A stretch of 64,000 nt of DNA from an uncultured Bacilli bacterium (GTDB lineage: Bacteria > Bacillota_I > Bacilli_A > RF39 > UBA660), in contig CALVXM010000001.1 in assembly GCA_944371305.1 (NCBI GenBank), forward strand, positions 39,600 through 103,599. Direction: 5' to 3'. A model generated the notes under the pieces. It did not search any database and was not told the origin of the DNA. It worked only from the letters and a program-made list of their open reading frames with translations. This document shows positions 1 through 64,000 of the stretch, piece by piece. The translations under genes and the position numbers were made by a program. Position 1 is the first letter of the stretch. The number at the start of each line of letters is the position of its first letter.

Positions 1-190
1 ATTACTTACGCTATTCGGAAAATAAGTGTTGATAAAATCACTCAAAACAGGTATTTTTAAATTATTAGCAATAAAATCCAATATTCTTAAAAATATATCA
101 ATTATTCCAATATAATAAATTAAACTACTAAATTTTTTAAATATCATGACCGCTAAAGCGCCAAGCACTAAAACAATTACAACTACATCC
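1..190 (-). CDS. Partial CDS (start at 190, runs off window): small hydrophobic protein of unknown function
   Basis: RC of 1-190 reads ATG at 190 then MDVVVIVLVLGALAVMIFKKFSSLIYYIGII... with no stop before the window edge; no family recognised. Confidence 0.3.
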
Positions 191-193
191 ATT

Positions 194-766
194 TTATCCT
201 CTCAATTCTATATTAACTACATAACTAGGTAACTCAATTTTTATTTTAGTAATTGGTTCGTTATATGTTGTTATTTCTATGTTTTCTTCACTTTCAACTT
301 CATTATTATTAAATATTAGTTCATAATCGCTATATTTAACTAAATAAGTTTTACTATTTTCTAAATGATTAGTCGTCTTTAATACTCCCTTTTTTAATAA
401 GTTATAAATATTAACCGGAGTATAAACGCCAATTTTATAATCAGATAATTCAAATGGTTTTTCTTCTAAAAGATATTCTTTATCGTTATAAGTTATCAAA
501 TTAGTTAAAGAGTCATAAGTAAATGTTTCTTCAAAAACAAATTCTAATTTATAATCTTTAATATCTTTAATTACTTCAATTCCTTGTTCCTCTTTCTCTT
601 GTTCAGTAATCTCATCAGGTTCTTCTGGTATTTGCGTTTCATGAGTACCGTTAGAAATCAATATAAACACAAACATAAAAAATATGGCATAAATAATTAA
701 TATAGCTATTGCTCTAGTTCGTTTATTTGCCCACATTTTTTTAATAAATTGAATAGTTTCTTTCAT
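194..766 (-). CDS. Hypothetical signal-anchored protein (N-terminal TM helix, acidic linker)
   Basis: 190 aa ORF; hydrophobic segment AIAILIIYAIFFMFVFILI near N-terminus; no catalytic motif seen. Confidence 0.45.
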   Translation of the reverse strand: MKETIQFIKKMWANKRTRAIAILIIYAIFFMFVFILISNGTHETQIPEEPDEITEQEKEEQGIEVIKDIKDYKLEFVFEETFTYDSLTNLITYNDKEYLLEEKPFELSDYKIGVYTPVNIYNLLKKGVLKTTNHLENSKTYLVKYSDYELIFNNNEVESEENIEITTYNEPITKIKIELPSYVVNIELRG

Positions 767-1719
767 TCTAATACTTTTCCTACAATATCTTTATCTCTTA
801 ATCCATTAATAAAATCAATAGCACTCATCTTATTTCTTCCTTCAGGTTGAACAGTTTTTAAAACAATTTCACCATTACTTACTTTAACCCCAATTCCATC
901 TTTATAAATAGCCGTAATTTGACCATTAAAACCCATCGGATAATTTTCAGTTATGTAAGATTCCCACACCTTAAGAATTTTACCAGCAAATATACAATAA
1001 CTTCCTGGATAAGAATTTAATCCTCTTATTTGGTTATAAATTTGTCTTTTAGTTAAATCAAAATTAATTTTTTCATCACTTTTTTTAAGAGTAAAAGCGT
1101 ATGTTGCTAACGATGAATCTTGCTTAGTACGACTATTAGTACCATTTATAATACTAGGCAAAGTTTTTAAAAGCAAATCTCTTCCCAAAATAGTTAATTT
1201 ATCATGCAAACTACTAGCAGTATCAGTATCAGTTATTTCAATTTCCTCCTGGCTAATAATATCGCCTTCATCCATTCCCATATTCATGTACATAATAGTT
1301 ATCCCAGTTTTTTTGTGACCTTCAATAATAGCTTTATGAATTGGAGCGCCACCTCTTAATTTAGGTAATAATGAAGCGTGAACATTGATACAACCTAACC
1401 TAGGGCATTCTAATAACTGTCTTGGCAATATTTGTCCATAAGCACAAGTAATAATTAAATCTGGTTTCAAGTTAATAATTTCTTGATAATCTTCCTTAAT
1501 TTTTTCTGGTTGTAAAACCAATATGGCATGTTCATTAGCAACTTGTTTAATTGGCGAAGATGTTATTTGACCATGATTTCCTGGTCTATCTGGTTGAGTG
1601 ACTACTGCTCTTACCTTATAATGCTCTAACAACCCTTCTAAAACTGGAACCGCAAAAACTGGCGTTCCCATAAAAACAATTTGCAAATCTTTCTCAATTG
1701 TTATATTTGAATAATCCAT
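763..1719 (-). CDS. fmt: Methionyl-tRNA formyltransferase
   Basis: N-terminal IVFMGTP-FAVP-L motif, formyltransferase core HASLLPKLRGGAPI, 318 aa; adjacent to priA as in many Firmicutes. Confidence 0.9.
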   Translation of the reverse strand: MDYSNITIEKDLQIVFMGTPVFAVPVLEGLLEHYKVRAVVTQPDRPGNHGQITSSPIKQVANEHAILVLQPEKIKEDYQEIINLKPDLIITCAYGQILPRQLLECPRLGCINVHASLLPKLRGGAPIHKAIIEGHKKTGITIMYMNMGMDEGDIISQEEIEITDTDTASSLHDKLTILGRDLLLKTLPSIINGTNSRTKQDSSLATYAFTLKKSDEKINFDLTKRQIYNQIRGLNSYPGSYCIFAGKILKVWESYITENYPMGFNGQITAIYKDGIGVKVSNGEIVLKTVQPEGRNKMSAIDFINGLRDKDIVGKVLE

Positions 1720-1764
1720 GATATCACCTACAATAATTTTATCACGAAAAAAAGAAGAAGTAAA

Positions 1765-2361
1765 TTATATTATTACATCTTCTTCTTTTTTATCTTCAAA
1801 TTTTATTGGATTTTTTATCTCTAAATCAGTTTTAATAACTTTACGATTTTCTTCTATTACATCATATATTGGTTTTAATTTAAATTTTAATATTAAAGCT
1901 ATAATATTACTAGGAAATCTCCTTACCTTTTTATTGTACTTTAAAGTTGCTTCATTATAATATTTTTTAGAGGTTATTATTTCTTCTTCAACTAAATTAA
2001 ACTGTTTAATAGCATTTAAAAATACTGGATTTTGCTTCAAAATAATATTAGCATCTGCTACCTCCCATAATCTATCGATTAAATTATTTAATTCAACATT
2101 CATCTCTATACGTTCTTTAGAAGAAAGCATATTATAATCGTCTTTAATCAAAAATGTCATTCTTTGTAATGTATCTTTTTCCAAGTTATACCGACTAAAT
2201 ATATTTACTAAAGTAGGAATTAAATTAATTCTTTTCTTAAAAAAATTGTCAAGATTTAAAAATTCACGGTTGGACTTTTTATCTAAAAAATTTAGACTAT
2301 TATATGTTATATAAATATAACTTATAATTAAAATTATAACAATTAAAATAAATATCCACAT
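1765..2361 (-). CDS. lemA: LemA family membrane protein
   Basis: 198 aa, N-terminal TM helix, C-terminal YYNEATLKYNKKVRRFPSNIIALILKFK resembling LemA C-terminal FPSNIVAGMFGF signature. Confidence 0.65.
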   Translation of the reverse strand: MWIFILIVIILIISYIYITYNSLNFLDKKSNREFLNLDNFFKKRINLIPTLVNIFSRYNLEKDTLQRMTFLIKDDYNMLSSKERIEMNVELNNLIDRLWEVADANIILKQNPVFLNAIKQFNLVEEEIITSKKYYNEATLKYNKKVRRFPSNIIALILKFKLKPIYDVIEENRKVIKTDLEIKNPIKFEDKKEEDVII

Positions 2362-2393
2362 TTAAATCACCACTATTATTATAACACATTTTC

Positions 2394-4625
2394 TTATATT
2401 TTATTTGGATTAAAGTCAATTCCCACAATTACTTTACTATTTGAATATTTATCATTTATAAATTGTAAGTAAGGATATATTTTTTTAGTATCTTTGTATT
2501 TAATAATTATATGAAAATGATAAACATTATTTATTTTAGGGATAATAGCTGGGCTAGGTCCTAAAATAATTTCTTCGTCTAAATTTTGTCTTAAATAAGT
2601 TATAATCTTATTACTTTCATTTTCACATTTACTAATATCACTACCACTTATTTTAATTAAACATAAATTGTAAAAAGGAGGATATTTTAAAATTTTTCTC
2701 AAATGCATTTCTTCATTATAAAAGCCGATATAATCATGATTTTTAGCCAAAACTAAACTATAATGATCGGGATTAAAAGCTTGAATAATAACTTCACCTT
2801 TTAACATTCCCCTTCCAGCTCTACCCGATACTTGATTTAATAATTGAAAAGTCCGCTCAGCACTTCTAAAATCTGGAATATTTAAAGAAGCATCACCATT
2901 GATAACACCTACTAAAGTAACATTAGGAAAATCTAATCCTTTTGCAATCATTTGAGTTCCAATTAAAATATTGTATTTTAAATTTTCAAAATCAGTTATT
3001 ATTTTTTTATGAGCTTGTTTAGTTCTAGTAGTATCAACGTCCATTCTAAGTACTTTAGCCATAGGAAATTCTTTGATAACCTCTTCCTCTAACTTTTCAG
3101 TACCCATTCCTCTTTCATTAATATTTTTACTCTTACAAACAGGACAATTATATAATTTATTAGTTTCATAATTACAATAATGACAAACCATTTTTTTATT
3201 TTTTAAATGATAAGTTAAAGGAATATCACAATTAGGACATTTATGTGTAAAGCCACAATCGTTACAAGTAGAAATAGTAGTATAACCTCTTCGATTCAAG
3301 AGTAAAATAATTTGTTCATTATTGTTCAATTTTTCGTTTATTTTTTCTTTTAAAATCTTAGCAAAAATAAAATTTCCATTTTTGATTTCTTTTTTCATAT
3401 CAACCAAAGTAACATTAGGTAAATTTTGATTCACTCTTCGTTTCATTTCTAATAATTCATATACTCCTGCTTTAGCTCTTGTATAACTTTCAACCGATGG
3501 TGTTGCGCTCCCCAAAACAATCGGACATTGATGCCATTTAGCACGATATAATCCAATATCAATCGCATTATACCGTGGATTATTTTCCTGTTTGTAAGTA
3601 CTCGAATGTTCCTCATCGATAATGATTATTCCTAAATTTGAAAGTGGGGCGAAAACAGCACTTCTAGCTCCAATAACTATTTTCACTTCATTTCTTTCAA
3701 TTTTTCGCCACTCATCATATTTTTCACCATTACTTAAATGACTATGTAATATAGCTATATCATTACCGAACCTTTTTTTAAAAGTTTCAACTAATTGTGG
3801 TGTCAAACTAATTTCAGGTACTAAAATCAATGCTTGTTTATTATTTATAACTTTTTGAATTAATTGCATATATACTTCGGTTTTACCAGAACCAGTAACT
3901 CCATGTAATAAATATGGTTTAAATTCATTTAATTTAATTTTAGAAATAACTTGCTTTTGTTCTTCAGTCAAAGATTTACTAGTTTCTTTTTCTAAAACCT
4001 CTTCATTTAGACGATAAACTTCCTTATAATATTTTTCAATTATACCTTTTTTTAATAGTTTATCAATTGTGTATTGTGATGTTTGTTTAGCTTCTTTTAA
4101 AGAAATATCATGATTATCTAATAAATTCATGATAATTTCTTCATTTTCATTAGTAGGACTATAATCTTTAACTTTTCTTAAAAACAAAACTTTTTTCACA
4201 TTTATTTTAAAATTTTTTTTAGCTTTCAAAGCAGTTGGTAACATAGTTTGATAAGCACTAGTTAAGGTACATAAAGTTTTTTTACTAATATATTTTCCTA
4301 GTTCTAGTAACTCTTTATTTAAAACTGGTTTTTCATCAACTAATTCGCTTATTTCCTTCAATTCATAATCACAAGGTTGGTATTTTTTGATATTTATCAC
4401 AAAGCCTTCCAAAGTTTGTTTACCAAATGGCACCAAACAACGACAACCTATTTGAATATTTAAATTTTCTGGAATCAAATAAGAGAATGTTTTATCAATT
4501 TTTTTAATTTCCACTAAGATATCTGCAATCATCATCTCACCAACTTTTATTTTAACATCCAAATATATGTTTGTCAAATAAGAATTCATTATTTCATAAT
4601 TAAAAAAATAGAATTTTAGTAGCAT
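2394..4625 (-). CDS. priA: Primosomal protein N' (replication restart helicase PriA); true start probably an internal Met (MIADILVEI...)
   Basis: Walker A LLHGVTGSGKTEVY, DEEH box IIIDEEHSSTY, Cys4 zinc-binding insert CNDCGFTHKCPNCD...CHYCNYE, 3'-DNA-binding N-terminus. Confidence 0.9.
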   Translation of the reverse strand: MLLKFYFFNYEIMNSYLTNIYLDVKIKVGEMMIADILVEIKKIDKTFSYLIPENLNIQIGCRCLVPFGKQTLEGFVINIKKYQPCDYELKEISELVDEKPVLNKELLELGKYISKKTLCTLTSAYQTMLPTALKAKKNFKINVKKVLFLRKVKDYSPTNENEEIIMNLLDNHDISLKEAKQTSQYTIDKLLKKGIIEKYYKEVYRLNEEVLEKETSKSLTEEQKQVISKIKLNEFKPYLLHGVTGSGKTEVYMQLIQKVINNKQALILVPEISLTPQLVETFKKRFGNDIAILHSHLSNGEKYDEWRKIERNEVKIVIGARSAVFAPLSNLGIIIIDEEHSSTYKQENNPRYNAIDIGLYRAKWHQCPIVLGSATPSVESYTRAKAGVYELLEMKRRVNQNLPNVTLVDMKKEIKNGNFIFAKILKEKINEKLNNNEQIILLLNRRGYTTISTCNDCGFTHKCPNCDIPLTYHLKNKKMVCHYCNYETNKLYNCPVCKSKNINERGMGTEKLEEEVIKEFPMAKVLRMDVDTTRTKQAHKKIITDFENLKYNILIGTQMIAKGLDFPNVTLVGVINGDASLNIPDFRSAERTFQLLNQVSGRAGRGMLKGEVIIQAFNPDHYSLVLAKNHDYIGFYNEEMHLRKILKYPPFYNLCLIKISGSDISKCENESNKIITYLRQNLDEEIILGPSPAIIPKINNVYHFHIIIKYKDTKKIYPYLQFINDKYSNSKVIVGIDFNPNKI

Positions 4626-4724
4626 TTCTTTTAATATTTTTAATTATTTTCAAATTAAATTGGACTTTATCATTCAATTTTCAAATTAAATTACATATTC
4701 TATATATAGAATTGAGGTGATTTC

Positions 4725-5564
4725 ATGGGAAACGATATATATCAAAATGCCATGTGTAAAATTGAACAAGATCAAAAATGTAAACCTTCTTGTGTAACTT
4801 GCGTCGGAGCAACCGGACCTACTGGGCCGACCGGACCTGCTGGTCCAACTACAGTAGCAGTTGGACTTACAACTACTGGTATACCGGGTTCTAACGCTAC
4901 TGTTACCAATGCAGGAACCAATACTAATGCTATTTTCGATTTTGTTATTCCTGCCGGTGCGACCGGTGCAACCGGGCCGACTGGACCTACTGGACCACAA
5001 GGTATTCAAGGTATTCAGGGTATTCAAGGAATAGCGGGAGCAACTGGAACCCCTGGAGCGACTGGAGCGACTGGACCTACTGGGCCTGCCGGAGCATCTG
5101 GTGCAACTGGAGCGACTGGACCTACTGGACCAACTGGACCTAGTATTACACCAACATTTACAATAGGGACTGTTTCAACTGGAGCCCCTGGTTCTACAGC
5201 TACCGCTTCTATAACTGGTACATCTCCTAATTTCTTCTTAAATTTAACTATACCTGCTGGAGCGACTGGACCTACTGGAGTATCTGGCGCTACTGGACCT
5301 ACTGGACCTGCTGGAGCATCTGGCGCTACTGGACCTACCGGGCCTGCTGGAGCATCTGGCGCTACTGGGCCTACCGGACCTGCTGGAGCATCTGGTGCTA
5401 CTGGACCTACTGGACCTGCTGGAGCATCTGGTGCTACTGGACCAACTGGACCTGCTGGAGCATCTGGTGCTACTGGACCTACCGGACCTGCTGGAGCATC
5501 TGGTGCTACTGGACCTACCGGACCTACTGGACCAACTGGACCAACTGGACCTACCGGACCATAA
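4725..5564 (+). CDS. Collagen-like triple-helix repeat protein (Gly-X-Thr repeats); no signal peptide and no C-terminal globular domain
   Basis: Long runs of [16 protein letters not shown]; short non-collagen N-terminus with Cys cluster [10 protein letters not shown]; ends in GPTGPTGP then stop and an intrinsic terminator. Confidence 0.75.
5275..5526 (+). repeat. Tandem 36-bp repeat (about 7 near-identical units, ggagcatctggYgctactggRccWacYggRcctgct) encoding [12 protein letters not shown]
   Basis: Direct reading of sequence; units differ only at synonymous third positions; explains spurious antisense ORFs 4686-5027 and 5244-5579. Confidence 0.85.
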
Positions 5565-5600
5565 TATATAGCAATTCATAAACTTTTAAAGATTACCTTA

Positions 5601-5645
5601 AAGACTCTATTGATTTTGATAGAGTCTTTATTATATTTTTTTTAA
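5601..5645 (+). terminator. Rho-independent terminator of collagen-like gene
   Basis: Hairpin aagactctat-tgattttg-atagagtctt followed by T-rich run. Confidence 0.7.
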
Positions 5646-5673
5646 TATTATACATACTAATGATGGTGATATT

Positions 5674-6360
5674 ATGAAACCAATAATTGGAATAGTAGGA
5701 ATTGATGAAGTAAAAAATGACAAAAATATTATTTGTATATTTGAAAATTATCGAAAAGCAATCATAAAATATGGTGGAACACCTATTTTAATCCTTCCTC
5801 CCAAATTAATCGATTATCATGACTTTAAACCCAAAGATACGGGAAAATTAACTAAAGATGACAAAGAAATTATAATAAATCAATTAAATTTATGTAATGG
5901 CATCATTATTCCAGGAGGATCAAGAAGATTTGAACATCATAATTTTATCTGCGATTACTGTAATAAAAAAAGAATCCCCATTCTAGGAATTTGTATGGGA
6001 ATGCAAACTATGTGTAATTATGACAATAACAATCAAAATGTTAACATCAATAATATTTTTCACAATAGTAAAAAAAACTATAAACATTTAGTTACAATTG
6101 AAAAAAATTCTAAATTATTTGATATATTGAAAGAAGAAAAAATCTTAGTTAATAGTTTCCATGACTATAAAGTTGAAAATAGCGGTTCTTATAAAGTAGC
6201 GGCAACTTGTAACGATGTTATTGAAGCAGTTGAAAAAAAAGAAGACCCCTTTAATATTGGGGTTCAATGGCATCCTGAAAAAAACTATGATAAAGATTTA
6301 AATAGTAATAAAATCTTTACCGAATTTATTAGGTGCGCTAAATCATACTATCACGAGTAA
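5674..6360 (+). CDS. Class I glutamine amidotransferase-like hydrolase, peptidase C26 / gamma-glutamyl hydrolase (PuuD-like) family
   Basis: Nucleophile elbow ILGICMGMQ, C-terminal VQWHPE His motif, 228 aa. Confidence 0.75.
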   Translation: MKPIIGIVGIDEVKNDKNIICIFENYRKAIIKYGGTPILILPPKLIDYHDFKPKDTGKLTKDDKEIIINQLNLCNGIIIPGGSRRFEHHNFICDYCNKKRIPILGICMGMQTMCNYDNNNQNVNINNIFHNSKKNYKHLVTIEKNSKLFDILKEEKILVNSFHDYKVENSGSYKVAATCNDVIEAVEKKEDPFNIGVQWHPEKNYDKDLNSNKIFTEFIRCAKSYYHE

Positions 6361-7267
6361 AAACATCGACATTATCTAATGTGTATATATCAAGTACACT
6401 TTTTTTATTTGTCTTAATAAAACATAATCCTTTAATTACAACATCATTATGATTAACTTCAACAGTTGTTTTTTTCAAATTATTAATCGCAATTTTTTTG
6501 TAAAATCTTTTAATTTTTAAATCATTAGAAATATAAAAAGTCAAATCGATATCTTTAGCTTCTATTTTTAAATATTTATCAACTATTAAAGTTTGAAATC
6601 CTTTTATTTGATAAGTAATCGGTTTAATTTCTTTTTTAGGAATTATTTTTTTCAATTCATTTCCTTCAACGTAATTAGCTATATCGCCATCATCTAACAA
6701 ACCGGGGGTATCAACTAAAGTAAAATTTTCTAATTTTATTGAAATAGTATTTAAAGTTGTACTAGGCATAGGACTAGTTGTTATCTCAGTTTTATTATTA
6801 GAATAATTGTAAATAAGTTTATTAATCATTGTTGATTTGCCAGCATTGGTAAATCCAACCACATAAACTTTATCTGATTTTTTATATTTATTAATCATTT
6901 CTAATAAATTATCAAAATTATAATTTTTTTTGCTACTAATTATAATCTTATCAATCACATCTATTTTATAATCATAATCATATAATTTTTCAAATGAAAT
7001 ACTTTTTGGTAATAAATCTCTTTTGGTTAAAACCAATATTATATCATTTTTTAAATATTTTCTAATCAAAGATAAATTTCCAACATTAAACAAATCAACT
7101 ACTAATAAAACTAAATCATGACTCTTATTAACATTTTGTAAAATAGGAATAAAATCACTATTATTTTTAACAATTACTTGATATTCACTATAATGTTTAA
7201 TTCGAAAACATCTTTCACAAAGTCCTTCATTTGAAGTTAATTCACCACATCCAAAACATTTATTCAT
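6338..7267 (-). CDS. yqeH: Ribosome biogenesis GTPase YqeH (circularly permuted GTPase with N-terminal zinc ribbon); start taken at internal MNKC, ORF-track start at 7294 is probably too long
   Basis: CFGCGELTSNEGLCERC zinc ribbon; permuted G-motifs TKRD, VVGFTNAGKSTMINKL, DTPG; 8-nt overlap with upstream yqeG as in Bacillus. Confidence 0.8.
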   Translation of the reverse strand: MNKCFGCGELTSNEGLCERCFRIKHYSEYQVIVKNNSDFIPILQNVNKSHDLVLLVVDLFNVGNLSLIRKYLKNDIILVLTKRDLLPKSISFEKLYDYDYKIDVIDKIIISSKKNYNFDNLLEMINKYKKSDKVYVVGFTNAGKSTMINKLIYNYSNNKTEITTSPMPSTTLNTISIKLENFTLVDTPGLLDDGDIANYVEGNELKKIIPKKEIKPITYQIKGFQTLIVDKYLKIEAKDIDLTFYISNDLKIKRFYKKIAINNLKKTTVEVNHNDVVIKGLCFIKTNKKSVLDIYTLDNVDVFTRDSMI

Positions 7268-7790
7268 AATATTTTCCTTTAGTAAATAAATCATTATCTC
7301 TCAGTTTTTTTAAAATTCTCTTTTCAAAATGACGGTTAATTTTAGTTGGTTTACTTTCTTTAGTACCAATCGGATTAACTAAAATGGTTGTAATACCAAC
7401 TTTGTTACCACCTTGAATATCAGTTATTAACTGATCACCAATGCAAGCAACATTAGCTACGTTAAGTTTATACTCATCTAACACTTTAAGATACTTTTTC
7501 TTAAATGGTTTCATTGCTAAAGCACAACAATCAACATCTAATTCATCTTTAAATGGTTTTACTCTAGTCTTTCGACTATTTGAAAAAATGATAATTCTAA
7601 AACCTTTGGTTTTTAAGTCATCAAATAATTCTTTTATTTTTTTATTAGGTTTTTTCATGGTAATTGGTACAATTGTGTTGTCTAAATCTATAAGTAAACA
7701 TCTTATACCACGATTATATAAAGTATCATAATTGATAGTGTAAATACTTTTTTGATAAATATCTGGAATATATTTCTCCATATCCAACAA
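7260..7790 (-). CDS. yqeG: HAD-superfamily (subfamily IIIA) phosphatase YqeG
   Basis: HAD motif I LLIDLDNTIV, motif III GDQLITDIQGGN, 176 aa, immediately upstream of yqeH. Confidence 0.75.
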   Translation of the reverse strand: MLDMEKYIPDIYQKSIYTINYDTLYNRGIRCLLIDLDNTIVPITMKKPNKKIKELFDDLKTKGFRIIIFSNSRKTRVKPFKDELDVDCCALAMKPFKKKYLKVLDEYKLNVANVACIGDQLITDIQGGNKVGITTILVNPIGTKESKPTKINRHFEKRILKKLRDNDLFTKGKYYE

Positions 7791-7869
7791 CTCCTATTAA
7801 TAATTATATCAATTTATTTAATAAATTTAAAGAGTTATTAAATAAAAACTAATAACTTTTCTAGTAAAA

Positions 7870-8575
7870 TTATGAAAGAATCGCCCTTGAACTATAATAG
7901 ATAGAATTACTACCGTTGTTATAGAAAAAAGCAAATATTCCACCGCCAGGTCCATTAGCATAATGACTGCTACGAAGAACCCAAGAAGTATTAGAATTTA
8001 AAGAATATGAATGCTCTTCATACCAACCACCAATTATAGTTCCTAAAATTGTTAAAGTTTCTTTAGTCGCATCACCTAATTTACCTCTTGAATGCGTTAA
8101 ATTATTAGTTGCATCATATGTATAACTATCATAATACTTAGTTACTAAAACTTGCACCTGAAGAAAGGAAATTACCATTGGCATTAACCATACTACCCAT
8201 TCCATATTCTTAATCACGTGATAATCGCCATTAATTTTATAATTATTAGCAATATTTTTTATCTAATTTCTCGCTGGTTTAACAAGGATTTAAAACTACA
8301 CCTTAATCTTGATGATAAATGACATTATGCAAGTAATTCTATTTCCAAAAGTTTCAATATTAGCTAAAAATACTTCGTTGATAACTGGTATTTGTCCTTC
8401 AATTTGCTCATTATAATAAGTTTCTCTAATCGCTTTAGCATATCCCTCAATACTTCTTTTATTCGCACTATCGCGTGACTGTTCAATTACATTTAATTAG
8501 TATCGCAATTAAAGCAATAATAGCTAATATGATCATAACTGCTAATAATTCGACTAACGTAAACCTTCTAACCTC
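7870..8575 (-). pseudogene. Degraded prepilin-type N-terminal domain gene (pilin-like family member A): no start codon, Gly(-1) replaced by Arg, at least two frameshifts
   Basis: RC of 8500-8575 reads RRFTLVELLAVMIILAIIALIAIL then stop; the next frame continues EQSRDSANKRSIEGYAKAIRETYYNEQIEG...; ORF 7870-8217 carries the C-terminal part (..SWVLRSSHYANGPGGGIFAFFY) resembling the C-termini of the other paralogues. Confidence 0.6.
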
Positions 8576-10530
8576 TAACTATCTATCCTTTTACCATCCC
8601 TAATCACATATTCCTCTTTAGTCTTAGCATCAAATACATAAGTTGCCTGATTAAATTCAATATTATCAAAATCTTTTAAAATTTTAATATTATTAACTTT
8701 ATTAAAAACTTTATCTAATTTCTCTTCGATTTGTTCTTTCGTAAATGGTTTAGCAATATAATCGATAAAACCTTGTTCAATATATTTTTCTTTTGCTCCA
8801 GAAATAGCGTCAGCCGTTAAAGCTATTACTGGGGTATTAAAGTCTGGTATCTCTTTTAATTTTGCCATTGCTGTTACTCCACTCATATTTGGCATCATAA
8901 TATCCATTAAAATTAAATCATATTGTTGACCACTATTAATTTTATTTAAACATTCAATACCATCATAACATTCATCAATTTCAAATCCAAAACCAGCTAT
9001 AGCCAGTTTAGCTACTTTGATATTTAATTTATTATCGTCGACAATTAATACTTTTTTATGACCATAATTTTTAATAACATTGTTTTTAACAATTATATTT
9101 TCATCCAATGGTTCTTCTAGCTTACTTATTTTTTGAGGTATTTGAACAATAAATAACGATCCTTGTCCAAATTGACTTTGAACATTTATCTTTCCATTCA
9201 TCATTTCAACTAATGATTTAGTAATAGCTAGACCTAAACCGGTTCCTTCAGTAGTAGTATTTCTTTCTACATCCAATCTTTCAAATTTGTTAAATAATTT
9301 ATTTATTAATTCTGCTTTAATTCCTCTTCCTGTATCTTGAACACTAATTATTAAATTGCATAAATCATTTTTATTAATACATCTTACATTTAAATTAATA
9401 CTTCCTTGTTCAGTATATTTGATAGCATTAGACAATAAATTATTGATTATTTGTTTAATATGAATCTTATCACCAATTAATTCATATGGTACATCAGGAG
9501 CAATACTTATTTTAAATTCGATTGGTTTAGTCCCAATTCTTGTTAATGTTACCTTACATAAATTAGTTATTTCTTTTCTAAAATTATAAGGACTATTTTC
9601 TATTTCTATTTTCTCGGCCTCAATTTTATTGATATCTAATATGTTACCTACTATTTCAAGTAATGTTTGACTAGCATTCTGAATATCGATTGAGTCTTCG
9701 ATTACTTCTTTAGGAACACGATCTTTATAATTAGTTATATCAAAAGAAAGTCCGACGATTGCATTTAAAGGGGTTCTGATTTCATGCGACATACTAGATA
9801 AAAAATCTGATTTAGCTCGATTCGCTTTTTCTGCTTGATTTTTAGCTAAAGTCATTTGAGCTAACATCTTTACGTCCGGATTTTCAATTGTAAAATACAT
9901 TGTTACACATATCAAAGTTTCAACATAAGTCATAAGTAAAATTTGTGGATATTTCATCTGAATAGCCATCGCAATGCCTCCGATAGCTAAAAATATAAAT
10001 ACTGGAATATATTTTCTATTTTTTAATTTTTTTATATTAGTTAACAATAAAATTATTATAATAGCTATTAAAACACCTGATATAAAATACGTAAATAAAA
10101 CACTAACGCCAGCTGTATATCGTATGTTAAAATCATCTTTAATAATTATATCTATTGGTAAAACAAATAAAATCAAAGCCATAATAACATAGTAAATAAA
10201 AAATATAATATATCTTTTCTTATCTACTATTAATTCATTTCTTATCACACTAAATATATAATACGCGAATGTCGAAATCCACAAGATTAAATAAAGCAAA
10301 TAAGATTTATAAATTAGTTCACTAATCAAAGGATAATCTTTATAAATGTATGAAGCATAAGTACACAACATCTCGATAATCAATCCAAATAAATTTGAAA
10401 TTATTAAAACTTTAAATATTTTGGTTTCCTTACTATCTACATGTCCTTTAACAAAAAATAAAATTATAATTAAAATACTAAAAGGTATTGCACATAGAGG
10501 AAAATATATTCCACTTCCCATAATCTTCAC
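8575..10530 (-). CDS. Hybrid sensor histidine kinase (polytopic membrane sensor, HisKA, HATPase_c, C-terminal receiver domain)
   Basis: About 6 N-terminal TM helices; H-box [15 protein letters not shown]; G-boxes DTGRGI / GTGLGLAI; receiver LIVDDNKLN...ILMDIMMP. Confidence 0.85.
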
Positions 10531-10599
10531 TTCCCCGTATCATAATTATAACATTAATAAATTAATATGTAAATTAAAAAAAGAATAACAGCAGTTATT

Positions 10600-12354
10600 C
10601 TAAATTTTCAATACTTTTTGTTTAGCTTCTAGTTTTTCTAAAGCATCTTGTTCTAAGAAAGAATAATCAATTTTATCAGTTCCCGCTTTTCTAGGAAGTT
10701 CTGAAATAAACTCGATATAACTTGGAATTTCATATGATTTTAACTGTTCTTTTGTATTATTAGCTGTTAAAACTGGTTTTAAAAATTGTTCTTTAATACT
10801 ATCCATTACTTCCATCGAAGGTTCAACACCATCTTTTAAAACAATATATGCTTTATTTTTATATAACATTTCCTCATCAGGGACCTTAACAACCGCACAA
10901 TCACTGACATTATCCATATAAGAAATTAGATTTTGAATGCGATCACAATAAACTTTATTTAAGCTGGACATAATATAAAATCTTGATTCTCTACCAGTCA
11001 AAGTAAAATAACCATCTTCATCAATAGAACCTAAAGTACCTGTTTTGAAAAAGATTTTACCACCCCTTTCAAATTTAACTTCAGAAGTAGCTTTTTGATT
11101 TTTAAAATATTCTTTAAAAACATGTTTTCCTGAGACACATAACAATCCTACTTCATTATATTTTTTCTCTTCCATTGTCTCTGGATCAACTATAATAGCA
11201 TCAGTTCCAACCAATACTTTACCGGCAGTTTCTGGTCTAATTTCAATTCCCGTTGGATTGGTTCCACAACTAACTGTCTCCGCATTACCAGAACCATTAC
11301 CCATTTCAACATTTCTAGCGCCATGACTTTCTAAAAATTCTTTTCCTCTTTTAGAATGATTAGGAGTTAAAAAATCCCCACCTGATATAAAAGTTGTTAT
11401 CGATGATAAATCTTGGCTATCTTCGATATTTCTCATGATTAATTCTAATAAAGCTGGGCTTCCAAAAATAATATTCGGATTTTTCTTCAAGTAATAACTG
11501 ATTGTATCTTTAGATATATCAGGAGCTAGGATCGCTGTTTTACTACTTAATAAAGTCATTATTGTCGAAGTTACAAAACCATAAGGATAAGAAAATGGAA
11601 CACATACTAAAGTTTTATCACCATTTAAAGATTTAACATGACTAGAATTTTTTAAATAAGTACCCGCTGCTAAAACATTTTCATTAGTCAAAACAACCGA
11701 TTTGGGTTTACCAGTTGTTCCACTCGTAAACAAAATTAAACAATTATCTTTAGAATTATTATTAGGTAATCCTTTTTTTTGATATTTTGATATACTTTCC
11801 AAACTACTAAAATCAATAAAGGAATCATTATGAGTGATGTGATAATCTTTATCCATCAATAAATTATTTACTTTTGATTTATCTAGGGTAATTATATATC
11901 TTACACAGCTATTATTTTTAATTTCTTCATTTTCTAAATCGGTTTTATCAAAATTTATAAAAACTGAAGATTCAAAAGTATTAAGATAATCACATATTTC
12001 ATCTTTTGAAGCATTAGCATTTAAAAATGTCACAACTGCGCCGATTCGATTACAAGCTAAAAAAGTAGCTACTGCTTGATAATAATTAGGCATACAAACT
12101 GATACAATTTCACCTTTTTTTACGCCCAGTTCTTTCAAAGCTTTAGATATGATAACAGAATCATTAATTAATTGTTCATAAGATGCATTTAAATCAATGC
12201 AGTCAATGGCATCCTTCTTTTTATAAAAAGTATTTATTAATTGAATCGAATTATAAACACTCATATTAGGAATCACCGGATGTCGTGCAGAAAAAGAATA
12301 TCCATTATTTTGCGGTTTATCAATACTAGGATATCCAGTTAATTCTTTTTTCAT
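10600..12354 (-). CDS. AMP-dependent synthetase/ligase (adenylate-forming, ANL superfamily); start taken at MKKELTGY after a GGAGGGG Shine-Dalgarno
   Basis: AMP-binding motif LFTSGTTGKPKSV; about 585 aa; co-directional with mraY and murE. Confidence 0.8.
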   Translation of the reverse strand: MKKELTGYPSIDKPQNNGYSFSARHPVIPNMSVYNSIQLINTFYKKKDAIDCIDLNASYEQLINDSVIISKALKELGVKKGEIVSVCMPNYYQAVATFLACNRIGAVVTFLNANASKDEICDYLNTFESSVFINFDKTDLENEEIKNNSCVRYIITLDKSKVNNLLMDKDYHITHNDSFIDFSSLESISKYQKKGLPNNNSKDNCLILFTSGTTGKPKSVVLTNENVLAAGTYLKNSSHVKSLNGDKTLVCVPFSYPYGFVTSTIMTLLSSKTAILAPDISKDTISYYLKKNPNIIFGSPALLELIMRNIEDSQDLSSITTFISGGDFLTPNHSKRGKEFLESHGARNVEMGNGSGNAETVSCGTNPTGIEIRPETAGKVLVGTDAIIVDPETMEEKKYNEVGLLCVSGKHVFKEYFKNQKATSEVKFERGGKIFFKTGTLGSIDEDGYFTLTGRESRFYIMSSLNKVYCDRIQNLISYMDNVSDCAVVKVPDEEMLYKNKAYIVLKDGVEPSMEVMDSIKEQFLKPVLTANNTKEQLKSYEIPSYIEFISELPRKAGTDKIDYSFLEQDALEKLEAKQKVLKI

Positions 12355-12443
12355 TAAATACCCCTCCATCGGAATGTATGCTACCATAAATAAAAAAAAT
12401 TGTCAAATTATTTAAACAAAAAATTACTAACCAAAGTTAGTAA

Positions 12444-13433
12444 TTATATCCATACCCCCCATAAAATAGCGATAGCAGCTAAAACGATACCAAAAAACCA
12501 AAACATTTTAACGATATCTAATTCATGCCATCCTAATTTTTCAAAATGATGATGTAGTGGTGTCATCAAAAATATTCGCTTACCAGTAAATCTCACCGAC
12601 AATCTTTGTAATACACATACCAATGTTTCAACAACAAATACACCAGCTACAATAATTAAAGTTAATTCGTGGCTTGATACAATTGAAACAGCTGCTAAAG
12701 TCCCCCCTAAAGCAAGTGATCCTGTATCACCCATAAATACTTTAGCAGGATATGTATTAAAGAAACAGAAAGCTATTAAAGCTCCTACTAATATAAAACA
12801 AAATACACCAATATCTTCATTTCCTTGAATACCAAGTGAGGCCCATGCTATCATACCAAAAGCTAAGAAAGCTATTGCCGATAAACCACCAGCTAAACCA
12901 TCTAAACCATCAGTTAAATTAACTGCATTAGTAGAAGCAACCAGCATTAATAATATCAATATCCAATAAAACCACCCAAGATTAATAGTTATGCCTAAAG
13001 TATATATCTCTAAAACTGGATCTCTACCACCCTTCATAAATAAAATGAAGAAAACCACCGCAATAAGTATTTGACCGATTAGTTTTTGAAATTCACTCAA
13101 TCCAATATTATTATGTCGTTTAATAATCAAATAATCATCGATAAATCCAAGTAAGGCATAAGCTAGAAAAACAAAAATAACAGTTCCTAAATTATAAGTC
13201 ATTTCTAACTTATTCATCAACAATAATATCACAACTGATAAAATAGTCGGAATAATAAATATTAATCCACCCATAGTTGGTGTACCATCTTTTTCTTTAT
13301 GTTTTGATAAGAAAACACTCACACTTTGTTTAATATTCATCTTTTTTAGTAATGGTATTAACACAACACCAAAAATAATCGATAAAATAAATCCTATCAT
13401 GAACGCTAATACAGCCTTTGCTAAAATTAACAC
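12444..13433 (-). CDS. mraY: Phospho-N-acetylmuramoyl-pentapeptide transferase
   Basis: 10-TM protein, NAVNLTDGLDGLA signature, HHHFE motif (PLHHHFEKLGW). Confidence 0.9.
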   Translation of the reverse strand: MLILAKAVLAFMIGFILSIIFGVVLIPLLKKMNIKQSVSVFLSKHKEKDGTPTMGGLIFIIPTILSVVILLLMNKLEMTYNLGTVIFVFLAYALLGFIDDYLIIKRHNNIGLSEFQKLIGQILIAVVFFILFMKGGRDPVLEIYTLGITINLGWFYWILILLMLVASTNAVNLTDGLDGLAGGLSAIAFLAFGMIAWASLGIQGNEDIGVFCFILVGALIAFCFFNTYPAKVFMGDTGSLALGGTLAAVSIVSSHELTLIIVAGVFVVETLVCVLQRLSVRFTGKRIFLMTPLHHHFEKLGWHELDIVKMFWFFGIVLAAIAILWGVWI

Positions 13434-13451
13434 ATCATCATCTCCAATTGT

Positions 13452-14774
13452 TTATATATTTTCTAGTACTATTTTTTTATCATCAAAATCATATTTTATA
13501 TTATTAATAATTTGATAAGTCTCATGACCTTTTCCCAACACCAATAGTATATCATTAAAAGATAACATTTGTATACCCTTTATAATCGCTTTTTCTCTAT
13601 TTAAAATAATTTCATAATTAAACTTGTCAAGATTATGTAACATATCACTGATGATATTATTCGGATTTTCACTTCTTGGATTATCATTAGTAAATATAAC
13701 ATAATCGCTATTAGAACAAGCTATATCACTCATAATCGGTCTTTTAAAACTGTCTCGATCTCCCCCACATCCGATAATCGTTATAATATGATTAGGATTT
13801 AATTCCTTAACTGCTTTAATAACATTCAAAACAGCATCTGGAGTATGAGCATAATCAATAATAATTAAATTACTATCTTTTTTTATGATATCCATTCTTC
13901 CAGGTGGACAAACTAATTGTTCTATAACACTAGTATCTAAATTTAATTCACTTAATAAAGCTATTACGACTAATATATTATATAAATTATGTTTCCCAAT
14001 TAATTTAGTTTTATAACTAATATCGTTGACTTTAAAAGAACTTCCTTCCAAATTAATTACATAATCAGTTAGTTTATAATCACCGGATCCGATTCCATAA
14101 GTAATACTATTGTCTTTAATAAAATAATCTTTATATAAATCATCAATGTTGACAAAAGTTTTATCAGTTACATTTTCAAATAATACCTGTTTAGCTTTAA
14201 TATAATTATCGAAAGATTTATGATAATCCAAATGATCTTCAGTTAAATTAGAAAAAATACCATATTTAAATTTTAATTTATCTAGTCTTTTCATATCCAA
14301 GGCATGGCTACTACATTCCATCACCACATATTCGATATTATTTTCTACACATGTTAATAATAATTCATAGATCTCTAGAATATCTGGAGTAGTATTGGAT
14401 AAATCTTTAATTTTTTCATCTAAATAAAAACCAATTGTTCCAATATAAGCACATTTAATTCCCAGTTTATTTAAAGCCTGATAAATTAAAAAACAAGTTG
14501 TCGTTTTACCATTAGTACCAGTCATTCCAATCAATTTTAAATTTTTAATTTGATCATAATAATTATCATATAAATAATTAACTAAATAATTATGTGTATC
14601 TTCAGTCACAATTGTTTCAACATCATAATTACCTTCTTCAACTATCACTTTACTAGCGCCATTTTTAATAGCATCTAAAATGTAATCATGACCATCATGT
14701 GTTTTTTTTAATGCCACAAATATATCACCTTTCACAACTTTTCGTGAATCGTCTTTTATATTCAAATTAATCAC
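13452..14774 (-). CDS. murE: Mur ligase, MurE type (UDP-MurNAc-L-Ala-D-Glu--diamino acid ligase), canonical DNPR motif
   Basis: P-loop GMTGTNGKTTT; MurE-specific IFTNDNPRSENP near C-terminus; upstream of mraY. Confidence 0.85.
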   Translation of the reverse strand: MINLNIKDDSRKVVKGDIFVALKKTHDGHDYILDAIKNGASKVIVEEGNYDVETIVTEDTHNYLVNYLYDNYYDQIKNLKLIGMTGTNGKTTTCFLIYQALNKLGIKCAYIGTIGFYLDEKIKDLSNTTPDILEIYELLLTCVENNIEYVVMECSSHALDMKRLDKLKFKYGIFSNLTEDHLDYHKSFDNYIKAKQVLFENVTDKTFVNIDDLYKDYFIKDNSITYGIGSGDYKLTDYVINLEGSSFKVNDISYKTKLIGKHNLYNILVVIALLSELNLDTSVIEQLVCPPGRMDIIKKDSNLIIIDYAHTPDAVLNVIKAVKELNPNHIITIIGCGGDRDSFKRPIMSDIACSNSDYVIFTNDNPRSENPNNIISDMLHNLDKFNYEIILNREKAIIKGIQMLSFNDILLVLGKGHETYQIINNIKYDFDDKKIVLENI

Positions 14775-14831
14775 CCATTATATTTTATTCAAATGGTTAA
14801 AAAATGTGGTAAAATATAGTTGGTGAAGATA

Positions 14832-16586
14832 ATGAAAAAAATTATTTTGTTATTAATTTTAATTTTTCCTTTTAAAATTACTGCTTTAGAACAAGCTGTT
14901 GTCGATATTAATGAATTAAATATTTATGAACTACAAGAATATGTCGACAAAGGATATTTAACTTATGAAAAAATCGTTAAACTATATTTAGATCGAATCA
15001 ACGAATATAATGAACAATATAACGCTTTAATCACAGTTAACGAAAATGCTTTAGAAGAGGCTAAAAAGTTAGATTTAGAATATCAAGAGAAAGGTAGACG
15101 TAGTCTAATTCATGGGCTACCAGTTATTGTAAAAGATAACATCGATGTTAAGGGATTACCTACTACTAATGGCGCTAAAGGATTGCTAGATGCCTATCCC
15201 AATGAAAATGCTGATGTCGTTCAAAAATTAATCGATAACGGCGCTATTATTATTGCCAAAGCTAATATGGATGAATTTGCTTTCAACGCTACTTATTCTC
15301 ATAGTAGTTTTGGCGATGTTTATAACGCTTATAATACTGCTTATTCATCTTATGGGTCTTCTGGGGGAAGTGCTGTTAGTGTAGCAAGTAATTTAGCCGT
15401 TTTTGCTTTAGGAACCGATACAGGAAGTTCAGTTAGAGTCCCAAGTAGTGCTAATGGTGTTGTTGGAATTAGACCTAGTTTTGATATTATGAGTGGTAAA
15501 GGTGTAATTAAATTTGAAGAAACAAGAGATGTTGTCGGTGTTATAACCAAATATGTTAGCGATAATGCCATTGTTTTAAACATTATCGATGAAGTCGATA
15601 TTAATTATGAACAATATTTAAATAAGCCACTAGATGGAATCAAGATAGCAGTCATCAAAGGATTTATGAATCCTAATACCAACAGTACTAGTGTGGCTTA
15701 TGGAAAAACTGACCAATTTATCTATGACATGATGAATGATGCTATTGAAGATTTAGAAAATTTGGGTGTTGAAATTATTTATCTAGATAATTTTTATTTA
15801 AATTATCAATTTGATGCCACAACAATGTGTTACAATTTTAATGAACATATAAAAAATACTTCTAGTAAAATTAGAAGTTTAGATGATTTAATTAAAAATG
15901 GTGGTTATACGCAATATATCGAAGGTTATAATGGTTATTATTGTAATCATGATTACAAATTAACAAACACTTATAAAAACTATATCAATAATCGTAATAA
16001 TAATATCAAAACTGCCAATAATAGATTTGAAAGTAATGATATTGATGCGATCATCTACCCTACTTTAAAAACAGAATTATATACTATCGAAGAAGCCAAA
16101 TATAAAAAAATTCACACTCCAAGTTCAGACACAGCACCTTTAATTGGATTCCCTGCTATGAGTATTTTAATTGGATACTATAATAATTTACCTTATGGTA
16201 TGGAAATAATGGCTCAAGCTAATAATGAAAAAGTTATTTATCAAATTGCTAGTGCTTATGAAAAATTGCACAATTATTATAAAACTCCTAGTATCGCTCC
16301 TAGTCTTTATGAAATACCTGATAATACTAATAAATTATTAGAATATTACGATAAATATAAAGACAATAAAAAATATGAAGAAATCAATAGTAAAGTTAAA
16401 AACTATTTAATTAATTTTGATGGTAATAGTGATAATATTAATAATTTAATTAACAAATATGAGGAAGAATTAGTAACCCCTGATATCAACAATGAAGATA
16501 ACATCAAAAACCAAAATTATAACTATATTATTATTTTACTAGGAGTATTGGTAGCTGTTATTATTATTAAGAAGGTGAGAAAATGA
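14832..16586 (+). CDS. Amidase-signature (AS) family amidase with N-terminal signal peptide and C-terminal TM anchor (predicted extracytoplasmic); start at ATG 14832 (ORF track uses upstream TTG)
   Basis: Signal-like N-terminus MKKIILLLILIFPFKITA; AS core GSSGGSAVSVA and GTDTGSSVRVP; C-terminal hydrophobic YIIILLGVLVAVIIIKKVRK. Confidence 0.75.
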   Translation: MKKIILLLILIFPFKITALEQAVVDINELNIYELQEYVDKGYLTYEKIVKLYLDRINEYNEQYNALITVNENALEEAKKLDLEYQEKGRRSLIHGLPVIVKDNIDVKGLPTTNGAKGLLDAYPNENADVVQKLIDNGAIIIAKANMDEFAFNATYSHSSFGDVYNAYNTAYSSYGSSGGSAVSVASNLAVFALGTDTGSSVRVPSSANGVVGIRPSFDIMSGKGVIKFEETRDVVGVITKYVSDNAIVLNIIDEVDINYEQYLNKPLDGIKIAVIKGFMNPNTNSTSVAYGKTDQFIYDMMNDAIEDLENLGVEIIYLDNFYLNYQFDATTMCYNFNEHIKNTSSKIRSLDDLIKNGGYTQYIEGYNGYYCNHDYKLTNTYKNYINNRNNNIKTANNRFESNDIDAIIYPTLKTELYTIEEAKYKKIHTPSSDTAPLIGFPAMSILIGYYNNLPYGMEIMAQANNEKVIYQIASAYEKLHNYYKTPSIAPSLYEIPDNTNKLLEYYDKYKDNKKYEEINSKVKNYLINFDGNSDNINNLINKYEEELVTPDINNEDNIKNQNYNYIIILLGVLVAVIIIKKVRK

Positions 16587-17995
16587 AATTAAATCAATTA
16601 ATCGATTGTCCTTATGATACTCTAATAACCGGCATTAAAACTAACTCGGTTAATATTCAAAAAGGAGATTTATTTATTTGTATCGATAGTAAGACAATGG
16701 ATCGTCATCTATTTATCGATGACGCTATTAAAAAAGGGGCAGCAGCCATTATCGTCAAAAATGATGTCAAAGAAAAATCTGTACCAATTATTAAAGTAGA
16801 TGACCCTAATGAAGTATTTGTCGATATTATCAATAAATTTTATAATTACCCTACTGATAAATTACAAATGATAGGAATAACTGGTACCGATGGTAAAACC
16901 ACAGTAGCTACAATTATTTATCAGTTGATAGATAATTGTGCCTATATTGGTACTAATGGTATTTTTTATAATAATCACAAAGAAAAGACAAACAATACTA
17001 CCCCCGCTTTAGATAAAACTTATCCCCTTTTCGTTGATATGATTAATAATAATATTAAAACCGTCAGTATGGAAGTATCTAGTGAAGCTATTTTATATGA
17101 ACGGGTTAGAGGCATAAAATTTAATTGTGCAATTTTGACTAATATTACAAAAGAACATTTAAATACTCATAAAACTTTAGAAAACTATATTAATTGCAAA
17201 TGTCAATTGTTTGAAAATACCATTGGACCTTGTATTTTAAATAAAGATGATGAACATTACTTAGAAGTAGCTAAACATTGTAATAAAACAGTATATACCT
17301 ATGGCAGTAAAGAAGATAACGATTTATATTTTAAAGATGTAATTTTGAAACATAATCAAACTATTTTTAAACTAGTTTATCAAAATAAAGAATATGAAAT
17401 TATTAGTCCTTTAATTGCTTTATTTAATGTCTATAATTTATGTGCTAGTATTTTAGCGTTAGTATCATTGGGTTACGATATTGATAAGATTATTAAAAAT
17501 ATTCCTAAATTAAATATTAGTGGACGACTTGAAAATATTGATTTAGGCCAAGATTTTAAAGTTATTGTCGATTATGCCCATACCCCTAATGGAATAGCTA
17601 AATTATTAGAATTTATCAATAGTTTAGACTTTAATCGTTTGATTGTCGTCTTTTCTGAACCCGGAGAAAGGGATAAATCAAAACGTGCTATTAAAGGTTA
17701 TAATGTCATTACTAATTGTGATTATGCAATTATAACTAGTCAAGATCCTAGAAGTGAAAATCCAATGGATATAGCTAATGATCTAATTAGTGATGTTAAA
17801 AATTATCAAAATTATGAAATTATTTTAAACCGTAGTGACGCTATTAAAAAAGCTATCGATATGGCTAAATCAAATGATATTGTTTTAATTCTTGGTAAAG
17901 GAAGTGAAAACTATCAAATTTTAAGTGATAAAATTATTGAATTTTGTGATATTGATGAAGTTAAAAAACATTTAAAAAATCTACTTTCAAAGTAG
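16583..17995 (+). CDS. Second Mur ligase, MurE-like paralogue with variant QDPR motif (candidate for adding a non-canonical residue to the peptide stem)
   Basis: P-loop GITGTDGKTTVA; C-terminal IITSQDPRSENP in place of DNPR; 470 aa; translationally coupled (4-nt overlap) to the amidase. Confidence 0.8.
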   Translation: MKLNQLIDCPYDTLITGIKTNSVNIQKGDLFICIDSKTMDRHLFIDDAIKKGAAAIIVKNDVKEKSVPIIKVDDPNEVFVDIINKFYNYPTDKLQMIGITGTDGKTTVATIIYQLIDNCAYIGTNGIFYNNHKEKTNNTTPALDKTYPLFVDMINNNIKTVSMEVSSEAILYERVRGIKFNCAILTNITKEHLNTHKTLENYINCKCQLFENTIGPCILNKDDEHYLEVAKHCNKTVYTYGSKEDNDLYFKDVILKHNQTIFKLVYQNKEYEIISPLIALFNVYNLCASILALVSLGYDIDKIIKNIPKLNISGRLENIDLGQDFKVIVDYAHTPNGIAKLLEFINSLDFNRLIVVFSEPGERDKSKRAIKGYNVITNCDYAIITSQDPRSENPMDIANDLISDVKNYQNYEIILNRSDAIKKAIDMAKSNDIVLILGKGSENYQILSDKIIEFCDIDEVKKHLKNLLSK

Positions 17996-18005
17996 ATTTT
18001 TTATT
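17975..18005. terminator. Bidirectional intrinsic terminator between murE-like (+) and Doc/Fic-like (-) genes
   Basis: A-run, hairpin ctactttcaaagtag, T-run; overlaps the TAG stop of the murE-like gene. Confidence 0.65.
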
Positions 18006-18011
18006 ATATAT

Positions 18012-18815
18012 TTATTTTTTTATATAAGTCTTTTCTTCATCTTTTTTTAATTCTTCTGAAATATCCAAATCATAAATAGAATCACATATTTTATAGTAAT
18101 AAAATTGATTTAAAGAAGTATAATCTCTTTTTTTCATAGCTTTCATTAAAGCATCTTTATATTCAGCTCGCTCTTTTGTTTTAACATAAACAGGCGGTAA
18201 ATTATATTGTTTAAACATCAAATTTAATAAAGCTCTAAATGTTCTTTTATTTCCATCATTAAACGGTTGTACTCTAATTAATTCGGTAGTAACATAAATA
18301 CAAGCATTAATATAATCAAATATCGAATAAGGATCATTAAAATCAACTTTAGGTAAATCTTTACCAATGAATGATTGAAAATAACTTCTCGCTTCTTCAT
18401 AATTAGGAACTTCGATAATTTCATTTTTTAAAACAGCAGAACCATCTCTTAACTTTCCCCCAAACTCTGGATAAGGACATTCAGAAAATAATAACATATG
18501 AATTTTCATTGCTTCGATGAATATATCAAATTTTTGTTTACTAAAGTCATAACTTTTGATATATTCATAAGCTTTAGCTAGGCCTTTTCTCTCCTCTTCT
18601 AAAAGAGTTTGATCGATTCGACTTTCATTATATAAATAATATCTTTTAAAATTATCGTAAATTATTTTAAAATGTGGTTTTTGATTAGATTTATAATACA
18701 TCGTAATAATTTGTTCTGGAATTAAACTATCTTTTTTATACAAACGATGTTCTTCTTTTCTTTTTCGATAACCTTCAAATACTAAAACAATAAAATCTCT
18801 TAATTCATTTTCCAT
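18012..18815 (-). CDS. Fic/Doc-family protein with non-canonical motif QPFNDGNKR (Doc-like HxFxD(A/G)NKR signature but with Gln replacing the catalytic His)
   Basis: Sequence IRVQPFNDGNKRTFRALLNLMF at residues about 180-200 of 267; no adjacent Phd-like antitoxin ORF. Confidence 0.55.
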   Translation of the reverse strand: MENELRDFIVLVFEGYRKRKEEHRLYKKDSLIPEQIITMYYKSNQKPHFKIIYDNFKRYYLYNESRIDQTLLEEERKGLAKAYEYIKSYDFSKQKFDIFIEAMKIHMLLFSECPYPEFGGKLRDGSAVLKNEIIEVPNYEEARSYFQSFIGKDLPKVDFNDPYSIFDYINACIYVTTELIRVQPFNDGNKRTFRALLNLMFKQYNLPPVYVKTKERAEYKDALMKAMKKRDYTSLNQFYYYKICDSIYDLDISEELKKDEEKTYIKK

Positions 18816-18850
18816 ATAATCCCCTCCTTAGTAGTTTCATATTATATTTC

Positions 18851-18885
18851 AAATTAAAACGTTTGTCAAATTGACAAACGTATCA
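18851..18885 (-). terminator. Intrinsic terminator downstream of the membrane-Mur ligase gene
   Basis: Hairpin aacgtttgtcaaattgacaaacgt with flanking T-rich run on the minus strand. Confidence 0.6.
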
Positions 18886-20478
18886 TTATTTTTCATTAAA
18901 CACATCTGGTAAATCGTTTTCTAATAAAATATAAGTTTCTTGATTATTAAAATATGTTTGAGCTATTTTGATAGCTTCTTTAACATCATTTAAAACCAGC
19001 AATTTCTTATTATCAAAGCCAGCTTCGATAATTCCTTTTTGAATTGGTTTAGTTTGTTCAGATCCTACTAAAATGGCTAAATCAACAGAAGTAGCAATAA
19101 ATTTACCAAAATTATAATTAACTTCGTATTGCTTATCACCCATTTCAATCATCCCCGGTGTGATAACAATTTTTTTACCTGGCATCAATTTCAAAACATC
19201 TAAAGCCATTTTAGAACCGATTGGATTTGAATTATAAGCATCATCAATATAAGTTAGATGACCATATTTTTTAATTTGCAGACGATGTTCAATCGGTTTA
19301 ATTTGATTAACTCCTCTTTGCAATTCATTGATATTTAATCCTAATTCATACCCAACGGCAATACCAGCCAAAATATTATAAACATTCGCATCCCCTAATA
19401 ATTTGGTATTAAATTCATAAGATTTTTTATCACCTTTAAAGTGAACTTTAAAATTCATGCCACTACTAGAATATTTAATGTCACTAGCGTAGACATCAGC
19501 TTTATCGCTTAATCCATACCAAACTATTTTTATTTTATTTTTTAAATTGTATTTAACTTGTAATTCATCATCAATATTTAAAAAACCAACTCCATTTGGT
19601 GGTAAACTTTCGATAAGTTCAAATTTAGCTTGTGTCGTATTGGCAATAGATCCGAATGTATCTAAATGAGCTGTCCCTATTTTAGTTAAAACACCATATT
19701 TAGGTTTTACTATACTAGCTCGTGATTTAATATCCCCTTTTCTAAATGCCCCTAATTCAGCGATAAAATAATCGTTATATTTATCAATATATTCGTTAAT
19801 AGTTCTAATTAAACCATAATTGGTATTAAAATTTTGCGGAGTTGGAAAGGCGATGTATTTTATATTTAAGATATCATTAATAATATTTTTAGTACTAGTT
19901 TTACCATAACTACCTGTAACGCCAATAACTTCCATGTTATTTAAAGTTTTTAACTTTTTCATAGCCTTACTTTTATAATATAAATATACTAATTTTTCAA
20001 CTGGTTTATTGATAATATTAACTAGGTAAACAATATGATAGTTAAAATAAATTAAACTACCTAAAATAAAATAATATAAAAATAAATTAGACTCATTGAA
20101 TGTTAAAAATATCAAGATAAGAGGAATACTATATAAAATTAAAGTAGTGATACACATTCTTTTAATTCTACTAGTAAAAGCAAGTGGTTTTTTTACCTGT
20201 TCATTTCGATATTTATTTAATAATACATATGATAAAAGGAAATAATATACTGTTATAATGACACTAAGTAAATTATTATCGATAAAAATACCAAGAATAA
20301 CAATGAATAAATATAGATAATCTAACCAAGTAAAAATAAAAGAAGCATTATTATTGATCCATTTTAAATAACGATTACCATCATTGTACCAATTTTGTTG
20401 AAGCATATGAAAAGCTTTTTTTAAATCAATGATAGTATAAACTAACATACTTAGTAAAGCCAAAAGAAATAAATTCAT
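18886..20478 (-). CDS. Mur ligase family protein (MurF-like C-terminal DDAYNSNP motif) with an unusual N-terminal polytopic membrane domain of about 170 aa
   Basis: About 5 predicted TM helices in residues 1-170; P-loop GVTGSYGKTSTKNII; DDAYNSNPIGS motif; 530 aa. Confidence 0.7.
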   Translation of the reverse strand: MNLFLLALLSMLVYTIIDLKKAFHMLQQNWYNDGNRYLKWINNNASFIFTWLDYLYLFIVILGIFIDNNLLSVIITVYYFLLSYVLLNKYRNEQVKKPLAFTSRIKRMCITTLILYSIPLILIFLTFNESNLFLYYFILGSLIYFNYHIVYLVNIINKPVEKLVYLYYKSKAMKKLKTLNNMEVIGVTGSYGKTSTKNIINDILNIKYIAFPTPQNFNTNYGLIRTINEYIDKYNDYFIAELGAFRKGDIKSRASIVKPKYGVLTKIGTAHLDTFGSIANTTQAKFELIESLPPNGVGFLNIDDELQVKYNLKNKIKIVWYGLSDKADVYASDIKYSSSGMNFKVHFKGDKKSYEFNTKLLGDANVYNILAGIAVGYELGLNINELQRGVNQIKPIEHRLQIKKYGHLTYIDDAYNSNPIGSKMALDVLKLMPGKKIVITPGMIEMGDKQYEVNYNFGKFIATSVDLAILVGSEQTKPIQKGIIEAGFDNKKLLVLNDVKEAIKIAQTYFNNQETYILLENDLPDVFNEK

Positions 20479-20523
20479 AACCTTTCCTCCTAATTAATAT
20501 TATTTGAAGTTTTAAAATTATTA

Positions 20524-21021
20524 TTAAAACATATCGATGATTTTATCCAATTTATCAATAACTGGATAACCTTTATTTTTATTTAAATCTCTAGAAAATT
20601 GAACCCCAATTCCACCTTCATTTTTCCATTCATCTAAATTACCTGAATAATCATCAATTAAAATAGCATCCTTACTTAAACAAATTTTAGTTTTAGATAT
20701 TTCTCTTGGAACAGGAATAATCGTAATATCCTTAAAATATCTTCTAATATAATTTATCTTAGCAATTGCTTCATCTAATGAGTTAACATGCGTTAAAATA
20801 GCAACATTAAATTTATTAGAAGCAAATATTTTTTTGATACAATTAAAACTATCATTAATAATTGGTGTTAAAGTTAATAATTGTTTCCAATTTAAATTAG
20901 AATAAAATTCTTTCATCTTATCAGGATCTTTACGATCAACTTCTAATCTATCCAACATATCATAAGTAACACTGATAGTATCCATAACCACACCATCAAA
21001 ATCTATATATAAATTTTTCAT
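20524..21021 (-). CDS. HAD-family 5'(3')-deoxyribonucleotidase-like protein
   Basis: Motif I IDFDGVVMDT at N-terminus, 165 aa, NT5C-like size. Confidence 0.55.
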   Translation of the reverse strand: MKNLYIDFDGVVMDTISVTYDMLDRLEVDRKDPDKMKEFYSNLNWKQLLTLTPIINDSFNCIKKIFASNKFNVAILTHVNSLDEAIAKINYIRRYFKDITIIPVPREISKTKICLSKDAILIDDYSGNLDEWKNEGGIGVQFSRDLNKNKGYPVIDKLDKIIDMF

Positions 21022-21051
21022 AAATCACCTTCTAATATTATATCATATAAA

Positions 21052-21783
21052 CTAATCATTTTTATATTTAAAAAAACTAGTAAATCTTTTTAAAACATAA
21101 AGAATAATTAAGCAAATAACAAATATAATCATATTTATTATTATATTTTCTTTTAATAAAATTGGTAAAAATAACGCTGTTGTAATATTACTCATCATAT
21201 GTAATATAATTGGCGCTTTAATTGTTTTATATTTTTCATATACAAATATTAATATAAAACCAATCGCAAAAGCATATACCATTTGGAAAATGTTAAAATG
21301 AATTATAGCAAAAAAAGTAGTTGTTAAAAGAATAGCTTGCATATTAGTAAATTTATTTTTAAACTCATTATAAATAATTCCTCGAAACATCAATTCTTCA
21401 ATAATCGGTCCTAATACTCCTGTAGCTAATAAAGTAATTAAAATATGATTGTTTTCATTAAATAAGTTGGTTTTAAAAATAAAATCATTCATATAATAAG
21501 CAAAAATATTATAAATTAAACTAACTATAATACCAACTAGCAATAAATATGAAATCTGTATTTTAGATTTGTTGTTTTCTTTCTTATATTTTTTATATTC
21601 TGAAATTAACAATGGGATAAAAATAAGACTAATTATTCCTACGATATAAATTTGATTATTTCCTAAAAATTCTTTAAACAAATTCATATCATTGCCATTC
21701 ATATTATAGATATAAGATATTATAAAAACTAATAAAAATTGCGCTAAAAAATATAACAATGGCCATTTTATTATCTTCCACAT
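21052..21783 (-). CDS. CPBP (CAAX protease / Abi) family intramembrane metalloprotease
   Basis: Motif GPIIEELMFRG (EExxxR), FAIIHF (FxxxH), HMMSN region; multi-TM, 243 aa. Confidence 0.75.
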   Translation of the reverse strand: MWKIIKWPLLYFLAQFLLVFIISYIYNMNGNDMNLFKEFLGNNQIYIVGIISLIFIPLLISEYKKYKKENNKSKIQISYLLLVGIIVSLIYNIFAYYMNDFIFKTNLFNENNHILITLLATGVLGPIIEELMFRGIIYNEFKNKFTNMQAILLTTTFFAIIHFNIFQMVYAFAIGFILIFVYEKYKTIKAPIILHMMSNITTALFLPILLKENIIINMIIFVICLIILYVLKRFTSFFKYKND

Positions 21784-22020
21784 ATCATTTCACCAAGTTT
21801 ATTATATAACAAATAAAAAAAGATTACAATAAAATAGTTTGCTATAACTAATTTAAATATAAAAAAAGATAAATTTTAACTTTATCTTTTTAAGTAAATA
21901 AAATTAATTCTCACCAAAAATATCATCAATAACATTTTCTGGAATATGATAAAATTTTTGATCGAAAATAATATATGGGTGACTTCCCCCAATACTATCT
22001 GTAGGGTCTACCGGTTCTAT

Positions 22021-22410
22021 TCATTCTCCATTAACTTTAAAATTTCCATCACTTTGTAATTCAAATTCATAGTTATTACTCTTTATTTTTAATTTGGTTA
22101 CTTTACCATTTTGATATTTGACTTCTAAGACTTCCGCATTCCCTAAACTCACCATTTTGCTAACATCATCAATGGTTACTCCATCATCATCATTACATAT
22201 ATCTGTACTTTCATCTAATTGATTCTTCATTGCTGATGTCGCACAATAATTATTAATGCCACTTAATATCATACTTGCTTCTGATTTTCCCGCACTCTTT
22301 CTAGCATCTTCAATCACATTTAATATGATTGGGGTTGCTATTAGGGCTATTATAGCTAATATTATTATGACTGCTAATAATTCAATCAATGTAAATCCGC
22401 ATTTCTTCAT
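22021..22410 (-). CDS. Prepilin-type N-terminal cleavage/methylation domain protein (pilin-like family member B, the only intact copy); start at ATG 22410 after a GGAGG Shine-Dalgarno (ORF track extends to a GTG at 22425)
   Basis: MKKCGFTLIELLAVIIILAIIALIATPIIL: class III signal peptide with G(-1) F(+1) E(+5); about 129 aa. Confidence 0.8.
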   Translation of the reverse strand: MKKCGFTLIELLAVIIILAIIALIATPIILNVIEDARKSAGKSEASMILSGINNYCATSAMKNQLDESTDICNDDDGVTIDDVSKMVSLGNAEVLEVKYQNGKVTKLKIKSNNYEFELQSDGNFKVNGE

Positions 22411-22518
22411 AAGTATTCTCCTCACTTTCTTATAACTTATTTATTTAATTAATATATTCTAATAATAAGTTATATTTTTGATATAAGGTATTTCTTTTAA
22501 TTGCGATATTAACAAATA

Positions 22519-22590
22519 TTATTTAGTTGATATCTTTTTCATTCTACGTGTGCTATTCGCTAATAAAGTTTTTACTTTATTTTCTAACAT
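22519..22590 (-). CDS. Candidate leader peptide ORF (23 codons, MLENKVKTLLANSTRRMKKISTK) upstream of pilin-like gene B
   Basis: Conserved with a second copy at 59093-59161 (MIENKVTAKLANSTHGGGQKPL), at about 80% nucleotide identity; preceded by a conserved promoter. Confidence 0.35.
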   Translation of the reverse strand: MLENKVKTLLANSTRRMKKISTK

Positions 22591-22616
22591 CTTACTGCAC
22601 CAACTTTCTATATTTA

Positions 22617-22645
22617 ATTATATATTATTTTTTGCTTAAAAACAA
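22617..22645 (-). promoter_or_regulatory. Sigma-70-type promoter TTGTTT-N17-TATAAT driving the leader ORF and pilin-like gene B
   Basis: Exact hexamers with 17-nt spacer read on the minus strand; the same arrangement is conserved upstream of paralogue D. Confidence 0.5.
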
Positions 22646-22668
22646 AATTTTATGAAAAATAGTTCAAA

Positions 22669-23169
22669 CTATCTGTTTGAACTAATTAAAATATCCTCTA
22701 AATTTAGTCTTGTTCTTGGTAATGGATTTTCATCTTTAACACCAATAGCAATTGCTGATACTAATTCCATTTCAACACCAACTAATTCTTTAACATAATC
22801 TTCAATTTTTTTAATATATCCAATCCATAAACTTCCTAAATTTCTATTTTCACATTCTAATAAAATATTTTCAATTGCTGCTCCAATCGATAAATGATTA
22901 AAATATTCATCGCTACTATTATAGACTAAAATTAAATAAGGAACATTAGCTATTACTTCTGCAGTTTTATTAGGTCCTACTAATTCAATCATTTTTGAAC
23001 TAATTTTAGTTTTTACATCCTGTGAAACAATTAAAAAACGCCAAGGTTGATTATTTTTGGCTGATGGGGCCATCAAACCAGATTTTAAAATATCTTTGAT
23101 TATATCAATTGAAATATCTTCATTTTTATAAGATCTAATACTTCTTCTATTTTTTATTTCCTTTAACAT
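22669..23169 (-). CDS. Nitroreductase family protein
   Basis: N-terminal KNRRSIRSY motif typical of NfsB/FRP-type nitroreductases; 166 aa. Confidence 0.7.
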   Translation of the reverse strand: MLKEIKNRRSIRSYKNEDISIDIIKDILKSGLMAPSAKNNQPWRFLIVSQDVKTKISSKMIELVGPNKTAEVIANVPYLILVYNSSDEYFNHLSIGAAIENILLECENRNLGSLWIGYIKKIEDYVKELVGVEMELVSAIAIGVKDENPLPRTRLNLEDILISSNR

Positions 23170-24202
23170 CGATAATCACCTTATTATTTTTGAAAAATTT
23201 ATAACTGGTTATAAATAAAATTGAAAGTGGTAAAGCGATAATAATTCCAACAAAACCAAATAATATACCACCACCAAAAACAGCAGCTATAACAACAATT
23301 GGATGAACTTGATTACTCTTACCATATACCAGTGGATTTAAAACATAAGAATCGATAAATGAAGTAATTAAAGTAACGATAATAACAGTTAATCCTAAAG
23401 CAGGACTGATAGTAAATCCTGTTATAACCCCGACAACTTGAACCATAATTCCTCCAAAATATGGAATAAAGTTAGCTAATCCTGATAAGAACCCTAATAA
23501 TAAAGCATTAGGATGACCTATTAAATAATAAATTAATGTATATTCAAAAAAGCTAATACATACTAAGATTAAAAATCCTTTAAGATAATTTTTGATTTCG
23601 CTATCTAAAGTAGCGACATATTCGTATATTTTTTGTGATTTACGTGCTAAATATTTTTTTATACATTTTCTAATTTTATCCATATCAAGAAGAAAATAAA
23701 CACTAGAAGCTAAAGCAATAAACACATTAGTTATAACACTAATTGAAGTATTAATCGTTTTAACAGCGCCATCAGATACAAATTTCCCAACATTAGTAAT
23801 TATTTCATTAAAAGTATTCATAATAGTATCACCAAACGTACCAAAATCAATATTGAAATTAGTAGAGATATCTTTGATAAAAACGATTAATGAATCGATT
23901 AGGCTAAGAATTTGATTCGATAATAACGGTACTAGTAAAATTAAAACTGTAGCAATAATAGCAATTATTAAAACAATCATAATCCCAACACCTAAACCTT
24001 TAGGCACATTATGTTTAACCAAAACCTCCAATAAAGGATATAAAGCATAAGCAATTACAAATCCCGCAAAAAGTGGCAAAACAATTTTTAATATTTTACT
24101 TAAAATTCCTATCCATAAAGCTCCTGATTGATAAACAAAAAAGCATATAATTGCAATTAAAGCAATATTTATCAGTTTAAAATCTAATTTATTTTTTATC
24201 AT
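23147..24202 (-). CDS. AI-2E family transporter (UPF0118 / PerM-like membrane protein)
   Basis: 351 aa, about 8 TM helices, topology and size typical of AI-2E family; no sharper motif. Confidence 0.6.
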   Translation of the reverse strand: MIKNKLDFKLINIALIAIICFFVYQSGALWIGILSKILKIVLPLFAGFVIAYALYPLLEVLVKHNVPKGLGVGIMIVLIIAIIATVLILLVPLLSNQILSLIDSLIVFIKDISTNFNIDFGTFGDTIMNTFNEIITNVGKFVSDGAVKTINTSISVITNVFIALASSVYFLLDMDKIRKCIKKYLARKSQKIYEYVATLDSEIKNYLKGFLILVCISFFEYTLIYYLIGHPNALLLGFLSGLANFIPYFGGIMVQVVGVITGFTISPALGLTVIIVTLITSFIDSYVLNPLVYGKSNQVHPIVVIAAVFGGGILFGFVGIIIALPLSILFITSYKFFKNNKVIIDVKGNKK

Positions 24203-24208
24203 TATAAA

Positions 24209-24646
24209 TCACCTTTCTAAAATAATTGTCACCGGTCCATCATTAGTTATGTCAACTACCATTTCAGTTTGAAAAATACCAGTTTCAACAGGAATATTAT
24301 ATTTTTTTATCTCCTCATTGAATAAATCATACATATGATTTGCTTCAATAGCTTTCATCGAACCAATATAACTAGGACGATTACCTTTTTTAGTATCAGC
24401 ATATAAAGTAAATTGTGAAATTGATAAAATACTTCCTTTAACATCTAAAATTGATTTATTCATAACATTATTATCATCATCAAAGATTCTTAAATTAACC
24501 AATTTTTTGACCAAATATTTAATATCTTCAATTGTATCTTTATGAGTAAATCCTACTAAAACGACTAAACCAAAATCAATTTTACCAACTACTTTTTTAC
24601 CAACACTAACTTTAGAATTTTTACTTCTTTGAACTACTAATTTCAT
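24209..24646 (-). CDS. dtd: D-aminoacyl-tRNA deacylase
   Basis: MKLVVQRS..VG.I..GLVVLVGF N-terminus and SQFTLYAD motif; 145 aa; immediately downstream of relA as in Bacillus. Confidence 0.9.
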   Translation of the reverse strand: MKLVVQRSKNSKVSVGKKVVGKIDFGLVVLVGFTHKDTIEDIKYLVKKLVNLRIFDDDNNVMNKSILDVKGSILSISQFTLYADTKKGNRPSYIGSMKAIEANHMYDLFNEEIKKYNIPVETGIFQTEMVVDITNDGPVTIILER

Positions 24647-26790
24647 TTTATTAACCTTTCAACACTTAAAATATTTGATATCATATTTAAATCATTCATA
24701 TATTTCATTAATTTTTCTTTATTTTCAACTAAAACTGTTACCTGATAAGTATAATCATCACCACTAGTTAATGTTTTAATGCTCTCAATAGTAATATCAC
24801 TATTAGAAGTTTTAGAGACAATTTCCATTAAAACATTTTTATCATCTAATGATTTAATTAATAAACTAGTTGGATATTTTTTCTTTGTATTATTCCATTT
24901 AACATCGATTAATCTTTCATTTAAATCATTTACATTAGGACAAGCCATCCTATGAACCGTAATACCATGACCTTTAGTAATGTATCCAACGATTCGATCA
25001 CCATTAACCGGTTTACAACAAGACGCAATATTAACTTTAATATCGTCAATTCCTTTAACGATAATATCATTTTTAATATTTGGTAAAACTACTTCTTTAT
25101 CTTTAGTTTTATTTAAAATTATTTCCTCTTTAGTAATATTTTCTTCAGTTATAATATTAATTACTTGGTTAGGACTTATTCTAGAACTTCCTAAATTAAT
25201 GTATAGTTCATTTAAATCGTTATACTTTAATTCGCCGATAATTTTATCGATATTTTCAGAACTTAGAAAAGAATTAATTGGTATTTTTCGCCTTTTAAGT
25301 TCTTTATTTAATAATTCCTCACCCTTATTGTAATAATCTTCTTTAACTGTCTTATTGAAAAATGATTTAATCTTATTTTTAGCTTGGGTTGTTTTAGCAA
25401 TATTGATCCACTCTTTACTTGGCGTAGAATTTTTATTAGTATTAATTTTAACTATATCATTATCTTTTAATTTATAATCTAGTGGTACTATCGTGTTATT
25501 GACAATAGCACCAATCATCGTGTCTCCCACTTTTGAATGAACTCTATAGGCAAAATCAATCGGTGTTGAGCCATTAGGTAGTTCAATTACATCTCCCAAC
25601 GGTGTAAAAACATAAATGGTATCTTTTAAAACATCTTCTTTAACAGAATCCACAAAGTGTTCTTCACTTTCTTCGTTTTTAAGCTCCATGATAACTCTAA
25701 AAAATTGTAATTTTTGCTCCATTTCACTTTGCATATTAGATTTTCCCTCTTTATATGACCAATGAGAAGCAATACCATTTTCTGCTACCTTATCCATTTC
25801 ATAGGTTCTGATTTGAATTTCAAATAATTGTCCATCTATACCAAAAATAGTTGTATGTAAAGATTGATACATATTCGTTTTAGGCATCGCAATATAATCT
25901 TTAAACCGTTTTGGAATAGGACGATATTTAGAATGGATTAAACCTAAAACTTGATAACATTCAGCTTCAGTATCAACAAATACTCTTAAAGCTAATAAAT
26001 CATATATTTCATTAAATGATTTACCCTTATCTAATTTTTTATAAATACTATAAATACTTTTACTACGTCCCTTTATTTCATGTTTGATGTCGTGTTCATT
26101 TAAAATTTTAGAAACACTTTCCATCATCTCTACAATATAATTATCTCTTTCAACTTTGGTTTTATTTAATTTTTCGACAATTTGATAATAGACATCAGGT
26201 TTTAAATATCTTAAAGATAAATCCTCTAATTCCGATTTAATACTATTGATACCTAGACGATGAGCAATCGGCGTAAATATATCTAAAGTTTCTTTCGCAT
26301 TATCCTTCTGCCTTTTTTCTGATAAAGCCCATAATGTCCGCATATTATGTAACCGATCAGCTAATTTTAAAATTATAACTCTAACATCTTCAGTCATTCC
26401 AACTAATATTTTTCTTTGATTAGCAATAACCGCTTCGTTATCACCACTAAAATTTAGTTTGTTAATTTTAGTGATACTTTCTACTAACTTAGATACCTCT
26501 AATCCAAATCGATTTTCTAACTCCTCTTTAGTAACATCACAATCTTCAATTGTATCGTGTAATAAGGCAGCTGAAATAGTTTTACTATCAGCATGAATTT
26601 CACTCAAAATATAAGCAACATTTAAAGGATGAACAATATAATCTTCACCACTGATTCGCTTTTGACCATTATGCTTTTCCTTAGCAAATAAATAAGCTTT
26701 TTCAATTTCATTTAATTCTTCTTCATTTTTAATATAAGTTTTTAATTTCTTATTTAATTGTTCAAAGCCATTTACTTTAGTTATTGTCAT
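24643..26790 (-). CDS. relA: Bifunctional (p)ppGpp synthetase/hydrolase RelA/SpoT homologue
   Basis: HD hydrolase domain HPLNVAYIL...LLHDTIED; synthetase domain; TGS and ACT C-terminal domains; 715 aa. Confidence 0.9.
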   Translation of the reverse strand: MTITKVNGFEQLNKKLKTYIKNEEELNEIEKAYLFAKEKHNGQKRISGEDYIVHPLNVAYILSEIHADSKTISAALLHDTIEDCDVTKEELENRFGLEVSKLVESITKINKLNFSGDNEAVIANQRKILVGMTEDVRVIILKLADRLHNMRTLWALSEKRQKDNAKETLDIFTPIAHRLGINSIKSELEDLSLRYLKPDVYYQIVEKLNKTKVERDNYIVEMMESVSKILNEHDIKHEIKGRSKSIYSIYKKLDKGKSFNEIYDLLALRVFVDTEAECYQVLGLIHSKYRPIPKRFKDYIAMPKTNMYQSLHTTIFGIDGQLFEIQIRTYEMDKVAENGIASHWSYKEGKSNMQSEMEQKLQFFRVIMELKNEESEEHFVDSVKEDVLKDTIYVFTPLGDVIELPNGSTPIDFAYRVHSKVGDTMIGAIVNNTIVPLDYKLKDNDIVKINTNKNSTPSKEWINIAKTTQAKNKIKSFFNKTVKEDYYNKGEELLNKELKRRKIPINSFLSSENIDKIIGELKYNDLNELYINLGSSRISPNQVINIITEENITKEEIILNKTKDKEVVLPNIKNDIIVKGIDDIKVNIASCCKPVNGDRIVGYITKGHGITVHRMACPNVNDLNERLIDVKWNNTKKKYPTSLLIKSLDDKNVLMEIVSKTSNSDITIESIKTLTSGDDYTYQVTVLVENKEKLMKYMNDLNMISNILSVERLIK

Positions 26791-26794
26791 TTTA

Positions 26795-27070
26795 TCACTC
26801 TTCTTTAAAATAAATTTCTCGATTTCTTAAATTTAATTTTTGTTTTAGATAATTATCGATAATAGCATCATCGACATTTAAAACATCACTAACCATCTCG
26901 TACAAAGATAAATTATTAGATTTCTTCCACTTTACCTCTTTTAAATAATTCCAAATATCTTCATTTTTAATATATTGATAACCACTTCTTGCCATTTCTC
27001 TTCTTTTTGTATTTAAAGCTGGTTTTAATCGATTATATAATTCCTCTAAACTATTAAATTCAAGATTCAT
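26795..27070 (-). CDS. Small conserved hypothetical protein (91 aa) upstream of relA, possibly a ComN-like post-transcriptional regulator
   Basis: Size and position only; weak resemblance; no motif. Confidence 0.3.
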   Translation of the reverse strand: MNLEFNSLEELYNRLKPALNTKRREMARSGYQYIKNEDIWNYLKEVKWKKSNNLSLYEMVSDVLNVDDAIIDNYLKQKLNLRNREIYFKEE

Positions 27071-27146
27071 ATTATTTCACCTCTAATATTTTGCAAAACT
27101 TATACATATATTATATAAGAAAAATTAATATTTTTAAAGGTGATTT

Positions 27147-28436
27147 ATGAAAAAAAACAAATTTGTTATATCTACCATTATATTAATAATCGGTGGTTTT
27201 ATAACTAAAATCTTAAGTATGATTATTAAAATAGTTATGACCAGATTAGTTGGAACTGAAGGAATCGGTTTATATATGTTAGTAAATCCCACCTTTATGC
27301 TTTTTATTGCAATATGTACTTTAGGAATGCCGACCGCTATTTCTAAATTAGTATCCGAAAATAAAAGAAATAATAAAAAACTGGTAACATCTGCTTTGGT
27401 AGTATCTATTAGTATCAATGTATTTATTATGCTTTTTGTTATTTTAGCAGCTAAAATGATTGCTAATAACTTATTACATGAAGAAAGAGCTTATTACTCG
27501 TTATTAGCTATTGGATTGGTTTTACCTTTCATTTCAATATCAGGAATTCTAAGAGGATATTTTTTTGGTAAACAAAAAATGATTCCTCATGTTTTATCAA
27601 ATATTACTGAAGATGTCACAAGATTAATTAGTATTTTATTATTCACACCGTTTTTTTTAATTAAAGGTTTAGAATTTGCCGTTGCTTTCTTAGTTTTATC
27701 TAATATCATTAGTGAATTAACTTCAATTATAATTTTATTCTTCTTCCTTCCTAAAAACTTTAAATTAACTAAAAAAGATCTCACTCCCAGTCTAAATAAT
27801 ATGAAAGATATTTTAGAAATAAGCTTGCCTACTACAGGTAGTAGATTGATTGGAACTATTGGAATGTTTTTTGAACCGATTATTTTTACTTATTTTTTAT
27901 TAAAATTAGGCTATTCTAATCAATATATTCTTAATGAATATGGTATTTTAAATGGTTATGTTATGCCTCTTATATTATTGCCGTCATTTTTTACAGGAGC
28001 AATATCACAAGCGCTACTTCCTATCGTAAGCAATGGTTATGCTAATAACCATATAAAATATACAAGGAGTAAAATTAAACAAGGAATATTTTTTTCTCTA
28101 CTGATAGGTATTCCCGCTACCATTATTTTTGTTTTAGTTCCTCAAATACCTTTAAAACTTATTTTCAACACTGATCAAGGGATAAATTATATTAAAATTT
28201 TAGCTCCGATTTGTCTACTTCATTATATTCAATCACCATTAACCTCTTCATTACAAGCGATTGGAAAATCAAGTGAAGCCATGAAAGATACCTTAGTTGG
28301 TATGATTTTAAGAACTATCAGTTTAATTATCTGCTGTTATCTTAATTTAGGAATTTATAGTTTAATCGTCGCTAGTAGCATTAATATAATATACGTTACT
28401 ATTGCTCATTTTATCAAAATCAAAAAATTAATATAA
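27147..28436 (+). CDS. MOP-superfamily flippase (polysaccharide biosynthesis protein / SpoVB-MurJ-Wzx-like)
   Basis: 429 aa, about 12-14 TM helices, family-typical N-terminal KIL.MI.K.V..R.VG.EG.GLY. Confidence 0.7.
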   Translation: MKKNKFVISTIILIIGGFITKILSMIIKIVMTRLVGTEGIGLYMLVNPTFMLFIAICTLGMPTAISKLVSENKRNNKKLVTSALVVSISINVFIMLFVILAAKMIANNLLHEERAYYSLLAIGLVLPFISISGILRGYFFGKQKMIPHVLSNITEDVTRLISILLFTPFFLIKGLEFAVAFLVLSNIISELTSIIILFFFLPKNFKLTKKDLTPSLNNMKDILEISLPTTGSRLIGTIGMFFEPIIFTYFLLKLGYSNQYILNEYGILNGYVMPLILLPSFFTGAISQALLPIVSNGYANNHIKYTRSKIKQGIFFSLLIGIPATIIFVLVPQIPLKLIFNTDQGINYIKILAPICLLHYIQSPLTSSLQAIGKSSEAMKDTLVGMILRTISLIICCYLNLGIYSLIVASSINIIYVTIAHFIKIKKLI

Positions 28437-28476
28437 GTTACTATTTTTTCATATAATTTTATGAGGTCGATTAATT

Positions 28477-29403
28477 ATGAATATAATAGATAAAAATTTC
28501 AACGAATTGGTTAATAAAATTAAAAACATGTCGCAAGATGACATTTATGTCAATATTCAAAATAAATTTCATCACTTACCACAAGACATTAAGGATTCAT
28601 TAGAACAATACTTTAATTTATTTAATTATTGGGGAAAACTAAATGTCTCTTCAAATAACTACCAAGAATTGTTTGAAAAATCACAAGTATTATTCGAACA
28701 TATCGATGATTTTATTTGGTTATATAATAGACTGGAAGATTATTCTTCTAAAAAAATATTATTTGGAATTTTAAATAATTGGTACCAATATGATTTTATA
28801 ACTTTAAAAGAATGTATGAATAATCCTTTTAAACATTATTTTGATCTAGATATTATTCCTAATTGCGATAATGAAGTTTTTGTCGATTTAGGTGCTTATA
28901 CTGGTGATACAACTTTTGATTATATTAATACTTATCAAAATTATAAAAGAATCTATTGTTATGAAATAACTAAAGAAACCCTTTCGATTTTAAAAGACGT
29001 TCTAAGTAATTATAAAAATATTGTTTATAAAAATAAAGCTGTTTCCGATCAAAATAATATCTTATATTTAAGCGAAAGTTCTGTTAATGCATCAGCTAAC
29101 CAAGCATTAGAAATCGGTACCATTGAAATAGAAAGTGTTAGTCTAGATAACGATATCTTAGAAAAAATCGATATGATTAAAATGGATATAGAAGGATCTG
29201 AATATAAAGCATTAAAAGGTGCTAAAAATCATATTATTCACGATAAACCAAAGTTGTTAATTTCAGTTTATCACAATAATGATGACTTGTGGCAAATTCC
29301 TAAATTAATTGATGAGTATAACCAAAATTATAAATTTTATTTAAGATATTATGGTAATAATATCTATCCAACTGAAATAGTGTTACTTTGTGTACCACAA
29401 TAA
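28477..29403 (+). CDS. FkbM-family SAM-dependent methyltransferase
   Basis: VDLGAYTGDTTFDY SAM-binding segment and IKMDIEGSEYKALKG FkbM signature. Confidence 0.7.
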   Translation: MNIIDKNFNELVNKIKNMSQDDIYVNIQNKFHHLPQDIKDSLEQYFNLFNYWGKLNVSSNNYQELFEKSQVLFEHIDDFIWLYNRLEDYSSKKILFGILNNWYQYDFITLKECMNNPFKHYFDLDIIPNCDNEVFVDLGAYTGDTTFDYINTYQNYKRIYCYEITKETLSILKDVLSNYKNIVYKNKAVSDQNNILYLSESSVNASANQALEIGTIEIESVSLDNDILEKIDMIKMDIEGSEYKALKGAKNHIIHDKPKLLISVYHNNDDLWQIPKLIDEYNQNYKFYLRYYGNNIYPTEIVLLCVPQ

Positions 29404-29404
29404 T

Positions 29405-29437
29405 AAAAAAATTCAAGAAAAACTTGAATTTTTTTAA
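29405..29437. terminator. Bidirectional intrinsic terminator (FkbM gene / pilin-like gene C)
   Basis: A-run, hairpin attcaagaaaaacttgaat, T7. Confidence 0.7.
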
Positions 29438-30507
29438 TTAACCTATTCTAAAAGCCGGAGCAACACCATTAATATCAATAGCATGAGGATCATTCCAATT
29501 GCCATCAAGCATAATACGGTAAAAAGCAGTATTAAGGTGAGCAAAAGCAGAACGTGTCCACCAATAACTTTCAAGTTCTTGATGTCTTTTTATTGCTCCT
29601 TTATAATTACTAGTGCTTACATTATTCATTTCATAATAATCTAATTGTCTTGTATTGTTATCGCTCGTATCATTACTTATAATATTACTTGTTCCATTTT
29701 TACCATAGATTTCTTTCGTAGCTAACAAATATAATTTGTCGTTAGTTATAAAATTTTCTAAATCTCCACTACCATGACTAGATATTACTTTTGTATCTAT
29801 TATTACATTTTTTAAATCTTCCGGTAACGAATTATATATATCATTTTTTAAAAATATATATAGTTCACTTGCAGGATATCCCCCTATATTAGTTAAAGTT
29901 GAATTTATTTTACGTAATGTGATTATATCAACAAATTCAATCACAAATCCACAAGCAGTTTGCGAAAATTCATTATTACTACATTCAGATGGCGTTGTAA
30001 TATTGGCTATTCTTACCGTATATGTACCAGCATATTCTCCAGTTAAAGTTACTTCTTTTGTATCTCCTACTTTATATTTACTCATATCCCCATTTTTTAC
30101 GGCATTAGCTATTGTTTTCCATGAATCATCTTTAAATGATACTGGAGTATGATTTTTACATTCTTCATCATAGCGAAATACATATTGATTATTAATTTCA
30201 TCCCATTTATATAATACACAACCTGTCATTTCTTTATTAGTCACTGGATTTATCGTCTCAATTTCTAAAAAGCCACTACTTTTTAATTCATTTAAAAATA
30301 TCGCATTTTCTTCGGTTGAATATCCTAAACTATTTTGAGTACTATAATTATGAGCTGCTTCTAAAATACTATCAATACTTCTTTCTAATGCTGCTTGCTT
30401 ACTATTTTCGATTGATTTATCGACTATTGGAAAAGTTATTAAAGCTATTATTCCAAGTATTATTATGACTGCTAATAATTCAACTAATGTAAATCCTTTT
30501 TTAACAT
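29438..30507 (-). pseudogene. Prepilin-type N-terminal domain protein (pilin-like family member C, about 355 aa if corrected) interrupted by a 1-nt frameshift in an A6 run at codon 4
   Basis: ATG 30507 gives MLKKDLH-stop; shifting one base after the A6 run (plus-strand T6 at 30497-30502) gives ..KKGFTLVELLAVIIILGIIALITFPIVDKSIENSK... continuous with ORF 29438-30244; perfect promoter TTGCTT-N17-TATAAT upstream. Confidence 0.6.
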
Positions 30508-30532
30508 TCTAATTCACCCACTCTTTAAATTC

Positions 30533-30561
30533 ATTATATACGAACTTATATTCAAAAGCAA
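30533..30561 (-). promoter_or_regulatory. Sigma-70-type promoter TTGCTT-N17-TATAAT for pilin-like gene C
   Basis: Read on minus strand about 25 nt upstream of ATG 30507. Confidence 0.45.
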
Positions 30562-30567
30562 GTTTCA

Positions 30568-30600
30568 TATAACAAAAAAGGTCATTTTTTCAATGACCAA
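30568..30600 (-). terminator. Intrinsic terminator at the end of the arc operon (after the YfcC-type carrier gene)
   Basis: Minus-strand hairpin ggtcattgaaaaaatgacc followed by T6. Confidence 0.7.
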
Positions 30601-30604
30601 TTTA

Positions 30605-32062
30605 TTATAAGAACATCATCGCTAACGTTAAAATAAGAATATTGACAACTGCAATCGTAACGACAATCTTTAAAGCAAATTTTACCCAAGTTGCATATTC
30701 TACTTTAGCTACTGCAAGTCCACCCATAATAGCGCCACAAGTTGGTGTAATTAAGTTAACTAAACCGTTAGCAGCAACTATAGTCATAACAGTTCCTTCA
30801 ACACTATATCCTAATTGATAAGCAACTGGTCCTACGATAGGTGCTGATAAAGTAGCCAAACCAGAACTAGATGGAACTAAAATAGATAATAGAACATGAA
30901 TAACATAGTTAAATGGTGCGAATATGATAACTGGAACATTTTTAAGCATCTCAGCAGCATTATAAATTATGTAATTATCTAAATATGTGCTTTGCATTAA
31001 AACTGAAGCTCCACGAGCAATAGCGATAATTAAGATTACTCCAACCATATCGTCAGCGCCATCGATAAATGTATCAACAAATTTTTTCTCTCCAGTTCTA
31101 TTAACAAAACCAATAATAACTGACATAATTAAAAACCACAAAGCTGCTTCATAGAAATACCACTGTCCTAAAGGCATTCCTGTTAACCAACCAGTAAATT
31201 TAGGAAATATATCAATACCAAATTCTTCCCAAGGAATAAATCCAACAATCATCACAACAAATGTCAAAGCAAATAAACATAAAGTAATTTTTTGTTTTTT
31301 GGATAATTTAACATTATCTAATTCAGTATTAACATGACTTCCGTATTCTTCTTCCGCATTTTTTCTTTCTCTTAACGATAAGAAAGTTGAACCTTTTTTC
31401 TTAATAACTCTTTTAGCATAAGCCATTACAAATAAAATAGAAATCAATAAAGTTGTCAGCCATAAAGCTACACCTATACCAATTATAAGTCCTTGATTAA
31501 CAGCAATTCCTTCAGGCAAGGCGCTAACTGCTGCTCCTACCGCAAATGGATTAATAGTTGATCCTAAAACACCTGAACCTGCTCCTAATAAAACAACTGC
31601 TGATGCTACCAAGGTATCCATACCAGCCATTACCATCGTTGCAGATAATAAAGCATAAAAACCAACAGTTTCCTCAAGCATACCATAAGTAGTACCACCA
31701 ACTGAGAAAATAAACATTAAAATTGGTATTAATATTAACTCTTTACCTTTTAGTTTTTTAACCAAAACTTTAATACCAGTTTCCAAAGCTTCAGTTCTTG
31801 CAACAATAGCTAAAAACCCGCCTAGAATAAGAACGAAAATACAAACATCAATCGCATTTTCAAATCCTAAAATAGGAGACAAAAGTACATCTGATAATGT
31901 CGCTCCTACAACACCACTACCATTGACAATTTCTTCAACGCCTTCAGCGTTAGTAACAAATTCTGCTTTAGGTAGAAAATGTGAAACAATTCCTAAAGCA
32001 AATATTAATATGAAAATTATCGAAAAAGCGGTTAGAAAACCTTTTCTTTTTTTCTTTGCCAT
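30605..32062 (-). CDS. YfcC-family membrane carrier (putative arginine/ornithine antiporter, ArcD-like by context)
   Basis: 485 aa, about 11-12 TM helices, basic N-terminus MAKKKRKGFLTAFSIIF typical of YfcC family; last gene of the arc operon. Confidence 0.65.
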   Translation of the reverse strand: MAKKKRKGFLTAFSIIFILIFALGIVSHFLPKAEFVTNAEGVEEIVNGSGVVGATLSDVLLSPILGFENAIDVCIFVLILGGFLAIVARTEALETGIKVLVKKLKGKELILIPILMFIFSVGGTTYGMLEETVGFYALLSATMVMAGMDTLVASAVVLLGAGSGVLGSTINPFAVGAAVSALPEGIAVNQGLIIGIGVALWLTTLLISILFVMAYAKRVIKKKGSTFLSLRERKNAEEEYGSHVNTELDNVKLSKKQKITLCLFALTFVVMIVGFIPWEEFGIDIFPKFTGWLTGMPLGQWYFYEAALWFLIMSVIIGFVNRTGEKKFVDTFIDGADDMVGVILIIAIARGASVLMQSTYLDNYIIYNAAEMLKNVPVIIFAPFNYVIHVLLSILVPSSSGLATLSAPIVGPVAYQLGYSVEGTVMTIVAANGLVNLITPTCGAIMGGLAVAKVEYATWVKFALKIVVTIAVVNILILTLAMMFL

Positions 32063-32063
32063 A

Positions 32064-33005
32064 TTATTCTCCCTTTCTAACGATTACTGTGCCAGTTTTA
32101 CCTAACAAAGCATCCTTGATTTTACCTAATGAGGTAATAATTGCTTGTCCATCTTTTTTATGTGATACATAATCTATACATGCTTCTATCTTAGGAAGCA
32201 TACTGCCTGCTTTAAATTCATCATTCTTCATATATTCTTTTGCTTGTTTAACTGTTAAAAAGTCTAATTTTTGTTCGTTTTCCTTATTAAAATTAATCGC
32301 TACTTTTTCGACAGCTGTCAATATTAAGAAAATATCAGCGTTCAGATCAATCGCTAGTTTCGCGCTAGTTTTATCTTTATCAATAACCGCATCAACTCCA
32401 ACTAGGCTATTACGTTTTTTAATAACTGGTATGCCTCCACCACCTGCTGCTATAATTACATTATGTTTATTGCTTAAGTCCCTAATAACCTTACCCTCAA
32501 CTACCTTTAATGGATTAGGACTAGCAATAACTCTACGGTAACCTCTTCCAGCATCTTCTTTAAATACAAAACCTTTTTCTTTAGTTAATTCATCTGCTTC
32601 TTTTTTTGTATAAAAGTTGCCAATTGGTTTAGTTGGATTAGAAAAAGCTTCATCTTTACTATCAACTAAAACTTGAGTTATAACAGTAATACAATTTTTA
32701 CGCATATTTCGTCTAAATAACTCTTTTTGAATTGATTGCTGCAAATGATATCCAATATATCCTTGACTCATGGCGCCACATTCAGCAAATGGCATATCAG
32801 GAGTATCGATTTCTTCATGTGCTACTTCCATTGCTAAGTTGATCATACCCACTTGAGGTCCATTACCATGAGTTACAACAATATCGTAACCATCTTCGAT
32901 AATATCAACAATATTTTTAGCGGTACTCTTGATTAAATTTAATTGTTCACTAGGGGTATTACCTAAAGCATTACCCCCTAGTGCAATGACGATTTTTCTT
33001 TTCAT
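32064..33005 (-). CDS. arcC: Carbamate kinase
   Basis: N-terminal [11 protein letters not shown], amino-acid kinase fold, 313 aa. Confidence 0.9.
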
Positions 33006-33991
33006 TTATATAAAGTCGCGAACATAATAGCTTTAATGGTATGTAATCTATTTTCAGCTTCCTCAAAAACTCTTGACTGTTTTGATTCAAAAACTTCATT
33101 AGTTACTTCCATTTCTGTCAAACCAAATTTTTCATGAATTTCTTGACCAATCGTTGTTTTTAAATCATGGAATGATGGTAAGCAGTGTAGAAATATTGCA
33201 TTTGGATTAGCAATACTCATTAGTTCTTTGTTTACTTGGTAAGGTTTTAATAGATTAATTCTTTCCTCCCAAATACTTGCATCTTCACCCATTGAAACCC
33301 ACACATCAGTATATAATACATCAGCATTTTTAACAGCTTCTTTAGGATCTTCAATAAATTCAATTGTCGAATTATATTTTTTAGCAAACTCTTCACATTG
33401 TTTTACTAATGGTTCTTCAGGTACTAATTGTTTTGGACTACAACAAACAAAGTTAATTCCCAATTTAGAACAAATAACCATTAAAGAATTAGCGACATTA
33501 TTTCTGCCATCACCTAAGAAAACTAATTTTTTACCTCTAATTTCACCAAATTCTTCTTTAACAGTCATAATATCTGCTAACATTTGAGTTGGATGAAATT
33601 CATTAGTTAAACCATTCCAAACTGGAACTTTAGAATACTTGGCTAATTCTTCGACGATTTCCTGATCAAAACCACGATATTCAATGCCATCATACATTCT
33701 CGATAAAACACGAGCCGTATCTTCGATACTTTCTTTTTTGCCCATCTGTGAACCAGTTGGTCCTAAGTAAGTAGCTCCCATACCTAAATCATAAGCTCCA
33801 ACTTCAAAAGCACATCTTGTTCTAGTTGAATCCTTTTCAAAAAGTAAAACAACATTTTTACCTCTTAAATAAGCATGTGATTTTTTATTTTTTTTCTTCT
33901 CTTTGAAAAGAATAGCAAGTTTAATTAAATAAGTAATTTCTTCTGGTGTGTAATCGATTAGTTTTAAAAAATCACGACCATAAAAATTCAT
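33002..33991 (-). CDS. arcB: Ornithine carbamoyltransferase (catabolic)
   Basis: STRTR carbamoyl-phosphate motif, HPTQ, HCLP motifs; 329 aa. Confidence 0.9.
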
Positions 33992-33992
33992 T

Positions 33993-35234
33993 TTACATCT
34001 CCCTTTCTAATGGCATACTCATACATCTTGGTCCACCACGTCCTCTTGATAATTCAGCACTTGGCATTTCCAAAACTTTAATACCATGATTTCTTAATAC
34101 TTCATTTGTTTCATTATTTCGATCATAGACAACAACAACTCCAGGAGCAATACATAAAGTGTTTGAGCCATCATTCCATTGTTCACGTTCAGAAGCAATC
34201 TTATCGCCTCCCGCACAAGGAATAAGTGTTATTTGACGACCTAAATAATGTGACAAAATATTTTCCAACGAATCATTAATCTCTTTAACATTCAAATCTT
34301 CATCACTATCAGGTACATCGCCTTCAGTTATTTCAAACACTTGAAGAGTTTCCATAATTCCAGGATGATATGTAAATTTATCGTAATCTATTTGTGTAAA
34401 TACGGTGTCTAAGTGCATGAAAGCACGACTATTAGGAATGTTAAAAGCCAATATTGTATCAATCTTACAATCCTTATCTTTAAATAAATTTTTAGCAATT
34501 TGATCAATAGCTTCAGGACAAGTTCTTTGTGAATAACCAATAGCTAAGATATGTTCATTCAAATTTAGAACATCACCGCCTTCAATATGATGAGGAAGAT
34601 AGCGATCATAGTAAAGAGTCAATTGATCTTTATATTCTGGATGATATTCAAAAATATATTCGGCATAGATTGTCTCTCTATTTCTTGTAACTGAATACAT
34701 CTTATTTAAAGAAACACCATGCCCAATACTAGCAAAAGGATCTCTTGTAAAATATAAGTTAGGCATTGGTTTAGCCAAAAATTTTGATTCTTCACTAACT
34801 AAATCAACTAATGATTTTTCAATTTCTCTTTTTTCCCGATCTAATTCACCAATTTGAATTCCTTCCATTGTTTTTAAAACTAGTTCTTTAGGATCCTCAA
34901 TATTATTTAGATATTCATATACTAAATTCTTATATTTAGGAGTCCTAATTCCTGCTTCATAGATAAATTGTTTTAAGAACTTTTCTTTAATACCAGGATT
35001 AAACATTAAAACCTCAGCCATCAAATCTTCCAAATATACTACTTCGATACCGTTTTCCTTTAAAAGATTTGCAAAATAATCATGTTCTTTTTGTGCCACT
35101 GGTAGATAAGGAATATCATCAAATAATAACTCAGATAATGTATCAGGTGTTAAATTTAATAATTCTTTACCAGGGCGATGCAATAAAACTTTTTTTAATT
35201 TTTTAATTTCACTATCAACTTTAATAGCATACAT
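33993..35234 (-). CDS. arcA: Arginine deiminase
   Basis: 413 aa; C-terminal catalytic region [15 protein letters not shown] (Cys nucleophile). Confidence 0.9.
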
Positions 35235-35247
35235 ATAAATTCCCCTT

Positions 35248-35949
35248 TCAATTCTTCAAAAATTCTTTTAATCTTTCCGTTTGTGGATTATTAAATAATT
35301 CTTGTGGACTACCACTTTCTAAAATTTTCCCATCATCCATAAAAATTATTTTAGTTGCAAAATTATAAGCAAAATTAAGTTCATGTGTTACCACAATCAT
35401 CGTTATACCTGACTTTGCAACTTCTTCCATTAAATTCAGTACTTCTTCAATCATTTCCCTATCCAACGCTGACGTCGGCTCATCAAATAAAATTACTTTC
35501 GGATCAGTCATCAAAGCTCTTATTATGGCTACTCTTTGTTTCTGACCGCCTGATAAATCAGCAGGATAAGCATTCTCTTTATCATCTAATTTTATTTTTT
35601 TTAAATAATCTTTAGCTTTTTCAATAGCAGTTTCTTTATTCATTAATTTTGTTTTAATAGGCGCTAAAGTAATATTTTCTAAAACCGTTAAATTTTCAAA
35701 TAAATTAAACGATTGAAAAACCATTCCTATTTCATGAGTTTTACTAATTTTATTAATGTCTTTATCACAAAAATTTATCTTTCCACTAGTAGCTTTTTCT
35801 AATCTTCCTAAACATCTAAGTAATGTACTTTTACCACTTCCTGAAGGACCAATAATTACTATTTTTTCTCCATTTTCAACTACTAAATCTATTTTTTTTA
35901 AAACTTCAACTTTTCCAAACTTTTTAACTAGTTTCTTAACTTCGTACAT
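35248..35949 (-). CDS. Polar amino-acid ABC transporter ATP-binding protein
   Basis: Walker A GPSGSGKST, signature LSGGQKQRVAIIRAL, Walker B ILFDEPTSALD. Confidence 0.9.
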   Translation of the reverse strand: MYEVKKLVKKFGKVEVLKKIDLVVENGEKIVIIGPSGSGKSTLLRCLGRLEKATSGKINFCDKDINKISKTHEIGMVFQSFNLFENLTVLENITLAPIKTKLMNKETAIEKAKDYLKKIKLDDKENAYPADLSGGQKQRVAIIRALMTDPKVILFDEPTSALDREMIEEVLNLMEEVAKSGITMIVVTHELNFAYNFATKIIFMDDGKILESGSPQELFNNPQTERLKEFLKN

Positions 35950-36634
35950 GGTTTAGTTTCCTTTCTAACATTCTCATTAGTCTAACTAATAAGAATGTAA
36001 AGAATAAATAAATTAAAGCTGAAACAATAAGTGGAAAGAAATAGTCATAAGTCCTACTAGAAACAATATCGGAAGCTTTTAACAACTCAACAATCCCGAT
36101 ATATCCAGCTACGGAAGTATCTTTTAAAAGTGTAATAAATTCATTACCTAAAGCGGGAAGCATACTTCTTAAAACTTGTGGGAAAATAATATAACGCATC
36201 GTTTGAAAATAAGATAAACCTAAAGTTTTTGCTGCTTCTTTCTGCCCATCGCCAATTGATAAAATACCTGATCTTATTATTTCTGATACATAGGCAGCCG
36301 AGTTTAATCCAAATGTTAATATACCAACTAACAAAATGGGGATATCAATACTCTTGAAAACAACATAATACAAAATCATTAACTGTAATAAAACAGGTGT
36401 TCCTCTTATAATATAAACATAGAAATCACATATTTTAGTGAGAACCTTTAAATGTTTTGTCTCTTTATTATAATCTTTAATTAATGATATAACCATACCC
36501 AAAACAATTCCAATTATAACCGCTAATAAAGCAATTATTAAAGTATTTTTAAGACCATCTAAAAAATACAAATATCTATTTTCATATATAAAAGTTTTAT
36601 AAAACATATCACCTATTTCATTAAAAAAACTCAT
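35936..36634 (-). CDS. Polar amino-acid ABC transporter permease (HisMQ/GlnP family)
   Basis: EAA-like loop region and 5-TM layout; operonic with ATPase and binding protein. Confidence 0.85.
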   Translation of the reverse strand: MSFFNEIGDMFYKTFIYENRYLYFLDGLKNTLIIALLAVIIGIVLGMVISLIKDYNKETKHLKVLTKICDFYVYIIRGTPVLLQLMILYYVVFKSIDIPILLVGILTFGLNSAAYVSEIIRSGILSIGDGQKEAAKTLGLSYFQTMRYIIFPQVLRSMLPALGNEFITLLKDTSVAGYIGIVELLKASDIVSSRTYDYFFPLIVSALIYLFFTFLLVRLMRMLERKLNHVRS

Positions 36635-36637
36635 TTA

Positions 36638-37354
36638 TTACTCCGAATATTTAATAACATATTCTTCTATCTTATTTTCATCGATTAATCTTTGTAAAAC
36701 TTTATTTATCGTATCTAATAATTCTTGATTACCTTTTTTTACAATCATACCATATTTATCGGTAAATAAAATCCCATCTAATATTTTTAACTCATCATTT
36801 TCTTTAACTAATTCTTGCGCTGGTAATTGATCCATAACAATACAATCAGATTTTCCAGCTTTAACATCTTCAGCAGCAGCTAAATATTTCTTTTGAGCTA
36901 TTACTTTTGCATCTTTGTAATTTTCATTAACATACATATCAGCTGTTGTTCCAAGTTGAACAGATATCGTTTTATCTTTAATGTCATCAAGAGTTTTGAT
37001 ATCACTATCCTTTCTTACAACAACTACTTGGTTAGATACGACATATTCAATCGAAAAATCAACTTCTTCTTTTCTTTCGTCAGTAATACTCATACCAGCT
37101 GCTCCAAAATCAGCTTTGCCAGACTTGACTTCATTTATAATAAAATCAAATGCAATATCTTTAACGACTAATTCTTTTCCTAATTCCTTAGCAATCTCTT
37201 TTCCAATTTCGATATCTACTCCTACAATTTCGCCGTTTTCATAAAATTCATAAGGAGCAAAACCGGCTTCTGTCACCATTACTAATTCGTTTTCATTTCT
37301 TCCACAACCAACTAGTAACAAAGCCAAGACTACTATAACTAACTTCTTTAACAT
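36638..37354 (-). CDS. Amino-acid ABC transporter substrate-binding lipoprotein
   Basis: Lipobox LLLVGCG; type II periplasmic-binding-fold size (238 aa). Confidence 0.8.
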   Translation of the reverse strand: MLKKLVIVVLALLLVGCGRNENELVMVTEAGFAPYEFYENGEIVGVDIEIGKEIAKELGKELVVKDIAFDFIINEVKSGKADFGAAGMSITDERKEEVDFSIEYVVSNQVVVVRKDSDIKTLDDIKDKTISVQLGTTADMYVNENYKDAKVIAQKKYLAAAEDVKAGKSDCIVMDQLPAQELVKENDELKILDGILFTDKYGMIVKKGNQELLDTINKVLQRLIDENKIEEYVIKYSE

Positions 37355-37453
37355 CTATCCCTCCTATATTATCTAATAAAATTATATCATTCAAAATAAA
37401 AAAAGTAAATTAATTTTATCATTAATTCGACAAATTAACTCACTTTTGTATAA

Positions 37454-38956
37454 TTAGTTCATTACTATATAATAATTACCATATATATAAAATTTAAACT
37501 CGCTTATATCTACTTTATCAATGTTTTCTTTTTGAACAATATAAATACTTTCTTTATCTAAATTTTTAATATCTTTTATTTCTTTTATATCAGTATTTAA
37601 AACAGCATTATAAGTGTCTATATAAATTTTAAATCCTCCATCATTGTTAAAATTCAAATAATATTTTTCTTTGTCAATATTTTTAACAAATAAAATTCCT
37701 TCTTTTAAACCATTACTGAAACACCCACTATGGTTAATTTCATCATAATAACTGTTGTAAAAAAATACATTATAGCTTACAAATAAAATAATATAAATAA
37801 AACTAATTAAAACCATAAACGTTCTTTTATATTTTATCTTTTTATAAATTAAGTATAAACCATAAACAGTTAAAAATAATAAAGGATACCAAATAATATT
37901 TAGACGATTAATATTAGTTCCATTAATAAATACTCCAACAAAAAGACTTAAAAATGTCCATAGAATAAATAGTTTTATTCCGATATTTTTTTCCTTTTTT
38001 ATAAAATAATAAATTATACCAATAAATATAAATATAATTGAAATGTGATAAGTTGTTCCAAAAATATTAGTGGCATTCCATTCTAAATAATCATATTGTT
38101 TAAAAATAATATTGAATAAAGTTTTTAGGTTTTCTAAAAGTTGAAAAATAATATTATTAGAAAATAATAGCATATCATCAGTTCTAGTTGAATTCGGAAA
38201 ATATTTTATCGTAAATATTCCCAAATTAATACTTTCATTTATTTTAAAGAAATTAATAATGTACATAATTAGCAAAGGTGTGAAAGTAACAAAATAAATT
38301 AAGATACAAATAATTAAGTCTTTTAAAGTTACTTTTTTATTTATAAATAAATATATAGCACTTATTAAAAGAAAAAATGGAACAAAATAAATTGCTATAC
38401 CATACGTATACATAGTAAGGCCAAAAAATATCATTGATAAGTAAAGAAAAATTTTTTTATCAGTTATCCCACGATACAATAAATATATAGATATTAAAGC
38501 AAAATGAGGAAACATATTACAATCAATTGACCATTTTGATTGTAGTATGTGCCAAGGACTAATTGCCAAAAAAGCCAAAGCAACTAAAGCAACTTTTTTA
38601 CTTTTAAATATCCTTTTAGCAAAATCATAGAAAATAAATAAACTAATTAAGCTAATTAAAATCATTGGCAATCTAATTGAAAATAAAGAAAAACCAAATA
38701 TTTTAATGAAAAAAGCCATAATATAAGCAAGCATTACACTTTGTCCAGCAAATCCCCAAGCTTCTAGGTAAACAGGAAAAGAAACCCCAGTTAAGTCTTT
38801 CCCTGTTTCAGCAATTGCCTTAGCATTTAAAGCAGTCATTGATTCATCAACATTTAACTCTAATAAATCAGGCCATTGATAAACTCTAACTAAAATAGCG
38901 ATTAATAAAATAGTTATAAATAAAATTTTAAAATAATTTTTTTTAATAAATTTCAT
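37454..38956 (-). CDS. GT39/GT83-type (PMT/ArnT-like) polytopic glycosyltransferase
   Basis: 500 aa, more than 10 TM helices, first extracytoplasmic loop with DE motif (NVDESMTALNAK). Confidence 0.55.
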   Translation of the reverse strand: MKFIKKNYFKILFITILLIAILVRVYQWPDLLELNVDESMTALNAKAIAETGKDLTGVSFPVYLEAWGFAGQSVMLAYIMAFFIKIFGFSLFSIRLPMILISLISLFIFYDFAKRIFKSKKVALVALAFLAISPWHILQSKWSIDCNMFPHFALISIYLLYRGITDKKIFLYLSMIFFGLTMYTYGIAIYFVPFFLLISAIYLFINKKVTLKDLIICILIYFVTFTPLLIMYIINFFKINESINLGIFTIKYFPNSTRTDDMLLFSNNIIFQLLENLKTLFNIIFKQYDYLEWNATNIFGTTYHISIIFIFIGIIYYFIKKEKNIGIKLFILWTFLSLFVGVFINGTNINRLNIIWYPLLFLTVYGLYLIYKKIKYKRTFMVLISFIYIILFVSYNVFFYNSYYDEINHSGCFSNGLKEGILFVKNIDKEKYYLNFNNDGGFKIYIDTYNAVLNTDIKEIKDIKNLDKESIYIVQKENIDKVDISEFKFYIYGNYYIVMN

Positions 38957-38971
38957 ATCTTTCCAAACCTC

Positions 38972-41900
38972 TTATCCAATTTTTAAAAATTTTGTATCGA
39001 CAATTGAATATAAATATAGATTAATTACTTTATTAGTTTTAGTTGTGACAAATTCTTTATAGCCATTTAATTGTTTTAAATATTTATCATCCTCAACATT
39101 TTTTAATTTATAATCGATTATATCAATATGATCATCGTACTCTAACATAAGATCGATAATTCCGTGATATTTTGTATCATCCTTAATATACATAAATTCA
39201 TATTCTTTATATATTTTAGCATATTTAATATTCTTTAAAACATCACTTTTTAAAAAATTATTAATTTTTTCTTGATAAAATTTATTTTCTAAATTTATTT
39301 CTTGATTAAAATCTAAATTTTCTAATAATTCGTGAAAATATGTTCCAAATTCTAATATCTTTTTCTTATCTTTAGTAATTACTTCATTTATTTTTTTAGA
39401 AAAACTATTTTCTTTTATTTCTTCGTTAGGAATATTAATATTTTCGACTTTTAATTCTTTAAATTCTGAAATATCATAATTATTTTCTTTGATCAAGTTA
39501 TAATCTTTAGTTAAATTAGGAATTTCTACTTTAATTAAATATTTTTCTAATCTATTTTTAACTGAATTAATAATATCTAAAAAACTACGATATTGTTCTT
39601 TAAGATTATTTTTTAATACTAATTCATTATTAAAGCTATTTATGTCACTATATGGTATAACCATTATCATTTTTTCTTTGGCTCTTGTTAGTGCCACATA
39701 AAATAACCTTATTTTTTCTGATATTTCTTCTTTTATATAATCATCTTTAATTAGTGTTTTATAAATAGTATTGCCGATACCTTCATCAAAATATGGTGTG
39801 ATTATACCATATTTATTACTATATAAAAACTTTTCATTCAACTCACTAATATTAAAACTTTTATATAAATTAGCAAAATAACAAATATGATATTCTAAAC
39901 CTTTTGACTTGTGAATTGTCATTATTTTAACGGCATCGCCTAAATCATTATTGATTTGATATTTTATCTGATAATTTTCCCTAATCATCTTGTCTAAATG
40001 GTTAGAAAATAAAACAATATCATAATCAATTAAATTATTTGCCATCTCAATTATCTCGTCAATTTTAATTAAACTCGCTTCAATATTACCAATAGTAATT
40101 AATTTTTCATAAAAATTAAACTTCTTTAAAATCTCATTAATTATATAAGAAGGACTAAAATCTAAAGATATCTCTTGAGCTTTTTTAAATAAATCACTAT
40201 CATAATAATTTTTATTTAAAAAATATTTAAAAATGATATCGTCTTTTTCATTATAAATAAAACTTCGCATAATACTTATAAATAAATATCTAAAATCACT
40301 ATCATATTCTTTATTTTTAACTTTTATCACAAATTTAATTAAATTATTTAAAACATAAATATCTTGATCATTGTTCATCTTTTCTTCTTTTAAAATATTT
40401 AAAGGTATTTTATGATATTCAAATATTTTTTTAAATAAATCAAAATTACTAGAGCGATCCAATAAAATAACAAAATCACTATAACGAACATTTCTTAATA
40501 TTAATTCATCCTTGTCAAATATTTGATAATTATTATCGATTTTATTTTTTATATCACGAGCAATTAAAAAACACTCTACTTCATCTTTACTAAAATTATT
40601 ATTGTCTTTTTCATATTCTAGTATCTCAAGATTATAATCTTGCTTAGTTGCTCCTTCATTGATATAAGAGTCATTACCAAATATCATTTGGTGTGTCTTT
40701 AAATAATCTGCTCCTCCAATATCATCATTCATAATTAAATTAAAAATTAAATTAATATCATCTAAAACTTCTTTTCTTGAACGAAAATTTTTATTTAAAT
40801 CGATTTTAATTCCACCAATTTTTTGGGAATAATTATCATACTTATTTTTAAAAATATTTGGGTTCGCATTTCTAAAGCGATAAATTGATTGCTTAATATC
40901 TCCAACCATATAAACATTATTAGAAGAAATATATTTAATAAATTCTTCTTGTAAATCGTTGGTATCTTGGTATTCATCGATCATAATTTCTTTAAAATTG
41001 TTTTTTAATTCTAAAGCGACATTATCATTTTCTTTAACTATTTTAATTGCAAGCAATGCAATATCATTAAATTCATATAAATCATTTTGTCTTTTATAAA
41101 AATTAATTTTTTTAGTTAATTCTAAAATAATATCAATTATAACTTTAACATAATCTTCAGTTTTTAAAATTGTCTCTTTTATCTTATCGACGCTATCATA
41201 ATTACATAATTCATTAATAGATTTAATTTTTTTATTGAGTTTATCTTTAATTTTTTTAGCCTCATCTAAAGAACCACGCGGTAAAGGTGGTAATTTTAAA
41301 ATAGAATTGTTTTTTATATCAAGATAAATTTCACTATTTAAAAGCGCATTTATTACTTCATATAATTTATTTAAATATTCACTATCCACATAATTACTTA
41401 ATTCACCTATTATATCTTCAAGTGATAAAATTTGCTTTTTAATATAAATTAAATAAGAATTTATATCTTTATCAATATCACTAAATTGATAGTTTTCTAA
41501 ATAAGCAATTTTATCGATTAACATATCTAATTTATCATTTATAGTTAAAATTTGTTTTCTAATTTCTTTATCATCTTTAACACAAAAATCATTAATTAAT
41601 TTTTTAAAATTAGTGTCATTTTGATATTTATTTTCAAATATTTCATCTAAAAACTCTTCTTTTTTTATTTTAACAACTGATTCCTCAATAATATTTACAT
41701 CTTTTGCTATATTAATTAAATAATGATATTTCTTAACAACCGATAAAGCAAAACTATCGAAAGTTGTAATATAAGCTGCATCAATCATATCTAATTCTTG
41801 AACTAGATTTTCTTTTTTGATTTTTTTTCTAATTCGTTCTTTCATTTCACTAGCTGCAGCTTTAGTGAAAGTTAAAATAAGTAATTCGTTAATATGAATA

Positions 41901-42055
41901 CCTTGTTTTAATTTATCGATAACACGTTCACTTAAAACCGCTGTCTTACCGCTTCCTGCACCCGCACTGACAATAATATTTGTCCCACTTTTATAAATCG
42001 CATCATTTTGTTCTTTAGTCCACACTGGCATTATCATCACCTCCAATATCGACAA
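38972..42055 (-). CDS. addA: ATP-dependent helicase/nuclease subunit A (AddA/RexA, UvrD-like helicase plus RecB nuclease)
   Basis: Walker A AGAGSGKT, UvrD helicase motifs, C-terminal nuclease GIIDLMLE...IIDYKL. Confidence 0.85.
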   Translation of the reverse strand: MSILEVMIMPVWTKEQNDAIYKSGTNIIVSAGAGSGKTAVLSERVIDKLKQGIHINELLILTFTKAAASEMKERIRKKIKKENLVQELDMIDAAYITTFDSFALSVVKKYHYLINIAKDVNIIEESVVKIKKEEFLDEIFENKYQNDTNFKKLINDFCVKDDKEIRKQILTINDKLDMLIDKIAYLENYQFSDIDKDINSYLIYIKKQILSLEDIIGELSNYVDSEYLNKLYEVINALLNSEIYLDIKNNSILKLPPLPRGSLDEAKKIKDKLNKKIKSINELCNYDSVDKIKETILKTEDYVKVIIDIILELTKKINFYKRQNDLYEFNDIALLAIKIVKENDNVALELKNNFKEIMIDEYQDTNDLQEEFIKYISSNNVYMVGDIKQSIYRFRNANPNIFKNKYDNYSQKIGGIKIDLNKNFRSRKEVLDDINLIFNLIMNDDIGGADYLKTHQMIFGNDSYINEGATKQDYNLEILEYEKDNNNFSKDEVECFLIARDIKNKIDNNYQIFDKDELILRNVRYSDFVILLDRSSNFDLFKKIFEYHKIPLNILKEEKMNNDQDIYVLNNLIKFVIKVKNKEYDSDFRYLFISIMRSFIYNEKDDIIFKYFLNKNYYDSDLFKKAQEISLDFSPSYIINEILKKFNFYEKLITIGNIEASLIKIDEIIEMANNLIDYDIVLFSNHLDKMIRENYQIKYQINNDLGDAVKIMTIHKSKGLEYHICYFANLYKSFNISELNEKFLYSNKYGIITPYFDEGIGNTIYKTLIKDDYIKEEISEKIRLFYVALTRAKEKMIMVIPYSDINSFNNELVLKNNLKEQYRSFLDIINSVKNRLEKYLIKVEIPNLTKDYNLIKENNYDISEFKELKVENINIPNEEIKENSFSKKINEVITKDKKKILEFGTYFHELLENLDFNQEINLENKFYQEKINNFLKSDVLKNIKYAKIYKEYEFMYIKDDTKYHGIIDLMLEYDDHIDIIDYKLKNVEDDKYLKQLNGYKEFVTTKTNKVINLYLYSIVDTKFLKIG

Positions 42056-44321
42056 TATCTTTTTCTTGGTAGTAGCAAATATCTATAAACGGACAATATA
42101 AACAACCTATGTTCTCACCATCTAATCTTTTAGGATTAATAGCAAATGAACCATTTAAAATATTATCACGAGCAAAATTTATTTTCTCATCGACAGTTTC
42201 AATTAATTTATCTATTTCTTCATCATTAATCATTTTCGCATAATGACTAAAACCATTACTAGTAGTTTTTAAAGATTTAATTACTTGGCTATTCTCATAA
42301 GTCTTATCAAATTTTTCTAGAATATCTAAATTTTCATTAGTATAACCTTGAAGTTTTAAATTATTTTCTTTAAGTTCTACATATGAATGATTATTATCCC
42401 TATTAATTTCATTATTTAATATTTTTTGTAAATAAAAACCAGCTATTTTAATATTTTTAAACTTTAATTCTTTTGATAAATATAAATAAATTGGTAACTG
42501 CATTTCTAATCCATATTTAGTATTATCGATATCTAAAATAGGATTACCAGTTTTATAATCAATAATACACAATATTGTTTGATTATCTTCTTCTTTATAT
42601 AAAATCTTATCGATTACCCCCATAAAGGTAACTTTAATGTTAGTACTTTTATCGATAAATATCTTTTGTTCATATAAAGCCTTATTTAAATTTAAACTTT
42701 GATATTGTTTTTTTATTGTTTCGATAATAAATTTTAATTCATTTTTTAACTTTTCAACGAAAAATTTCTCTTTATGATTAAATTGATATTCTTGATTATC
42801 TAAAAATGTTTGATATTCTTTTTCAAAATCAAATTCATCGTTAAAAGCTTTTGACAAAACATAGTGAAATAAACTGCCTAAAACAGTTTGATATGTTTCT
42901 TCAAACTTATTAATTTTTAAAATATTATTTAAATAATATCTAAAACTGCATTTATAATAATTATCAATACTAGAATAAGATAATAATAAATTATTATTTA
43001 AATATTTTAATAAATCTTCCTTTTCTATTTTATTATATTTATTATCATATTTTCGATAATTTAAATCATAATTATTTAAATAAACTAAATTTTCTTCTTT
43101 TACTCCGTATTTAATTAATTTATCTAAAGAATTAGTTAAAACAATTTTATTATAAAAATCTGAATGTTTAAAATTCGTTTTATAATTTTTAATTATTTTT
43201 AAATTTAAATCTTCGTTTAAATTAGATATTAAATATTTTTCTTTATTATCTTGTAATTTATAAGTTATATATAAATTTTTAATACTGTTAATTTTGTTAA
43301 TTATTTTTACTTTTTCTAATTTATTTAATTCATTTGAAGTAAATAAACCCAATTTTGCTTTTTCTTCATCATTAAAAAAATCTTCATCTTTATATATGAT
43401 TGGTATAACCCCATAGTTAAAACCTAAAATAAAAATGTGATCATAGTCATCTACTTTACTATCAAATGATATTAACTTGACACTATTTTTTAATTCTCTA
43501 TCTTTAATTTTAGTATGTTTTAAATCATAAATTATTAAGTCTTTAACGTCATTTATATCATATTCAATGTATTTGTTGTAAATATCGATCACTTTGTTTA
43601 TAATATCTTGATTATTAAATCTTTTTTTTATTTCTTCAATTACATTCTCACTTAAATTATCGATAAAATATTTACCGATTGTTGTCTGATAAAAATTGGT
43701 ATCATTAGGAATATCGATTGGGATATTATAAAAATATCCTACTCTTTTTAAAATAGAATAATAATTATTTGTTACTCCCATTAATTTTATTTTATTAATA
43801 TCGATTCCTTGCTTTATTAATTCAGCTATTTTATCAAAAACAAATTCTACTTCTTCATTTATTGTTTTAAATTCATAAACACTATCATGAATATATTTAC
43901 ATTTTTCTTTAATAGTAGTAATCTTTTTATTCGTTAATAATTCTAAATCAAAATTACTTAAATTATATCCATAAACAACAATATTTTTAAAATTAATTTT
44001 TTTTACTTTGACTAAATTTTTAACCTCATTTTTTAATTTTAATAAATTATTTAACTTTGTATTATTTGAATCTACTTCTTTAAGATATAACATATTATCT
44101 AAATAGATTTTAGCCACTTCATATTTTAAGCCATATTTTTCCATTAAAAAAAGAATTGCTTTTTCGTCATATTCAAAAAAAGACTTTCGCAAATTTTCTA
44201 AAGTGATATATTTTATACTCATTAATGGTTTTTCCTTTGTTACCTCTAAAATAACATCTTCCTTAATATCATTAGGTAATATAAATAATGTATTATCGGT
44301 TAAGTAATCTAAATAAGTCAT
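42015..44321 (-). CDS. addB: Helicase/nuclease subunit B (AddB/RexB) with RecB-type nuclease and Fe-S cysteine cluster; N-terminal Walker A apparently degenerate
   Basis: C-terminal IIDYKTGN nuclease motif and CLYCPFIDICYY cysteines; 41-nt overlap with addA. Confidence 0.75.
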   Translation of the reverse strand: MTYLDYLTDNTLFILPNDIKEDVILEVTKEKPLMSIKYITLENLRKSFFEYDEKAILFLMEKYGLKYEVAKIYLDNMLYLKEVDSNNTKLNNLLKLKNEVKNLVKVKKINFKNIVVYGYNLSNFDLELLTNKKITTIKEKCKYIHDSVYEFKTINEEVEFVFDKIAELIKQGIDINKIKLMGVTNNYYSILKRVGYFYNIPIDIPNDTNFYQTTIGKYFIDNLSENVIEEIKKRFNNQDIINKVIDIYNKYIEYDINDVKDLIIYDLKHTKIKDRELKNSVKLISFDSKVDDYDHIFILGFNYGVIPIIYKDEDFFNDEEKAKLGLFTSNELNKLEKVKIINKINSIKNLYITYKLQDNKEKYLISNLNEDLNLKIIKNYKTNFKHSDFYNKIVLTNSLDKLIKYGVKEENLVYLNNYDLNYRKYDNKYNKIEKEDLLKYLNNNLLLSYSSIDNYYKCSFRYYLNNILKINKFEETYQTVLGSLFHYVLSKAFNDEFDFEKEYQTFLDNQEYQFNHKEKFFVEKLKNELKFIIETIKKQYQSLNLNKALYEQKIFIDKSTNIKVTFMGVIDKILYKEEDNQTILCIIDYKTGNPILDIDNTKYGLEMQLPIYLYLSKELKFKNIKIAGFYLQKILNNEINRDNNHSYVELKENNLKLQGYTNENLDILEKFDKTYENSQVIKSLKTTSNGFSHYAKMINDEEIDKLIETVDEKINFARDNILNGSFAINPKRLDGENIGCLYCPFIDICYYQEKDIVDIGGDDNASVD

Positions 44322-44365
44322 AATTCACCTACTTCTTATATAATTATATCAAAACTTTCATATAG

Positions 44366-44728
44366 TTAAAAATATTTCTCAAAATTTATATAAATATATG
44401 TTAATTTTTCTTCTAATTCTTCATATAATTGATCTTTTGGCATAAAAAAGCCATTTTTAAACATTTTTAGAACCAAAACAGCAACACCAATTACAACAAC
44501 AATTCCTAAAGATGAGCTAAAAGCGTATTCAATTTTATAGAAATCTAGTTTTTTTGTATCTTCATTATATCCAACAATAATAAAAGATGCCACTGCAATA
44601 ATTAAAGTCGTTAAATTCCCGATAAAACCAGTTTTAATTCGATTTGGAACTTTTTTTCTATAATGTGATATGCATAAATTTATTTCATCCTTTTTAGTAA
44701 TATTATTGCTTTTCAAAATATCTACCAA
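44366..44728 (-). CDS. Hypothetical small membrane protein (two TM helices)
   Basis: 120 aa ORF with hydrophobic segments; no motif. Confidence 0.35.
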   Translation of the reverse strand: MVDILKSNNITKKDEINLCISHYRKKVPNRIKTGFIGNLTTLIIAVASFIIVGYNEDTKKLDFYKIEYAFSSSLGIVVVIGVAVLVLKMFKNGFFMPKDQLYEELEEKLTYIYINFEKYF

Positions 44729-44929
44729 ATTTAAAACATCTTGATTCTCAATAATATCAATATAATTTTTAAATTTTTTTGTTCTATCATTATTAGTACT
44801 TTTTAGATATTTTTTAAAATCAACAATTATCCAAATTCTAATAGTAAATATAAATATAACAAAATAAGCTATAAATAAGAAATATTTGTTTATTCCATTA
44901 AAATAAAGAAGTAAAGTTTGGATTGATTA

Positions 44930-45346
44930 CAATAAATTAGACAGAAAAAATGTGGATATGCAATTACTCCACCAAAAACAAGTAATTCAAATAGTATTAT
45001 AGATTTAGATGATAACTTAATAACAATTTTAAAAAAACATTATGAAAAAGAAAGTAAAATATATAGTTTTAGTAAAAATATGTTTATTTTTGGTAATGTC
45101 AGATTTTTAGCTCAAACTACTTGTAATAATAATTTAAAAAAATATGTAAAAAAAGCTAATGTCAAATACATAAGTCCACACGGTTTTAGACATTCCCACG
45201 CAAGTTTGCTTATTAATTTAGGTTGTGATAGTTATGATGTTGCACAACGTCTAGGTGATACTCCAAAAATAGTAGAAAATACATATTATCATATGTTTAC
45301 TAAAAAGAAAAAACATACTTTGGAATTGTTAAACAATTTAAAATAA
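44930..45346 (+). pseudogene. Remnant (C-terminal catalytic part only) of a tyrosine recombinase/phage-type integrase
   Basis: In-frame ..LITILKKHYEKESKIYSFS..ISPHGFRHSHASLLINLGCD..DTPKIVENTYYHM (R-H-x-x-R ... Y catalytic residues) with no N-terminal domain; upstream frame broken by stops. Confidence 0.6.
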
Positions 45347-45372
45347 GTGGTAATTAGGAGGTAATTATTTCA

Positions 45373-45402
45373 CGACATATTAAAACCCTTATAAAATAAG
45401 GG
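45373..45402 (+). terminator. Intrinsic terminator after the integrase remnant
   Basis: Hairpin cccttataaaataaggg then T5. Confidence 0.55.
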
Positions 45403-45598
45403 CTTATTTTTATATGGAGCGTATAAAGAAGAAGTCGAATAACTTTTCTTACGCCAATAATCAGGTAAGTAATAACTACTAACTAGTAAAATTATATCAC
45501 AACATTTACATTTTGAAACAAAAAATGTCTAATTTTACATTGAAATTATGAAAAATTCAAGAAATATGCTATAATTAATATGATTGGAGATGATTTAT

Positions 45599-46033
45599 AT
45601 GAAAGAAAATATCGATTTAGGTGCTGCAATTGAAAAAATTCAAAATTATGCTATCAACTCTTTTCAACCTAGTTATGTTCGTGCAGATAGTAAACCAGCC
45701 GATGTTGCAAAATATTCTGACTTTATAGAACTACCACATGATATAATTGACCAAGTTCCAGATGTAATCTTAAAAGTATATGGCGAAGAAAAAGGTGCTT
45801 TGGAATGGAAGAAAATTGCAACAGCTGTCTTCAAATTAACAGTAGTATCTGATGTACGTGTTGAAGTAACTAGATTAATGCGAGCTCTTTTAGCAGTATG
45901 GGACGAAGAACGTAAATTTATGTATAAAGGAAAAGATGGAAAAGACTATACTTCTTTTGAACAAGTTAGGTCAGTAAATGAATTTTATGCACAACAAGAA
46001 AATCCTACAATAGAACAAGGAAGAAGTAGATAA
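45599..46033 (+). CDS. Hypothetical protein (cargo ORF 1 of the mobile element); start at ATG after a GGAG Shine-Dalgarno
   Basis: Intact ORF with good RBS; no recognisable motif. Confidence 0.5.
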   Translation: MKENIDLGAAIEKIQNYAINSFQPSYVRADSKPADVAKYSDFIELPHDIIDQVPDVILKVYGEEKGALEWKKIATAVFKLTVVSDVRVEVTRLMRALLAVWDEERKFMYKGKDGKDYTSFEQVRSVNEFYAQQENPTIEQGRSR

Positions 46034-46052
46034 AAACTATAGGAGATTATAT

Positions 46053-46625
46053 ATGTTTGTAAAAAATAAAGTTATTGATAAAGACGAAATTCAAAGAGTA
46101 ATTGAAAGTAGAGATTTAATAACATATGATTCATTAAAAAAAGAATGGGATGATGTGGAAGAAACTAGTAAAGAATTAGGAATAGAACCTACAAATAAAG
46201 AATTTAATTTTTATGAAATGTATGAAGTTGCCTTTAGTTGCAATTTGTATGGTTTAACTTTAGATGAATTAGAATATATAGTCGAGAATAATTTATTTGG
46301 TTTTGATGAAAATAATATACTTGATTATAGATGTAAAATGAGTATTGAAAGAAGAATTAAATATTATAAACAAATTCTTTCTGATTTAACTAATTGCATT
46401 CAAAAAGGTAATGTAGGAAGTTATTTTAGTAAATATGGAGATTTATTTCACATGAGTGGTGGTGGATTACAAATAGCATCATTTTTGGGTTTAAATAGAA
46501 ATGGTGTTGAACTTACTTCAGAAGGTGAGAAATTAAAAGTTTGTATAGAGAACATTAGACAATTACATTACAACGAAATTAAACAGAGGTCTGCGACAGC
46601 TAAACATGGATCAGTTCATAGATAA
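46053..46625 (+). CDS. Hypothetical protein (cargo ORF 2 of the mobile element)
   Basis: Intact 190 aa ORF, AGGAG RBS 8 nt upstream; no recognisable motif. Confidence 0.5.
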   Translation: MFVKNKVIDKDEIQRVIESRDLITYDSLKKEWDDVEETSKELGIEPTNKEFNFYEMYEVAFSCNLYGLTLDELEYIVENNLFGFDENNILDYRCKMSIERRIKYYKQILSDLTNCIQKGNVGSYFSKYGDLFHMSGGGLQIASFLGLNRNGVELTSEGEKLKVCIENIRQLHYNEIKQRSATAKHGSVHR

Positions 46626-46747
46626 TATTTACAATGTAAATACTACATACAAAAGTCGTGGCACGTTATGAAATTACAAAGTAATTTTGTAAGTGGCGAT
46701 AGACTTTTATAAATATATTTTCATTACGAAGTTTTGAAAATATATAA

Positions 46748-46925
46748 TTGCAATTTATTGCAATTCAAAAAACATAATTATTGCTTGAACGATTAGTTCT
46801 TGCTTAATTATGTTTTAGGGTTTCAAAAGGGAGTATTCCCTTTGCACACCTATTGGCTCTGCCAATAGAGAAGTGTGTTTTATCTATTGGAAATAGATAT
46901 TACCGACAAGCGAATGCTTGTCTTT
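46748..46925. other. Candidate origin of transfer (oriT/RSA) for the Pre/MobV relaxase: inverted repeats ttgcaatttattgcaa (46748-46763), gggagtattccc (46829-46840), and cacacctattggc-tct-gccaatagagaagtgtg (46845-46877) ending in GTGTG/TTTTA
   Basis: Position immediately 3' of the mob gene on the non-coding side; the MobM-type nick sequence of pMV158 is GTGTG/TTA. Confidence 0.4.
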
Positions 46926-50034
<3,109 letters not shown>

Positions 50035-50058
50035 TTATCATCTCCTTTTCTTCAAAAA

Positions 50059-50104
50059 AAGAGGTGTCAAAAGTATTAAGCAACTAATACTACTGACACC
50101 TCTT
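50059..50104 (-). terminator. Strong stem-loop (11-bp stem, nested palindrome in loop) plus T7 immediately upstream of the serine recombinase RBS: putative read-through insulator / attenuator
   Basis: aagaggtgtca...tgacacctctt with T-run then GAAAAGGAGA then ATG on the minus strand. Confidence 0.5.
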
Positions 50105-50229
50105 AAAATCTAATTTAGAATAATATTTACTTATAAATACGAATCTCATACTATTTTTCCCCCTAAATAGACATAAGTCTTCTTGGCTGATTATTCTATC
50201 ACTTTTTTAAGAAATGTCAAATCATTGGC

Positions 50230-50505
50230 TTAAAAATGGCTTTTAATGTGATTTTCAAAGTCTTTAAACTTTATTTTTTCATTATAGCCATTAACAAATA
50301 TGTCATCACATTCATCAAACATTAAATATTCAATATTATTAACTTTAATAATATGTGGTTTTACATAAGCAATATTTGTTCCCTTAATACTTTTAATATT
50401 TCCATTTGTAATAGTAGGTTTAGCACAAGCAAACTTACAAATCATTTCAACCTTTCTTTTTAGTTCAATACTTATCTCTAATTCTTTAGTTTCTATTGTT
50501 AACAT
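50230..50505 (-). CDS. Hypothetical 91-aa protein between recombinase and tRNA-Gly
   Basis: ORF only; no motif. Confidence 0.35.
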   Translation of the reverse strand: MLTIETKELEISIELKRKVEMICKFACAKPTITNGNIKSIKGTNIAYVKPHIIKVNNIEYLMFDECDDIFVNGYNEKIKFKDFENHIKSHF

Positions 50506-50531
50506 ATAATCACTCTCACTTTCTTAAATAA

Positions 50532-50558
50532 CAAAAAAACTAACTATTTCTAGTTAGC
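50532..50558 (-). terminator. Intrinsic terminator downstream of tRNA-Gly
   Basis: Minus-strand hairpin ctaactagaaatagttag followed by T7. Confidence 0.7.
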
Positions 50559-50602
50559 ATTTATTACTCTCGAAATATAAAAGTTCGAGTTTCCTATCAT
50601 AT

Positions 50603-50677
50603 TGGAGCAAGTGAGCGGAATCGAACCGCCGTCCCAGCCTTGGCAAGGCCGTATACTAACCGCTGTACTACACCTGC
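50603..50677 (-). tRNA. tRNA-Gly (anticodon GCC), CCA encoded
   Basis: RC folds as cloverleaf: acceptor gcaggtg/cacttgc, anticodon stem cggcc/ggctg, loop ttGCCaa, T-loop ttcgatt, 3' tCCA; 75 nt. Confidence 0.9.
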
Positions 50678-50726
50678 AAAACTAAACATAATTATACAAT
50701 AATTATATTCAATTGTAAATAGTTTT

Positions 50727-51653
50727 TTAAAAAATTATTAAATAAGCATAATAACAGATAAACAATGAAACCATTATTAAACCTTCTACTCTACTAATTG
50801 TTCTTTCACTCCTACTTAAAAAATAAAACATGGAAGCCGATATTATAACAGTCAATAAATCGATATAATTAAAAGCAAAACTAGAAATAGTTCCATAAAT
50901 TAAGGTTGGAAGACCTAAAACTATACAAATATTAAATATATTAGTACCTATAATATTACCAACCGTCATATCAAACTCACCTTTTTTTGCCGAAGTAATA
51001 GTAATCATTAATTCTGGTAATGATGTACCTATCACTATTACAATCATTGAAATTAATTTAGTAGCAATATTTAAATTTTCTGATAAATATAAAGTTGCGT
51101 TAACTATTAAATCACTAGCAAAAACAATAACAAATATCGATATAGTAGTTAAAACTATTGATTTAAATTTACTAGTTTTAACAAATTCTTCGTCAACTTT
51201 TCTGAATTTTTTAATTAAACGATATAAATAAATACCAAACAATATAAAGAGTAAAATTAAAATAGCTGCATCATATCTAGATAGATGATTATCAGCAAAT
51301 AAAACACAAAATGCTACAGTAGTTATTACTAATAATGGTAATTCTTTAGCAACAGTTACTGTTTTGACTTTAACTGGTTTTATAATACTTGCTATTCCTA
51401 TTATAAGTAAAATATTAACAACACAACTTCCTAAAACATTTGCAATTGTCAAATCATAGTTATTAGCGCTAATACTATTAAAAGAAATAGCAAGTTCTGG
51501 AGCACAAGTACTAAATGAGGCAATAGTTAAAGCTATAACCATCTTAGGGACTTTAAAACTAGTAGCTAAATTTGAAGTACTATCGACAAAAACATTAGAT
51601 GATATAACAATTAAAATTAATCCAACAATTAATAATATGATATTTAAAAACAC
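50727..51653 (-). CDS. CaCA-family sodium/calcium exchanger membrane protein (YrbG-like)
   Basis: 308 aa, two internal homologous halves each with alpha-repeat GxS..E motifs (GSCVVNILLI / GNIIGTNIFNI). Confidence 0.7.
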   Translation of the reverse strand: MFLNIILLIVGLILIVISSNVFVDSTSNLATSFKVPKMVIALTIASFSTCAPELAISFNSISANNYDLTIANVLGSCVVNILLIIGIASIIKPVKVKTVTVAKELPLLVITTVAFCVLFADNHLSRYDAAILILLFILFGIYLYRLIKKFRKVDEEFVKTSKFKSIVLTTISIFVIVFASDLIVNATLYLSENLNIATKLISMIVIVIGTSLPELMITITSAKKGEFDMTVGNIIGTNIFNICIVLGLPTLIYGTISSFAFNYIDLLTVIISASMFYFLSRSERTISRVEGLIMVSLFICYYAYLIIF

Positions 51654-51692
51654 TAGTTATCACCTATTTTTATTATATCACAAAAAAAAGAT

Positions 51693-53336
51693 TTAAATCA
51701 TCTCAAACCTTTTTTCTATTCTTTCTTTACCTAATAATTTCATTATCTCATATAAATCAGGCGTCATTGTCTTAGTAGTTAAACAAACTCTTAAAACCAT
51801 ACTAACATCACCAACATGACCTTTATAATTATCAGGATGTTCTTTATATTCTTTTACTTCTTTAGCATAGCCTAATTCTTCACTCAATAACTTTATCTTA
51901 TTAAACCAAGTTTCTTTATCATCATTTGCATCATAATATTTGGAAATATAAAAAGATATAATTTTTTTTATTTCACCTAAATCATTTATTTTATCAAAAT
52001 TATATTCTAAATTAATAAATAATTCATCATACATATACCAATTTTCTTTTTTATAATCCGAAAACATAGCTAAATCTTTACGTGGTTTTTTCTGTTCTCT
52101 TTCAATATTCATAACATTAATACTATAATCTTTATATTTAGTTAATAATTCATACAATTCGTTATCATAGTTTTTAGCATATTCTAACGTTTTATTATAA
52201 ACCTCATCGGCTTTTAACAAACTAATATAATTCTTAGATATATTTAATAATTTTTCTACATCGAATAAAGAACCACTTGAACTTATTTTTTTAAATTCCA
52301 ATTTAAAGTCATCAATTGATTTATCTTTGTTTTGTAAATACCACATCTCAAAATTAGAATTTGCAACCGTACATAAATATAATAATACAGCTTCTGTTGG
52401 GATTCCTTTTTCATGATAATAAGAAATCGCTGCTTCAGGATCTTTTCGTTTACTTAATTTTCGACGATTACCATTTTCCTCTTTAAGTAACGGTGCGATA
52501 TGCGCATATTTAGGAGGTTTAAAACCAAATACCTGAAATAATTGTAAATGAATAGGAACACTTGATAACCATTCATCACCTCTAATGATATGAGTAGTAC
52601 GCATTAAATAATCATCAACTAAATGAGCAAAATGATAAGTTGGTAATCCATCACCTTTAATAATAATAATATCTAAATCATTTTCAGGTAATTCTAATTT
52701 TCCTTTAACTAAATCATCATAAATTATTTTATTTTCAAATTTACCAGGTGATTTTAATCTAATAACATATTTCTCACCATTTTCGATTTTTTTAATGACT
52801 TCTTCCTTTGATAAATAGCGATCTTTAGCCCATTTACCATAATATCCAATTCTATCTTTGATACTTTCTTGTTCTTTTCGTATATTTTCTAGATCTTCTT
52901 CATTACAAAAACAAGGATAAGCTAAATCATTAATCAATAAATGTTTAGCAAACGTTTGGTAAATTTCCTTTCTTTTACTTTGAATATAAGGTCCGTATTC
53001 ACCAATCCATTCGCTTTCACTAATCATACCTTCATCTATTTTAATACCATAATTTTTTAAATCTCTAATTATACCAGAAACACCATTTTCAACTTCTCTT
53101 TTTTTATCGGTATCTTCGATTCTTAAAAAAAATACTCCATTAGTTTGTTTAGCCATTTTACTAGATATAAAAGCAGAAAACAAAGCTCCCATATGTACAT
53201 ATCCAGTTGGACTTGGAGCATACCTAGTTACAATTGCGCCATCCTCTAAATTTCTCTTAGGATAAATCTTATCATAATCTTCAATTGTTTTATCAATGTT
53301 AGGTAATAAAATATCAGCAAACTCCTTATTTGTCAT
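51693..53336 (-). CDS. gltX: Glutamate--tRNA ligase (class I, long C-terminal anticodon-binding extension)
   Basis: RYAPSPTGYVHMGA (HIGH-type), KLSKRK (KMSKS-type), 547 aa. Confidence 0.85.
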   Translation of the reverse strand: MTNKEFADILLPNIDKTIEDYDKIYPKRNLEDGAIVTRYAPSPTGYVHMGALFSAFISSKMAKQTNGVFFLRIEDTDKKREVENGVSGIIRDLKNYGIKIDEGMISESEWIGEYGPYIQSKRKEIYQTFAKHLLINDLAYPCFCNEEDLENIRKEQESIKDRIGYYGKWAKDRYLSKEEVIKKIENGEKYVIRLKSPGKFENKIIYDDLVKGKLELPENDLDIIIIKGDGLPTYHFAHLVDDYLMRTTHIIRGDEWLSSVPIHLQLFQVFGFKPPKYAHIAPLLKEENGNRRKLSKRKDPEAAISYYHEKGIPTEAVLLYLCTVANSNFEMWYLQNKDKSIDDFKLEFKKISSSGSLFDVEKLLNISKNYISLLKADEVYNKTLEYAKNYDNELYELLTKYKDYSINVMNIEREQKKPRKDLAMFSDYKKENWYMYDELFINLEYNFDKINDLGEIKKIISFYISKYYDANDDKETWFNKIKLLSEELGYAKEVKEYKEHPDNYKGHVGDVSMVLRVCLTTKTMTPDLYEIMKLLGKERIEKRFEMI

Positions 53337-53388
53337 ATAACCACTCCTTTCATAATTATATCATAAAAAAAAGTATATTTAATACTTT

Positions 53389-53598
53389 TTACATATATTT
53401 TGTCATTGATTTCATCATTTGATTAACTTGTTTTTGACTTGGAGTTCTACCCATCTGGGTCATCATCGCCTTAATCATTTGTTCGTTGATTGGTGGGTTC
53501 TTCTTAATTTGTTTTTGAATTAAATTTCTCGCTACAAAAAATCCAATTACGCCACCAACTACTAAACCAATTAATAAATATATAATATTCCACAACAT
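53389..53598 (-). CDS. UPF0154 / YneF-family small membrane protein
   Basis: 69 aa, N-terminal TM, C-terminal ..MMTQMGR.PSQKQVNQMMK.M typical of YneF. Confidence 0.6.
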   Translation of the reverse strand: MLWNIIYLLIGLVVGGVIGFFVARNLIQKQIKKNPPINEQMIKAMMTQMGRTPSQKQVNQMMKSMTKYM

Positions 53599-53658
53599 TA
53601 TTCATCAACTCCTTTATTAATTTTACTATTTTTTACCATATTTTTCAACACTTATTTC

Positions 53659-54306
53659 CTATTTTTTAATTAATACTTTAAAATTATTATCAATTTTATT
53701 TAAATATAATTTAATCTTTTTATAGCTTCTTGTTAAAATACGACTAACGTAAGACGCTGAAATATTTAATATTTCACTAATTTGTGCTTGGGAATAAGAC
53801 GGACTATTTATTCCAAAATATAACATAACAACTCTTTTTTCTAAATCACTTAAAACTATTAATGACTCAATTACTTCTTTTTTTAATTCTTTATCAATAT
53901 AATTATCTTCAATACTAATATCATCGAGCAATAAATCCATAAATTCAAAATCATCATCAATATTATTATTTAAACTACTAACATTTTCTAATTTCTTATT
54001 TTTTCTTAAAAACATCAATATTTCATTTAAAATACAACGCGATGCATAAGTGGCAAACTTAACTTTATAAGAAACATTATAATTATCGACAGCTTTAATT
54101 AATCCGATACAACCAACTTCAAATAAATCATCGTATTCTATATAATACAAAGATTCATAAAAAGACTTATAATGAATTTTAACAAGACTCATCACTAATC
54201 TTAAGTTGGATTCAATTATTATATTGCGACTTTCAATATCACCATTTTGATATTTTAAAAATAATATATTTAATTTTTCTTCTTCAATCGGTTCTGGTAA
54301 AAACAT
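53659..54306 (-). CDS. Sigma-70 family RNA polymerase sigma factor (regions 2 and 4 only, ECF/sporulation-like size)
   Basis: Region 2 ..LIKAVDNYN...FATYASRCI; region 4 HTH ..SQAQISEILNISASYVSRIL; 215 aa. Confidence 0.7.
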   Translation of the reverse strand: MFLPEPIEEEKLNILFLKYQNGDIESRNIIIESNLRLVMSLVKIHYKSFYESLYYIEYDDLFEVGCIGLIKAVDNYNVSYKVKFATYASRCILNEILMFLRKNKKLENVSSLNNNIDDDFEFMDLLLDDISIEDNYIDKELKKEVIESLIVLSDLEKRVVMLYFGINSPSYSQAQISEILNISASYVSRILTRSYKKIKLYLNKIDNNFKVLIKK

Positions 54307-54316
54307 ATTAATCTCC

Positions 54317-54733
54317 TCATGCCATAATTGTCGATAACGTAACTTTCCCTGTTAACCAAAAATAATCATTATTAATAAAGTCACAAACAAAAATATTTTT
54401 ACTATACGTTTTAAAATCTTCTAATAAGTTATTATAGTTTATACCTCTTATGATAATTCTTGTATGTTTTAATTCAACAAAGGTCTTATCAACATAAAAT
54501 GTTCTTTCATTATCAAGTTTATATTTTTTATTTAAATAATATTTGAGATTAAAAATATTTATTCGTTCACATAGTTGACTATATAACGAAATGCCATAGT
54601 TAAAATCTTCTTTCATATAATATAATTTCTTCAATATATCGAATAAAAATAATGGATTTTTTTGATAATAATCATAATATTCTTTTTTAATAACAAAAAG
54701 ATTATATTCTTTCATCGGTATCACCCAAATCAA
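54317..54733 (-). CDS. Hypothetical protein (138 aa), upstream of and co-directional with the sigma factor
   Basis: ORF only. Confidence 0.35.
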   Translation of the reverse strand: MIWVIPMKEYNLFVIKKEYYDYYQKNPLFLFDILKKLYYMKEDFNYGISLYSQLCERINIFNLKYYLNKKYKLDNERTFYVDKTFVELKHTRIIIRGINYNNLLEDFKTYSKNIFVCDFINNDYFWLTGKVTLSTIMA

Positions 54734-54763
54734 TTATATAACCTTTAAAATGCGAAATTTGTC

Positions 54764-56689
54764 TTATTTTAGCGAATCGATAATTTTTTTGATAATTTGC
54801 TCGTAACTAAATTCCATTTCATCTAAAACTTCATCTTTTGTGCCACTATAACCAAATCTATCTAAAGTTATCAAATATTTTTCATTATAAACAAAACTTT
54901 CCCAACCATATTTACTACCTGCTTCAACCACAAATGTTCGATATCCTTTTGGTAAAATACTCTCTTGATATTCTTTTGATTGTTTTAAAAATAATTCTCT
55001 TGATGGCATACTAACTACACGAATATCAACCTTATAATTTTCATATAAATAATCAGCAATCTTAATACTTAATTCAACCTCACTACCAGTAGCTATAATA
55101 ATTGCATGTAATTGTTGTTCCTTTCTTACAATATAACCACCATTAGCCACTAATTTATGATTAGTAAGATGATTTACTTCAACCTCATTTCTTGATAAAA
55201 CTAAACAACTTGGTTTTTGATTATTAATGATATATTCCCAACAACCGATAATTTCTTTAATATCGGCTGGCCTAAACACAGTCATATTAGGAATACTTCT
55301 TAAAGAAATTAATTGTTCGATTGGTTGATGAGTTGGACCATCTTGACCAATATTAATTGAATCGTGGGTAAAAATATAAGTAACAGGTAAATTCATCAAA
55401 GCACTAAGACGAATAGCCGGTTTTAAATAATCAGAAAAAACTAAGAATGTCGATCCAAAACAATTAAATCCACTTAAAGCAAGACCATTTAAAACAGATC
55501 CCATCGCATGTTCCCTAACTCCAAAATTAATATTATCACCAGTAAAATTATCAAGATTATTACTTAAAACTGCCTTAGTTGAAGATCCTAAATCCGCACT
55601 ACCACCGATAAAATTAGGAATCCTCTTAGCAATTTCCTTCATAACTTTACCATTACTAACTCTTAAAGATTCAACTAAATTGCTATCAAATTCTAAATCT
55701 GATAAATCTAATTTAATATTTTCCTTATGATAATTCAAATCATTAACCAATTTATGAAATAATTCATATTTTTTATTACTTCTTTCACTTATTTGTTTAG
55801 TAAAATTCTCTTTTGCCTCCAAATTAACATAAAATTCGGTTGGATCAATTTTAAGTTTTAATTTTAATTTATTTATATCATCTTTATCCAAAGGTGAACC
55901 ATGAACTTTATTAGTGTTTTCATTAATTGATCCTTCGCCAATAATTGTTTTAACTTCAATCAAAGTCGGTTTATCACTTTTTTTAGCTTCTTCAATTGCT
56001 TTATCAATGCTAGAAATACTATTATTTTTAACTAATATCGTATTCCAATTTAATGCTTTAAAGCGATCAATAACATTTTCATCAAAGACGTTTTCAGTTC
56101 TACCATCTAAACTAACATTATTAGAATCATATAAAACAATTAAATTATTTAGTTTTAAACTTCCTGCTAACGATGTAGCCTCATAACTAACACCTTCCAT
56201 TAAGTCACCATCACCACACAAAACATAAACGTGATAATCAAATAAACTTTGCTCTTTTCCTAATTTGCTTTTTTTAGGTAATTCATACTTTTTATTCAAT
56301 ATTTTTCCTGCTAAAGCCATACCTACAGCAGACGCAATTCCTTGACCTAAAGGACCGGTCGACATATCGACTCCTTCAGTGATACCAAATTCAGGATGAC
56401 CAGGTGTTTTAGAATGAATATGCCTAAATTGTTTTAAATCATCAATAGTTAAATTAAATCCCGCCATATATAAAGTTGCATACAATAAAGCTGAACCATG
56501 ACCTGCTGACAATACAAAACGATCCCTATTTTCCCATAATGGATCATTAGGATTAACATTCATATGTTTAGCATAAACCGTGTAGATAATGTTTGCTGCA
56601 CCTAAAACAATTCCTGGATGACCACTATTAGCCATATCAATCATATCGATACCTAAAGATTTAATGTTACTAACAATTTCTCTATCCAT
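54764..56689 (-). CDS. tkt: Transketolase
   Basis: ThDP-binding N-terminus ..ANSGHPG..G; GDGDLMEG; 641 aa; GAGGTG Shine-Dalgarno before ATG. Confidence 0.9.
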   Translation of the reverse strand: MDREIVSNIKSLGIDMIDMANSGHPGIVLGAANIIYTVYAKHMNVNPNDPLWENRDRFVLSAGHGSALLYATLYMAGFNLTIDDLKQFRHIHSKTPGHPEFGITEGVDMSTGPLGQGIASAVGMALAGKILNKKYELPKKSKLGKEQSLFDYHVYVLCGDGDLMEGVSYEATSLAGSLKLNNLIVLYDSNNVSLDGRTENVFDENVIDRFKALNWNTILVKNNSISSIDKAIEEAKKSDKPTLIEVKTIIGEGSINENTNKVHGSPLDKDDINKLKLKLKIDPTEFYVNLEAKENFTKQISERSNKKYELFHKLVNDLNYHKENIKLDLSDLEFDSNLVESLRVSNGKVMKEIAKRIPNFIGGSADLGSSTKAVLSNNLDNFTGDNINFGVREHAMGSVLNGLALSGFNCFGSTFLVFSDYLKPAIRLSALMNLPVTYIFTHDSINIGQDGPTHQPIEQLISLRSIPNMTVFRPADIKEIIGCWEYIINNQKPSCLVLSRNEVEVNHLTNHKLVANGGYIVRKEQQLHAIIIATGSEVELSIKIADYLYENYKVDIRVVSMPSRELFLKQSKEYQESILPKGYRTFVVEAGSKYGWESFVYNEKYLITLDRFGYSGTKDEVLDEMEFSYEQIIKKIIDSLK

Positions 56690-56739
56690 ATCATCACCTC
56701 AATTATATAACATATTATAACATATTTTAGAATAAAAAA

Positions 56740-56915
56740 AAAGTCCAAGAATGCGGGCCCTTAACGATAAAACCTAGTCTCTACCAGGTGGGCATCACAT
56801 CATCAATTTTAGGATTCTCAAAATTAATTGAGCCTTCAACACCATCGATGAATTAGATTCCCAATATTCGTTAATCAGTCGGTTTTTCTAAATGAGCTTA
56901 TCGCTATCCTTAGAC
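56740..56915 (-). ncRNA. Candidate small/structured RNA or tkt 5' leader (about 175 nt, GC-rich island, extended -10 TGgTATAAT at 56922-56930, 3' T9)
   Basis: Local GC far above flanks (gggcccgc, cccacctgg); no ORF; family not identified; no clean terminator hairpin found. Confidence 0.2.
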
Positions 56916-56965
56916 AATTATATTATACCATAAATTATTAAAAATATCATAATTTTAAATATTTT

Positions 56966-57745
56966 TCATATTTTCCCATTTTTATAACCTAAAATTGTGT
57001 TTAAATTAACATTTTTAGTACTAGTCATAATATTAACATCAGCTTTACTATATATCTTATTTAATTCTTTTACTAAATTTTTAATAACTACTCTTTGACC
57101 GGAATTTTTTTTAGTTACAGAACAAGCACAATCTAAAAATTCTAATTCATTATTTTTAGCCCATTTTATTATGTCATCCTCCTTAACATAATAAAGTGGT
57201 CTTATTAATGTCATACCTTCAAAATTAGTACTATTTACCTTTGGAACCATACTACTAAAATTACCGTTAAAAATCATATTAAGTAAAACCGTTTCAATAA
57301 CATCGTTAAAATGATGACCCAAAGCGATTTTATTACAACCGATACTTTTTGCATAACTATATAAATAACCTCTCCGCATCTTTGCACACATATAACAAGG
57401 ATTGTCAGTCGTATCAGCTATATTAAATATCGGTGTTTCAAATATCTTAGCATCTATATTCAAATTTTCTAAATTTTCCTTTATTTTATCGATATTTTCT
57501 TTACTATAACCAGGATTCATAACAATAAATTCTAAATCAAAATTAAATTTGCCATGCCTTTTTATTTCTTGCATACACTTAGCTAATAAAAATGAATCTT
57601 TTCCTCCACTAATACATATAGCAATTTTATCATTTTCTTCAATTAAATTAAATTCTTTTATTGCTTTAACAAAAGGAACAAATATTTTCTTTCGATACTT
57701 TTTTATAATACTTCTTTCAATTTCTTTTAATTCCATAAACATCAC
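56966..57745 (-). CDS. PP-loop ATPase, tRNA 2-thiocytidine synthetase TtcA-like
   Basis: PP-loop ICISGGKDS, CxxC pair CYMCAKMRRG, 259 aa. Confidence 0.7.
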   Translation of the reverse strand: MMFMELKEIERSIIKKYRKKIFVPFVKAIKEFNLIEENDKIAICISGGKDSFLLAKCMQEIKRHGKFNFDLEFIVMNPGYSKENIDKIKENLENLNIDAKIFETPIFNIADTTDNPCYMCAKMRRGYLYSYAKSIGCNKIALGHHFNDVIETVLLNMIFNGNFSSMVPKVNSTNFEGMTLIRPLYYVKEDDIIKWAKNNELEFLDCACSVTKKNSGQRVVIKNLVKELNKIYSKADVNIMTSTKNVNLNTILGYKNGKI

Positions 57746-57943
57746 ATATGTATTATATCAAAAACTATCTACATACGTAATAACTTTTATTAAATTATAA
57801 TAAAAAGAATTCAAAGTTTGAATTTTTTACTAAACTGTTTTTATTCTAGTTGTAAATTACTAATATTTTTAGGTTTAACCTAGGGAATAAAACTTGTTTC
57901 CTAATGCTTCTCTTTATCTAACCATAGTCACATAAATCTCAGT

Positions 57944-58927
57944 TTAAAAGGAATATGCACGGACGTCGGTGGTATTCGTCGGGTTGTTGTAGAAGTTGCC
58001 ATAGCCATAGACGCGACGAACGTAAGACGAACTATATCTATTTCCTAACCAAAAATAATCTTTTATATCTAAATATGAATTAGTTCCACCTGCTCTTACA
58101 TATTGATTTTCATCTAATAATCCTACTTTTTTAGTTACTGTTATTTCATCGACATCTGTATATATTCCTACATTAAATGTATTGTCTTTTATATTATTTT
58201 GAATGCTACCATCTAAACTATTATAAAAATATTCATTTAACCAATTATTGATATAACTTGCTTCATATTCTTCTTCTGTTTCCCATACATCATAAGCTGG
58301 ACTAATTGCTGTCAATGGTTGTTGAGATACCAATAATAATGTATTCTCTTCTGTATCAATTTCTACTATTCGCCAATGATGACCCCCATACCATAAATAA
58401 TTATTAGTAACTTCGTCATTTGTACCTTTATAATAATATATATTACTATTTGTTTCATCTTGCACTAATCCTTTGGTTCCAACTTGTTCTAATAATGTTG
58501 ATATTAAATTTGTCTCTGGGTCCTCTGGTAGCTTGACACCACATTCTTCTTCATCAATGGAAAAACTTCCATCACCACATAATGTAAATTTATGAGTATT
58601 ACTATTGACTACTAAATTTGTTACTTTACCATTACTGTATTCTACTTCTAATACTTCGGCATTTCCTAAACTTACCATCTTACTTACTTCTTCAGTTGTT
58701 ACTCCATCGGCACATATATCTTCTGTTCCATTTAATTGATTTTTTACTTTACTAGTAGCACAGTAATTATTAATGCCACTTAATATCATACTTGCTTCTG
58801 ATTTGCCCGCACTCTTTCTTGCATCATCAATGACATTTAAGATAATTGGTGTGGCTATCAAAGCTATTATAGCTAATATTATAATAACTGCTAATAATTC
58901 TATTAACGTAAATCATTTTTTCTTCAT
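57944..58927 (-). pseudogene. Prepilin-type N-terminal domain protein (pilin-like family member D, about 327 aa; N-terminal 120 aa about 85% identical to member B plus a roughly 170 aa C-terminal extension) carrying an in-frame TGA at codon 5, exactly the Gly(-1) position
   Basis: ATG 58927 after a GAGGAG Shine-Dalgarno: ATG AAG AAA AAA TGA TTT ACG TTA ATA GAA TTA TTA = MKKK-stop-FTLIELLAVIIILAIIALIATPIIL...; paralogue B has TGC GGA at the same place. Confidence 0.6.
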
Positions 58928-59092
58928 AAACATTCTCCTCACTTCTATTATGTCTTATCTTTATATTGTCTATTCTATAATTTTATTTTAACTTATATTA
59001 GATTATAAGGCAATTATCTTTTTTAATAATATGTGACATTTTTGATGTGAGGTAATTTTTTTATTTTTAAATTAAACAAATAACAATTTAAT

Positions 59093-59161
59093 CTATAAAG
59101 GTTTTTGCCCCCCCCCATGTGTGCTATTTGCTAATTTGGCTGTTACCTTATTTTCTATCAT
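59093..59161 (-). CDS. Candidate leader peptide ORF (22 codons, MIENKVTAKLANSTHGGGQKPL) containing a G9 (plus-strand C9, 59108-59116) homopolymer
   Basis: Paralogous to 22519-22590; the G9 tract encodes GGG within the ORF. Confidence 0.35.
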   Translation of the reverse strand: MIENKVTAKLANSTHGGGQKPL

Positions 59162-59189
59162 CTTACTACACCTACTCTTTCTATTAATA

Positions 59190-59218
59190 ATTATATATTA
59201 TTTATCAATTTAAAACAA
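59190..59218 (-). promoter_or_regulatory. Sigma-70-type promoter TTGTTT-N17-TATAAT driving the leader ORF and pilin-like gene D
   Basis: Exact hexamers, 17-nt spacer; conserved with copy B. Confidence 0.5.
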
Positions 59219-59307
59219 GATTTTATTAAATAAAATTTTGGAATACCAAAAAAATGTAGATATCTCTTTTTTGACATATCTACATTTAATATATTACTTC
59301 GATTCAA

Positions 59308-60675
59308 CTATGATATTTTAAAAGAATTATCCAAACTATCTTTAGGAAATCTAACTACTTCATCAGTCAAATGATTAATTCTAAAGATTTCATTATCAAC
59401 GATATTATCACCATAAGTACCAATATAAAAACTATTCACACCAGCAATATAATTAGCATCACCATAAGTTCCATGTTGCCAATTCTTTAAATAATTAATT
59501 GTTGCTTTAAAATTACTATATTTATTTTCATCTAAAGCTTTAGCAAAACCGATTGGATCATTATGAACCATTTTAACGTACTTAATCCAACCAATATCAT
59601 TATAATCAACTACAACATCATCAAATGTTCTGCCAGTCTCATCAGCATAAATAGCTACTATTAGATCCATCAATCCTTGACCATAATTGTAAGATTGTAA
59701 AGCCATTTTCTCATTACCATGATATTTCTCTAAAACTTTTTGATAACGCATAATTCCCATTTTTATATTAGTTTTTTTATCGATAGCATTATCTAGTGTT
59801 TCATAAATCGTTTCTTCTTCGCTTGTTGTATAATTAAATGCGGTAATTTTTTGCCCATTAGGCGATTCTAATTGACAAATTCCTACGCCAAAACCATTAT
59901 AGTTACTACCGCCAGGAATCGTTGTCTCATGACTTAAACTGGACTCCTTCATAATTAAACAAAGAAATATATATGGATCTATTCCAAAATCATTAGCAGT
60001 TTTTAAAAAGTAATTGCCATCATCAGAATTCAAAAAATTCTTTATTTTATTAATTGTATAATTATCAATTTTAGTACTAATTGGAATTGTAGAACTATTA
60101 GCAACCTCATTGTTAATCACTTTCAAAGTTTGTTCTAAACGATTATTTAAAGTATTATCTAAAGCTTCATAAACAGGTTTTTCTAAATCATCTTCTATAA
60201 CATTATTATAAGAAAGAGCAAATTCTTGTTCAATTTTAGGAATTTCATTTTCGATAATATTTTCCTGAACAACAGTTTGAGTAGTGTTTATATCACTTTT
60301 GTCTAAAACTTGTTTAGCAAGATGAATTGAACCAATCAAGGTAACCGTAGTAAGCGCTAAAGCAGCAATCCGCTTTTTATTATAATTTACCTTCTTAACA
60401 ATAGGAGTTGCCTCATCGATTCCATCTAGTATGGCATGATATAATCTTGAATCAATATGCTTTTTGTACGATTTTAAAGTAAGGGAATTACTACGGTTAT
60501 AAATAATCTTAATATCATTTGCCCGCATCTCAACTAATCTAGGATTGTTAGGTAAACTCTCTATCAAAGCTCGCATTTTAGAAGTACTGTTACTTCTTCT
60601 CACTCTTTTTTGAGGAGTTCTTTCAATAATTGTCTGTTTATATTTACCATTAGAATAATCGATAATTATTTCCAT
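59308..60675 (-). CDS. Bitopic membrane protein with C-terminal SLT-like (lytic transglycosylase / lysozyme-like) domain
   Basis: TM segment IAALALTTVTLIGSIHLA around residue 105; SLT-like motifs MKESS (catalytic E-S), GVGICQL (GLMQ-like), SYNYGQG (AYNAG-like). Confidence 0.45.
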   Translation of the reverse strand: MEIIIDYSNGKYKQTIIERTPQKRVRRSNSTSKMRALIESLPNNPRLVEMRANDIKIIYNRSNSLTLKSYKKHIDSRLYHAILDGIDEATPIVKKVNYNKKRIAALALTTVTLIGSIHLAKQVLDKSDINTTQTVVQENIIENEIPKIEQEFALSYNNVIEDDLEKPVYEALDNTLNNRLEQTLKVINNEVANSSTIPISTKIDNYTINKIKNFLNSDDGNYFLKTANDFGIDPYIFLCLIMKESSLSHETTIPGGSNYNGFGVGICQLESPNGQKITAFNYTTSEEETIYETLDNAIDKKTNIKMGIMRYQKVLEKYHGNEKMALQSYNYGQGLMDLIVAIYADETGRTFDDVVVDYNDIGWIKYVKMVHNDPIGFAKALDENKYSNFKATINYLKNWQHGTYGDANYIAGVNSFYIGTYGDNIVDNEIFRINHLTDEVVRFPKDSLDNSFKIS

Positions 60676-60679
60676 ATTC

Positions 60680-61246
60680 TCACCTTTTTATACTTACACT
60701 AATTCCATCACCAACGTCATAAAACGTTGTATCATAATCCTTATTTTCTTTTAAAAAATCGATATAATTATTAATTTTTTTTACTAATTGTCTTAAATTT
60801 TTACTCATTTCTTGTCTGCTATTTACTAAACCATGAAAATTCAAATTATCTGTTATAACATATTTTTTATCATTCAAATTAGGAGTAAATTTATTAAAGA
60901 ATTTTATATTTTGTGCTTTAGCAGCATCGATAAAAATCAAATCAAAAGAATCAGTTAAAGAAACATTAAAAGCATCATCACAAATCAAAGTTATTCTATC
61001 CTCTAAATTATACTTAGAAATATTTTTAACTGCTTCTTTATATCTAGATACATCTCTTTCAATAGAAGTAATATAAATGTCATCAGCTACTAAAGCCATT
61101 TTAATAGCAGAATAACCAATAGCTGTTCCGATTTCTAAAATCGATTTGATATTATTTTTCTTAATAAAACCAGTCAAAAAATTTATACCATCTTTTTGCA
61201 TTATTGGAATATTATATTTTTTAGCATATTCTTCTATTTCTAACAT
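60680..61246 (-). CDS. Class I SAM-dependent O-methyltransferase (YrrM-like)
   Basis: SAM motif LEIGTAIGYSAIKMA; DLIFIDAAK; syntenic with mltG as in Bacillus yrrM. Confidence 0.7.
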   Translation of the reverse strand: MLEIEEYAKKYNIPIMQKDGINFLTGFIKKNNIKSILEIGTAIGYSAIKMALVADDIYITSIERDVSRYKEAVKNISKYNLEDRITLICDDAFNVSLTDSFDLIFIDAAKAQNIKFFNKFTPNLNDKKYVITDNLNFHGLVNSRQEMSKNLRQLVKKINNYIDFLKENKDYDTTFYDVGDGISVSIKR

Positions 61247-62289
61247 GATCTACCTAAATATAGTAAACATTTTTCTTGATGTTCACTATAGGTAGTTGAA
61301 TAGTAAGTTTTATTAGAACTGCTATCATAAACATCAGCTAAAAAATATAAATAATCATTATCATCAGGATACAACACTGCCTTAATACTTGCTTCACTAG
61401 GTAATCCGCCAGGGCCAACTGGCAATCCGTAATATTTATAAGTATTATAAGGAGAATCGACTGCTAAATCACTATTAGTATAAGATAATTTCCATTCATC
61501 AATCGCATAACCAATAGTAGCACAACTTTGTAACATCATATCAATATCCAATCGATTTAAAAATACTCTTGCAATCTTAGGACGATCCTCATCTAAAATA
61601 GCTTCATGTTCGACAATAGAGGCTAAAGTAAGTATTTCATGAGGAGAATATTCGCTTTTTTCAATTTCAGTTTTATATTTAGATAAAACTTCATCCATTT
61701 TATCTAACATTTTATAAGTTATTTCTTCCATAGTTGCGTCTGGATATATCTCATAAGTGTCAGGGAAAAAATAACCTTCTAAATTATGTTTTAAATTATT
61801 ATTTTTTACTTCATCAGTAATAAACCAATATTTAGTAATTACTTTATTTAACAAATCAGAAGAATCCCAATAATTAAGTAAATCAGCACTTTTAATATTT
61901 GTTTTTTCACTAATGTAATCAGCCACATCAGTAATATGTTTACCTTCTGGAATTGTGAAAGAAACAGTTGTAGCATCATCATTTTCTAATGTTTCGATGA
62001 TTTTTTTAACTCCCATATTTTGATTTAAAACATAAGTACCTTTTTTTAAATTTTGTGGATTAAATATCTTAACATAAATTTTATAAAAAGTTTCTGATCT
62101 AATTAACCCACTTTCTTTTAATTGAGGAGCAATCGATAAATAACTACTATTTTCCGAAACTGTAAAAGATACTTCTTTGCTTTCTTTACTAACAGCCCCT
62201 ATTCCATAATTATAAGATAGACATCCAACTAAAATAACCACAACTAAAACAACAATAATAAATTTATAGACTGTAACGTACTTCTTCAT
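61240..62289 (-). CDS. mltG: Endolytic murein transglycosylase MltG (YceG-like)
   Basis: N-terminal TM anchor, LASIVEHEA catalytic-region signature, 349 aa. Confidence 0.8.
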   Translation of the reverse strand: MKKYVTVYKFIIVVLVVVILVGCLSYNYGIGAVSKESKEVSFTVSENSSYLSIAPQLKESGLIRSETFYKIYVKIFNPQNLKKGTYVLNQNMGVKKIIETLENDDATTVSFTIPEGKHITDVADYISEKTNIKSADLLNYWDSSDLLNKVITKYWFITDEVKNNNLKHNLEGYFFPDTYEIYPDATMEEITYKMLDKMDEVLSKYKTEIEKSEYSPHEILTLASIVEHEAILDEDRPKIARVFLNRLDIDMMLQSCATIGYAIDEWKLSYTNSDLAVDSPYNTYKYYGLPVGPGGLPSEASIKAVLYPDDNDYLYFLADVYDSSSNKTYYSTTYSEHQEKCLLYLGRSC

Positions 62290-62303
62290 AATATAAAACG
62301 AGC

Positions 62304-62597
62304 TTATTGCTCGCTATCCTCCATATCTGTTTTAACCTCTTCTTGCAATTCGTCTAAAATAGTTTCAATAATTTTCCATTCTTTTTCAGTTTCAATAGCG
62401 GTTAAATTTAAATTTTCTTGATTTGGAGTATAAATAGAAGCATATACTTTAGTATTTCCTTCCTCATCAGTTGTATTATCAGTATATACTATATAATTTT
62501 TACCTGTTTCATCTGATTCAAATGTAAACAAAACTTCACATTCAATTTCTTTTCCTTGATCATCTATTACTTTAAATTTCATTTGTTCTTCTTTCAT
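62304..62597 (-). CDS. DUF1292 (YrzB-like) protein
   Basis: 97 aa, FKVIDDQGKEIECEVLFTF..TGKNYIVY typical of the family; conserved position between ruvX and mltG. Confidence 0.65.
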   Translation of the reverse strand: MKEEQMKFKVIDDQGKEIECEVLFTFESDETGKNYIVYTDNTTDEEGNTKVYASIYTPNQENLNLTAIETEKEWKIIETILDELQEEVKTDMEDSEQ

Positions 62598-62599
62598 AT

Positions 62600-63004
62600 T
62601 TAATTTCCTTTCCTATCTAAAAACGTTTGTAATATTATAGTGGCAGCTAAAGCATCGACTTTTTCTTTTCTTTTTTTTCTTGATAAATCAGCTTCGATCA
62701 TATAATTGTGGGCTGAAACGGTCGATAACCTTTCATCTTGTAATTCAACTTTGTAATTTAATTGTTCCAACTTTTTTTTAAATTCTAGAGTTTCTAAAGC
62801 TTTCGGTCCTAACGTATTATTCATATTTTTAGGCAATCCTAAAACAAGTATATCGATATTATATTCTTTAATAACCTTTTCTAGTTCTTCAATTAAGTTA
62901 TCAATATTTTCATATCTAATTGTTTTTAAGGAAGTGGCAATAACTCCTTTAGAAAGCGCTAAACCTAATGTTTTAGCTCCTAAATCTAATCCTAAATAGT
63001 TCAT
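62600..63004 (-). CDS. ruvX: Putative pre-16S rRNA nuclease / Holliday-junction resolvase-like YqgF (RuvX)
   Basis: N-terminal LGLDLGAKTLGLALS, RNase H-like fold size (134 aa). Confidence 0.85.
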   Translation of the reverse strand: MNYLGLDLGAKTLGLALSKGVIATSLKTIRYENIDNLIEELEKVIKEYNIDILVLGLPKNMNNTLGPKALETLEFKKKLEQLNYKVELQDERLSTVSAHNYMIEADLSRKKRKEKVDALAATIILQTFLDRKGN

Positions 63005-63240
63005 TTTATAAAACTATCAACTAAAACTTCCAAAACTCTCGTTCGATCAAATTTTGTTATTTTATTCCTTGCTTCTTTATGTGAAGAAATATACCCAGGA
63101 TCACCACTCATCAAATAACCGACTAATTGATTTTTAGCATTGTAACCTCGTTCTTCAAGAATTTCAATCACTTCTTTAATCGTATCAGCAATCAAAGTAG
63201 CTTCAATTTCATCAGTTGTAAAAATTTTGGTTTCATCCAT
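63001..63240 (-). CDS. UPF0297 / DUF965 protein (YrzL / IreB-like)
   Basis: ..NQLVGYLMSGDPGYISSHKEARN.I matches the YrzL family; 79 aa; 4-nt overlap with ruvX. Confidence 0.8.
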   Translation of the reverse strand: MDETKIFTTDEIEATLIADTIKEVIEILEERGYNAKNQLVGYLMSGDPGYISSHKEARNKITKFDRTRVLEVLVDSFIK

Positions 63241-63318
63241 AATAACACCACCTTATTACATTTTAATTTTATCAAATATTTAATCTTTTTACAAGACTAT
63301 CTTTTGAAAAAAAACGTT

Positions 63319-63741
63319 TTAAAAAACGTCTTTCTTAAATGTATTAGTTTTTGTAAAATTCAAAACATCATCAGTACTAGGTAAATTAAATTTTTCTAAA
63401 TCGTCAAGCATAGAAACCGGTATATCAGCAAAAATAAAAAATTCATCATCTTCTTTTTTAATACTGGCATCTATTCCCATTTCTTTTAATATCAAAACTG
63501 TTAAATCATACACTTTCGTACGAAAATAAATTTCTTTTTCTAATTCAAATTTGTTATCAAAATTAGAAATTATATCATCAGAACAAACAACATGACAAAA
63601 CGTTTGATAAGAAGATTTATCTTTTAAATGCCATTGTGTAAAGCCACGTGTAAATACTTTTAAAACTAACAATTTGGCCTCGATAATTAATTTTTCTCTA
63701 ATGATATTTTGTTTCAAATTATCTAAATTCCTTAAATTCAT
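63319..63741 (-). CDS. Hypothetical protein (140 aa)
   Basis: ORF with an AAGGGGGAT Shine-Dalgarno; no motif. Confidence 0.4.
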   Translation of the reverse strand: MNLRNLDNLKQNIIREKLIIEAKLLVLKVFTRGFTQWHLKDKSSYQTFCHVVCSDDIISNFDNKFELEKEIYFRTKVYDLTVLILKEMGIDASIKKEDDEFFIFADIPVSMLDDLEKFNLPSTDDVLNFTKTNTFKKDVF

Positions 63742-63809
63742 AAATATCCCCCTTGAGATAGTATTTTATATTTAATTCTATTAAAACTCAAGATAAAAGA
63801 CTATTCTAA

Positions 63810-64000
63810 AATAGCCTTTATTCTTCTAACTCCAGCACTACTAGCTTCTTCTTTTAAAATTTTAAATTTACCTAATTCCCTAGTATTTTTAACGTGTGGA
63901 CCACCACATAACTCTTTTGATACATCACCGATACTATAAACAGTTACAACATCAGGATATTTTTCAATAAACATACATTCGGCACCTGAATTTATTGCCT
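63810..64000 (-). CDS. alaS: Partial CDS (3' end only): alanyl-tRNA synthetase editing-domain C-terminus (AlaS or AlaX-type), ending right after the CGG.H / GVRRI.A motifs
   Basis: RC reads ..[38 protein letters not shown]-stop; synteny with yrzL-ruvX favours alaS. Confidence 0.6.

Follow-up and report, generated by a model that had tools for sequence, protein, structure and literature searches.

The closest described counterparts of the locus analyzed here are BclA of B. anthracis/cereus and BclA1-3 of C. difficile. These proteins possess a GPT-rich collagen-like region with a strain-variable number of repeats as well as a TNF/C1q-like C-terminal trimerisation domain (BclA_C), lack a signal peptide and are encoded behind a sigma-K-type promoter motif. 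Polymorphism of BclA was reportedly found by Sylvestre and colleagues in 2003 to alter the length of the nap filaments. [quoted passage not shown] In C. difficile, bclA1-3 are sigma-K-dependent, and the sigma-K promoter of this organism (sigK P2) harbors the -10 element CATATAAT and the -35 element AC (PMC3789822). Adjoining bclA3 is the gene of the glycosyltransferase SgtA, a protein of 358 aa with a GT-A domain plus TPR, which adds beta-O-GlcNAc to threonine residues of the GPT repeats (PMC7157674). Triple-helix repeats with VNTR-type length variation are also present in Scl1/Scl2 of Streptococcus and Lcl of Legionella, which in addition have a signal peptide and a globular V domain and are anchored through LPXTG or in the outer membrane. 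In the T4 fibritin foldon and the cystine knot of collagen III, a small beta unit or adjacent cysteines, respectively, sit directly next to a triple helix and nucleate and register its three chains.

The stretch of DNA that was analyzed (64 kb, in the following called the window; all features are on the forward strand unless stated otherwise) contains one collagen-like open reading frame at 4725-5564. It starts with ATG, encodes 279 aa plus the stop codon and matches Pfam Collagen with E = 1.6e-24; coordinates and length were as given in the original prediction. A Shine-Dalgarno sequence (GAGGTG, 4714-4719), read off the sequence, is located 5 nt ahead of the ATG. The G+C content is 53% for the gene and 26% for the 64-kb window, and the high value of the gene is expected from its Gly, Pro, Ala and Thr codons. 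Two antisense open reading frames, at 4686-5027 and 5244-5579, result from the composition of the repeats. An exact-sequence look-up of the 279-aa protein retrieved no record.

The protein had been described as consisting almost entirely of triplets, which is the one inaccuracy in the original prediction. Its richness in triplets was confirmed, but not their extent, as the 59 G-X-Y triplets make up 63% of the protein and the remainder consists of an N-terminal leader and two non-collagen modules of 35-38 aa. GPT (20 copies), GAT (16), GPA (8) and GAS (7) are the commonest triplet types; the X position is occupied by Pro or Ala in 53 of the 59 triplets and the Y position by Thr in 36 of 59. The leader (aa 1-27, 4725-4805) has a predicted helix followed by a Cys cluster (C11, C19, C23 and C26) that borders the first triplet. 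It is followed by collagen segment 1 (4806-4850, 5 triplets), beta module 1 (M1, aa 43-77, 4851-4955), collagen segment 2 (4956-5144, 21 triplets, including one copy of a 12-aa unit at 5064-5099), beta module 2 (M2, aa 141-178, 5145-5258) and collagen segment 3, which forms the C-terminal tail (5259-5561, ~33 triplets). M1 matches the module HMM built in this analysis. Of the internal non-collagen segments, M2 had been noticed before, while M1 had been missed.

As predicted, a signal peptide is lacking: the N-terminus is polar and the maximal 12-residue Kyte-Doolittle mean over the first 50 aa is 0.88, which together indicate that there is no Sec signal. Neither an LPXTG motif nor a transmembrane segment is present in the 279-aa protein, and a Pfam scan of the whole protein returned Collagen only and no BclA_C domain (PF18573). 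The stop codon comes directly after the last GPTGP and is followed by an intrinsic terminator at 5599-5648 (hairpin at 5599-5630, then a T-run), so that the proposed order of repeat, stop and terminator was recovered. The stem of the terminator comprises 13-14 bp with a folding energy of -15.3 kcal/mol (z = -4.65), and none of 200 shuffled sequences folded equally well.

In comparison with BclA and BclA1-3, the window protein thus resembles these proteins in its GPT-rich collagen-like region with a strain-variable repeat number, in the absence of a signal peptide and in a sigma-K-type promoter motif (see below). In contrast to BclA, it has no BclA_C domain, and its leader lacks the 'LIGPTLPPIPP'-type exosporium motif of Bacillus, unlike the Bacillus matches P0017 and P0025. 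Further differences from BclA are the Cys-cluster leader and the two ~37-aa beta modules that interrupt the helix, and the position of the variable repeat, which in the window species lies C-terminal to the last folded module. The protein is probably BclA-like in function, but since both the BclA_C domain and the BclA leader are lacking, it is not placed in the BclA family. The original prediction had suggested a comparison with exosporium and phage-fibre families, both of which proved relevant; the leader alone did not match any family in Pfam or PHROG, and in an NCBIfam scan of the whole protein the only models matched were those of collagen-like adhesins.

To place the protein among its relatives, a protein search was evaluated, in which thousands of collagen matches were obtained and the best 120 were examined. 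Among these 120 matches, 37 short proteins (155-229 aa) follow the same plan: a Cys-cluster leader, a short GPT run, M1, collagen of variable length, M2 and then the end of the protein. The leader of the family follows the pattern 'xxAxxKIxxDxKxKPxCC' with a predicted helix and Cys cluster, and the consensus sequences of the modules are ATITVGTTTTGxPGTxAxVTNxGTxxNxILxFxIPxG for M1 and TPTLTIGTVTTGxPGTEAxAxITGTxPNFVLNLTIPQG for M2. M2 is the best-conserved part of the family, with a mean column identity of 83% in 21 members, and collagen segment 2 is the region of variable length in the other members. The 37 two-module relatives stop 3-13 aa past M2, typically with GPTGPAA*. The window protein fits this scheme in an alignment of 38 proteins and with the module HMM, having the Cys leader, GPT run, M1, collagen and M2, followed by a collagen tail. 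Judged from these alignments, the Cys-leader/beta-module collagen-like proteins of gut Bacilli are an unannotated family, which is proposed here.

The distribution of the family was assessed with the M2 profile, which was run against one genome for each species. At least 525 family loci were confirmed in species-representative genomes. The best 80 genome loci show 72-90% identity in M2 and derive nearly all from uncultured gut organisms, namely MAGs assigned to 'Bacilli bacterium', 'Tenericutes', 'Mycoplasma sp. CAG:776', Candidatus Onthousia and Erysipelotrichaceae; the complete chromosomes carrying family loci have a size of 1.3-1.5 Mb. Several architectures were found in MAGs: two-module proteins either have a short end or carry a collagen tail of 82-208 aa, and there are also single-module proteins with a tail and mini-versions of 84 aa. 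A 279-aa protein of Mycoplasma sp. CAG:776 is an example of two modules with a collagen tail. The tailed MAG homologues indicate that a protein end made of triplets, with no globular domain, is a natural condition that recurs. A profile search with a 48-column module alignment yielded only proteins of up to 84 aa, mostly fragments. In two relatives, P0006 (PF18573) and P0003 (by sequence inspection), the same leader and M1 are combined with a BclA-type C-terminal domain, and these tie the family to bona fide BclA-like proteins.

Upstream of the collagen gene, a putative -10 box of the sigma-K/E type, CATATTCTA, which follows the pattern CATAnnnTA, is located at 4694-4702, 31 nt upstream of the ATG. 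Among the genes of the window that have a Shine-Dalgarno sequence and an ATG start and encode at least 60 aa, the collagen gene is the sole carrier of this pattern at -35 to -20. Within the family, CATAnnnTA was found 24-31 nt before the ATG in 26 of 36 unique upstream regions, compared with 18 of 471 control genes. When transferase genes were dropped from the controls and a slightly wider interval was used, the counts were 27 of 36 and 7 of 450 (p = 2.9e-30). In an unbiased scan the pattern ranked top of 12,288 gapped patterns, and the upstream regions of the family otherwise share almost nothing. The BclA_C-bearing relative P0006 has AATAGAATA at -30, which is a near match to CATAnnnTA only. 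A canonical -35 'AC' was not found 16-17 bp upstream of the -10 box of the window, and a search for -35 elements across the family gave as the only recurrent sequence 'ACTTT' at a spacing of 15-28 nt, which is not a canonical sigma-K -35 element. By its sequence, and with the consensus of C. difficile as the reference, CATAnnnTA is a putative -10 element of the mother-cell sigma-K type.

A candidate factor for this promoter is encoded on the reverse strand of the window at 53659-54306. The 215-aa protein (N-terminus MFLPEPIEEEKL) is a SigK/SigE-like sigma factor, with the best NCBIfam matches to SigK, at 147 bits compared with a curated cut-off of 252, and to SigE, at 137 bits compared with 339, so that both fall short of the cut-off. 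Its alignment begins at profile position 26-28, indicating that it has no pro-sequence. This sigma factor may be the cognate factor for the CATAnnnTA promoter of the collagen gene.

The only strongly recurrent neighbor of the family genes is a glycosyltransferase of 357-366 aa with GT2 and TPR parts, which was found at most three genes away in 43 of 68 family loci. The CATAnnnTA box also precedes 14 of the neighboring glycosyltransferase genes. In size and domain order, the transferases linked to the family resemble SgtA of C. difficile, and the arrangement recalls bclA3 in that many relatives of the window gene have an SgtA-like GT2+TPR gene nearby. In the 64-kb window, tblastn detected no SgtA-like transferase. 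By analogy with the C. difficile system, the collagen region may be O-glycosylated in the present species as well.

Taken together, these results point to a spore-surface fibre that is made by the mother cell, O-glycosylated and BclA-like in function, a reading to which we assign a probability of about 0.55. A homotrimeric collagen-like fibre protein would be made in the cytoplasm without an export signal, its gene most likely being transcribed by the mother cell at a late stage of sporulation, from the sigma-K-type promoter. An SgtA-like GT2+TPR transferase would then O-glycosylate threonine residues of the GPT and GAT triplets, and the glycosylated fibre would be deposited on the spore as a hair-like nap covering its surface, doing the job of BclA without the domains of BclA. 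The N-terminal helix and the Cys cluster may anchor the base of the fibre or staple it by cross-links. Expression in the mother cell, location on the spore surface and sporulation by the source organism are what we infer from the promoter, the sigma factor gene and the neighboring genes of the relatives. The reading is further favored by the relatives with a BclA_C domain, by the strain-specific triplet number of BclA and by the sporulation predicted for RF39 and parts of two other orders of gut Bacilli (see below). Points that weigh against it are the scores of the sigma factor below its cut-offs, the lack of other sporulation genes recognized among the annotated genes of the window, the absence of the SgtA-like transferase from the window, the missing canonical -35 element, the predicted lack of sporulation in some related lineages and the occurrence of the beta module in phage tail proteins.

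The main rival to this reading retains the promoter and the sigma factor, but not the spore. In a lineage that no longer sporulates, a retained sigma-K-like factor may still drive a mini-regulon of fibre protein and glycosyltransferase, left over as a relic from the mother-cell programme, whose product would be freed by lysis or used in a different envelope or aggregate structure. Sporulation with reduced gene sets has been predicted for RF39 and, in part, for RFN20 and ML615J-28, which are orders of gut Bacilli with reduced genomes, while other related families are predicted to be non-sporulating; multiple independent losses are inferred, after which partial gene sets persist (PMC10868615). 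Such losses would suit a relic, as would the small size of the complete genomes of the relatives and the finding that, apart from the sigma factor, no hallmark sporulation gene was recognized among the annotated genes of the window, in which most but not all open reading frames are annotated. However, M2 and the promoter box are strongly conserved over hundreds of species, which speaks for a function that is maintained, and a cytoplasmic fibre without an export route has no obvious use beyond the mother cell. We consider a relic unlikely, and the other alternatives progressively less likely still.

Less probable again is an Scl/Lcl-type adhesin, either secreted or located on the surface of vegetative cells, which would have to leave the cell by an unrecognized export route. 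The NCBIfam models for SclB, Lcl and SclA match the window protein at E ~1e-25, and length variation driven by a VNTR is typical of collagen-like adhesins, as the title of a report on a collagen-like adhesin of Legionella pneumophila indicates (PMC6460258). However, the matches cover the triplet region only, and the scores of NF038329, NF046116 and NF038330 (89, 88 and 72 bits) lie far below the cut-offs of 325, 500 and 400 bits. In addition, the signal peptide, globular V domain and LPXTG or outer-membrane anchor of the Scl and Lcl proteins are all missing, and the promoter motif is of the sporulation type and not of the sigma-A type.

The two beta modules were next considered as structural elements. 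In an AF2 monomer model (overall pLDDT 60), the N-terminal helix spans aa 4-18, and no structure was obtained for the collagen parts, which is to be expected when one chain is modelled by itself. Three strands each were predicted for M1 (43-52, 59-62 and 68-76; pLDDT ~76-79) and M2 (144-153, 160-166 and 169-177; pLDDT ~81). Foldseek of the AF2 model against the PDB gave nothing at E <= 0.001, and PDB sequence searches with each module gave chance-level matches only (BclA triplets and FN3 monobodies, E ~0.1-1). No Pfam model was matched by the modules or the leader up to E <= 10. The module is the only folded element and always abuts in-phase G-X-Y triplets ('...IPxG-xxG'), which suggests that it trimerises and registers the helices. 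The two three-stranded modules would accordingly serve as trimerisation or registration knots for the adjoining triple helices, although a monomer model of low confidence cannot show a trimer. The comparison with the foldon and the cystine knot is a functional analogy only and involves no match in sequence or fold: the window module has ~37 aa and three predicted strands, and the Cys cluster of the window protein is N-terminal.

The modules also link the family to phages, in which ~37-aa beta modules alternate with collagen in tail fibre and minor tail proteins (phrog_5073, phrog_6320 and phrog_6614). PHROG tail-fibre families match the window protein down to E = 7e-41, the module alone matches minor-tail families (M2 with phrog_6614, E = 3.9e-8), and the module is present in 316 viral contigs. 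A phage tail-fibre gene or its domesticated remnant would explain these matches, but we regard this origin as improbable. The viral modules have 50-74% identity, compared with 72-90% for the best 80 genome loci, and the viral proteins are several-fold longer (median 493 aa), have large C-terminal domains (median 201 aa beyond the last module; only one of 72 proteins stops no more than 15 aa past it) and are encoded in structural gene modules. In contrast, the window gene is short, chromosomal and solitary. In the same species the gene order is ruvA ... fmt, lemA, priA, the collagen gene, GATase, yqeH, yqeG ... mraY, murF, and the collagen gene occupies the same place in all same-species contigs, with no phage genes. 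Likewise, the homologues of the family sit alone amid housekeeping genes, outside prophages. A prophage origin was rejected on the basis of this gene context and the different viral architecture. The module is thus a building block that the family shares with fibres of phages, whereas the short Cys-leader architecture is chromosomal.

The repeat array in the C-terminal tail was detected by Tandem Repeats Finder as a 36-bp VNTR at 5257-5560 (8.4 copies, 92% matches, no indels). Six perfect 12-aa units follow one another at 5286-5501; downstream of them, a terminal (GPT)n run repeats with a period of 9 bp. All six units encode one 12-aa sequence, and the nucleotide differences among them are therefore synonymous, in agreement with the original prediction of 36-bp tandem units that differ at synonymous sites. 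From these units it had further been predicted that the gene differs in length between strains and that the repeat may have disturbed assembly. To analyze this, same-species contigs were reached through an exact-sequence match to the downstream neighbor protein, a GATase/peptidase-C26 protein encoded at 5674-6360. The exact neighbor protein was found on at least 21 same-species metagenome contigs, on which the gene order is kept.

Both expectations were borne out. Compared with six units in the window allele (279 aa), gap-free contigs of the same species harbor four units (L090, 255 aa), five units (L091, 270 aa, with one extra terminal GPT and one V-to-A change) or seven units (L093, 291 aa). 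L092 has a 100-N scaffold gap within the array, with at least five and at least six units around the gap, and L094-L099 encode partial proteins because the contigs end within the array. The array thus breaks the contig in 6 of the 10 same-species places shown and coincides with the 100-N gap in one more. All copy numbers, that of the window included, rest on short-read assemblies and may be under-estimates. Synonymous unit variants are arranged in a different order from allele to allele, indicating that the arrays are separate alleles and did not result from different collapses of a single array. Over the 534 nt that precede the array, the alleles differ by 0-1 SNP, and four other assemblies share the same protein sequence outside the array.

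The same contigs bear on the 3' end of the gene. Wherever a same-species copy extends to the 3' end, it closes with GPTGPTGP*, and in the window the stop codon is separated from the next gene by 109 bp, including the terminator; the identical 3' ends and this spacing indicate that the gene is not truncated. None of these copies extends past GPTGPTGP*, so that the C-terminal domain, whose absence had been proposed, is genuinely absent. Truncation was rejected, as the same-species copies end alike and members of the family also end without a globular domain. All length changes between alleles are multiples of 3 bp, from which it follows that the repeat tunes the length of the protein and cannot turn the gene off. 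Slippage in the VNTR would alter the length of the fibre in frame, in steps of 12 aa, or of 3 aa in the terminal GPT run. Relatives that have a common leader but a different collagen length (P0002/P0027, P0005/P0013/P0077 and P0024/P0051/P0062) indicate that variation in repeat number characterizes the family as a whole.

The Shine-Dalgarno sequence, the terminator, the synonymous-only differences between the units and the unchanged protein outside the array in other assemblies demonstrate that 4725-5564 is a real, selected gene. The array demonstrably disrupts short-read assembly, but that the locus is an artefact, a non-coding or mis-assembled G+C-rich repeat, has a negligible probability, because frame, flanks and 3' end are reproduced by independent assemblies, the units vary at synonymous sites only and the family is conserved over hundreds of species. 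We are highly confident that the gene, the family and the VNTR are all real. The array is a documented break point of short-read metagenome assemblies, and a copy number taken from any single assembly is not trustworthy.

A broader interpretation of the spore-surface fibre is put forward tentatively, and we hold it to be possible rather than probable. The unnamed family may mark a sigma-K spore-surface programme retained in reduced-genome gut Bacilli (RF39-, RFN20- and ML615J-28-like), and the ~37-aa module may be a minimal foldon-like knot, common to phage fibres, that replaces BclA_C. Such a knot would nucleate and register collagen triple helices from internal or C-terminal positions. If this is true, a natural collagen triple helix would be organized by tiny beta modules and not by a large globular trimerisation domain, which would be of interest for the design of recombinant bacterial collagens. 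The hypervariable and probably glycosylated tail would be a candidate locus for strain typing, as well as a candidate for a factor that governs the adhesion or antigenicity of spores. Finally, the family together with the CATAnnnTA box would provide an easily scored marker of cryptic sporulation, and hence of the mode of transmission, in the abundant, uncultured gut Bacilli.

An 'xACTTT' element recurs 15-28 nt upstream of the sigma-K-type -10 box CATAnnnTA in many promoters of the collagen-like family. It reads GGACTTTATC ahead of the collagen-like gene of the window (4662-4671), is exemplified by TTTGAACTTTGCA, and was also detected in the upstream regions of the family loci L010, L013, L041, L042, L049, L051, L059 and L078. 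With so variable a distance to the CATAnnnTA box, the element does not fit a canonical -35 and may instead represent a regulator site. In the BclA_C-bearing relative P0006, AATAGAATA was found at -30 (L183 7971-7979), one base off CATAnnnTA. A sigma-K/sigma-E-like sigma factor without pro-sequence is encoded on the minus strand of the window (53659-54306), with scores below the curated NCBIfam cut-offs. Directly upstream of it, and apparently in one operon given the 10-bp gap, lies a small ORF (54317-54733; 132-138 aa), for whose product a family match was looked for and none was found.

A single copy of the 36-bp unit (12 aa) that forms the C-terminal array is also present within the central collagen segment (5064-5099), a possible source from which the array arose. 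Very short family versions of approximately 60-84 aa, consisting of the leader, a few triplets and module 2 (L040; P0121-P0240), were found both on long contigs and on fragments and are candidate complete genes; the one in L040 is an 84-aa ORF starting at about 7856. In the P0002 species (L001 4990-5757, L002 860-1627, L003 903-1670), the collagen-like gene is directly preceded by an ADP-ribosyl-exotoxin-like gene (PF03496) and directly followed by a GT2+TPR glycosyltransferase gene. Downstream of the P0006 gene (L183) lies a holin-like gene (Phage_holin_4_1).

The region 46926-50031 (minus strand) may be an integrative mobilisable element, as it encodes a relaxase of the MobV family (418 aa) and a large CcrB/XisF-like serine recombinase (622 aa). 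In a second strain of this species, an insertion of different content (L102 16622-21926), with a resolvase, TnpV, a NikA-like protein and an N6/N4 methylase, adjoins a Na/Ca exchanger gene.

Two DUF6273 proteins are encoded on the minus strand (29438-30244 and 57944-58861). Next to the first, at 27147-29403, are a methyltransferase of the FkbM type and a Polysacc_synt/MurJ-like flippase, so that this locus may serve surface-glycan synthesis. A membrane glycosyltransferase of the PMT_2 family is located at 37454-38956. The complete arginine deiminase pathway cluster at 30605-35234 (minus strand), comprising arcA, ornithine carbamoyltransferase, carbamate kinase and a YfcC-like antiporter, would fit a gut organism with a reduced, fermentative lifestyle.

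What the first reader, a model, noticed from the sequence alone, without database searches (positions are those of the whole stretch)
7870..58927. Dispersed family of four prepilin-type (class III signal) genes, only one intact, each inactivated differently at the N-terminus
Four loci encode the hallmark (G)FTL(I/V)ELLAV(I/M)IILAIIA N-terminus. They are A (7870-8575), B (22021-22410), C (29438-30507) and D (57944-58927). B is intact. C has a 1-nt frameshift in an A6 run at codon 4. D has TGA exactly at the Gly(-1) codon. A has lost its start, has Arg at -1 and carries several frameshifts. C-terminal regions of A, C and D share a W/Y-rich tail. B and D are about 85% identical over 120 aa, and D carries a further 170-aa extension. 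No pilus assembly ATPase, platform protein or prepilin peptidase gene is in the window. Independent lesions clustered in the first five codons of otherwise full-length genes suggest either recurrent on/off switching, possibly reversible for the A6 run, or recent decay of a surface-structure system.
Basis: seen in the sequence. Interest (0 to 1): 0.7.

Follow-up and report, generated by a model that had tools for sequence, protein, structure and literature searches.

The report
Decaying hypervariable pilin-lectin gene family
Four scattered genes for pilus-type surface proteins with lectin-like heads, one of them once diversified by a mutagenic retroelement, are all truncated or broken in this uncultured gut bacterium by real mutations that other strains share, not by sequencing errors.

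Summary
The four prepilin-type N-termini are real: 4 matches to the shared DNA motif against 0 expected. The lesions were partly misread. C carries a 25-nt deletion between two TAAAAAA repeats, not a 1-nt slip. D has the TGA at Gly(-1) and has also lost about 0.9 kb by recombination between its first variable region (VR1) and the template repeat (TR) of a diversity-generating retroelement (DGR). B is only the pilin module of a 374-388-aa gene. A is a multi-lesion relic. Every lesion recurs in independent gut-metagenome assemblies of the same species, so none is a sequencing error. Other strains carry intact alleles at B (374-388 aa), C (364 aa) and D (567 aa).

The family consists of modular type IV pilins. 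Each has a class III signal, a pilin module and a C-type-lectin-fold module (DUF6273 in C and D; an unrelated tail in A). D-type members carry two hypervariable regions and an adjacent TR. Related genomes hold complete cassettes (Avd, reverse transcriptase, TR, target). The window has no reverse transcriptase, TR or pilus machinery.

Best reading: strain-level, mostly irreversible loss of variable surface adhesins. A better candidate for a reversible switch is a poly-G tract upstream of D, which is G9 here and G5, G6 or G9 at the same locus in other strains (G10 at the paralogous B locus).

The parts
7870..8575 (-). Locus A: fixed pseudogene of an A-type modular pilin. It holds an FTLVELLAV N-terminus with no start codon, a pilin-module fragment, an internally deleted middle part, and a 90-aa C-terminal tail domain.
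   Evidence: Three-frame translation. N_methyl is sub-threshold. The tail domain occurs at the C-terminus of 213 representative proteins, many of them prepilin-type, e.g. P0263. Six other assemblies share every frame break and differ by only 4 substitutions.
22021..22410 (-). Locus B: 129-aa ORF holding only the class III signal and the pilin module. Its TGA stop (22021-22023) aligns with a Gly codon of the full-length 374-388-aa alleles.
   Evidence: The identical allele is found in 20 contigs. L007 has a 379-aa N_methyl+DUF6273 gene at the same locus.
21904..22020 (-). Relic beyond the B stop: 38 further in-frame codons (IEPVDPTDSIGG...), whose first residues match the linker of the full-length alleles. 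After that the sequence is unrelated to the lectin module.
   Evidence: P0422 is this stretch read through by a gene caller using code 4.
22519..22590 (-). Small upstream ORF of B (MLENKVKTLLANSTR...). It is the paralogue of the D upstream ORF but has no poly-G tract.
   Evidence: (D8).
29438..30507 (-). Locus C: pilin+DUF6273 gene inactivated by a 25-nt deletion between two TAAAAAA repeats (junction 30497-30503). The deletion removes codons 3-10 and shifts the frame.
   Evidence: where seven intact 364-aa orthologues differ by only 3 further substitutions; the window-type 268-aa ORF P0404 is in 15 contigs..
57944..58927 (-). Locus D: truncated D-type modular pilin. It runs from ATG 58925-58927 through TGA at Gly(-1) (58913-58915), the pilin module and the first DUF6273 module, and ends inside VR1.
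57956..58035 (-). Frozen VR1 of D: a 55% GC island with adenine-mutagenised codons (TAC GTT CGT CGC GTC TAT GGC TAT GGC AAC ...), fused at about 57955 to the sequence that normally follows the template repeat.
   Evidence: The VR1 peptide is identical in all truncated alleles.
57835..57953 (-). Conserved non-coding element that follows the DGR template repeat in relatives (TTCCTTTTAAACTGAGATTTAT...). It is retained here without its TR and is followed by a terminator-like hairpin at about 57790-57815.
   Evidence: Folding is not significant (z -0.65).
59093..59161 (-). Small upstream ORF of D (MIENKVTAKLANSTHGGGQKPL*), which contains the poly-G tract.
   Evidence: (called as a 44-aa gene in L002).
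59108..59116 (-). Poly-G tract (G9): the only G or C run of 7 or more in the 64-kb window. At the D locus it is G5, G6 or G9 in other strains; a paralogous tract at the B locus of L007 is G10.

Best explanation
The four loci are members of a large, modular family of type IV pilin-like surface proteins of uncultured, low-GC gut Bacilli. Each has a class III signal peptide, a small pilin module and a grafted ligand-binding module with a C-type-lectin fold (DUF6273 in C and D; an unrelated tail domain in A).

D-type members carry two variable regions written by a diversity-generating retroelement (DGR). Its template repeat (TR) lies just downstream of the gene.

In this strain all four copies have lost the adhesin function through ordinary, mostly irreversible mutations:
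- A by multiple frameshifts and deletions, which appear fixed in the species.
- B by loss or replacement of the lectin module after a stop at a former Gly codon.
- C by a slipped 25-nt deletion between direct repeats.
- D by homologous recombination between VR1 and the TR, which deleted module 2, VR2 and the TR itself, plus a G-to-T nonsense change at the Gly(-1) codon.

The alleles and their distribution among strains are shown. Three things are inferred: that the proteins are displayed on a type IV filament, that loss is driven by relaxed or fluctuating selection (host immunity or phage), and that the upstream poly-G tract, not the lesions, provides any reversible switching.

For: DGR. The syntenic L002 has an intact 567-aa gene with two VRs and an A-rich TR 100 nt downstream; 12-13 of the mismatches fall at TR adenines. 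L028 and L109 have full cassettes with bAvd, RVT_1 (IGN[LM]TSQ and YMDD motifs), TR and target. In L028 the roughly 20 mismatches in the TR/VR core are all at TR adenines (21 of 27 over the whole aligned stretch; the other 6 lie at its ends). VR columns show 43% pairwise identity against 82% elsewhere, and near-identical proteins differ only in their VRs.

Lesions are real. The same TGA and the same truncation occur in L001. All four GGA/TGA by full/truncated combinations exist. The C deletion is compared with 7 intact orthologues. The B allele is in 20 contigs. A is shared by 6 of 6 assemblies examined.

Genetic code. TGA ends 11 of 56 long ORFs and no long conserved gene is interrupted.
Against: No reverse transcriptase, Avd, TR, prepilin peptidase, platform protein or ATPase is in the window. 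So neither pilus assembly nor DGR activity is shown for this genome.

The TR of L002 has several non-adenine differences and no RT within 14 kb, so the DGR at this locus may already be a relic in the whole species.

The 129-aa B protein is the size of an ordinary pilin and is the commonest allele. It may be functional rather than decayed.

The occurrence of TGA and GGA on otherwise identical full-length and truncated backgrounds is not fully explained.
Confidence: 0.78

Rival explanations
1. The lesions are sequencing or assembly errors and the genes are intact.
For: One lesion (C) lies next to an A run. The source is probably a metagenome-assembled genome.
Against: The C lesion is a 25-nt deletion. 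The window-type C allele is in 15 contigs, the D TGA/truncated alleles in many contigs from different samples, the B form in 20 contigs and the A relic in >40.
Confidence: 0.02
2. The lesions are a reversible on/off (phase-variation) mechanism acting at the first codons of each gene.
For: GGA and TGA both occur on otherwise identical full-length (L002/L100) and truncated (L099/window) alleles. The stop of B also sits at a former Gly codon. After the deletion, C reads TT A_AAA_AAG G, which is an in-frame -1 slippery heptamer whose -1 product would be MLKKGFTLVELL (sequence; the frameshifting is inference only).
Against: No simple-sequence repeat underlies any lesion. The C deletion, the D and B truncations and the decay of A cannot revert. 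The mosaic patches among D alleles show frequent recombination, which alone yields the four GGA/TGA haplotypes.
Confidence: 0.1
3. TGA is a sense codon in this organism (Gly as in code 25, or Trp as in code 4), so D and B read through.
For: TGA stands exactly where Gly is expected in D, and apparently in B. Public gene callers translated these genes with code 4 (P0403 MKKKW..., P0422). MAGs of the clade are often labelled Tenericutes or Mycoplasmatota.
Against: TGA terminates 11 of 56 long ORFs at normal protein lengths, for example Fmt at 318 aa. No conserved gene carries an in-frame TGA. The orthologue L002 has GGA at the same site. The code-4 and code-15 products are gene-caller artefacts.
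Confidence: 0.02
4. The broken copies are silent donor cassettes (like pilS) that supply sequence to an expressed pilin locus elsewhere by gene conversion.
For: D alleles differ in discrete patches (58726-58844 and 58055-58091), one variant of which resembles B. Modules are shuffled between family members: P0247 joins a B/D-type pilin module to an A-type tail, and the B allele of L007 joins a B-type pilin module to a C-type lectin.
Against: B, C and D keep their own ribosome-binding site and start region (A has lost its start). Intact versions at the same loci exist in other strains. No expression locus or recombination signal was identified.
Confidence: 0.08

Closest known systems
Modular type IV pilins of monoderm bacteria (Streptococcus sanguinis PilB with a vWA module, PilC with a lectin module; PMC8179133, PMC9934059)
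   Same: Both have a class III signal peptide and a small pilin module with a functional binding module grafted at the C-terminus. The predicted structure shows the long alpha-1 helix and the head. A prepilin peptidase and a platform gene lie adjacent in relatives.
   Different: The grafted module here is a DUF6273 C-type-lectin fold, in one or two copies. The genes are dispersed singly among housekeeping genes rather than in a pil operon. Some are DGR targets. No filament has been shown.
DGR variable proteins with C-type-lectin fold (Bordetella phage Mtd, Treponema TvpA 2Y3C, Bacteroides tip pilin 4EPS, phage tentaclins with DUF6273; PMC10743442)
   Same: The VR lies at the C-terminal end of a CLec-fold domain. 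Differences between TR and VR are specific to adenines. Avd and an RT with the I/LGxxxSQ motif are present in related cassettes.
   Different: The carrier is a type IV pilin module. 'G-type pilin' targets are listed only as rare in PMC11661182. There are two VRs per protein fed by one TR. The TR lies beside the target with the RT absent from the locus in this species. A small MutS_I-like ORF accompanies Avd and RT in L109; its counterpart in L028 was judged similar by eye only and had no Pfam hit. The window copy has lost its TR.
Homopolymeric-tract contingency loci (e.g. poly-G tracts of Campylobacter and Neisseria pilC; from general knowledge)
   Same: A G9 tract sits in a 26% GC genome immediately upstream of a surface-protein gene. 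Its length differs between strains at the D locus (G5, G6, G9), and the paralogous tract at the B locus of L007 is G10. It is recurrent across the clade: 19 of 25 runs of G8 or longer precede a prepilin motif.
   Different: The tract lies in a small upstream ORF, not in the pilin reading frame or a mapped promoter. No switching has been shown.
Thomasclavelia ramosa IgA protease N-terminal domain (PDB 9QA6; PMC12402451)
   Different: In that protein the domain sits in a sortase-anchored M64 peptidase, not in a pilin. Identity is only 16%.

Membership tests
Type IV pilin / class III signal peptide protein | N-terminal methylation motif (G|FTLxE followed by a hydrophobic helix; Pfam PF07963) | tested here: met
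   B 1.5e-7, C 1.2e-5 and D 1.4e-7 are above the cutoff. A scores 16.8 bits, below the cutoff of 21.2.
Type IV pilin / class III signal peptide protein | Translatable leader with Gly at -1 and Glu at +5 | tested here: not met
   Met only by B. D has TGA at -1, C has lost its frame after codon 2, and A has no start.
Type IV pilin / class III signal peptide protein | Pilin fold: long N-terminal alpha-1 helix packed on a beta-sheet | tested here: met
Type IV pilin / class III signal peptide protein | Prepilin peptidase and assembly machinery in the same genome | not testable with these tools
   None is in the 64-kb window. T2SSF and Peptidase_A24 lie directly upstream of D-type genes in L014 and L019. 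No T2SSE ATPase was seen in any fetched locus.
DGR target (variable protein) | VR/TR pair whose differences fall at TR adenines | tested here: not met
   There is no TR copy in the window. The feature is met in the orthologous locus L002 (12-13 adenine sites, plus IMH-like T/C differences) and cleanly in L028. The window keeps only a frozen VR1.
DGR target (variable protein) | Reverse transcriptase of DGR type and an Avd accessory gene | tested here: not met
   Absent from the window and from L001 and L002. Present in L028 and L109.
DGR target (variable protein) | C-type-lectin-fold domain with the variable residues at its C-terminal end | tested here: met
Phase-variable contingency gene | The lesion lies in a hypermutable simple repeat, so it can revert | tested here: not met
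   C is a 25-nt deletion between 7-nt repeats. D has a point nonsense mutation and a 0.9-kb deletion. A and B have multi-lesion or module loss.
Phase-variable contingency gene | A simple-sequence tract near the gene whose length varies between strains | tested here: met
   The poly-G upstream of D is G9 in the window and L099, G6 in L001 and G5 in L002; the paralogous tract at the B locus of L007 is G10. There is clade-wide association. The effect on expression was not tested.
Alternative genetic code with sense TGA | TGA is not used as a terminator, and in-frame TGAs occur in conserved genes | tested here: not met
   11 of 56 long ORFs end in TGA and none is interrupted.

The most novel reading that the evidence does not exclude
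Uncultured gut Bacilli may vary the tips of a type IV filament by three stacked mechanisms acting on one dispersed gene family. The first is DGR hypermutation of two lectin-fold loops per protein, from a TR kept beside the target while the RT sits elsewhere. The second is module shuffling and gene conversion among paralogues, with broken copies as donors. The third is poly-G slippage in a conserved upstream mini-ORF that acts as a reversible switch. Under this reading, the recurrent GGA/TGA polymorphism at the cleavage-site glycine would be a fourth, site-specific off-switch rather than chance.
Probability: 0.15. Interest if true: 0.75.

Novelty: new variant of a known kind. Interest (0 to 1): 0.5.

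Why it matters
The work turns an apparent curiosity (four oddly broken pilin genes) into a defined system. That system is a large, unannotated family of pilin-borne lectin-fold adhesins in abundant but uncultured gut Bacilli. Some members are hypermutated by DGRs, and strains of one species differ in which copies are alive.

Type IV pilin carriers are barely mentioned among DGR targets in the literature I could search. If these proteins are displayed, they are candidates for host-glycan, IgA or phage interactions.

The allele series found here gives a natural experiment on loss and retention. It comprises intact, truncated, VR1xTR and VR1xVR2 recombinants, and GGA/TGA variants.

The work also shows that public protein sets contain code-4 and code-15 mistranslations of these genes, which can mimic repaired alleles.

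Tried and rejected
- I searched the window for a TR copy matching the GC-rich tail of D, and for the tails of A and C, with blastn-short. Nothing was found beyond self hits.
- I scanned the window in six frames for RT motifs and for other GC-rich islands. No RT was found. The only islands are the collagen-like gene, the tRNA, part of the transketolase gene, a short stretch inside the DcuC-type gene near 31500, and VR1 of D.
- Rfam at gathering threshold finds only 6S RNA and one tRNA. Nothing matches at the post-TR element or the upstream ORF.
- I considered that P0408/P0410 (376 aa...WVNQNVKKGFTL) were second-site revertants of the C deletion (TAG to CAG). This is rejected. The DNA of L101 is identical to the window over the aligned start region and still has TAG, so the Q is a gene-caller artefact.
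- I considered sense TGA (code 4 or code 25) and rejected it.
- I tested whether the tail of A is homologous to DUF6273. HHalign probability is about 1%. There is only a weak sub-threshold FGE-sulfatase hit in one full-length relative.
- Folding of the post-TR element gives z -0.65. The alignment fold shows one modest hairpin with little covariation. A structured RNA is not claimed.
- The sigma-70 promoter scan around D is uninformative in this AT-rich DNA: 11 sites found against 12.4 expected.
- An exact search for the L002 TR in the metagenome collection found nothing. The search for the post-TR element found L108 and L109.
- Exact look-ups of the window's own D ORF and of P0395 returned nothing, so the source record of the window was not identified.
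- A Walker-A motif scan for a T2SSE ATPase in 1.4 Mb of related loci found only ABC transporters.
Full report
**Observation**

The window is 26% GC and uses the standard bacterial code. TGA ends 11 of 56 long ORFs, and long conserved genes are uninterrupted.

Four minus-strand loci share a 29-nt motif that encodes FTL[IV]ELLAV. There are 4 matches against 0 in 100 shuffles (repeat family D4). Pfam N_methyl is significant for B, C and D and sub-threshold for A. The core observation is therefore real and non-random.

**Locus D (57944-58927)**

The sequence reads ATG AAG AAA AAA TGA TTT ACG, with TGA at 58913-58915. A syntenic contig from another metagenome, L001, has the same TGA and the same 3' end. 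A second syntenic contig, L002, has GGA and a 567-aa gene.

More than 6000 homologues exist, typically about 565 aa with N_methyl plus DUF6273. Aligning the window to L002 shows that the last 80 nt of the window gene are the first of two hypervariable patches, VR1. This stretch is a 55% GC island. Immediately after ...GTCCGTGCA the window continues with sequence that in L002 lies 903 nt further on.

In L002 that downstream sequence follows an adenine-rich copy of the same patch: GTT CGT AAC GTC AAT AAC AAT GGC AAC CTC AGC AAC AAC AAT. This is a DGR template repeat (TR). Of its differences from VR1 and VR2, 12-13 fall at TR adenines. The rest cluster at the 3' end, as expected if they correspond to the short end sequences that direct DGR homing (IMH at the VR, IMH* at the TR).

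The window allele therefore arose by recombination between VR1 and the TR. That event removed the second lectin module, VR2 and the TR. No TR or RT is in the window.

**Is this really a DGR system?**

Among 79 loci from species-representative genomes of related uncultured gut Bacilli, L028 carries the following in order:
- a bAvd-like gene;
- an RVT_1 reverse transcriptase with IGNMTSQ and YMDD motifs;
- a 109-nt TR;
- a pilin-type target, 68% identical to the D pilin module, with its VR at the C-terminus.

All of the roughly 20 core differences between TR and VR are at TR adenines.

L109 shows the other arrangement: target, TR, conserved element, a MutS_I-like small ORF, Avd, RT.

Across 29 full-length D-type proteins, the two VR windows show 43% mean pairwise identity against 82% elsewhere. 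Proteins that are 96-99% identical outside the VRs differ by 9-30 residues inside them. D-type genes are thus DGR targets in the clade. The window holds a dead one, and its VR1 peptide is identical in all truncated alleles.

**Locus C (29438-30507)**

Seven same-species contigs carry an intact 364-aa gene that starts MLKKNHTDITKKGFTLVELL. The window lacks 25 nt flanked by TAAAAAA direct repeats and differs at only three other positions. The window-type product (268 aa, P0404) is on 15 contigs.

This is a slipped deletion. It is neither a homopolymer error nor a reversible tract. The junction happens to create TT A_AAA_AAG G, an in-frame -1 slippery heptamer whose -1 product would restore MLKKGFTL. 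I record this only as an untested inference.

**Locus B (22021-22410)**

The 129-aa ORF is intact and identical in 20 contigs. At the same locus, L007 has a 379-aa pilin+DUF6273 gene, and other strains have 374-388-aa versions. The window diverges from these exactly at its TGA stop. That stop aligns with a Gly in P0424: NGE|G|TDPVDPT against NGE|*|IEPVDPT.

B is therefore the pilin module alone. It may still work as a plain pilin. B and D are 76% identical over 129 aa.

**Locus A (7870-8575)**

There is no start codon. The sequence abuts the stop of a hybrid histidine kinase. One reading gives Arg-Arg-Phe; another gives Gly (GGT) followed by a 1-nt loss in TTT. There are at least three frame breaks and an internal deletion. 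Six other assemblies share every break.

The 90-aa tail of A is a distinct C-terminal domain found in 213 representative proteins, many with prepilin N-termini. It is not detectably related to DUF6273. One relative gives a weak FGE-sulfatase hit.

**Fold and family**

An AF2 model of the intact C orthologue has pLDDT 88. It shows a 52-residue N-terminal helix, a small beta-sheet, and a C-terminal domain. The best structural matches of that domain are:
- the Legionella Lcl C-terminal domain;
- the B. ovatus tip pilin 4EPS;
- the DGR protein TvpA;
- FGE-like proteins and C-type lectins.

Published work had already likened DUF6273 to a C-type lectin in phage DGR targets (PMC10743442).

The architecture matches the 'modular pilin' concept established for S. 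sanguinis PilB and PilC (PMC8179133). In two related genomes a T2SSF platform gene and a Peptidase_A24 gene sit directly upstream of D-type genes. The window itself has no pilus machinery.

**Population picture**

At D, all four combinations of GGA/TGA with full-length/truncated alleles exist (L002, L100, L099, window). There is also a VR1xVR2 recombinant, P0400. Truncated alleles are mosaic in two patches of the pilin module, which indicates frequent recombination or gene conversion. That can explain the four haplotypes, although recurrent G-to-T mutation is not excluded.

Two apparent 'repaired' alleles in public protein sets are artefacts of gene callers that used other genetic codes. These are P0408 with Q for TAG, and P0403 and P0422 with W for TGA.

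**Switching**

None of the lesions lies in a hypermutable repeat. However, about 190 nt upstream of D there is a conserved mini-ORF, M[IL]E[ND]KV..LANST[HR], followed by a G9 tract at 59108-59116. This is the only G or C run of 7 or more in the window. At the D locus the tract is G5, G6 or G9 in other strains, which changes the mini-ORF frame; a paralogous tract at the B locus of L007 is G10.

In 1.41 Mb of related loci, all 25 runs of G8 or longer lie on the gene strand, and 19 are followed within 350 nt by a GFTLxELL motif. The loci were chosen to contain such genes, so this count is biased, but the association is strong. This tract, rather than the lesions, is the plausible reversible switch.

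**Verdict**

The 'decay' reading is supported and the 'reversible lesion' reading is not. Sequencing error is excluded.

What is present is a set of relics of a DGR-linked modular pilin-lectin family. This is a new variant of two known kinds, modular pilins and DGR variable proteins. It is of moderate interest in itself and of greater interest as a pointer to the intact system in sister strains.

Noticed in passing
window 59093-59161 (poly-G at 59108-59116); paralogue without a G tract at 22519-22590: A conserved mini-ORF (M[IL]E[ND]KV..LANST[HR]) lies upstream of B- and D-type genes and carries a poly-G tract. At the D locus the tract is G5, G6 or G9 between strains; at the B locus of L007 it is G10. 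Across related genomes, 19 of 25 runs of G8 or longer lie just upstream of prepilin motifs.
   Followed up: partly
window 57835-57953; L002 10963-11085; L003 11859-11980; L108; L109; L028 2671-2790: A roughly 100-nt non-coding element directly follows the DGR template repeat and is conserved across species, even where the TR has decayed (L003). It is a candidate for the part of the DGR RNA needed by the RT. Folding and covariation evidence is weak.
   Followed up: partly
L109 8853-9263 and L028 842-1192: A small ORF lies next to Avd and RT in these DGR cassettes. The L109 copy hits MutS domain I (Pfam E 2.7e-6); the L028 ORF was judged similar by eye only and had no Pfam hit. This is an unusual DGR accessory gene.
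   Followed up: partly
window 58726-58844 and 58055-58091: Differences between otherwise identical D alleles are confined to two short patches. One variant of the first patch resembles paralogue B, which suggests gene conversion between loci.
   Followed up: partly
window 22021-22023 and 58913-58915: Both TGA codons (the B stop and the D nonsense codon) stand where relatives have Gly, in an AA-GGA context. G-to-T is shown for D and inferred from protein alignment for B.
   Followed up: partly
proteins P0403, P0422, P0408, P0410 (public collections): Metagenome gene callers translated these AT-rich contigs with other genetic codes (TGA as W, TAG as Q). This produced products that look like read-through or repaired alleles. 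The DNA shows ordinary stops.
   Followed up: yes
window 4725-5564 (+): A collagen-like Gly-X-Thr repeat protein of 279 aa (Pfam Collagen, 1.6e-24) forms a 50-65% GC island in a 26% GC genome. It resembles a BclA-like surface filament.
   Followed up: no
window about 44366-50677: A likely integrative mobilisable element: a Mob_Pre relaxase (46926-48182) and a large serine recombinase (48163-50031), with several ORFs lacking family hits, next to tRNA-Gly(GCC) at 50603-50677.
   Followed up: no
window 56738-56919 (-): 6S RNA (Rfam RF00013, 67 bits) lies between the transketolase gene and the TtcA/TilS-like gene downstream of D.
   Followed up: yes
L014 1499-3451 and L019 1566-3509: The T2SSF platform proteins next to D-type genes are about 650 aa. 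That is some 250-300 residues longer than usual at the N-terminus, and the extension has no Pfam match.
   Followed up: no

Follow-up and report, generated by a model that had tools for sequence, protein, structure and literature searches.

A wall-precursor locus in RF39

The locus described here carries mraY, two murE paralogues, a gene for a membrane-anchored Mur ligase (TM-MurF) and one for an exported amidase (Table 1). It lies in a 64,000-nucleotide window (GC ~26%) of an uncultured bacterium from the gut that belongs to the order RF39. All genes reported in an earlier, sequence-only reading of this DNA were found where they had been placed, and we agree with that reading that the block is not a textbook dcw cluster. 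An assembly artefact is excluded because the same locus was recovered from 21 independent metagenome contigs. Our observations cover protein families, the replacement of a domain, membrane topology, synteny and co-variation; from these we infer the substrates of MurF, MurE1, MurE2 and the amidase.

Table 1. Features of the wall-gene block and of the arginine deiminase region, in window coordinates.
Feature	Position	Strand	Description
AMP-binding, acyl-CoA-ligase-like enzyme	10600..12387	-	PF00501, 198 bits
mraY	12444..13433	-	phospho-MurNAc-pentapeptide transferase; TIGR00445, 293 bits (cutoff 192)
murE1	13452..14774	-	NF001126, 480 bits (cutoff 373); 18 bp upstream of mraY
Putative divergent control region	14775..14831	.	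between murE1 and the amidase-murE2 operon
Amidase-signature enzyme, 584 aa	14832..16586	+	PF01425, 274 bits; ATG at 14832, longest ORF from 14820
murE2, 470 aa	16583..17995	+	NF001126, 443 bits; all three Mur ligase domains
Fic-like protein	18012..18815	-	PF02661, 28.6 bits; own consensus promoter
Hairpin	18841..18881	-	directly 3' of TM-murF stop; overlaps perfect TTGACA-17-TATAAT promoter (called by consensus match only) facing the Fic gene
TM-murF, 530 aa	18886..20478	-	assigned MurF; N-terminal UDP-binding domain replaced by membrane domain
Membrane domain of TM-MurF, residues 1-178	19945..20478	-	five predicted helices
165-aa protein with HAD-like DFDG motif	20524..21021	-	upstream neighbour of TM-murF
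DcuC-type carrier	30605-32062	-	arginine deiminase pathway region (30605..35234)
arcC	32064-33005	-	arginine deiminase pathway
arcB	33002-33991	-	arginine deiminase pathway
arcA	33993-35234	-	arginine deiminase pathway

The mraY gene and the murE gene with the DNPR motif (murE1) are canonical, as had been proposed. They adjoin each other in every related locus holding both, and mraY is 89-94% identical to its counterparts in sister species. MurE1 carries DNPR (TNDNPRSENP), GCGGDRD and GKGHE; DNPR, the GGDRD arginine and GKGHE are the diaminopimelate contacts of MurE (PMC3829189). Judged by these motifs, MurE1 is an ordinary diaminopimelate-type MurE with the full diaminopimelate-binding set. 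Translation probably begins with GTG 14774 or TTG 14765, not at the start of a shorter 421-aa call; the alignment with MurE2 extends over the N-terminal DSRKVVKGDIF, which must therefore be coding. The region between murE1 and the amidase gene, in which we read an extended -10-like TGTGGTAAAAT on the plus strand and TATAAT on the minus strand, may control both directions.

We read two genes of the block as bystanders. The AMP-ligase gene had been taken for a partner of mraY, with which it shares its strand across a gap of 56-89 bp with a promoter-like site at 12406..12378. This partnership fails in eight sister-species loci, where similarity to the window stops at the mraY stop codon and the AMP-ligase is absent. 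Elsewhere the gene is paired with a hybrid histidine kinase (L064, L076), and its matches, all of them generic, go no further than the superfamily of adenylate-forming (ANL) enzymes. It seems to encode a generic acyl-CoA ligase and lies outside the conserved wall module. The second bystander, on sequence, is the Fic-like gene within the cassette. Cassette type X, that of the relatives with the ligase MurEx, lacks this gene, and its product is probably catalytically inactive because Gln replaces the catalytic His (VQPFNDGNKRTFR). The hairpin separates TM-murF from its downstream genes. On the other side, the HAD-like gene adjoins TM-murF in 14 related loci (71-91% identity) and is conserved in this clade; its product has no match in Pfam or NCBIfam.

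The membrane-anchored Mur ligase

The fusion of a MurF-like ligase to an N-terminal membrane domain, recognized in the sequence-only reading, is borne out: residues 1-~155 of TM-MurF form hydrophobic helices and the MurF match spans residues ~180-510. Its best NCBIfam match is murF TIGR01143 at 219 bits, a score that stays under the cutoff of 289 because the N-domain is missing and only model positions 69-392 are matched. All PDB sequence matches are MurF, as are the top 10 Foldseek matches of the AlphaFold model (pLDDT 86.9). MurT/GatD is also among the fold matches, with 37 bits only to the MurT model; the scores for MurT, CapB, FPGS and cyanophycin synthetase are far below that for MurF. 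Neither the P-loop GSYGKTST nor the motif DDAYNSNP varies across the family. TM-murF lies directly upstream of ddl, with a gap of at most about 12 bp, in 61 of 74 related species; in the window's own clade no ddl adjoins it, and none occurs within the 64 kb window. A second MurF-like gene was not found in the ~2.2 Mb of related DNA examined, which comes from partial genomes. By HMM, PDB sequence, modelled fold and ddl synteny, then, the membrane ligase is this lineage's own MurF.

The five-helix membrane domain is conserved and occurs only in the TM-MurF architecture. Its topology is predicted to have the N-terminus outside and the C-terminus inside, which would place all its invariant residues in cytoplasmic loops, among them the three invariant motifs HMLQQNWYNDGNRYLKW, EQVKKPLxFTxRIKR and NIINKPVEK. 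A literature search returned no description of a MurF with such a domain. We propose that TM-MurF would add D-Ala-D-Ala as the organism's MurF. The nucleotide-sugar end of its substrate would most likely be bound by the three invariant loops in place of the lost N-domain, and the membrane domain would most likely hold the enzyme at the membrane beside MraY.

It is also conceivable, although unlikely, that the order of the pathway is changed: MraY would act first, loading undecaprenyl phosphate with MurNAc-tripeptide, and D-Ala-D-Ala would be added afterwards, by TM-MurF acting at the membrane on this lipid-linked substrate. The absence of the UDP-binding N-domain would fit, as would the polytopic domain in its place, whose loops on the presumed cytoplasmic face carry invariant basic and polar residues (R36, K96, R104 and R107). 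MurT, to our knowledge the only Mur-family ligase acting on lipid II, likewise lacks the Mur N-domain and appears among the fold matches. However, MurT acts on lipid II without a membrane domain, the tight ddl coupling suits the classical reaction equally well, and the conserved loops could equally bind UDP; nor does any structural relative offer guidance.

MurE2, its partners and the residue at position 3

MurE2, already noted as a second MurE with an altered QDPR motif, is by sequence a real and ancient one. It is 36% identical to MurE1 and keeps the P-loop (GITGTDGKTT); the Lys of its NCKCQLF, which we take to be the carbamylated-lysine site of MurE, aligns with AKQVLF of MurE1. Where MurE1 has DNPR, GCGGDRD and GKGHE, MurE2 has QDPR (TSQDPRSENP), SEPGERD and GKGSE. 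The family is conserved across RF39 with the motif [Q/E]DPR and forms a monophyletic clade. It has diverged in step with MurE1 (83% and ~60% identity when equal species distances are compared); inheritance was therefore vertical for both. The suggested check of placement also came out on the side of the cell wall, all three ligases falling in Mur families and not with FPGS, cyanophycin or CapB enzymes.

The gene partners of MurE2 point to amino acid supply or processing, and they change with the first motif residue, E going with an arginase and Q with the amidase. In 45 of 60 loci of the EDPR subtype, a divergent arginase-family gene (best match rocF, 186-197 bits) lies 12-219 bp immediately upstream; downstream, some of the 73 loci with sequence on that side continue with murG (8), murB (8), ftsQ (8) or VanZ (21). 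The QDPR form, which is that of the window, is always translationally coupled to the exported, membrane-anchored amidase, and the window holds no arginase. Here the amidase stop overlaps the MurE2 start (ATGA at 16583-16586, with an RBS-like AAGGTG), and the pair recurs in L009-L016, L089, L092 and L174, kept down to 57% identity. The amidase has the catalytic motifs KDN, GSSGGS and TDTGSS. Its N-terminus has a signal-like segment (residues 1-28), and KKVRK comes after the membrane anchor at its C-terminus. Its predicted extracytoplasmic location gains support from the family, where the signal segment is kept in 114 of 118 members and the anchor in 112. No characterised close relative was found, the best PDB match scoring 150 bits. 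Outside the wall-gene block, arcABC and their carrier (PF02274, PF00185/PF02729, PF00696 and PF03606) may provide an internal source of ornithine for MurE2.

Given these partners, we favour a scheme in which MurE1 would add meso-diaminopimelate and feed MraY, and MurE2 most likely adds a different diamino acid at position 3, L-ornithine being favoured and L-lysine possible. The case for ornithine comes from the genes around murE2 of the EDPR subtype, the window's own form being QDPR, and x-D-P-R resembles the DDPR of the lysine-adding Thermotoga MurE. Diaminopimelate, or a relative of it, could still be the substrate of MurE2, since QDPR retains the Arg whose usual ligand is the distal diaminopimelate carboxylate; indeed, Thermotoga MurE accepts diaminopimelate in vitro, and the specificity of S. 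aureus MurE is not set by the motif alone. The amidase, as fixed operon partner of QDPR MurE2, would have its substrate outside the membrane: the residue introduced by MurE2, or an external source of that residue. That an exported amidase should be coupled to a cytoplasmic ligase has no obvious reason, which counts against this scheme.

The second ligase is not constant. In close relatives (MurE1 ~81% and MraY ~91% identical to the window), MurE2 and the amidase are replaced by a third MurE-like ligase, MurEx, and the MurF allele switches with them (60-62% versus 76-81% identical), a coupling that we also count in favour of the scheme above. Alternatively, MurE2 and MurEx might add a further residue to a free carboxyl, either the alpha-carboxyl of D-Glu, as in B-type peptidoglycan, or the distal carboxyl of diaminopimelate, with MurE1 as constant core and the second ligase as variable decoration; we consider this rather unlikely. 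In its favour, the second ligase takes several forms (QDPR, EDPR, DDPH, DHIF) next to an unchanging MurE1 and MraY, a MurF that has to accommodate a decorated substrate would be expected to co-vary with it, and we know of no genes identified for such additions. Yet the MurE architecture is complete in both MurE2 and MurEx, both pass the MurE model, no characterised MurE-family member adds such a residue, and in some related species the EDPR form holds the place of a principal murE, directly followed by murG, murB or ftsQ (~8 loci each). MurE1, moreover, is clearly of the diaminopimelate type, and B-type walls, as far as we know, have no diaminopimelate at position 3. For the B-type wall offered in the sequence-only reading we thus found nothing specific, MurE1 having the full diaminopimelate set and MurE2 being a complete MurE with a Thermotoga-like x-D-P-R and an arginase or amidase as partner.

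An ordinary A1-gamma wall, with MurE2 adding diaminopimelate redundantly or under separate regulation and with its arginase and amidase neighbours there by coincidence, appears improbable. Both paralogues pass the diaminopimelate-ligase model, the motif Arg is kept, and the pathway predicted for RF39 in a published survey is of the diaminopimelate type. However, the two diverged paralogues are kept in parallel across RF39 despite highly reduced genomes, their pocket residues differ consistently, an arginase adjoining in three quarters of diverged EDPR loci is no coincidence, and the partner switches with the first motif residue. Most improbable of all is that the membrane ligase is an additional, non-MurF enzyme for a bridge or polymer, with a normal MurF elsewhere in the genome: its sub-cutoff score and the lack of a neighbouring ddl in the window would allow this, but the missing N-domain explains the score, the MurF-type motifs are conserved, ddl is coupled in most relatives and the other ligase models score much lower. 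Thus, of the extra Mur-ligase paralogues that had been expected, MurE2 is one, and the membrane ligase was rejected as another on its ddl coupling and its best match to MurF by sequence and fold.

Taken as a whole, this account of an RF39-type locus for peptidoglycan precursor synthesis has, in our estimate, somewhat better than an even chance of being right. With two position-3 ligases, two kinds of stem peptide would be possible, used for example in vegetative wall versus spore cortex, or according to amino acid availability. The RF39 wall would then probably contain ornithine or lysine besides diaminopimelate, and the two MurE enzymes with a membrane-anchored MurF suggest a wall chemistry that automatic annotation does not make visible.

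Comparison with known systems

Known MurF enzymes (A. baumannii 4QF5/4QDI, E. coli 1GG4, T. maritima 3ZL8) are UDP-MurNAc-tripeptide:D-Ala-D-Ala ligases. TM-MurF shares their central ATP-binding and C-terminal domains, P-loop and DDxYN(A/S)NP motif, the fold (Foldseek E 2.5e-24, TM ~0.7 on target) and, in most relatives, the operon with ddl. In contrast to them, it has no UDP-binding N-domain, and a 178-residue five-helix membrane domain stands in its place. MurT/GatD, the lipid II isoglutamine synthase, likewise contains a Mur-family ligase that lacks the N-terminal domain, and its lipid-linked substrate is processed at the membrane; MurT, however, is soluble, with a Cys-rich insert and a glutaminase partner, whereas TM-MurF is predicted to be an integral membrane protein and is MurF-like.

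MurE1 resembles the diaminopimelate-type E. coli MurE (1E8C) in DNPR, the GGDRD arginine and GKGHE; it adjoins mraY, and apart from an N-domain ~25 residues shorter it is ordinary. The best PDB match of MurE2 is Thermotoga maritima MurE (4BUB; 232 bits, 31% identity), a DDPR enzyme that adds L- and D-lysine. The two share x-D-P-R with its acidic second residue and the Arg, but in MurE2 the first residue is Q or E instead of D, a DNPR paralogue co-exists, and an arginase or amidase is the partner. The window amidase has the Ser-cisSer-Lys signature (KDN, GSSGGS) of GatA and of the periplasmic peptide amidase Pam (1M21/5AC3), the latter an example of how amidase-signature members can work outside the cytoplasm; unlike either, it has a signal peptide and a C-terminal anchor and is translationally coupled to a MurE paralogue.

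Borrelia burgdorferi has ornithine at position 3 of its wall, with ArcA and ArgF proposed as its source (PMC8092773). As in RF39, an arginine-degrading enzyme is tied to a wall amino acid, and the window has arcA, arcB and arcC; in RF39, where an ornithine wall is predicted, the link is a physical arginase-murE2 gene pair.

Two position-3 specificities per cell, predicted here for RF39 from genes alone, would recall Lysinibacillus (Bacillus) sphaericus. In this organism, Tipper and colleagues reportedly described in the 1970s separate lysine-adding and diaminopimelate-adding activities, the former vegetative and the latter of sporulation. The parallel extends to spores, given that a published survey predicts RF39 to be spore-forming and that a collagen-like protein with GPT repeats, of exosporium type, is encoded in the window.

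The mur region and its lineage

Every gene and feature of the mur region that had been placed from the sequence alone was found where that reading put it, and its interpretation is partly supported: the atypical locus and a real second MurE both hold. The locus is indeed not a textbook dcw cluster, since the murE1-mraY adjacency is all that occurs here of the order murE-murF-mraY-murD-ftsW-murG-murC with its fts genes. It is flanked by a hybrid histidine kinase, relA, dtd, priA and others, and exactly this locus is present on 21 metagenome contigs. Its three ligases are MurE1 (the DNPR paralogue beside mraY), MurE2 (the second, QDPR/EDPR paralogue) and TM-MurF, a Mur ligase with an N-terminal membrane domain; HMM scores rule them out as FPGS, cyanophycin synthetase, CapB or MurT. 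An Rfam and tRNA scan of the 64 kb found neither a riboswitch nor any other RNA close to the mur genes, its sole matches being a 6S RNA and a tRNA-Gly(GCC).

Features of the window and of related loci (L numbers denote relatives' DNA stretches compared with the window)
Feature	Stretch	Coordinates	Strand
Collagen-like protein	window	4725-5564	+
Histidine kinase and AMP-ligase pair	window	8575-12387	-
AMP-binding enzyme	window	10600-12387	-
mraY	window	12444-13433	-
MurE1, TNDNPRSENP	window	13452-14774	-
Amidase-signature enzyme	window	14820/14832-16586	+
MurE2, TSQDPRSENP	window	16583-17995	+
Fic-like gene	window	18012-18815	-
TM-MurF, 530-aa Mur ligase	window	18886-20478	-
Arginine deiminase pathway (arcA, arcB, arcC, DcuC-type carrier)	window	30605-35234	-
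Amino-acid ABC transporter	window	35248-37354	
tRNA-Gly(GCC)	window	50603-50677	-
6S RNA, 67 bits	window	56738-56919	-
Alpha/beta hydrolase (example)	L076	9256-9996	
Duplicated hydrolase-TM-murF-ddl operon	L043	9238-16549	
MurEx, third MurE-like ligase	L015	12437-13801	
MurEx	L028	11584-12969	
MurEx	L031	2145-3530	
MurEx	L032	7398-8774	
Second MraY paralogue	L013	541-1416	
Second MraY paralogue	L023	43-~1000	
Acyl_transf_3 protein	L092	6014-8173	
Acyl_transf_3 protein	L174	5722-7881	

The window has a GC content of about 26%. Among named organisms, its marker protein has its closest relatives in Acholeplasma sp. CAG:878, Candidatus Faecisoma merdavium and Candidatus Coprosoma, all of which GTDB places in RF39, family CAG-822 (PMC8035907). 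RF39, an order of gut Bacilli, is widespread and has never been cultured; its genome is highly reduced, with many auxotrophies and no fatty-acid synthesis (PMC6784871). It has been predicted to form spores, to possess few penicillin-binding proteins and to retain a diaminopimelate-type wall pathway that lacks some steps (PMC10868615), and published surveys including this one regard the wall pathway as the ordinary diaminopimelate type; the supplement of PMC10868615 does not list murE, murF or ddl gene by gene. Separately, the window encodes a collagen-like protein with GPT/GAT triplet repeats of the BclA/exosporium type, located in a GC bump (0.36 vs 0.26), which hints at sporulation.

Two genes of the region are bystanders. 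The AMP-binding enzyme had been counted into the wall block, as co-transcribed with mraY, but its membership of a wall module was rejected: it has its own promoter-like site, its only matches are generic acyl-CoA ligases far below cutoffs, and it is not conserved beside mraY. In eight loci of sister species it does not follow mraY, and similarity ends with the stop codon of that gene. A role as a wall enzyme (e.g. DltA-like) was rejected, given no specific family match and no conserved wall linkage. The gene appears to move together with that of the hybrid histidine kinase (also in L064 and L076), a protein that has HisKA, HATPase and receiver domains and several predicted N-terminal membrane helices, and the pair looks like an insertion after mraY in the window species. 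Since RF39 lacks fatty-acid synthesis, the AMP-ligase might plausibly serve to activate fatty acids from outside. The other bystander is the Fic-like protein, probably inactive because its motif VQPFNDGNKRTFR carries Gln where the catalytic His should be; its gene is preceded by a perfect TTGACA-17-TATAAT consensus promoter of its own, overlapping the hairpin after TM-murF (18841-18881).

A probable membrane-integrated MurF

TM-MurF had been read as an extra, membrane-tethered Mur paralogue. HMM scores, PDB matches, fold and ddl coupling instead identify it as the probable MurF of the lineage, predicted to add D-Ala-D-Ala to UDP-MurNAc-tripeptide. Its central Mur ligase domain (PF08245) scores 145 bits and its C-terminal domain (PF02875) 37 bits. 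Neither the P-loop GSYGKTST nor the MurF-type DDAYNSNP varies among 70 relatives, and DDAYNSNP lines up with DDTYNANP of 4QDI. The best NCBIfam match is murF TIGR01143, over model positions 69-392 only, and its score of 218.8 bits lies under the cutoff of 288.6 because the N-domain is missing: no PF01225 match to the UDP-binding N-terminal alpha/beta domain was found, and the PDB alignments begin at about 100-120 of MurF. The seven best PDB sequence matches are all MurF, and the fold ranking of the AlphaFold model (pLDDT 86.9) lists ten MurF first, then MurE, MurC and MurT. More than 5,800 proteins belong to the family, all full-length ones being about 520-548 aa at 95-100% coverage, and at least 553 matched stretches come from species-representative genomes.

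MurF-ddl coupling is typical of Bacilli, and the presence of murF and a D-Ala-D-Ala ligase gene in one operon is strong functional evidence for the MurF identity. Of the 74 species loci whose downstream sequence is long enough, 61 have ddl as the next gene, about 12 bp after TM-murF; it is not adjacent in the window or its closest relatives. No other MurF-like gene occurs in about 2.2 Mb of related DNA (stretches of up to ±10 kb around each match).

Further arrangements were observed around TM-murF in related species. A 246-aa alpha/beta hydrolase, most similar to an EstV-type lipase though scoring under the cutoff, overlaps the TM-murF start in 61 of 75 species (L019-L088), giving a hydrolase-murF-ddl operon; it is absent from the window's clade. 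One locus, L043, carries this whole operon in tandem duplicate with two strongly diverged MurF copies (best other-species matches about 69% and 60% identical), an arrangement that recalls alternative D-Ala-D-X pathways. At least two related species have a second MraY paralogue, about 58% identical to that of the window, some 9 kb upstream of TM-murF.

The N-terminal membrane part was correctly recognised from the sequence, with hydrophobic helices over the first ~155 residues. Residues 1-178 match no Pfam family. Searched against 1.84 billion representative proteins, this domain gave 376 matches, of which all full-length ones measure 518-537 aa and the shorter ones represent fragments of genes, running into the P-loop. 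Hydropathy, helix boundaries and the positive-inside rule suggest five transmembrane helices with the N-terminus outside, and would place the invariant motifs HMLQQNWYNDGNRYLKW, EQVKKPLxFTxRIKR and NIINKPVEK all in the cytoplasm, beside the ligase body. If the domain served only as an anchor, there would be no need for its polar and basic loops to be invariant, and we infer from this that the loops replace the lost UDP-binding domain. We lean towards their binding the UDP of the classical substrate, perhaps with hand-over to MraY; that they bind a lipid pyrophosphate, in a re-ordered pathway, seems unlikely. Our literature search found no description of a membrane-integrated MurF. If true, it would give an essential enzyme, which is also a drug target, a form not seen before, and would bear on the hand-over from the soluble to the membrane steps of wall synthesis.

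MurE paralogues and their gene partners

MurE1 is predicted to be an ordinary diaminopimelate-type MurE. It has three Mur domains, scores 480 bits with NF001126 (cutoff 373), and carries DNPR, GCGGDRD and GKGHE, including the Arg equivalent to E. coli Arg389; DNPR, the GGDRD arginine and GKGHE are diaminopimelate contacts of E. coli MurE (PMC3829189). The 421-aa gene call is too short, because an N-terminal DSRKVVKGDIF aligns with MurE2. MurE1 adjoins mraY in every related locus holding both genes.

The second MurE-like ligase with QDPR proved real and conserved, with three Mur domains (PF01225, PF08245 and PF02875 all match) and scores above the MurE cutoffs (TIGR01085, 409 bits vs 257). It is 36% identical to MurE1, about the distance of either to Thermotoga or S. 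aureus MurE, and a neighbour-joining tree puts the two in separate clades of parallel divergence: identity to one sister species is 83% for both, and to a more distant one 61% for MurE1 and 58% for MurE2. This parallel divergence implies that both are vertically inherited in these small genomes. By these comparisons, MurE2 is to be regarded as an ancient, conserved second MurE. The pocket differs from that of the diaminopimelate type, where the Asn and Arg of DNPR bind the distal carboxylate of diaminopimelate and the Asp binds its amine. MurE2 of the window has QDPR rather than DNPR, and of the 116 closest full-length cluster representatives 114 have [Q/E]DPR, as QDPR with SEPGERD (60) or EDPR with GQAGERD (54). 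GxGG has become EPGE or QAGE, and GKGHE has become GKG(S/N)E. The lysine-type motif is D(D/N)P(N/A), without Arg; MurE2 retains the Arg, and the lysine-type model NF010628 yields 305 bits vs a cutoff of 536.

Gene partners of the EDPR type were surveyed in 80 metagenome loci (relatives 50-79% identical to the query), 60 of them with at least 1 kb upstream. A divergent arginase-family gene lies 12-219 bp upstream of murE2 in 45 of these 60, or 47 if two over-extended ORF starts are allowed; it carries the metal-binding motifs and scores 186-197 bits as rocF arginase vs 70-104 as agmatinase or formimidoylglutamase. Downstream (73 loci with sequence) lie murG (8), murB (8), ftsQ (8) and VanZ (21), and MurE1 and MraY are also found there. 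The QDPR subtype, including the window, never occurs with the arginase. It is always preceded by the exported amidase on the same strand, with an ATGA stop/start overlap. This pairing persists where the amidases are as little as 57% identical, and it was seen in the window, L009-L016, L089, L092 and L174. The amidase (PF01425, 274 bits) has the Ser-cisSer-Lys signature as KDN, GSSGGS and TDTGSS; all three are exact strings in 59 of 118 relatives, and KDN in 117. Its predicted location outside the cytoplasm stands, given a signal-like N-terminus (kept in 114 of the 118) and a C-terminal anchor (112) followed by KKVRK.

Two side observations concern these operons. In two related species the operon of amidase and murE2 has, divergent to it, a gene for a 719-aa Acyl_transf_3 protein (OatA-like O-acetyltransferase), and the small ORF between murE2 and murE1 in L090, L091 and L093 has neither conservation nor a family.

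Within the window's genus-level group, which shares 85-91% identity with the window in the HAD-like gene, 79-83% in MurE1 and 89-94% in MraY, the stretch from the HAD-like gene to murE1 exists in two forms. Type W, found in the window and L009-L016, combines a TM-MurF 76-81% identical to the window's with Fic, MurE2 and the amidase. In type X (L028, L031, L032 and Ca. Faecisoma L024), the TM-MurF sequences share 81-94% identity with one another yet only 60-62% with that of the window, and the gene is directly followed by that of MurEx, a third MurE-like ligase that replaces MurE2 and the amidase. MurEx stems from the MurE1 lineage and passes the MurE model, with DDPH or N-D-H-I-F instead of DNPR, together with CCRANRD and GHGHEEV; the loci in which it lies between TM-murF and murE1 are listed in the table. 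The MurF allele thus changes along with the second ligase, as expected if what that ligase makes has to serve MurF as its substrate. Such a swap among close relatives suggests diversifying pressure on stem-peptide chemistry.

Predicted wall chemistry

Read most economically, the gene neighbourhood suggests that the diamino acid added by MurE2 is not diaminopimelate, and ornithine is the best-supported candidate; this reading is weaker for the QDPR form. The arginine deiminase pathway of the window, which is complete and in which arcB is ornithine carbamoyltransferase and arcC carbamate kinase, produces ornithine and is likely a route to energy and ornithine in a reduced genome; an amino-acid ABC transporter follows its genes. 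In Borrelia, the ornithine of the wall has been proposed to come from such a route (PMC8092773). Our literature search returned no description of an arginase- or amidase-linked MurE2 family, and nothing directly relevant on MurE paralogues or ornithine-specific MurE motifs.

That the second ligase adds a branch residue instead would also fit the co-changing MurF allele, but we consider this rather improbable. Less probable still is a combined scheme of a swappable stem-peptide cassette, a re-ordered pathway, a masked residue and external unmasking. MraY would then act first, and TM-MurF would complete the stem peptide once it is on its lipid carrier; the residue installed by the second MurE would be variable and possibly masked, for the QDPR form e.g. 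citrulline via the arginine deiminase pathway; and the exported amidase would unmask it to ornithine outside, where alone cross-linking would occur. The B-type wall raised in the sequence-only reading, in which cross-links run through the alpha-carboxyl of D-Glu and position 3 lacks diaminopimelate, is not specifically indicated, and the diaminopimelate-type pocket of MurE1 speaks against it.

Returning to a non-diaminopimelate residue installed by MurE2, the link to arginase makes it specific enough to be tested: the wall is predicted to contain ornithine or lysine. Because NOD1 recognises diaminopimelate-type wall fragments, the wall amino acid affects host sensing, and a non-diaminopimelate wall would also affect the culture requirements of RF39. 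Curated models call all MurE paralogues diaminopimelate ligase, and genome-based predictions of wall type consequently miss the difference.

The presence of two MurE could possibly reflect a developmental split between vegetative and spore wall, an auxotroph using whichever diamino acid is available, or a mixed wall, and these options are compatible with one another. The first has a parallel in Lysinibacillus sphaericus, with lysine in its vegetative wall and diaminopimelate in its spore cortex; the sporulation predicted for RF39 and the exosporium-type protein of the window bear on it too. The best PDB match of MurE2 is Thermotoga MurE, whose DDPR resembles the x-D-P-R of MurE2, and which installs L- and D-lysine in vivo and accepts diaminopimelate in vitro.

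Follow-up and report, generated by a model that had tools for sequence, protein, structure and literature searches.

Glutamine and lysine in the active-site loop of a class II-type Fic protein of gut Bacilli

Every Fic or Doc enzyme characterised so far needs the histidine of its active-site motif for catalysis; this residue is the general base in AMPylation, and Glu234 of FICD is the base in deAMPylation (PMC12409994). What, then, is the role of a Fic-fold protein that has a glutamine in this place? The question is posed by a gene in the window, i.e. the whole stretch of 64,000 nucleotides of DNA from an uncultured Bacilli bacterium that was analysed here. We denote active-site variants by the residues at motif positions 1 and 8, Q/K being the variant of the window protein and H/G the canonical one. 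The gene, its signals and the relevant regions of its product are, with the evidence for each:

18012..18815, minus strand: gene for a Fic-fold protein of class II type with the Q/K active-site variant, 267 aa (intact open reading frame)
18234..18269, minus strand: active-site loop QPFNDGNKRTFR, residues 183-194 (residue-level alignments to FICD, invariance in the family, Q/K versus H/G contrast)
18405..18464, minus strand: flap region, residues ~118-137, FGGKLR...IEVP (alignment to 'aGrfR' of FICD, conservation, strand element in the structure model)
18612..18674, minus strand: N-terminal helix, residues ~48-68 (…YLYNESRID), candidate regulatory or inhibitory region (helix 49-67 of the model, invariance of E64)
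18823..18829, minus strand: Shine-Dalgarno sequence AAGGAGG, 7 nt upstream of the ATG (read off the sequence)
18841..18869, minus strand: sigma-70-type promoter TTGACA-17 nt-TATAAT, matching the consensus at 12/12 positions, ~25 nt upstream of the start codon (sequence scan and reading)
18859..18881, minus strand: hairpin with a 10-bp stem followed by a T-rich tail, terminator-like, for the upstream Mur-ligase gene (terminator scan)

The Fic assignment made in the first-pass annotation holds. The protein scores 28.6 bits with Pfam PF02661 (Fic; gathering cutoff 24, E=2.6e-6), the profile of its family matches FICD with E=1e-13, and it has the alpha-helical Fic fold, in which two helices flank the active-site loop. 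In a phmmer search against the PDB, the segment 'lirvQPFNDGNKRTFRALLNL' was aligned to 'lvyiHPFIDGNGRTSRLLMNL' of FICD, and according to the alignments Gln183 occupies the position of the catalytic His and Lys190 that of the second glycine (G2) of GNGR. The motif region, whose identity had been put up for checking, is thus the Fic active-site loop; the Gln at the His position and the Doc-like NKR signature noticed at first reading are both confirmed, the latter residing in Lys190. Both His at motif position 1 and Gly at G2, as found in canonical AMP transferases, are absent. All other motif residues are canonical and invariant: the Phe (F185), the Asp/Glu for Mg2+ (D187), Gly-Asn (G188, N189), the first Arg (R191) and the final Arg (R194).

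Judged by sequence, the Doc-like character of the window protein is restricted to Lys190. Doc is a minimal Fido core of ~125 aa that has no flap and carries the motif HxFxD(A/G)NKR without the final Arg. The window protein possesses a flap and R194, scores 16.7 bits with the Doc model TIGR01550 (DOC_P1), below the cutoff of 38.65, and has no antitoxin gene next to it, for which reasons we regard it as a Fic and not a Doc protein. By structure and profile scores, it groups with class II Fic proteins and not with class I toxin-antitoxin-type Fic or Doc.

In the flap, which we take to be the target-docking element as in other Fic proteins, G119, G120 and R123 are invariant in Q/K and H/G relatives alike. 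The regular expression for the canonical inhibitory motif (S/T)xxxE(G/N) has no match in the window protein, and upstream of the active-site motif it matches in no more than 11 out of 55 members of the family. In HHalign, the canonical motif of other class II proteins falls on the segment YYxxxxKPxF, with low confidence in this region, and the invariant E64 is aligned, likewise in a low-confidence region, to a later Glu ('LLxTE'). In the N-terminal helix of the family, E64 is accompanied by D or E at position 68. The PADLOC models PDC-S04 (SoFic) match the protein with E=1.8e-11, which reflects generic Fic-domain similarity; the neighbours are housekeeping genes and vary between lineages, and we do not read the match as a sign of anti-phage defence.

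The gene has a GC content of 24% (window: 26%) and is the only Fic gene within the window. The terminator scan gave two terminator-like sites, with 0.1 expected. One of them, the hairpin 18859..18881, is a perfect palindrome with a 10-bp stem, ACGTTTGTCAA-T-TTGACAAACGT, and the -35 box TTGACA of the Fic promoter lies inside its 3' arm. The upstream Mur-ligase gene seems to be terminated by this hairpin, whose palindrome could serve as an operator site too. In type II toxin-antitoxin modules (Phd-Doc, FicTA), a small antitoxin gene adjoins the toxin gene, usually upstream and overlapping. No antitoxin-like ORF adjoins the Fic gene in the window or in the homologous loci compared, in agreement with what had been noted for the window at first reading. 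A role as toxin is hard to reconcile with a strong predicted promoter and no antitoxin to guard against its product.

The gene lies in a cell-wall cluster (12444..20478; domain labels taken from a syntenic locus at 79% identity), which comprises three Mur-ligase paralogues (13452..14774, minus strand; 16583..17995, plus strand; 18886..20478, minus strand), an amidase with a signal peptide or TM anchor (14820..16586, plus strand) and an MraY-like gene (12444..13433, minus strand). The Mur ligase at 18886..20478 is unusual in being extended at its N-terminus by ~150 aa, in which several transmembrane segments are predicted. Elsewhere in the window, a 134-aa ORF (22021..22425, minus strand) has a prepilin/pseudopilin-type N-terminus, FTLIELLAVIIILAIIA, as in ComGC and type IV pilins. 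The Mur-ligase/amidase/MraY surroundings do not extend beyond close relatives at 79% identity; in family members at 60%, 44% and 37% identity the Fic gene stands among unrelated housekeeping genes, and this neighbourhood was discarded as a functional clue. Comparison of neighbours at 26 loci gave one recurrent association, infC-rpmI-rplT (IF3, L35, L20), near the Fic gene in 6 of the 26 (L016, L018, L020, L025, L009 and L010, with L020 being a canonical H/G member) and absent from the window itself. In two divergent Q/K members the Fic gene follows rplT at a distance of 53-77 nt. This suggests an old chromosomal locus where H/G and Q/K forms are orthologous; as a pointer to translation it is weak at best.

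The family as a whole leaves little doubt that the Gln is genuine. A search of 5.8 billion proteins returned 259 homologues, and among the 120 closest clusters inspected, 116 carry Q(P/M)FxDGNKR, down to ~36% identity; the other four read HPFxDGNGR. On the second point that had been marked for checking, orthologues thus carry Gln and not His. An identical protein (P0001) was assembled independently, and dN/dS is ~0.13-0.20 against orthologues at 65-79% identity, from which we conclude that the window gene is under purifying selection. With these three observations, a sequencing error or pseudogene is ruled out. Among species-representative genomes, the full-length family is found only in MAGs of uncultured gut 'Bacilli/Tenericutes'; it has an N-terminal region of its own as well as a C-terminal FYYYKICDSI helix. 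In the longer members, Fic is the sole domain seen, with one exception: P0142 (564 aa, an H/G relative) ends in a sigma-70 region 2 (PF04542, E=1e-7), which may be a genuine fusion or an artefact of gene calling. A Q/K subclade of ~320-346 aa (P0098-P0121) carries a charged insertion of ~45-60 residues between alpha3 and the flap (alignment columns ~164-218), probably a coiled coil. P0099 has Met for Pro in the motif (QMFNDGNKR).

The two unusual residues come together. When 1.84 billion cluster representatives were searched exhaustively with a profile, 4,382 matches were obtained, 99 of them at E<=1e-30, and motif states were read from the best 150 of these matches, listed as representatives at 50% identity. 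Among the same-architecture proteins in this list, 89 are H/G, 27 Q/K and 5 H/K, three show odd states, and Q/G does not occur. Where His is missing, Gln replaces it in 27 of 28 of the 150 listed representatives and in all 115 of the closest-cluster set; P0212 (CPFNDGNER), a family representative, is an exception to the motif rules. That a lost His nearly always becomes Gln speaks for a specific function of the amide and against relaxed constraint. As an independent test, IMG/VR was scanned with four DNA patterns of equal degeneracy, giving 21 Q/K loci, at least 120 each of H/K and H/G, and two of Q/G. One of these two is a spurious frame of 66 codons, the other (L111) a real Fic protein of 257 aa with QPFQDGNGR. 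Gln thus appears to be tolerated essentially only with Lys, and His to pair with either Gly or Lys.

In a neighbour-joining tree, computed without support values, most Q/K members form one large clade, and a second Q/K pair is nested among H/G proteins beside an H/K member. This topology suggests at least two origins of Q/K inside the family, via H/K intermediates; the likely order of change is G-to-K followed by H-to-Q, probably more than once. In a comparison of members sharing this architecture, 49 of them Q/K and 27 H/G, the phosphate, metal and flap residues P184, F185, D187, G188, N189, R191, R194, G120 and R123 were invariant in both sets. Only about six positions, in the second shell, switch together with the motif: 142 (Ala in Q/K, Ile in H/G), 193 (Phe; Ile/Met/Val), 122 (Leu; mostly Phe), 136 (Val; variable), 223 (Leu; Met) and 71 (variable in Q/K, a conserved His in H/G). 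The active site of the Q/K members looks retuned, not abandoned.

The motif is not confined to this family. The peptide pattern QPFxDGNKR matched more than 599 stretches in species-representative genomes, and the proteins that carry it in Proteobacteria, Bacteroidota, Patescibacteria and DPANN archaea represent six or more Fic architectures besides that of the window protein:

~456 aa: Burkholderiales, Pantoea, Dyella
~346 aa: Bacteroidota
~246 aa: Bacteroides, Tannerellaceae
~350 aa: Patescibacteria
~260 aa: DPANN archaea
~335 aa: Rhodocyclaceae

Most of them keep the textbook SxxxEG(N) inhibitory motif, and several subfamilies have N-terminal regions that read as HTH-like. Among curated NCBIfam models none claims these architectures, and no solved structure was found for them. 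The Bacteroides-type protein of 246 aa had 2,298 database matches, cultured species included, annotated as 'Fic family protein'; among the 120 listed, 113 combine Q/K and the final Arg, and the listed sequences are all very close, hence uninformative on independent H-to-Q transitions. Its inhibitory motif is the canonical SGKIEGN, and sequences are 82-99% identical across Bacteroides, Dysgonomonas and Mangrovibacterium. Loci of this type are L069 (Bacteroides graminisolvens), L094, L099, L103, L104, L106, L108 and L109. It is present on IMG/VR contigs too, from which we gather that it is probably carried by mobile elements.

Three further IMG/VR contigs (L092, L096, L102) encode Q-type proteins that are Doc by the model (134-141 aa, QPF[IL]DGNKR without final Arg, 41-54 bits with TIGR01550, above its cutoff). 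Upstream of each lies an ORF of 74-94 aa that abuts or overlaps it; two of the three ORFs match the MazE/AbrB antitoxin family PF04014, and the third has no family match. A kept antitoxin gene points to a harmful product, and hence to a catalytically competent Q-type Doc site. By this line of argument, these genes would weigh against a blanket reading of Q/K sites as dead enzymes, keeping in mind that the Doc-type architecture differs from that of the window protein in having neither flap nor final Arg.

We tentatively favour, and stop short of calling probable, the reading that the window protein is an active, non-AMPylating Fic enzyme that holds its ligand in a non-canonical pose and performs phosphoryl transfer or hydrolysis. 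It would be a cytoplasmic, separately transcribed and vertically inherited protein found in uncultured gut Bacilli of low GC ('Tenericutes'-like MAGs), with an active site that is rewired and not lost. The side chain of Lys190 at G2 would block the canonical ATP pose, and with it AMP transfer. A Mg-nucleotide or another phosphoryl ligand would still be bound, most likely in a Doc-like inverted orientation, and a protein docked at the flap may be the substrate. Gln cannot serve as general base; in Ras-like GTPases, a catalytic Gln positions a water molecule. In the window protein, the amide of Gln183 might position the nucleophile, either a hydroxyl of the target or water, and Lys and Arg residues might stabilise the transition state. 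As to the target, translation factors would be a first guess, since Doc, an EF-Tu kinase, and SoFic both act on EF-Tu and infC-rpmI-rplT lies beside the gene in several lineages. That canonical AMP transfer is not to be expected rests on a structural analysis in which any side chain at G2 prevents canonical triphosphate/NTP binding (PMC8401265), and on the role of the His as general base (PMC12409994). In Doc, the Lys at G2 goes along with an inverted ATP orientation and with kinase instead of AMP-transferase chemistry (PMC8401265).

One may go further and see in the Q/K site a distinct catalytic class of the Fido fold that evolved recurrently across bacteria and archaea, with Lys flipping or displacing the nucleotide and Gln positioning water or a hydroxyl in a Ras-like manner. 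Such proteins would be hydrolases ('erasers' or NTPases) or phosphotransferases with a chemistry undescribed for Fic, and in the reduced gut Bacilli they would act as constitutive housekeeping regulators, possibly of translation factors. Taken as a whole, we consider this broader proposal speculative and rather unlikely.

The conservation on which the active reading draws would, however, equally be expected of a high-affinity, non-catalytic binder of nucleotides or phosphoproteins. The window protein could accordingly be a pseudoenzyme with a pocket for nucleotides, for ligands of pyrophosphate type or for proteins that are AMPylated or phosphorylated. It would then work as a sensor, reader, scaffold or, in a term of the first-pass annotation, a competitive 'decoy' regulator, and would leave its target unmodified; we regard this as possible, with some doubt. 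It would account for a missing general base next to conserved ligand-binding residues, and the strong promoter together with the lack of an antitoxin suggests a protein that is evidently non-toxic. BepC provides a precedent for a FIC domain engaged in protein-protein interaction with no known catalysis (PMC8401265), and the HTH-like N-termini of several other Q/K subfamilies would suit ligand-responsive regulators. On the other hand, relaxed constraint should have left varied residues at the His position, whereas almost only Gln is seen, and that tied to Lys; the Mg2+-binding Asp is invariant; and the antitoxin genes upstream of the Q-type Doc proteins imply a harmful activity.

That the protein is a conventional AMP (NMP) transferase, able to work with Gln, binding ATP in the canonical pose and retaining weak residual AMPylation, seems very improbable to us. 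Khater & Mohanty note that IbpA with Ala for His keeps residual activity, as do unrelated H-to-Q mutants (PMC4454073), and the remainder of the motif is Fic-like up to the final Arg, but the Lys at G2 is expected to block canonical triphosphate binding (PMC8401265), the coupling of Gln to Lys would go unexplained, and H/G relatives of the same architecture in the same group of organisms mark Q/K as a distinct selected state. Hardly any credence is left for a decaying or inactivated Fic/Doc toxin, as the first-pass annotation had proposed among other readings, or for a strain-specific or sequencing artefact: the lack of both catalytic His and antitoxin is what a dead orphan toxin would show, but the class II fold is not that of a toxin-antitoxin-type class I Fic or Doc, the ORF is intact with the GC content of its surroundings, a consensus promoter and low dN/dS, an identical copy was assembled independently, the loci are chromosomal and partly syntenic, all metal and phosphate ligands are kept, and Gln and Lys persist in an identical motif in more than 100 homologue clusters, a degree of conservation that effectively refutes decay.

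Which of the readings applies matters beyond this gene. Fic enzymology is built on an 'invariant' His, and many Fic proteins under strong selection have replaced it, nearly always by the same residue and essentially only in a Lys background, including thousands of copies in human-gut Bacteroides and Q-type Doc toxins with antitoxins. If active, these proteins use an uncharacterised reaction mechanism on unknown targets in abundant gut commensals; if binders, they make up a widespread family of Fic pseudoenzymes, the first of its kind. In both cases, G-to-K followed by H-to-Q is a concrete, testable mutational path, and homologues from cultured species (Bacteroides graminisolvens, B. heparinolyticus) make its testing practical.

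The Gln variant itself is already known. Working in silico, Khater & Mohanty (2015) described a 'Doc clade D2' of 45 bacterial sequences whose motif is Qx[F|Y]x[D|E][G|V]NKR, and argued from selection that these proteins are probably not dead (PMC4454073). Our literature search found no experimental work on Q...NKR, i.e. Q/K, Fic proteins. The motif of the window protein, QPFNDGNKR, fits the D2 definition and shares with it the Gln for His and the NKR. D2 is, however, described as Doc-like, single-domain and restricted to bacteria, whereas structure and profile scores speak against placing the 267-aa window protein, a class II-type Fic with flap and final Arg, in the Doc clade. To the 2015 description, the present analysis adds a non-Doc, class II-type family carrying the Gln variant; its occurrence in many architectures (at least six further ones), DPANN archaea included; the coupling of Gln to Lys with H/K intermediates, neither described in that report, and the evidence for repeated origin; co-switching second-shell residues; and Q-type Doc toxins with upstream ORFs, two of which match MazE/AbrB.

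Among other Fic proteins with altered loops, the Bartonella Beps retain the canonical Fic fold and loop; Bep8 has a Glu at G2 that excludes canonical NTP binding, BepC a Lys in place of the Mg-binding Asp/Glu, and alternative chemistry or pure binding have been proposed as their functions (PMC8401265). They differ from the window protein in being effectors that are secreted to act on a host and that descend from a FicTA module, and in having variant residues other than the Q/K pair; the window protein is chromosomal and belongs to gut commensals. With Doc, the P1 death-on-curing toxin (TIGR01550), it has in common the Lys at G2 (…NKR). Closest by class are FICD/HYPE and the bacterial class II Fic proteins (BT_2513, 3cuc; SoFic; CdFic). 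Compared with these, the window protein has Gln for the His and Lys for the second Gly, lacks a detectable (S/T)xxxE(G/N) motif as well as a TPR or wHTH accessory domain, and adds the N-terminal region and the C-terminal FYYYKICDSI helix of its own family.

Follow-up and report, generated by a model that had tools for sequence, protein, structure and literature searches.

The locus described here raises the question of what a Mur ligase does at the membrane. In the window, i.e. the whole stretch of 64,000 nucleotides that was analysed, from an uncultured bacterium of the Bacilli, one gene encodes a protein in which hydrophobic helices precede a Mur-ligase core (hereafter TM-MurF; Table 1). The usual account of MurF, an essential enzyme and a much-studied target for antibiotics, is of a soluble, cytoplasmic protein of three domains. 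A first reading of this DNA, made from the letters alone (the sequence-only reading), had called membrane tethering of such an enzyme unusual, and rightly so: none of the characterised MurC-F enzymes is integrated into a membrane, and reviews call them cytoplasmic. Full-text literature searches gave no description of a membrane-bound MurF or of its membrane domain, and no mention of TM-MurF was found in the passages on MurF, Mur ligases or ddl of a 2025 paper on the Mur proteins of Erysipelotrichales.

The two motifs that had drawn attention to the gene, a P-loop and a MurF-like DDAYNSNP, are found at residues 186–197 (GVTGSYGKTSTK) and 412–419 respectively. Pfam recognises the middle domain (Mur_ligase_M, PF08245, residues 187–375, 145 bits for a cut-off of 24) and the C-terminal domain (Mur_ligase_C, PF02875, residues 398–508, 37.3 bits for a cut-off of 28.4). 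In an alignment of 43 sequences, down to 36% identity, the core positions G189, K193, T194, E241, H271, N301, D303, N365, N368, H398, R399, D412, N416 and N418 are invariant. By its middle domain, C-terminal domain and catalytic residues TM-MurF is a member of the Mur-ligase superfamily. Judged by sequence and predicted fold, it is nearer to MurF than to MurC, MurD, MurE or Mpl. The best NCBIfam model is murF (TIGR01143, 218.8 bits), while MurE models score at most 106 bits; the PDB sequence search gave 9e-35 for MurF versus 2e-16 for MurE; and the ten top Foldseek matches in the PDB are all MurF, ahead of MurE, MurC and MurT (4QF5, E 1e-25; rmsd of the MurF matches 2.4–2.8 Å over ~360 columns).

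The murF score is nevertheless below the cut-off of 288.6, and the alignment spans just positions 69–392 of the 418 of the profile. Thus domain 1 is absent. PF01225, the Pfam model of this domain, has no match in TM-MurF, and the PDB and HMM alignments begin at TM-MurF residue ~177–183, which corresponds to chain residues 100–120, past domain 1. Domain 1 of Mur ligases binds UDP; the three domains of E. coli MurF comprise residues 1–81, 92–310 and 311–447 (PMC12844806). The five-helix membrane domain therefore stands in the place of the UDP-binding domain of MurF; it is not added onto a complete enzyme. The core had been described as complete, which holds for the middle and C-terminal domains and the catalytic motifs but not for domain 1.

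Table 1. Position of TM-MurF, its parts and the neighbouring precursor-synthesis genes in the window
Feature	Position	Strand	Basis
TM-MurF gene, 530 aa: 5-TM domain + MurF-type ligase core	18886..20478	-	ORF; homologues; AlphaFold pLDDT 88.6
N-terminal membrane domain, aa 1-180, 5 TM helices, N-out/C-in (predicted)	19939..20478	-	hydropathy, positive-inside pattern, invariant columns, model pLDDT 93, dN/dS
MurF-type ligase core, aa 181-530: ATP-binding middle + C-terminal domains	18886..19938	-	Pfam, NCBIfam murF best, PDB sequence/fold matches, invariants
Shine-Dalgarno AGGAGG, ATG (20478) 7 nt 3' of motif	20486..20491	-	sequence reading
Perfect palindrome, 23 bp, directly past TM-MurF stop codon	18859..18881	.	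sequence reading
MurE paralogue 2	16583..17995	+	TIGR01085 408.6 bits
MurE paralogue 1, directly upstream of mraY	13452..14774	-	TIGR01085 431.6 bits, cut-off 257.3
MraY	12444..13433	-	Glycos_transf_4 + MraY_sig1

The topology of the membrane domain was predicted from a 19-residue hydropathy scan and the distribution of charges. Five TM helices lie at about 3–19, 47–66, 70–88, 108–127 and 131–152. Lys and Arg are confined to three loops (4, 7 and 7 in loops 20–46, 89–107 and 153–185), with zero in the other loops and the N-terminus; by this pattern the protein starts outside the cell and has its ligase on the cytoplasmic side. AlphaFold models agree with the prediction. For the full-length protein (AlphaFold2, 43-sequence alignment) the pLDDT is 88.6 and the pTM 0.77, and the membrane domain by itself reaches 93.0 and 0.85. 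In the full-length model TM5 is prolonged as a single helix (146–178) into the first strand of the ligase.

The conservation of this domain sits in its three basic cytoplasmic loops and not in its helices: the mean column identity is 0.57–0.61 in the loops versus 0.32–0.38 in the helices. The loops carry the motifs HMLQQNxY..RY..W (24–40), KKPLxxTxRxKR (96–107) and NxINxPxE (154–161). In the same 43 sequences positions Q27, Y31, R36, T102, R104, R107, P159 and E161 are invariant, and W40 nearly so; each of them belongs to a cytoplasmic loop or to the inner end of TM5. Residues 1–180 match no family of Pfam-A, and a PDB fold search with the domain gave no significant, consistent match and no resemblance to known polyprenyl-phosphate-binding folds.

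The fusion is real, conserved and widespread, and no local oddity. Among database relatives, the 120 best all have lengths of about 520–530 aa and match the query at 56–82% identity with ~100% coverage; a search seeded with a distant member added another 120 (473–546 aa). Full-length homologues at 39–82% identity span 100% of the query, and every full-length relative found measures about 520–545 aa. An exhaustive search with residues 1–178 gave 374 clusters, whose full-length matches are all fusions of 518–537 aa. A stand-alone form of the membrane domain was looked for among the short matches; these stop in frameshift-like or truncated sequence and were treated as fragments. The sequence-only reading had proposed to look for the same fusion in related genomes. 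A scan of GTDB, with one genome per species, found a relative in at least 562 species, and in full-length relatives the two parts are always fused.

The carriers are almost all uncultured Bacilli, mostly, among the matches listed, gut Bacilli and Erysipelotrichaceae MAGs. They are labelled Tenericutes, Mycoplasmatota, Erysipelotrichaceae, Acholeplasma sp. CAG:878, Firmicutes CAG:822, Candidatus Coprovivens, Coprosoma or Faecisoma, and one is a complete chromosome of 1.49 Mb. Named carriers include Turicibacter, Anaerorhabdus and Culicoidibacterales and, surprisingly, three alkaliphilic Bacillaceae (Pseudalkalibacillus sp. SCS-8, Alkalihalobacillus sp. AL-G and Alkalicoccus luteus). In the databases the relatives are named “MurF” or “Mur ligase family protein”.

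To place the family we built a neighbour-joining tree on 347 core columns with the canonical MurFs of Bacillus, Anoxybacillus, Limosilactobacillus and E. coli. The TM-MurF cores are monophyletic (100/100 bootstraps) and fall outside the clade formed by the four canonical enzymes (99/100). Their identity to canonical MurF is 26–29%, while the Anoxybacillus and E. coli enzymes share 34%. The separate clade and the low identity make TM-MurF a distinct and divergent branch of MurF. The Bacillaceae copies are nested within the TM clade, which suggests horizontal acquisition; they look acquired rather than inherited. A search for plasmid-borne TM-MurF gave only canonical MurFs, at ~30% identity. Anoxybacillus has its canonical murF in the classical ddl-murF order.

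Canonical MurF (EC 6.3.2.10; PDB 1GG4, 4QF5 and 4CVM) has in common with TM-MurF the middle and C-terminal domains, the catalytic residues and the linkage to ddl, murE and mraY. The difference lies at the N-terminus, where E. coli MurF has domain 1 (residues 1–81) and TM-MurF has 180 residues of membrane domain instead. MurT, of the MurT/GatD lipid II amidotransferase (PDB 6FQB, 6GS2 and 7Q8E), is like TM-MurF a member of the Mur-ligase family without the UDP-binding domain, works on a membrane-bound precursor, and resembles it distantly in structure (Foldseek E about 1e-14 to 1e-15). Unlike TM-MurF, it is soluble, pairs with GatD, carries a C-terminal domain of the DUF1727 type and catalyses amidation, not the addition of a dipeptide. 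The MurT model NF052464 gives 37.2 bits on TM-MurF for a cut-off of 800, and Pfam reports no DUF1727, the MurT-specific domain, in it.

Fusion of the last precursor steps is known from MurE-MurF (PRK11929), MurF-alanine racemase (PRK11930) and MurC-Ddl (PRK14573), and the TM-MurF core matches the MurF halves of known Mur fusion proteins. These fusions, however, join soluble enzymes that keep domain 1, whereas the partner in TM-MurF is a membrane domain without known family. VanT, a membrane-bound serine racemase, shows that an enzyme of precursor supply that is normally soluble can carry a polytopic N-terminal membrane domain; this is an enzyme of another class, in which a membrane domain of a known, acyltransferase-like family is added to a complete racemase. 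The poly-gamma-glutamate synthetase PgsB/CapB is a membrane-anchored amide ligase of the Mur superfamily that likewise lacks domain 1. It has a single N-terminal helix and polymerises glutamate in the PgsBCA complex; families of this type are absent from the Pfam and NCBIfam matches of TM-MurF.

The window holds the peptidoglycan genes MraY, two MurE paralogues, MltG/YceG and an SLT lytic transglycosylase, with a PASTA kinase gene just beyond its end; from this gene content its organism clearly makes peptidoglycan. The genes murE2, an amidase gene, murE1 and mraY come within 6 kb of TM-MurF. The ligase had been placed next to mraY. In the window the two genes are in fact 5.4 kb apart with four genes intervening, but the description fits relatives (loci L007, L022 and L023) in which TM-murF, murE, murE and mraY form a run; the ligases neighbouring TM-MurF there are all MurE by score. 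Neither a Ddl nor an alpha/beta hydrolase was found within the window, and no canonical murF in the window widened by ~10 kb at either end.

In most relatives, by contrast with the window and its closest relatives (L001–L010), where it is broken up, TM-MurF belongs to a module: about 70 of 87 loci have the order alpha/beta hydrolase, TM-MurF, Ddl homologue. The hydrolase has ~250 aa, and in many relatives its gene abuts or overlaps the start of TM-MurF. The third member is an ATP-grasp protein of ~400 aa that passes two NCBIfam D-Ala-D-Ala ligase cut-offs (336.6 bits for 262 and 283.6 for 245.65), retains the “DKY” motif of the D-Ala-D-Ala type and ends in a basic Gly/Lys-rich tail. A Van-type resistance cassette was considered and rejected: the partner scores far under the Van-type models (VanA, VanC and VanG) and is a D-Ala-D-Ala ligase by score. 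Locus L079 has the order murE, hydrolase, TM-murF, ddl. Across relatives, the genomic association typical of MurF (ddl, murE, mraY) is present. L032 has the whole module in two tandem copies, and in Bacillaceae an M15 (VanX/DdpX-like) peptidase and a class B PBP are encoded 3' of it. Canonical MurF was also absent from the loci and flanks that were searched (about 20 kb per genome).

On these comparisons we put at about three in four the probability that TM-MurF, taken as a whole, performs the addition of D-Ala-D-Ala in peptidoglycan synthesis, and it is probably the working MurF of the small-genome Bacilli that carry it. The sequence-only interpretation is thus supported in part: both functions that it proposed, channelling of the product to MraY and action on a lipid-linked substrate, are conceivable, and the Ddl gene beside TM-MurF in most relatives adds a link to D-Ala-D-Ala that it did not have. 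The version in which this membrane-integrated enzyme still uses a UDP-linked acceptor we would rate a little short of even odds. In that version the three cytoplasmic loops would occupy the place of domain 1. As TM5 runs on as one helix into the ligase, the active-site cleft would be held against these loops, which would bind the “handle” of the acceptor, most likely the uridine diphosphate of UDP-MurNAc-tripeptide. The tripeptide would be supplied by the neighbouring MurE enzymes, and the C-terminal domain would bind D-Ala-D-Ala from Ddl, encoded adjacently in most relatives. ATP-dependent ligation would then yield UDP-MurNAc-pentapeptide at the inner face of the membrane, where MraY would take it up.

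Several results are consistent with this UDP version, i.e. the MurF-like sequence and fold of the core with its invariant catalytic residues, the adjacent Ddl and the murE and mraY neighbours in the loci named above, and a fusion that is under purifying selection and never seen divided in full-length relatives. Soluble MurF has been reported in association with MraY, MurG and MreB (PMC3187750). Release of the product beside MraY would, by analogy, be a hard-wired form of this association. Counting against the UDP version are the sub-cut-off MurF score and the loss of the UDP-binding domain, the position of the core in a fully supported clade of its own, and a window without Ddl or hydrolase. 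So do the other Mur-superfamily members without domain 1 (MurT, FolC, CapB and the M domain of cyanophycin synthetase), which to our knowledge use non-UDP substrates. In addition, the Bacillaceae context, with its adjoining peptidase and PBP, looks accessory rather than housekeeping.

The same pattern among members without domain 1, MurT with its activity on lipid II included, favours a lipid-linked acceptor, the main rival, which we consider rather unlikely. MraY would first move MurNAc-tripeptide to undecaprenyl phosphate, and TM-MurF would extend lipid I- or lipid II-tripeptide with D-Ala-D-Ala; its conserved arginine loops would bind undecaprenyl pyrophosphate, and what counts as the last “cytoplasmic” step would, in this clade, take place at the membrane. 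A polytopic membrane domain in place of a UDP-binding one fits such a substrate, and five helices far exceed the needs of a simple anchor. Three invariant arginines are among the conserved residues, which do lie where membrane and cytoplasm meet; but recognition of uracil would be served just as well by the conserved Gln/Asn/Tyr/Trp motif, and the TM helices are poorly conserved, as one would not expect of a lipid-binding groove. The basic tail of the partner Ddl could bring it to the membrane. Against this, the membrane domain is unlike any known polyprenyl-phosphate-binding fold, and MraY prefers a pentapeptide substrate.

An extended form of this proposal concerns a large Bacilli clade next to the wall-less Mollicutes (RF39-like gut lineages, Erysipelotrichales, Turicibacter and Culicoidibacterales). 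There the order of precursor synthesis would have changed, D-Ala-D-Ala being added at the membrane to an undecaprenyl-pyrophosphate-linked tripeptide by a MurF with a new lipid-carrier-binding domain that acts together with the hydrolase and a co-evolved Ddl. We regard this as doubtful.

It is also improbable that TM-MurF is an accessory paralogue, with a canonical MurF elsewhere in the genome and the hydrolase/TM-MurF/Ddl module doing a side job. This job could be the repair or re-extension of trimmed precursors, the addition of an alternative dipeptide, or the coupling of the MurF step to the status of the membrane or lipid carrier, with the membrane domain as a regulatory sensor. The deep separation of the clade from canonical MurF agrees with such a role, as do the tandem modules of L032, the hydrolase gene abutting or overlapping TM-MurF, and the Bacillaceae copies, nested in the TM clade beside a D-Ala-D-Ala dipeptidase-like M15 gene and a class B PBP. 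Yet the family is nearly ubiquitous in small genomes (about 1.5 Mb), where redundancy is rare, as its species count and the one complete chromosome illustrate. Moreover TM-MurF lies beside murE, mraY and ddl in the place that a MurF would take, and the partner keeps the motif and the scores of a Ddl.

If the D-Ala-D-Ala-adding enzyme proposed here is the sole MurF of its hosts, it would be a second solution to precursor recognition, with the long-proposed hand-over from MurF to MraY hard-wired at the membrane. A whole family has replaced the domain that binds the substrate handle by an uncharacterised membrane domain, in hundreds of Bacilli species from the gut and the environment, among them the cultivable Turicibacter, Anaerorhabdus and Alkalihalobacillus. 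Should the acceptor be lipid-linked, the line that separates cytoplasmic from membrane stages of cell-wall synthesis would need redrawing in the clade. With either acceptor, MurF inhibitors aimed at the domain 1 interface would not apply. TM-MurF also marks lineages bordering the wall-less Mollicutes and so bears on the remodelling of the cell wall and its subsequent loss.

The sequence-only reading had described a single polypeptide, hydrophobic helices and then a Mur-ligase core, and the ORF has exactly the limits that it gave. The alternative that it had itself named, an annotation artefact in which the real start is an internal Met (in this protein Met 173 or 182) and the upstream stretch is non-coding or a separate small membrane protein, is virtually ruled out: Met codons do occur shortly before the P-loop and some database entries are shortened to 453–505 aa, but the frame is uninterrupted with a consensus ribosome-binding site at its first ATG, the N-terminal motifs are invariant down to 25% identity, codons 1–180 are under purifying selection (dN/dS 0.19–0.35 against eight orthologues, versus 0.09–0.24 for the ligase codons), the short database matches look fragmentary beside the uniformly fused full-length ones, and TM5 and the linker form one unbroken helix in the AlphaFold models.

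In the window and in L001–L010 the gene is flanked upstream by a CPBP protease gene and a 165-aa HAD-like gene, and downstream by a Fic gene. The palindrome that directly follows the stop codon of TM-MurF is terminator-like and overlaps a consensus promoter of this Fic gene.

In nearly all relatives that carry TM-murF (loci L011-L086), the start of this gene, which encodes the membrane-domain MurF-type ligase, is abutted or overlapped by a gene whose product is an alpha/beta hydrolase about 250 aa long. The top family match of this hydrolase is the EstV lipase family, below threshold. No alpha/beta hydrolase of the module is found in the 64-kb window.

The Ddl proteins adjoining TM-MurF (five loci in the table) are about 400 aa long. 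Two features set them apart from a canonical Anoxybacillus Ddl, which lacks both: a Gly/Ser/Lys-rich insert immediately past the omega-loop "DKY", and a C-terminal tail that is basic and rich in Gly, Lys and Ser. The entire hydrolase, TM-MurF, Ddl module is duplicated in tandem in one relative, L032, each of its TM-MurF copies being only about 51-55% identical to the window's protein. In the relatives from alkaliphilic Bacillaceae, genes for an M15 (VanX/DdpX-like) peptidase and a class B penicillin-binding protein (PBP) come after the module, and the whole looks like an accessory cell-wall cassette. Two other relatives have a second MraY paralogue about 9 kb upstream of TM-murF, with 55-57% identity to the window's MraY.

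The window has two full-length MurE paralogues, split by an amidase gene. In relatives the murE pair is in tandem. The two MurEs may reflect two different position-3 residues, or a stem-peptide modification. The amidase-signature enzyme is probably surface-exposed, as its N-terminus is signal-like and a membrane anchor lies at its C-terminus.

The Fic-domain gene directly downstream of TM-murF is a feature of the window lineage, kept in six of its closest relatives (L001, L003-L006 and L008). A Fic gene also adjoins the module in two distant relatives, and its proximity to TM-murF may reflect coincidence or a regulatory link. The perfect palindrome preceding the window's Fic gene resembles a terminator on either strand. 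Within it lies a -35/-10 promoter for Fic with a 12/12 consensus match, so the palindrome may act as an operator.

Features of the window and of relatives carrying TM-murF
Feature	Locus	Coordinates	Strand	Remark
MurE paralogue 1	window	13452-14774	-	
Amidase-signature enzyme	window	14820-16586	+	588 aa
MurE paralogue 2	window	16583-17995	+	
Fic-domain gene	window	18012-18815	-	
Palindrome	window	18859-18881		23 bp, ACGTTTGTCAAATTGACAAACGT, between TM-murF stop codon and Fic gene
Hydrolase	L011-L086			~750 bp upstream of each TM-murF
Hydrolase, example	L081	9232-10008		
Ddl	L081	11604-12818		
Ddl	L084	12405-13616		
Ddl	L085	12946-14145		
Ddl	L028	11596-12792		
Ddl	L079	11553-12785		
Duplicated module	L032	9271-16471		
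M15 peptidase/class B PBP	L081	12976-15965		
M15 peptidase/class B PBP	L083	13048-13761; 18944-21019		
Second MraY	L005	409-1392		
Second MraY	L015	10-867		
Fic gene	L079	6382-6804		
Fic gene	L086	8386-8994		
Collagen-repeat ORF	window	4725-5564	+	
Arginine deiminase operon	window	30605-35234	-	
AddA/AddB-like pair	window	38972-44321	-	
Relaxase/recombinase region with tRNA-Gly(GCC)	window	46926-50031; 50603-50677		
6S RNA gene	window	56738-56919	-	67 bits

Elsewhere in the window, a Mob_Pre relaxase and a large serine recombinase adjoin tRNA-Gly(GCC), probably as an integrated mobilisable element. Local GC rises from about 0.26 to 0.36 at an ORF with collagen triple-helix repeats, which account for this spike; overlapping ORFs on its opposite strand are spurious. 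The most AT-rich part (GC 0.19-0.21) contains the AddA/AddB-like helicase-nuclease pair. Besides a 6S RNA gene, the window has an arginine deiminase operon that is complete, with ADI, OTC, carbamate kinase and a DcuC-type carrier.
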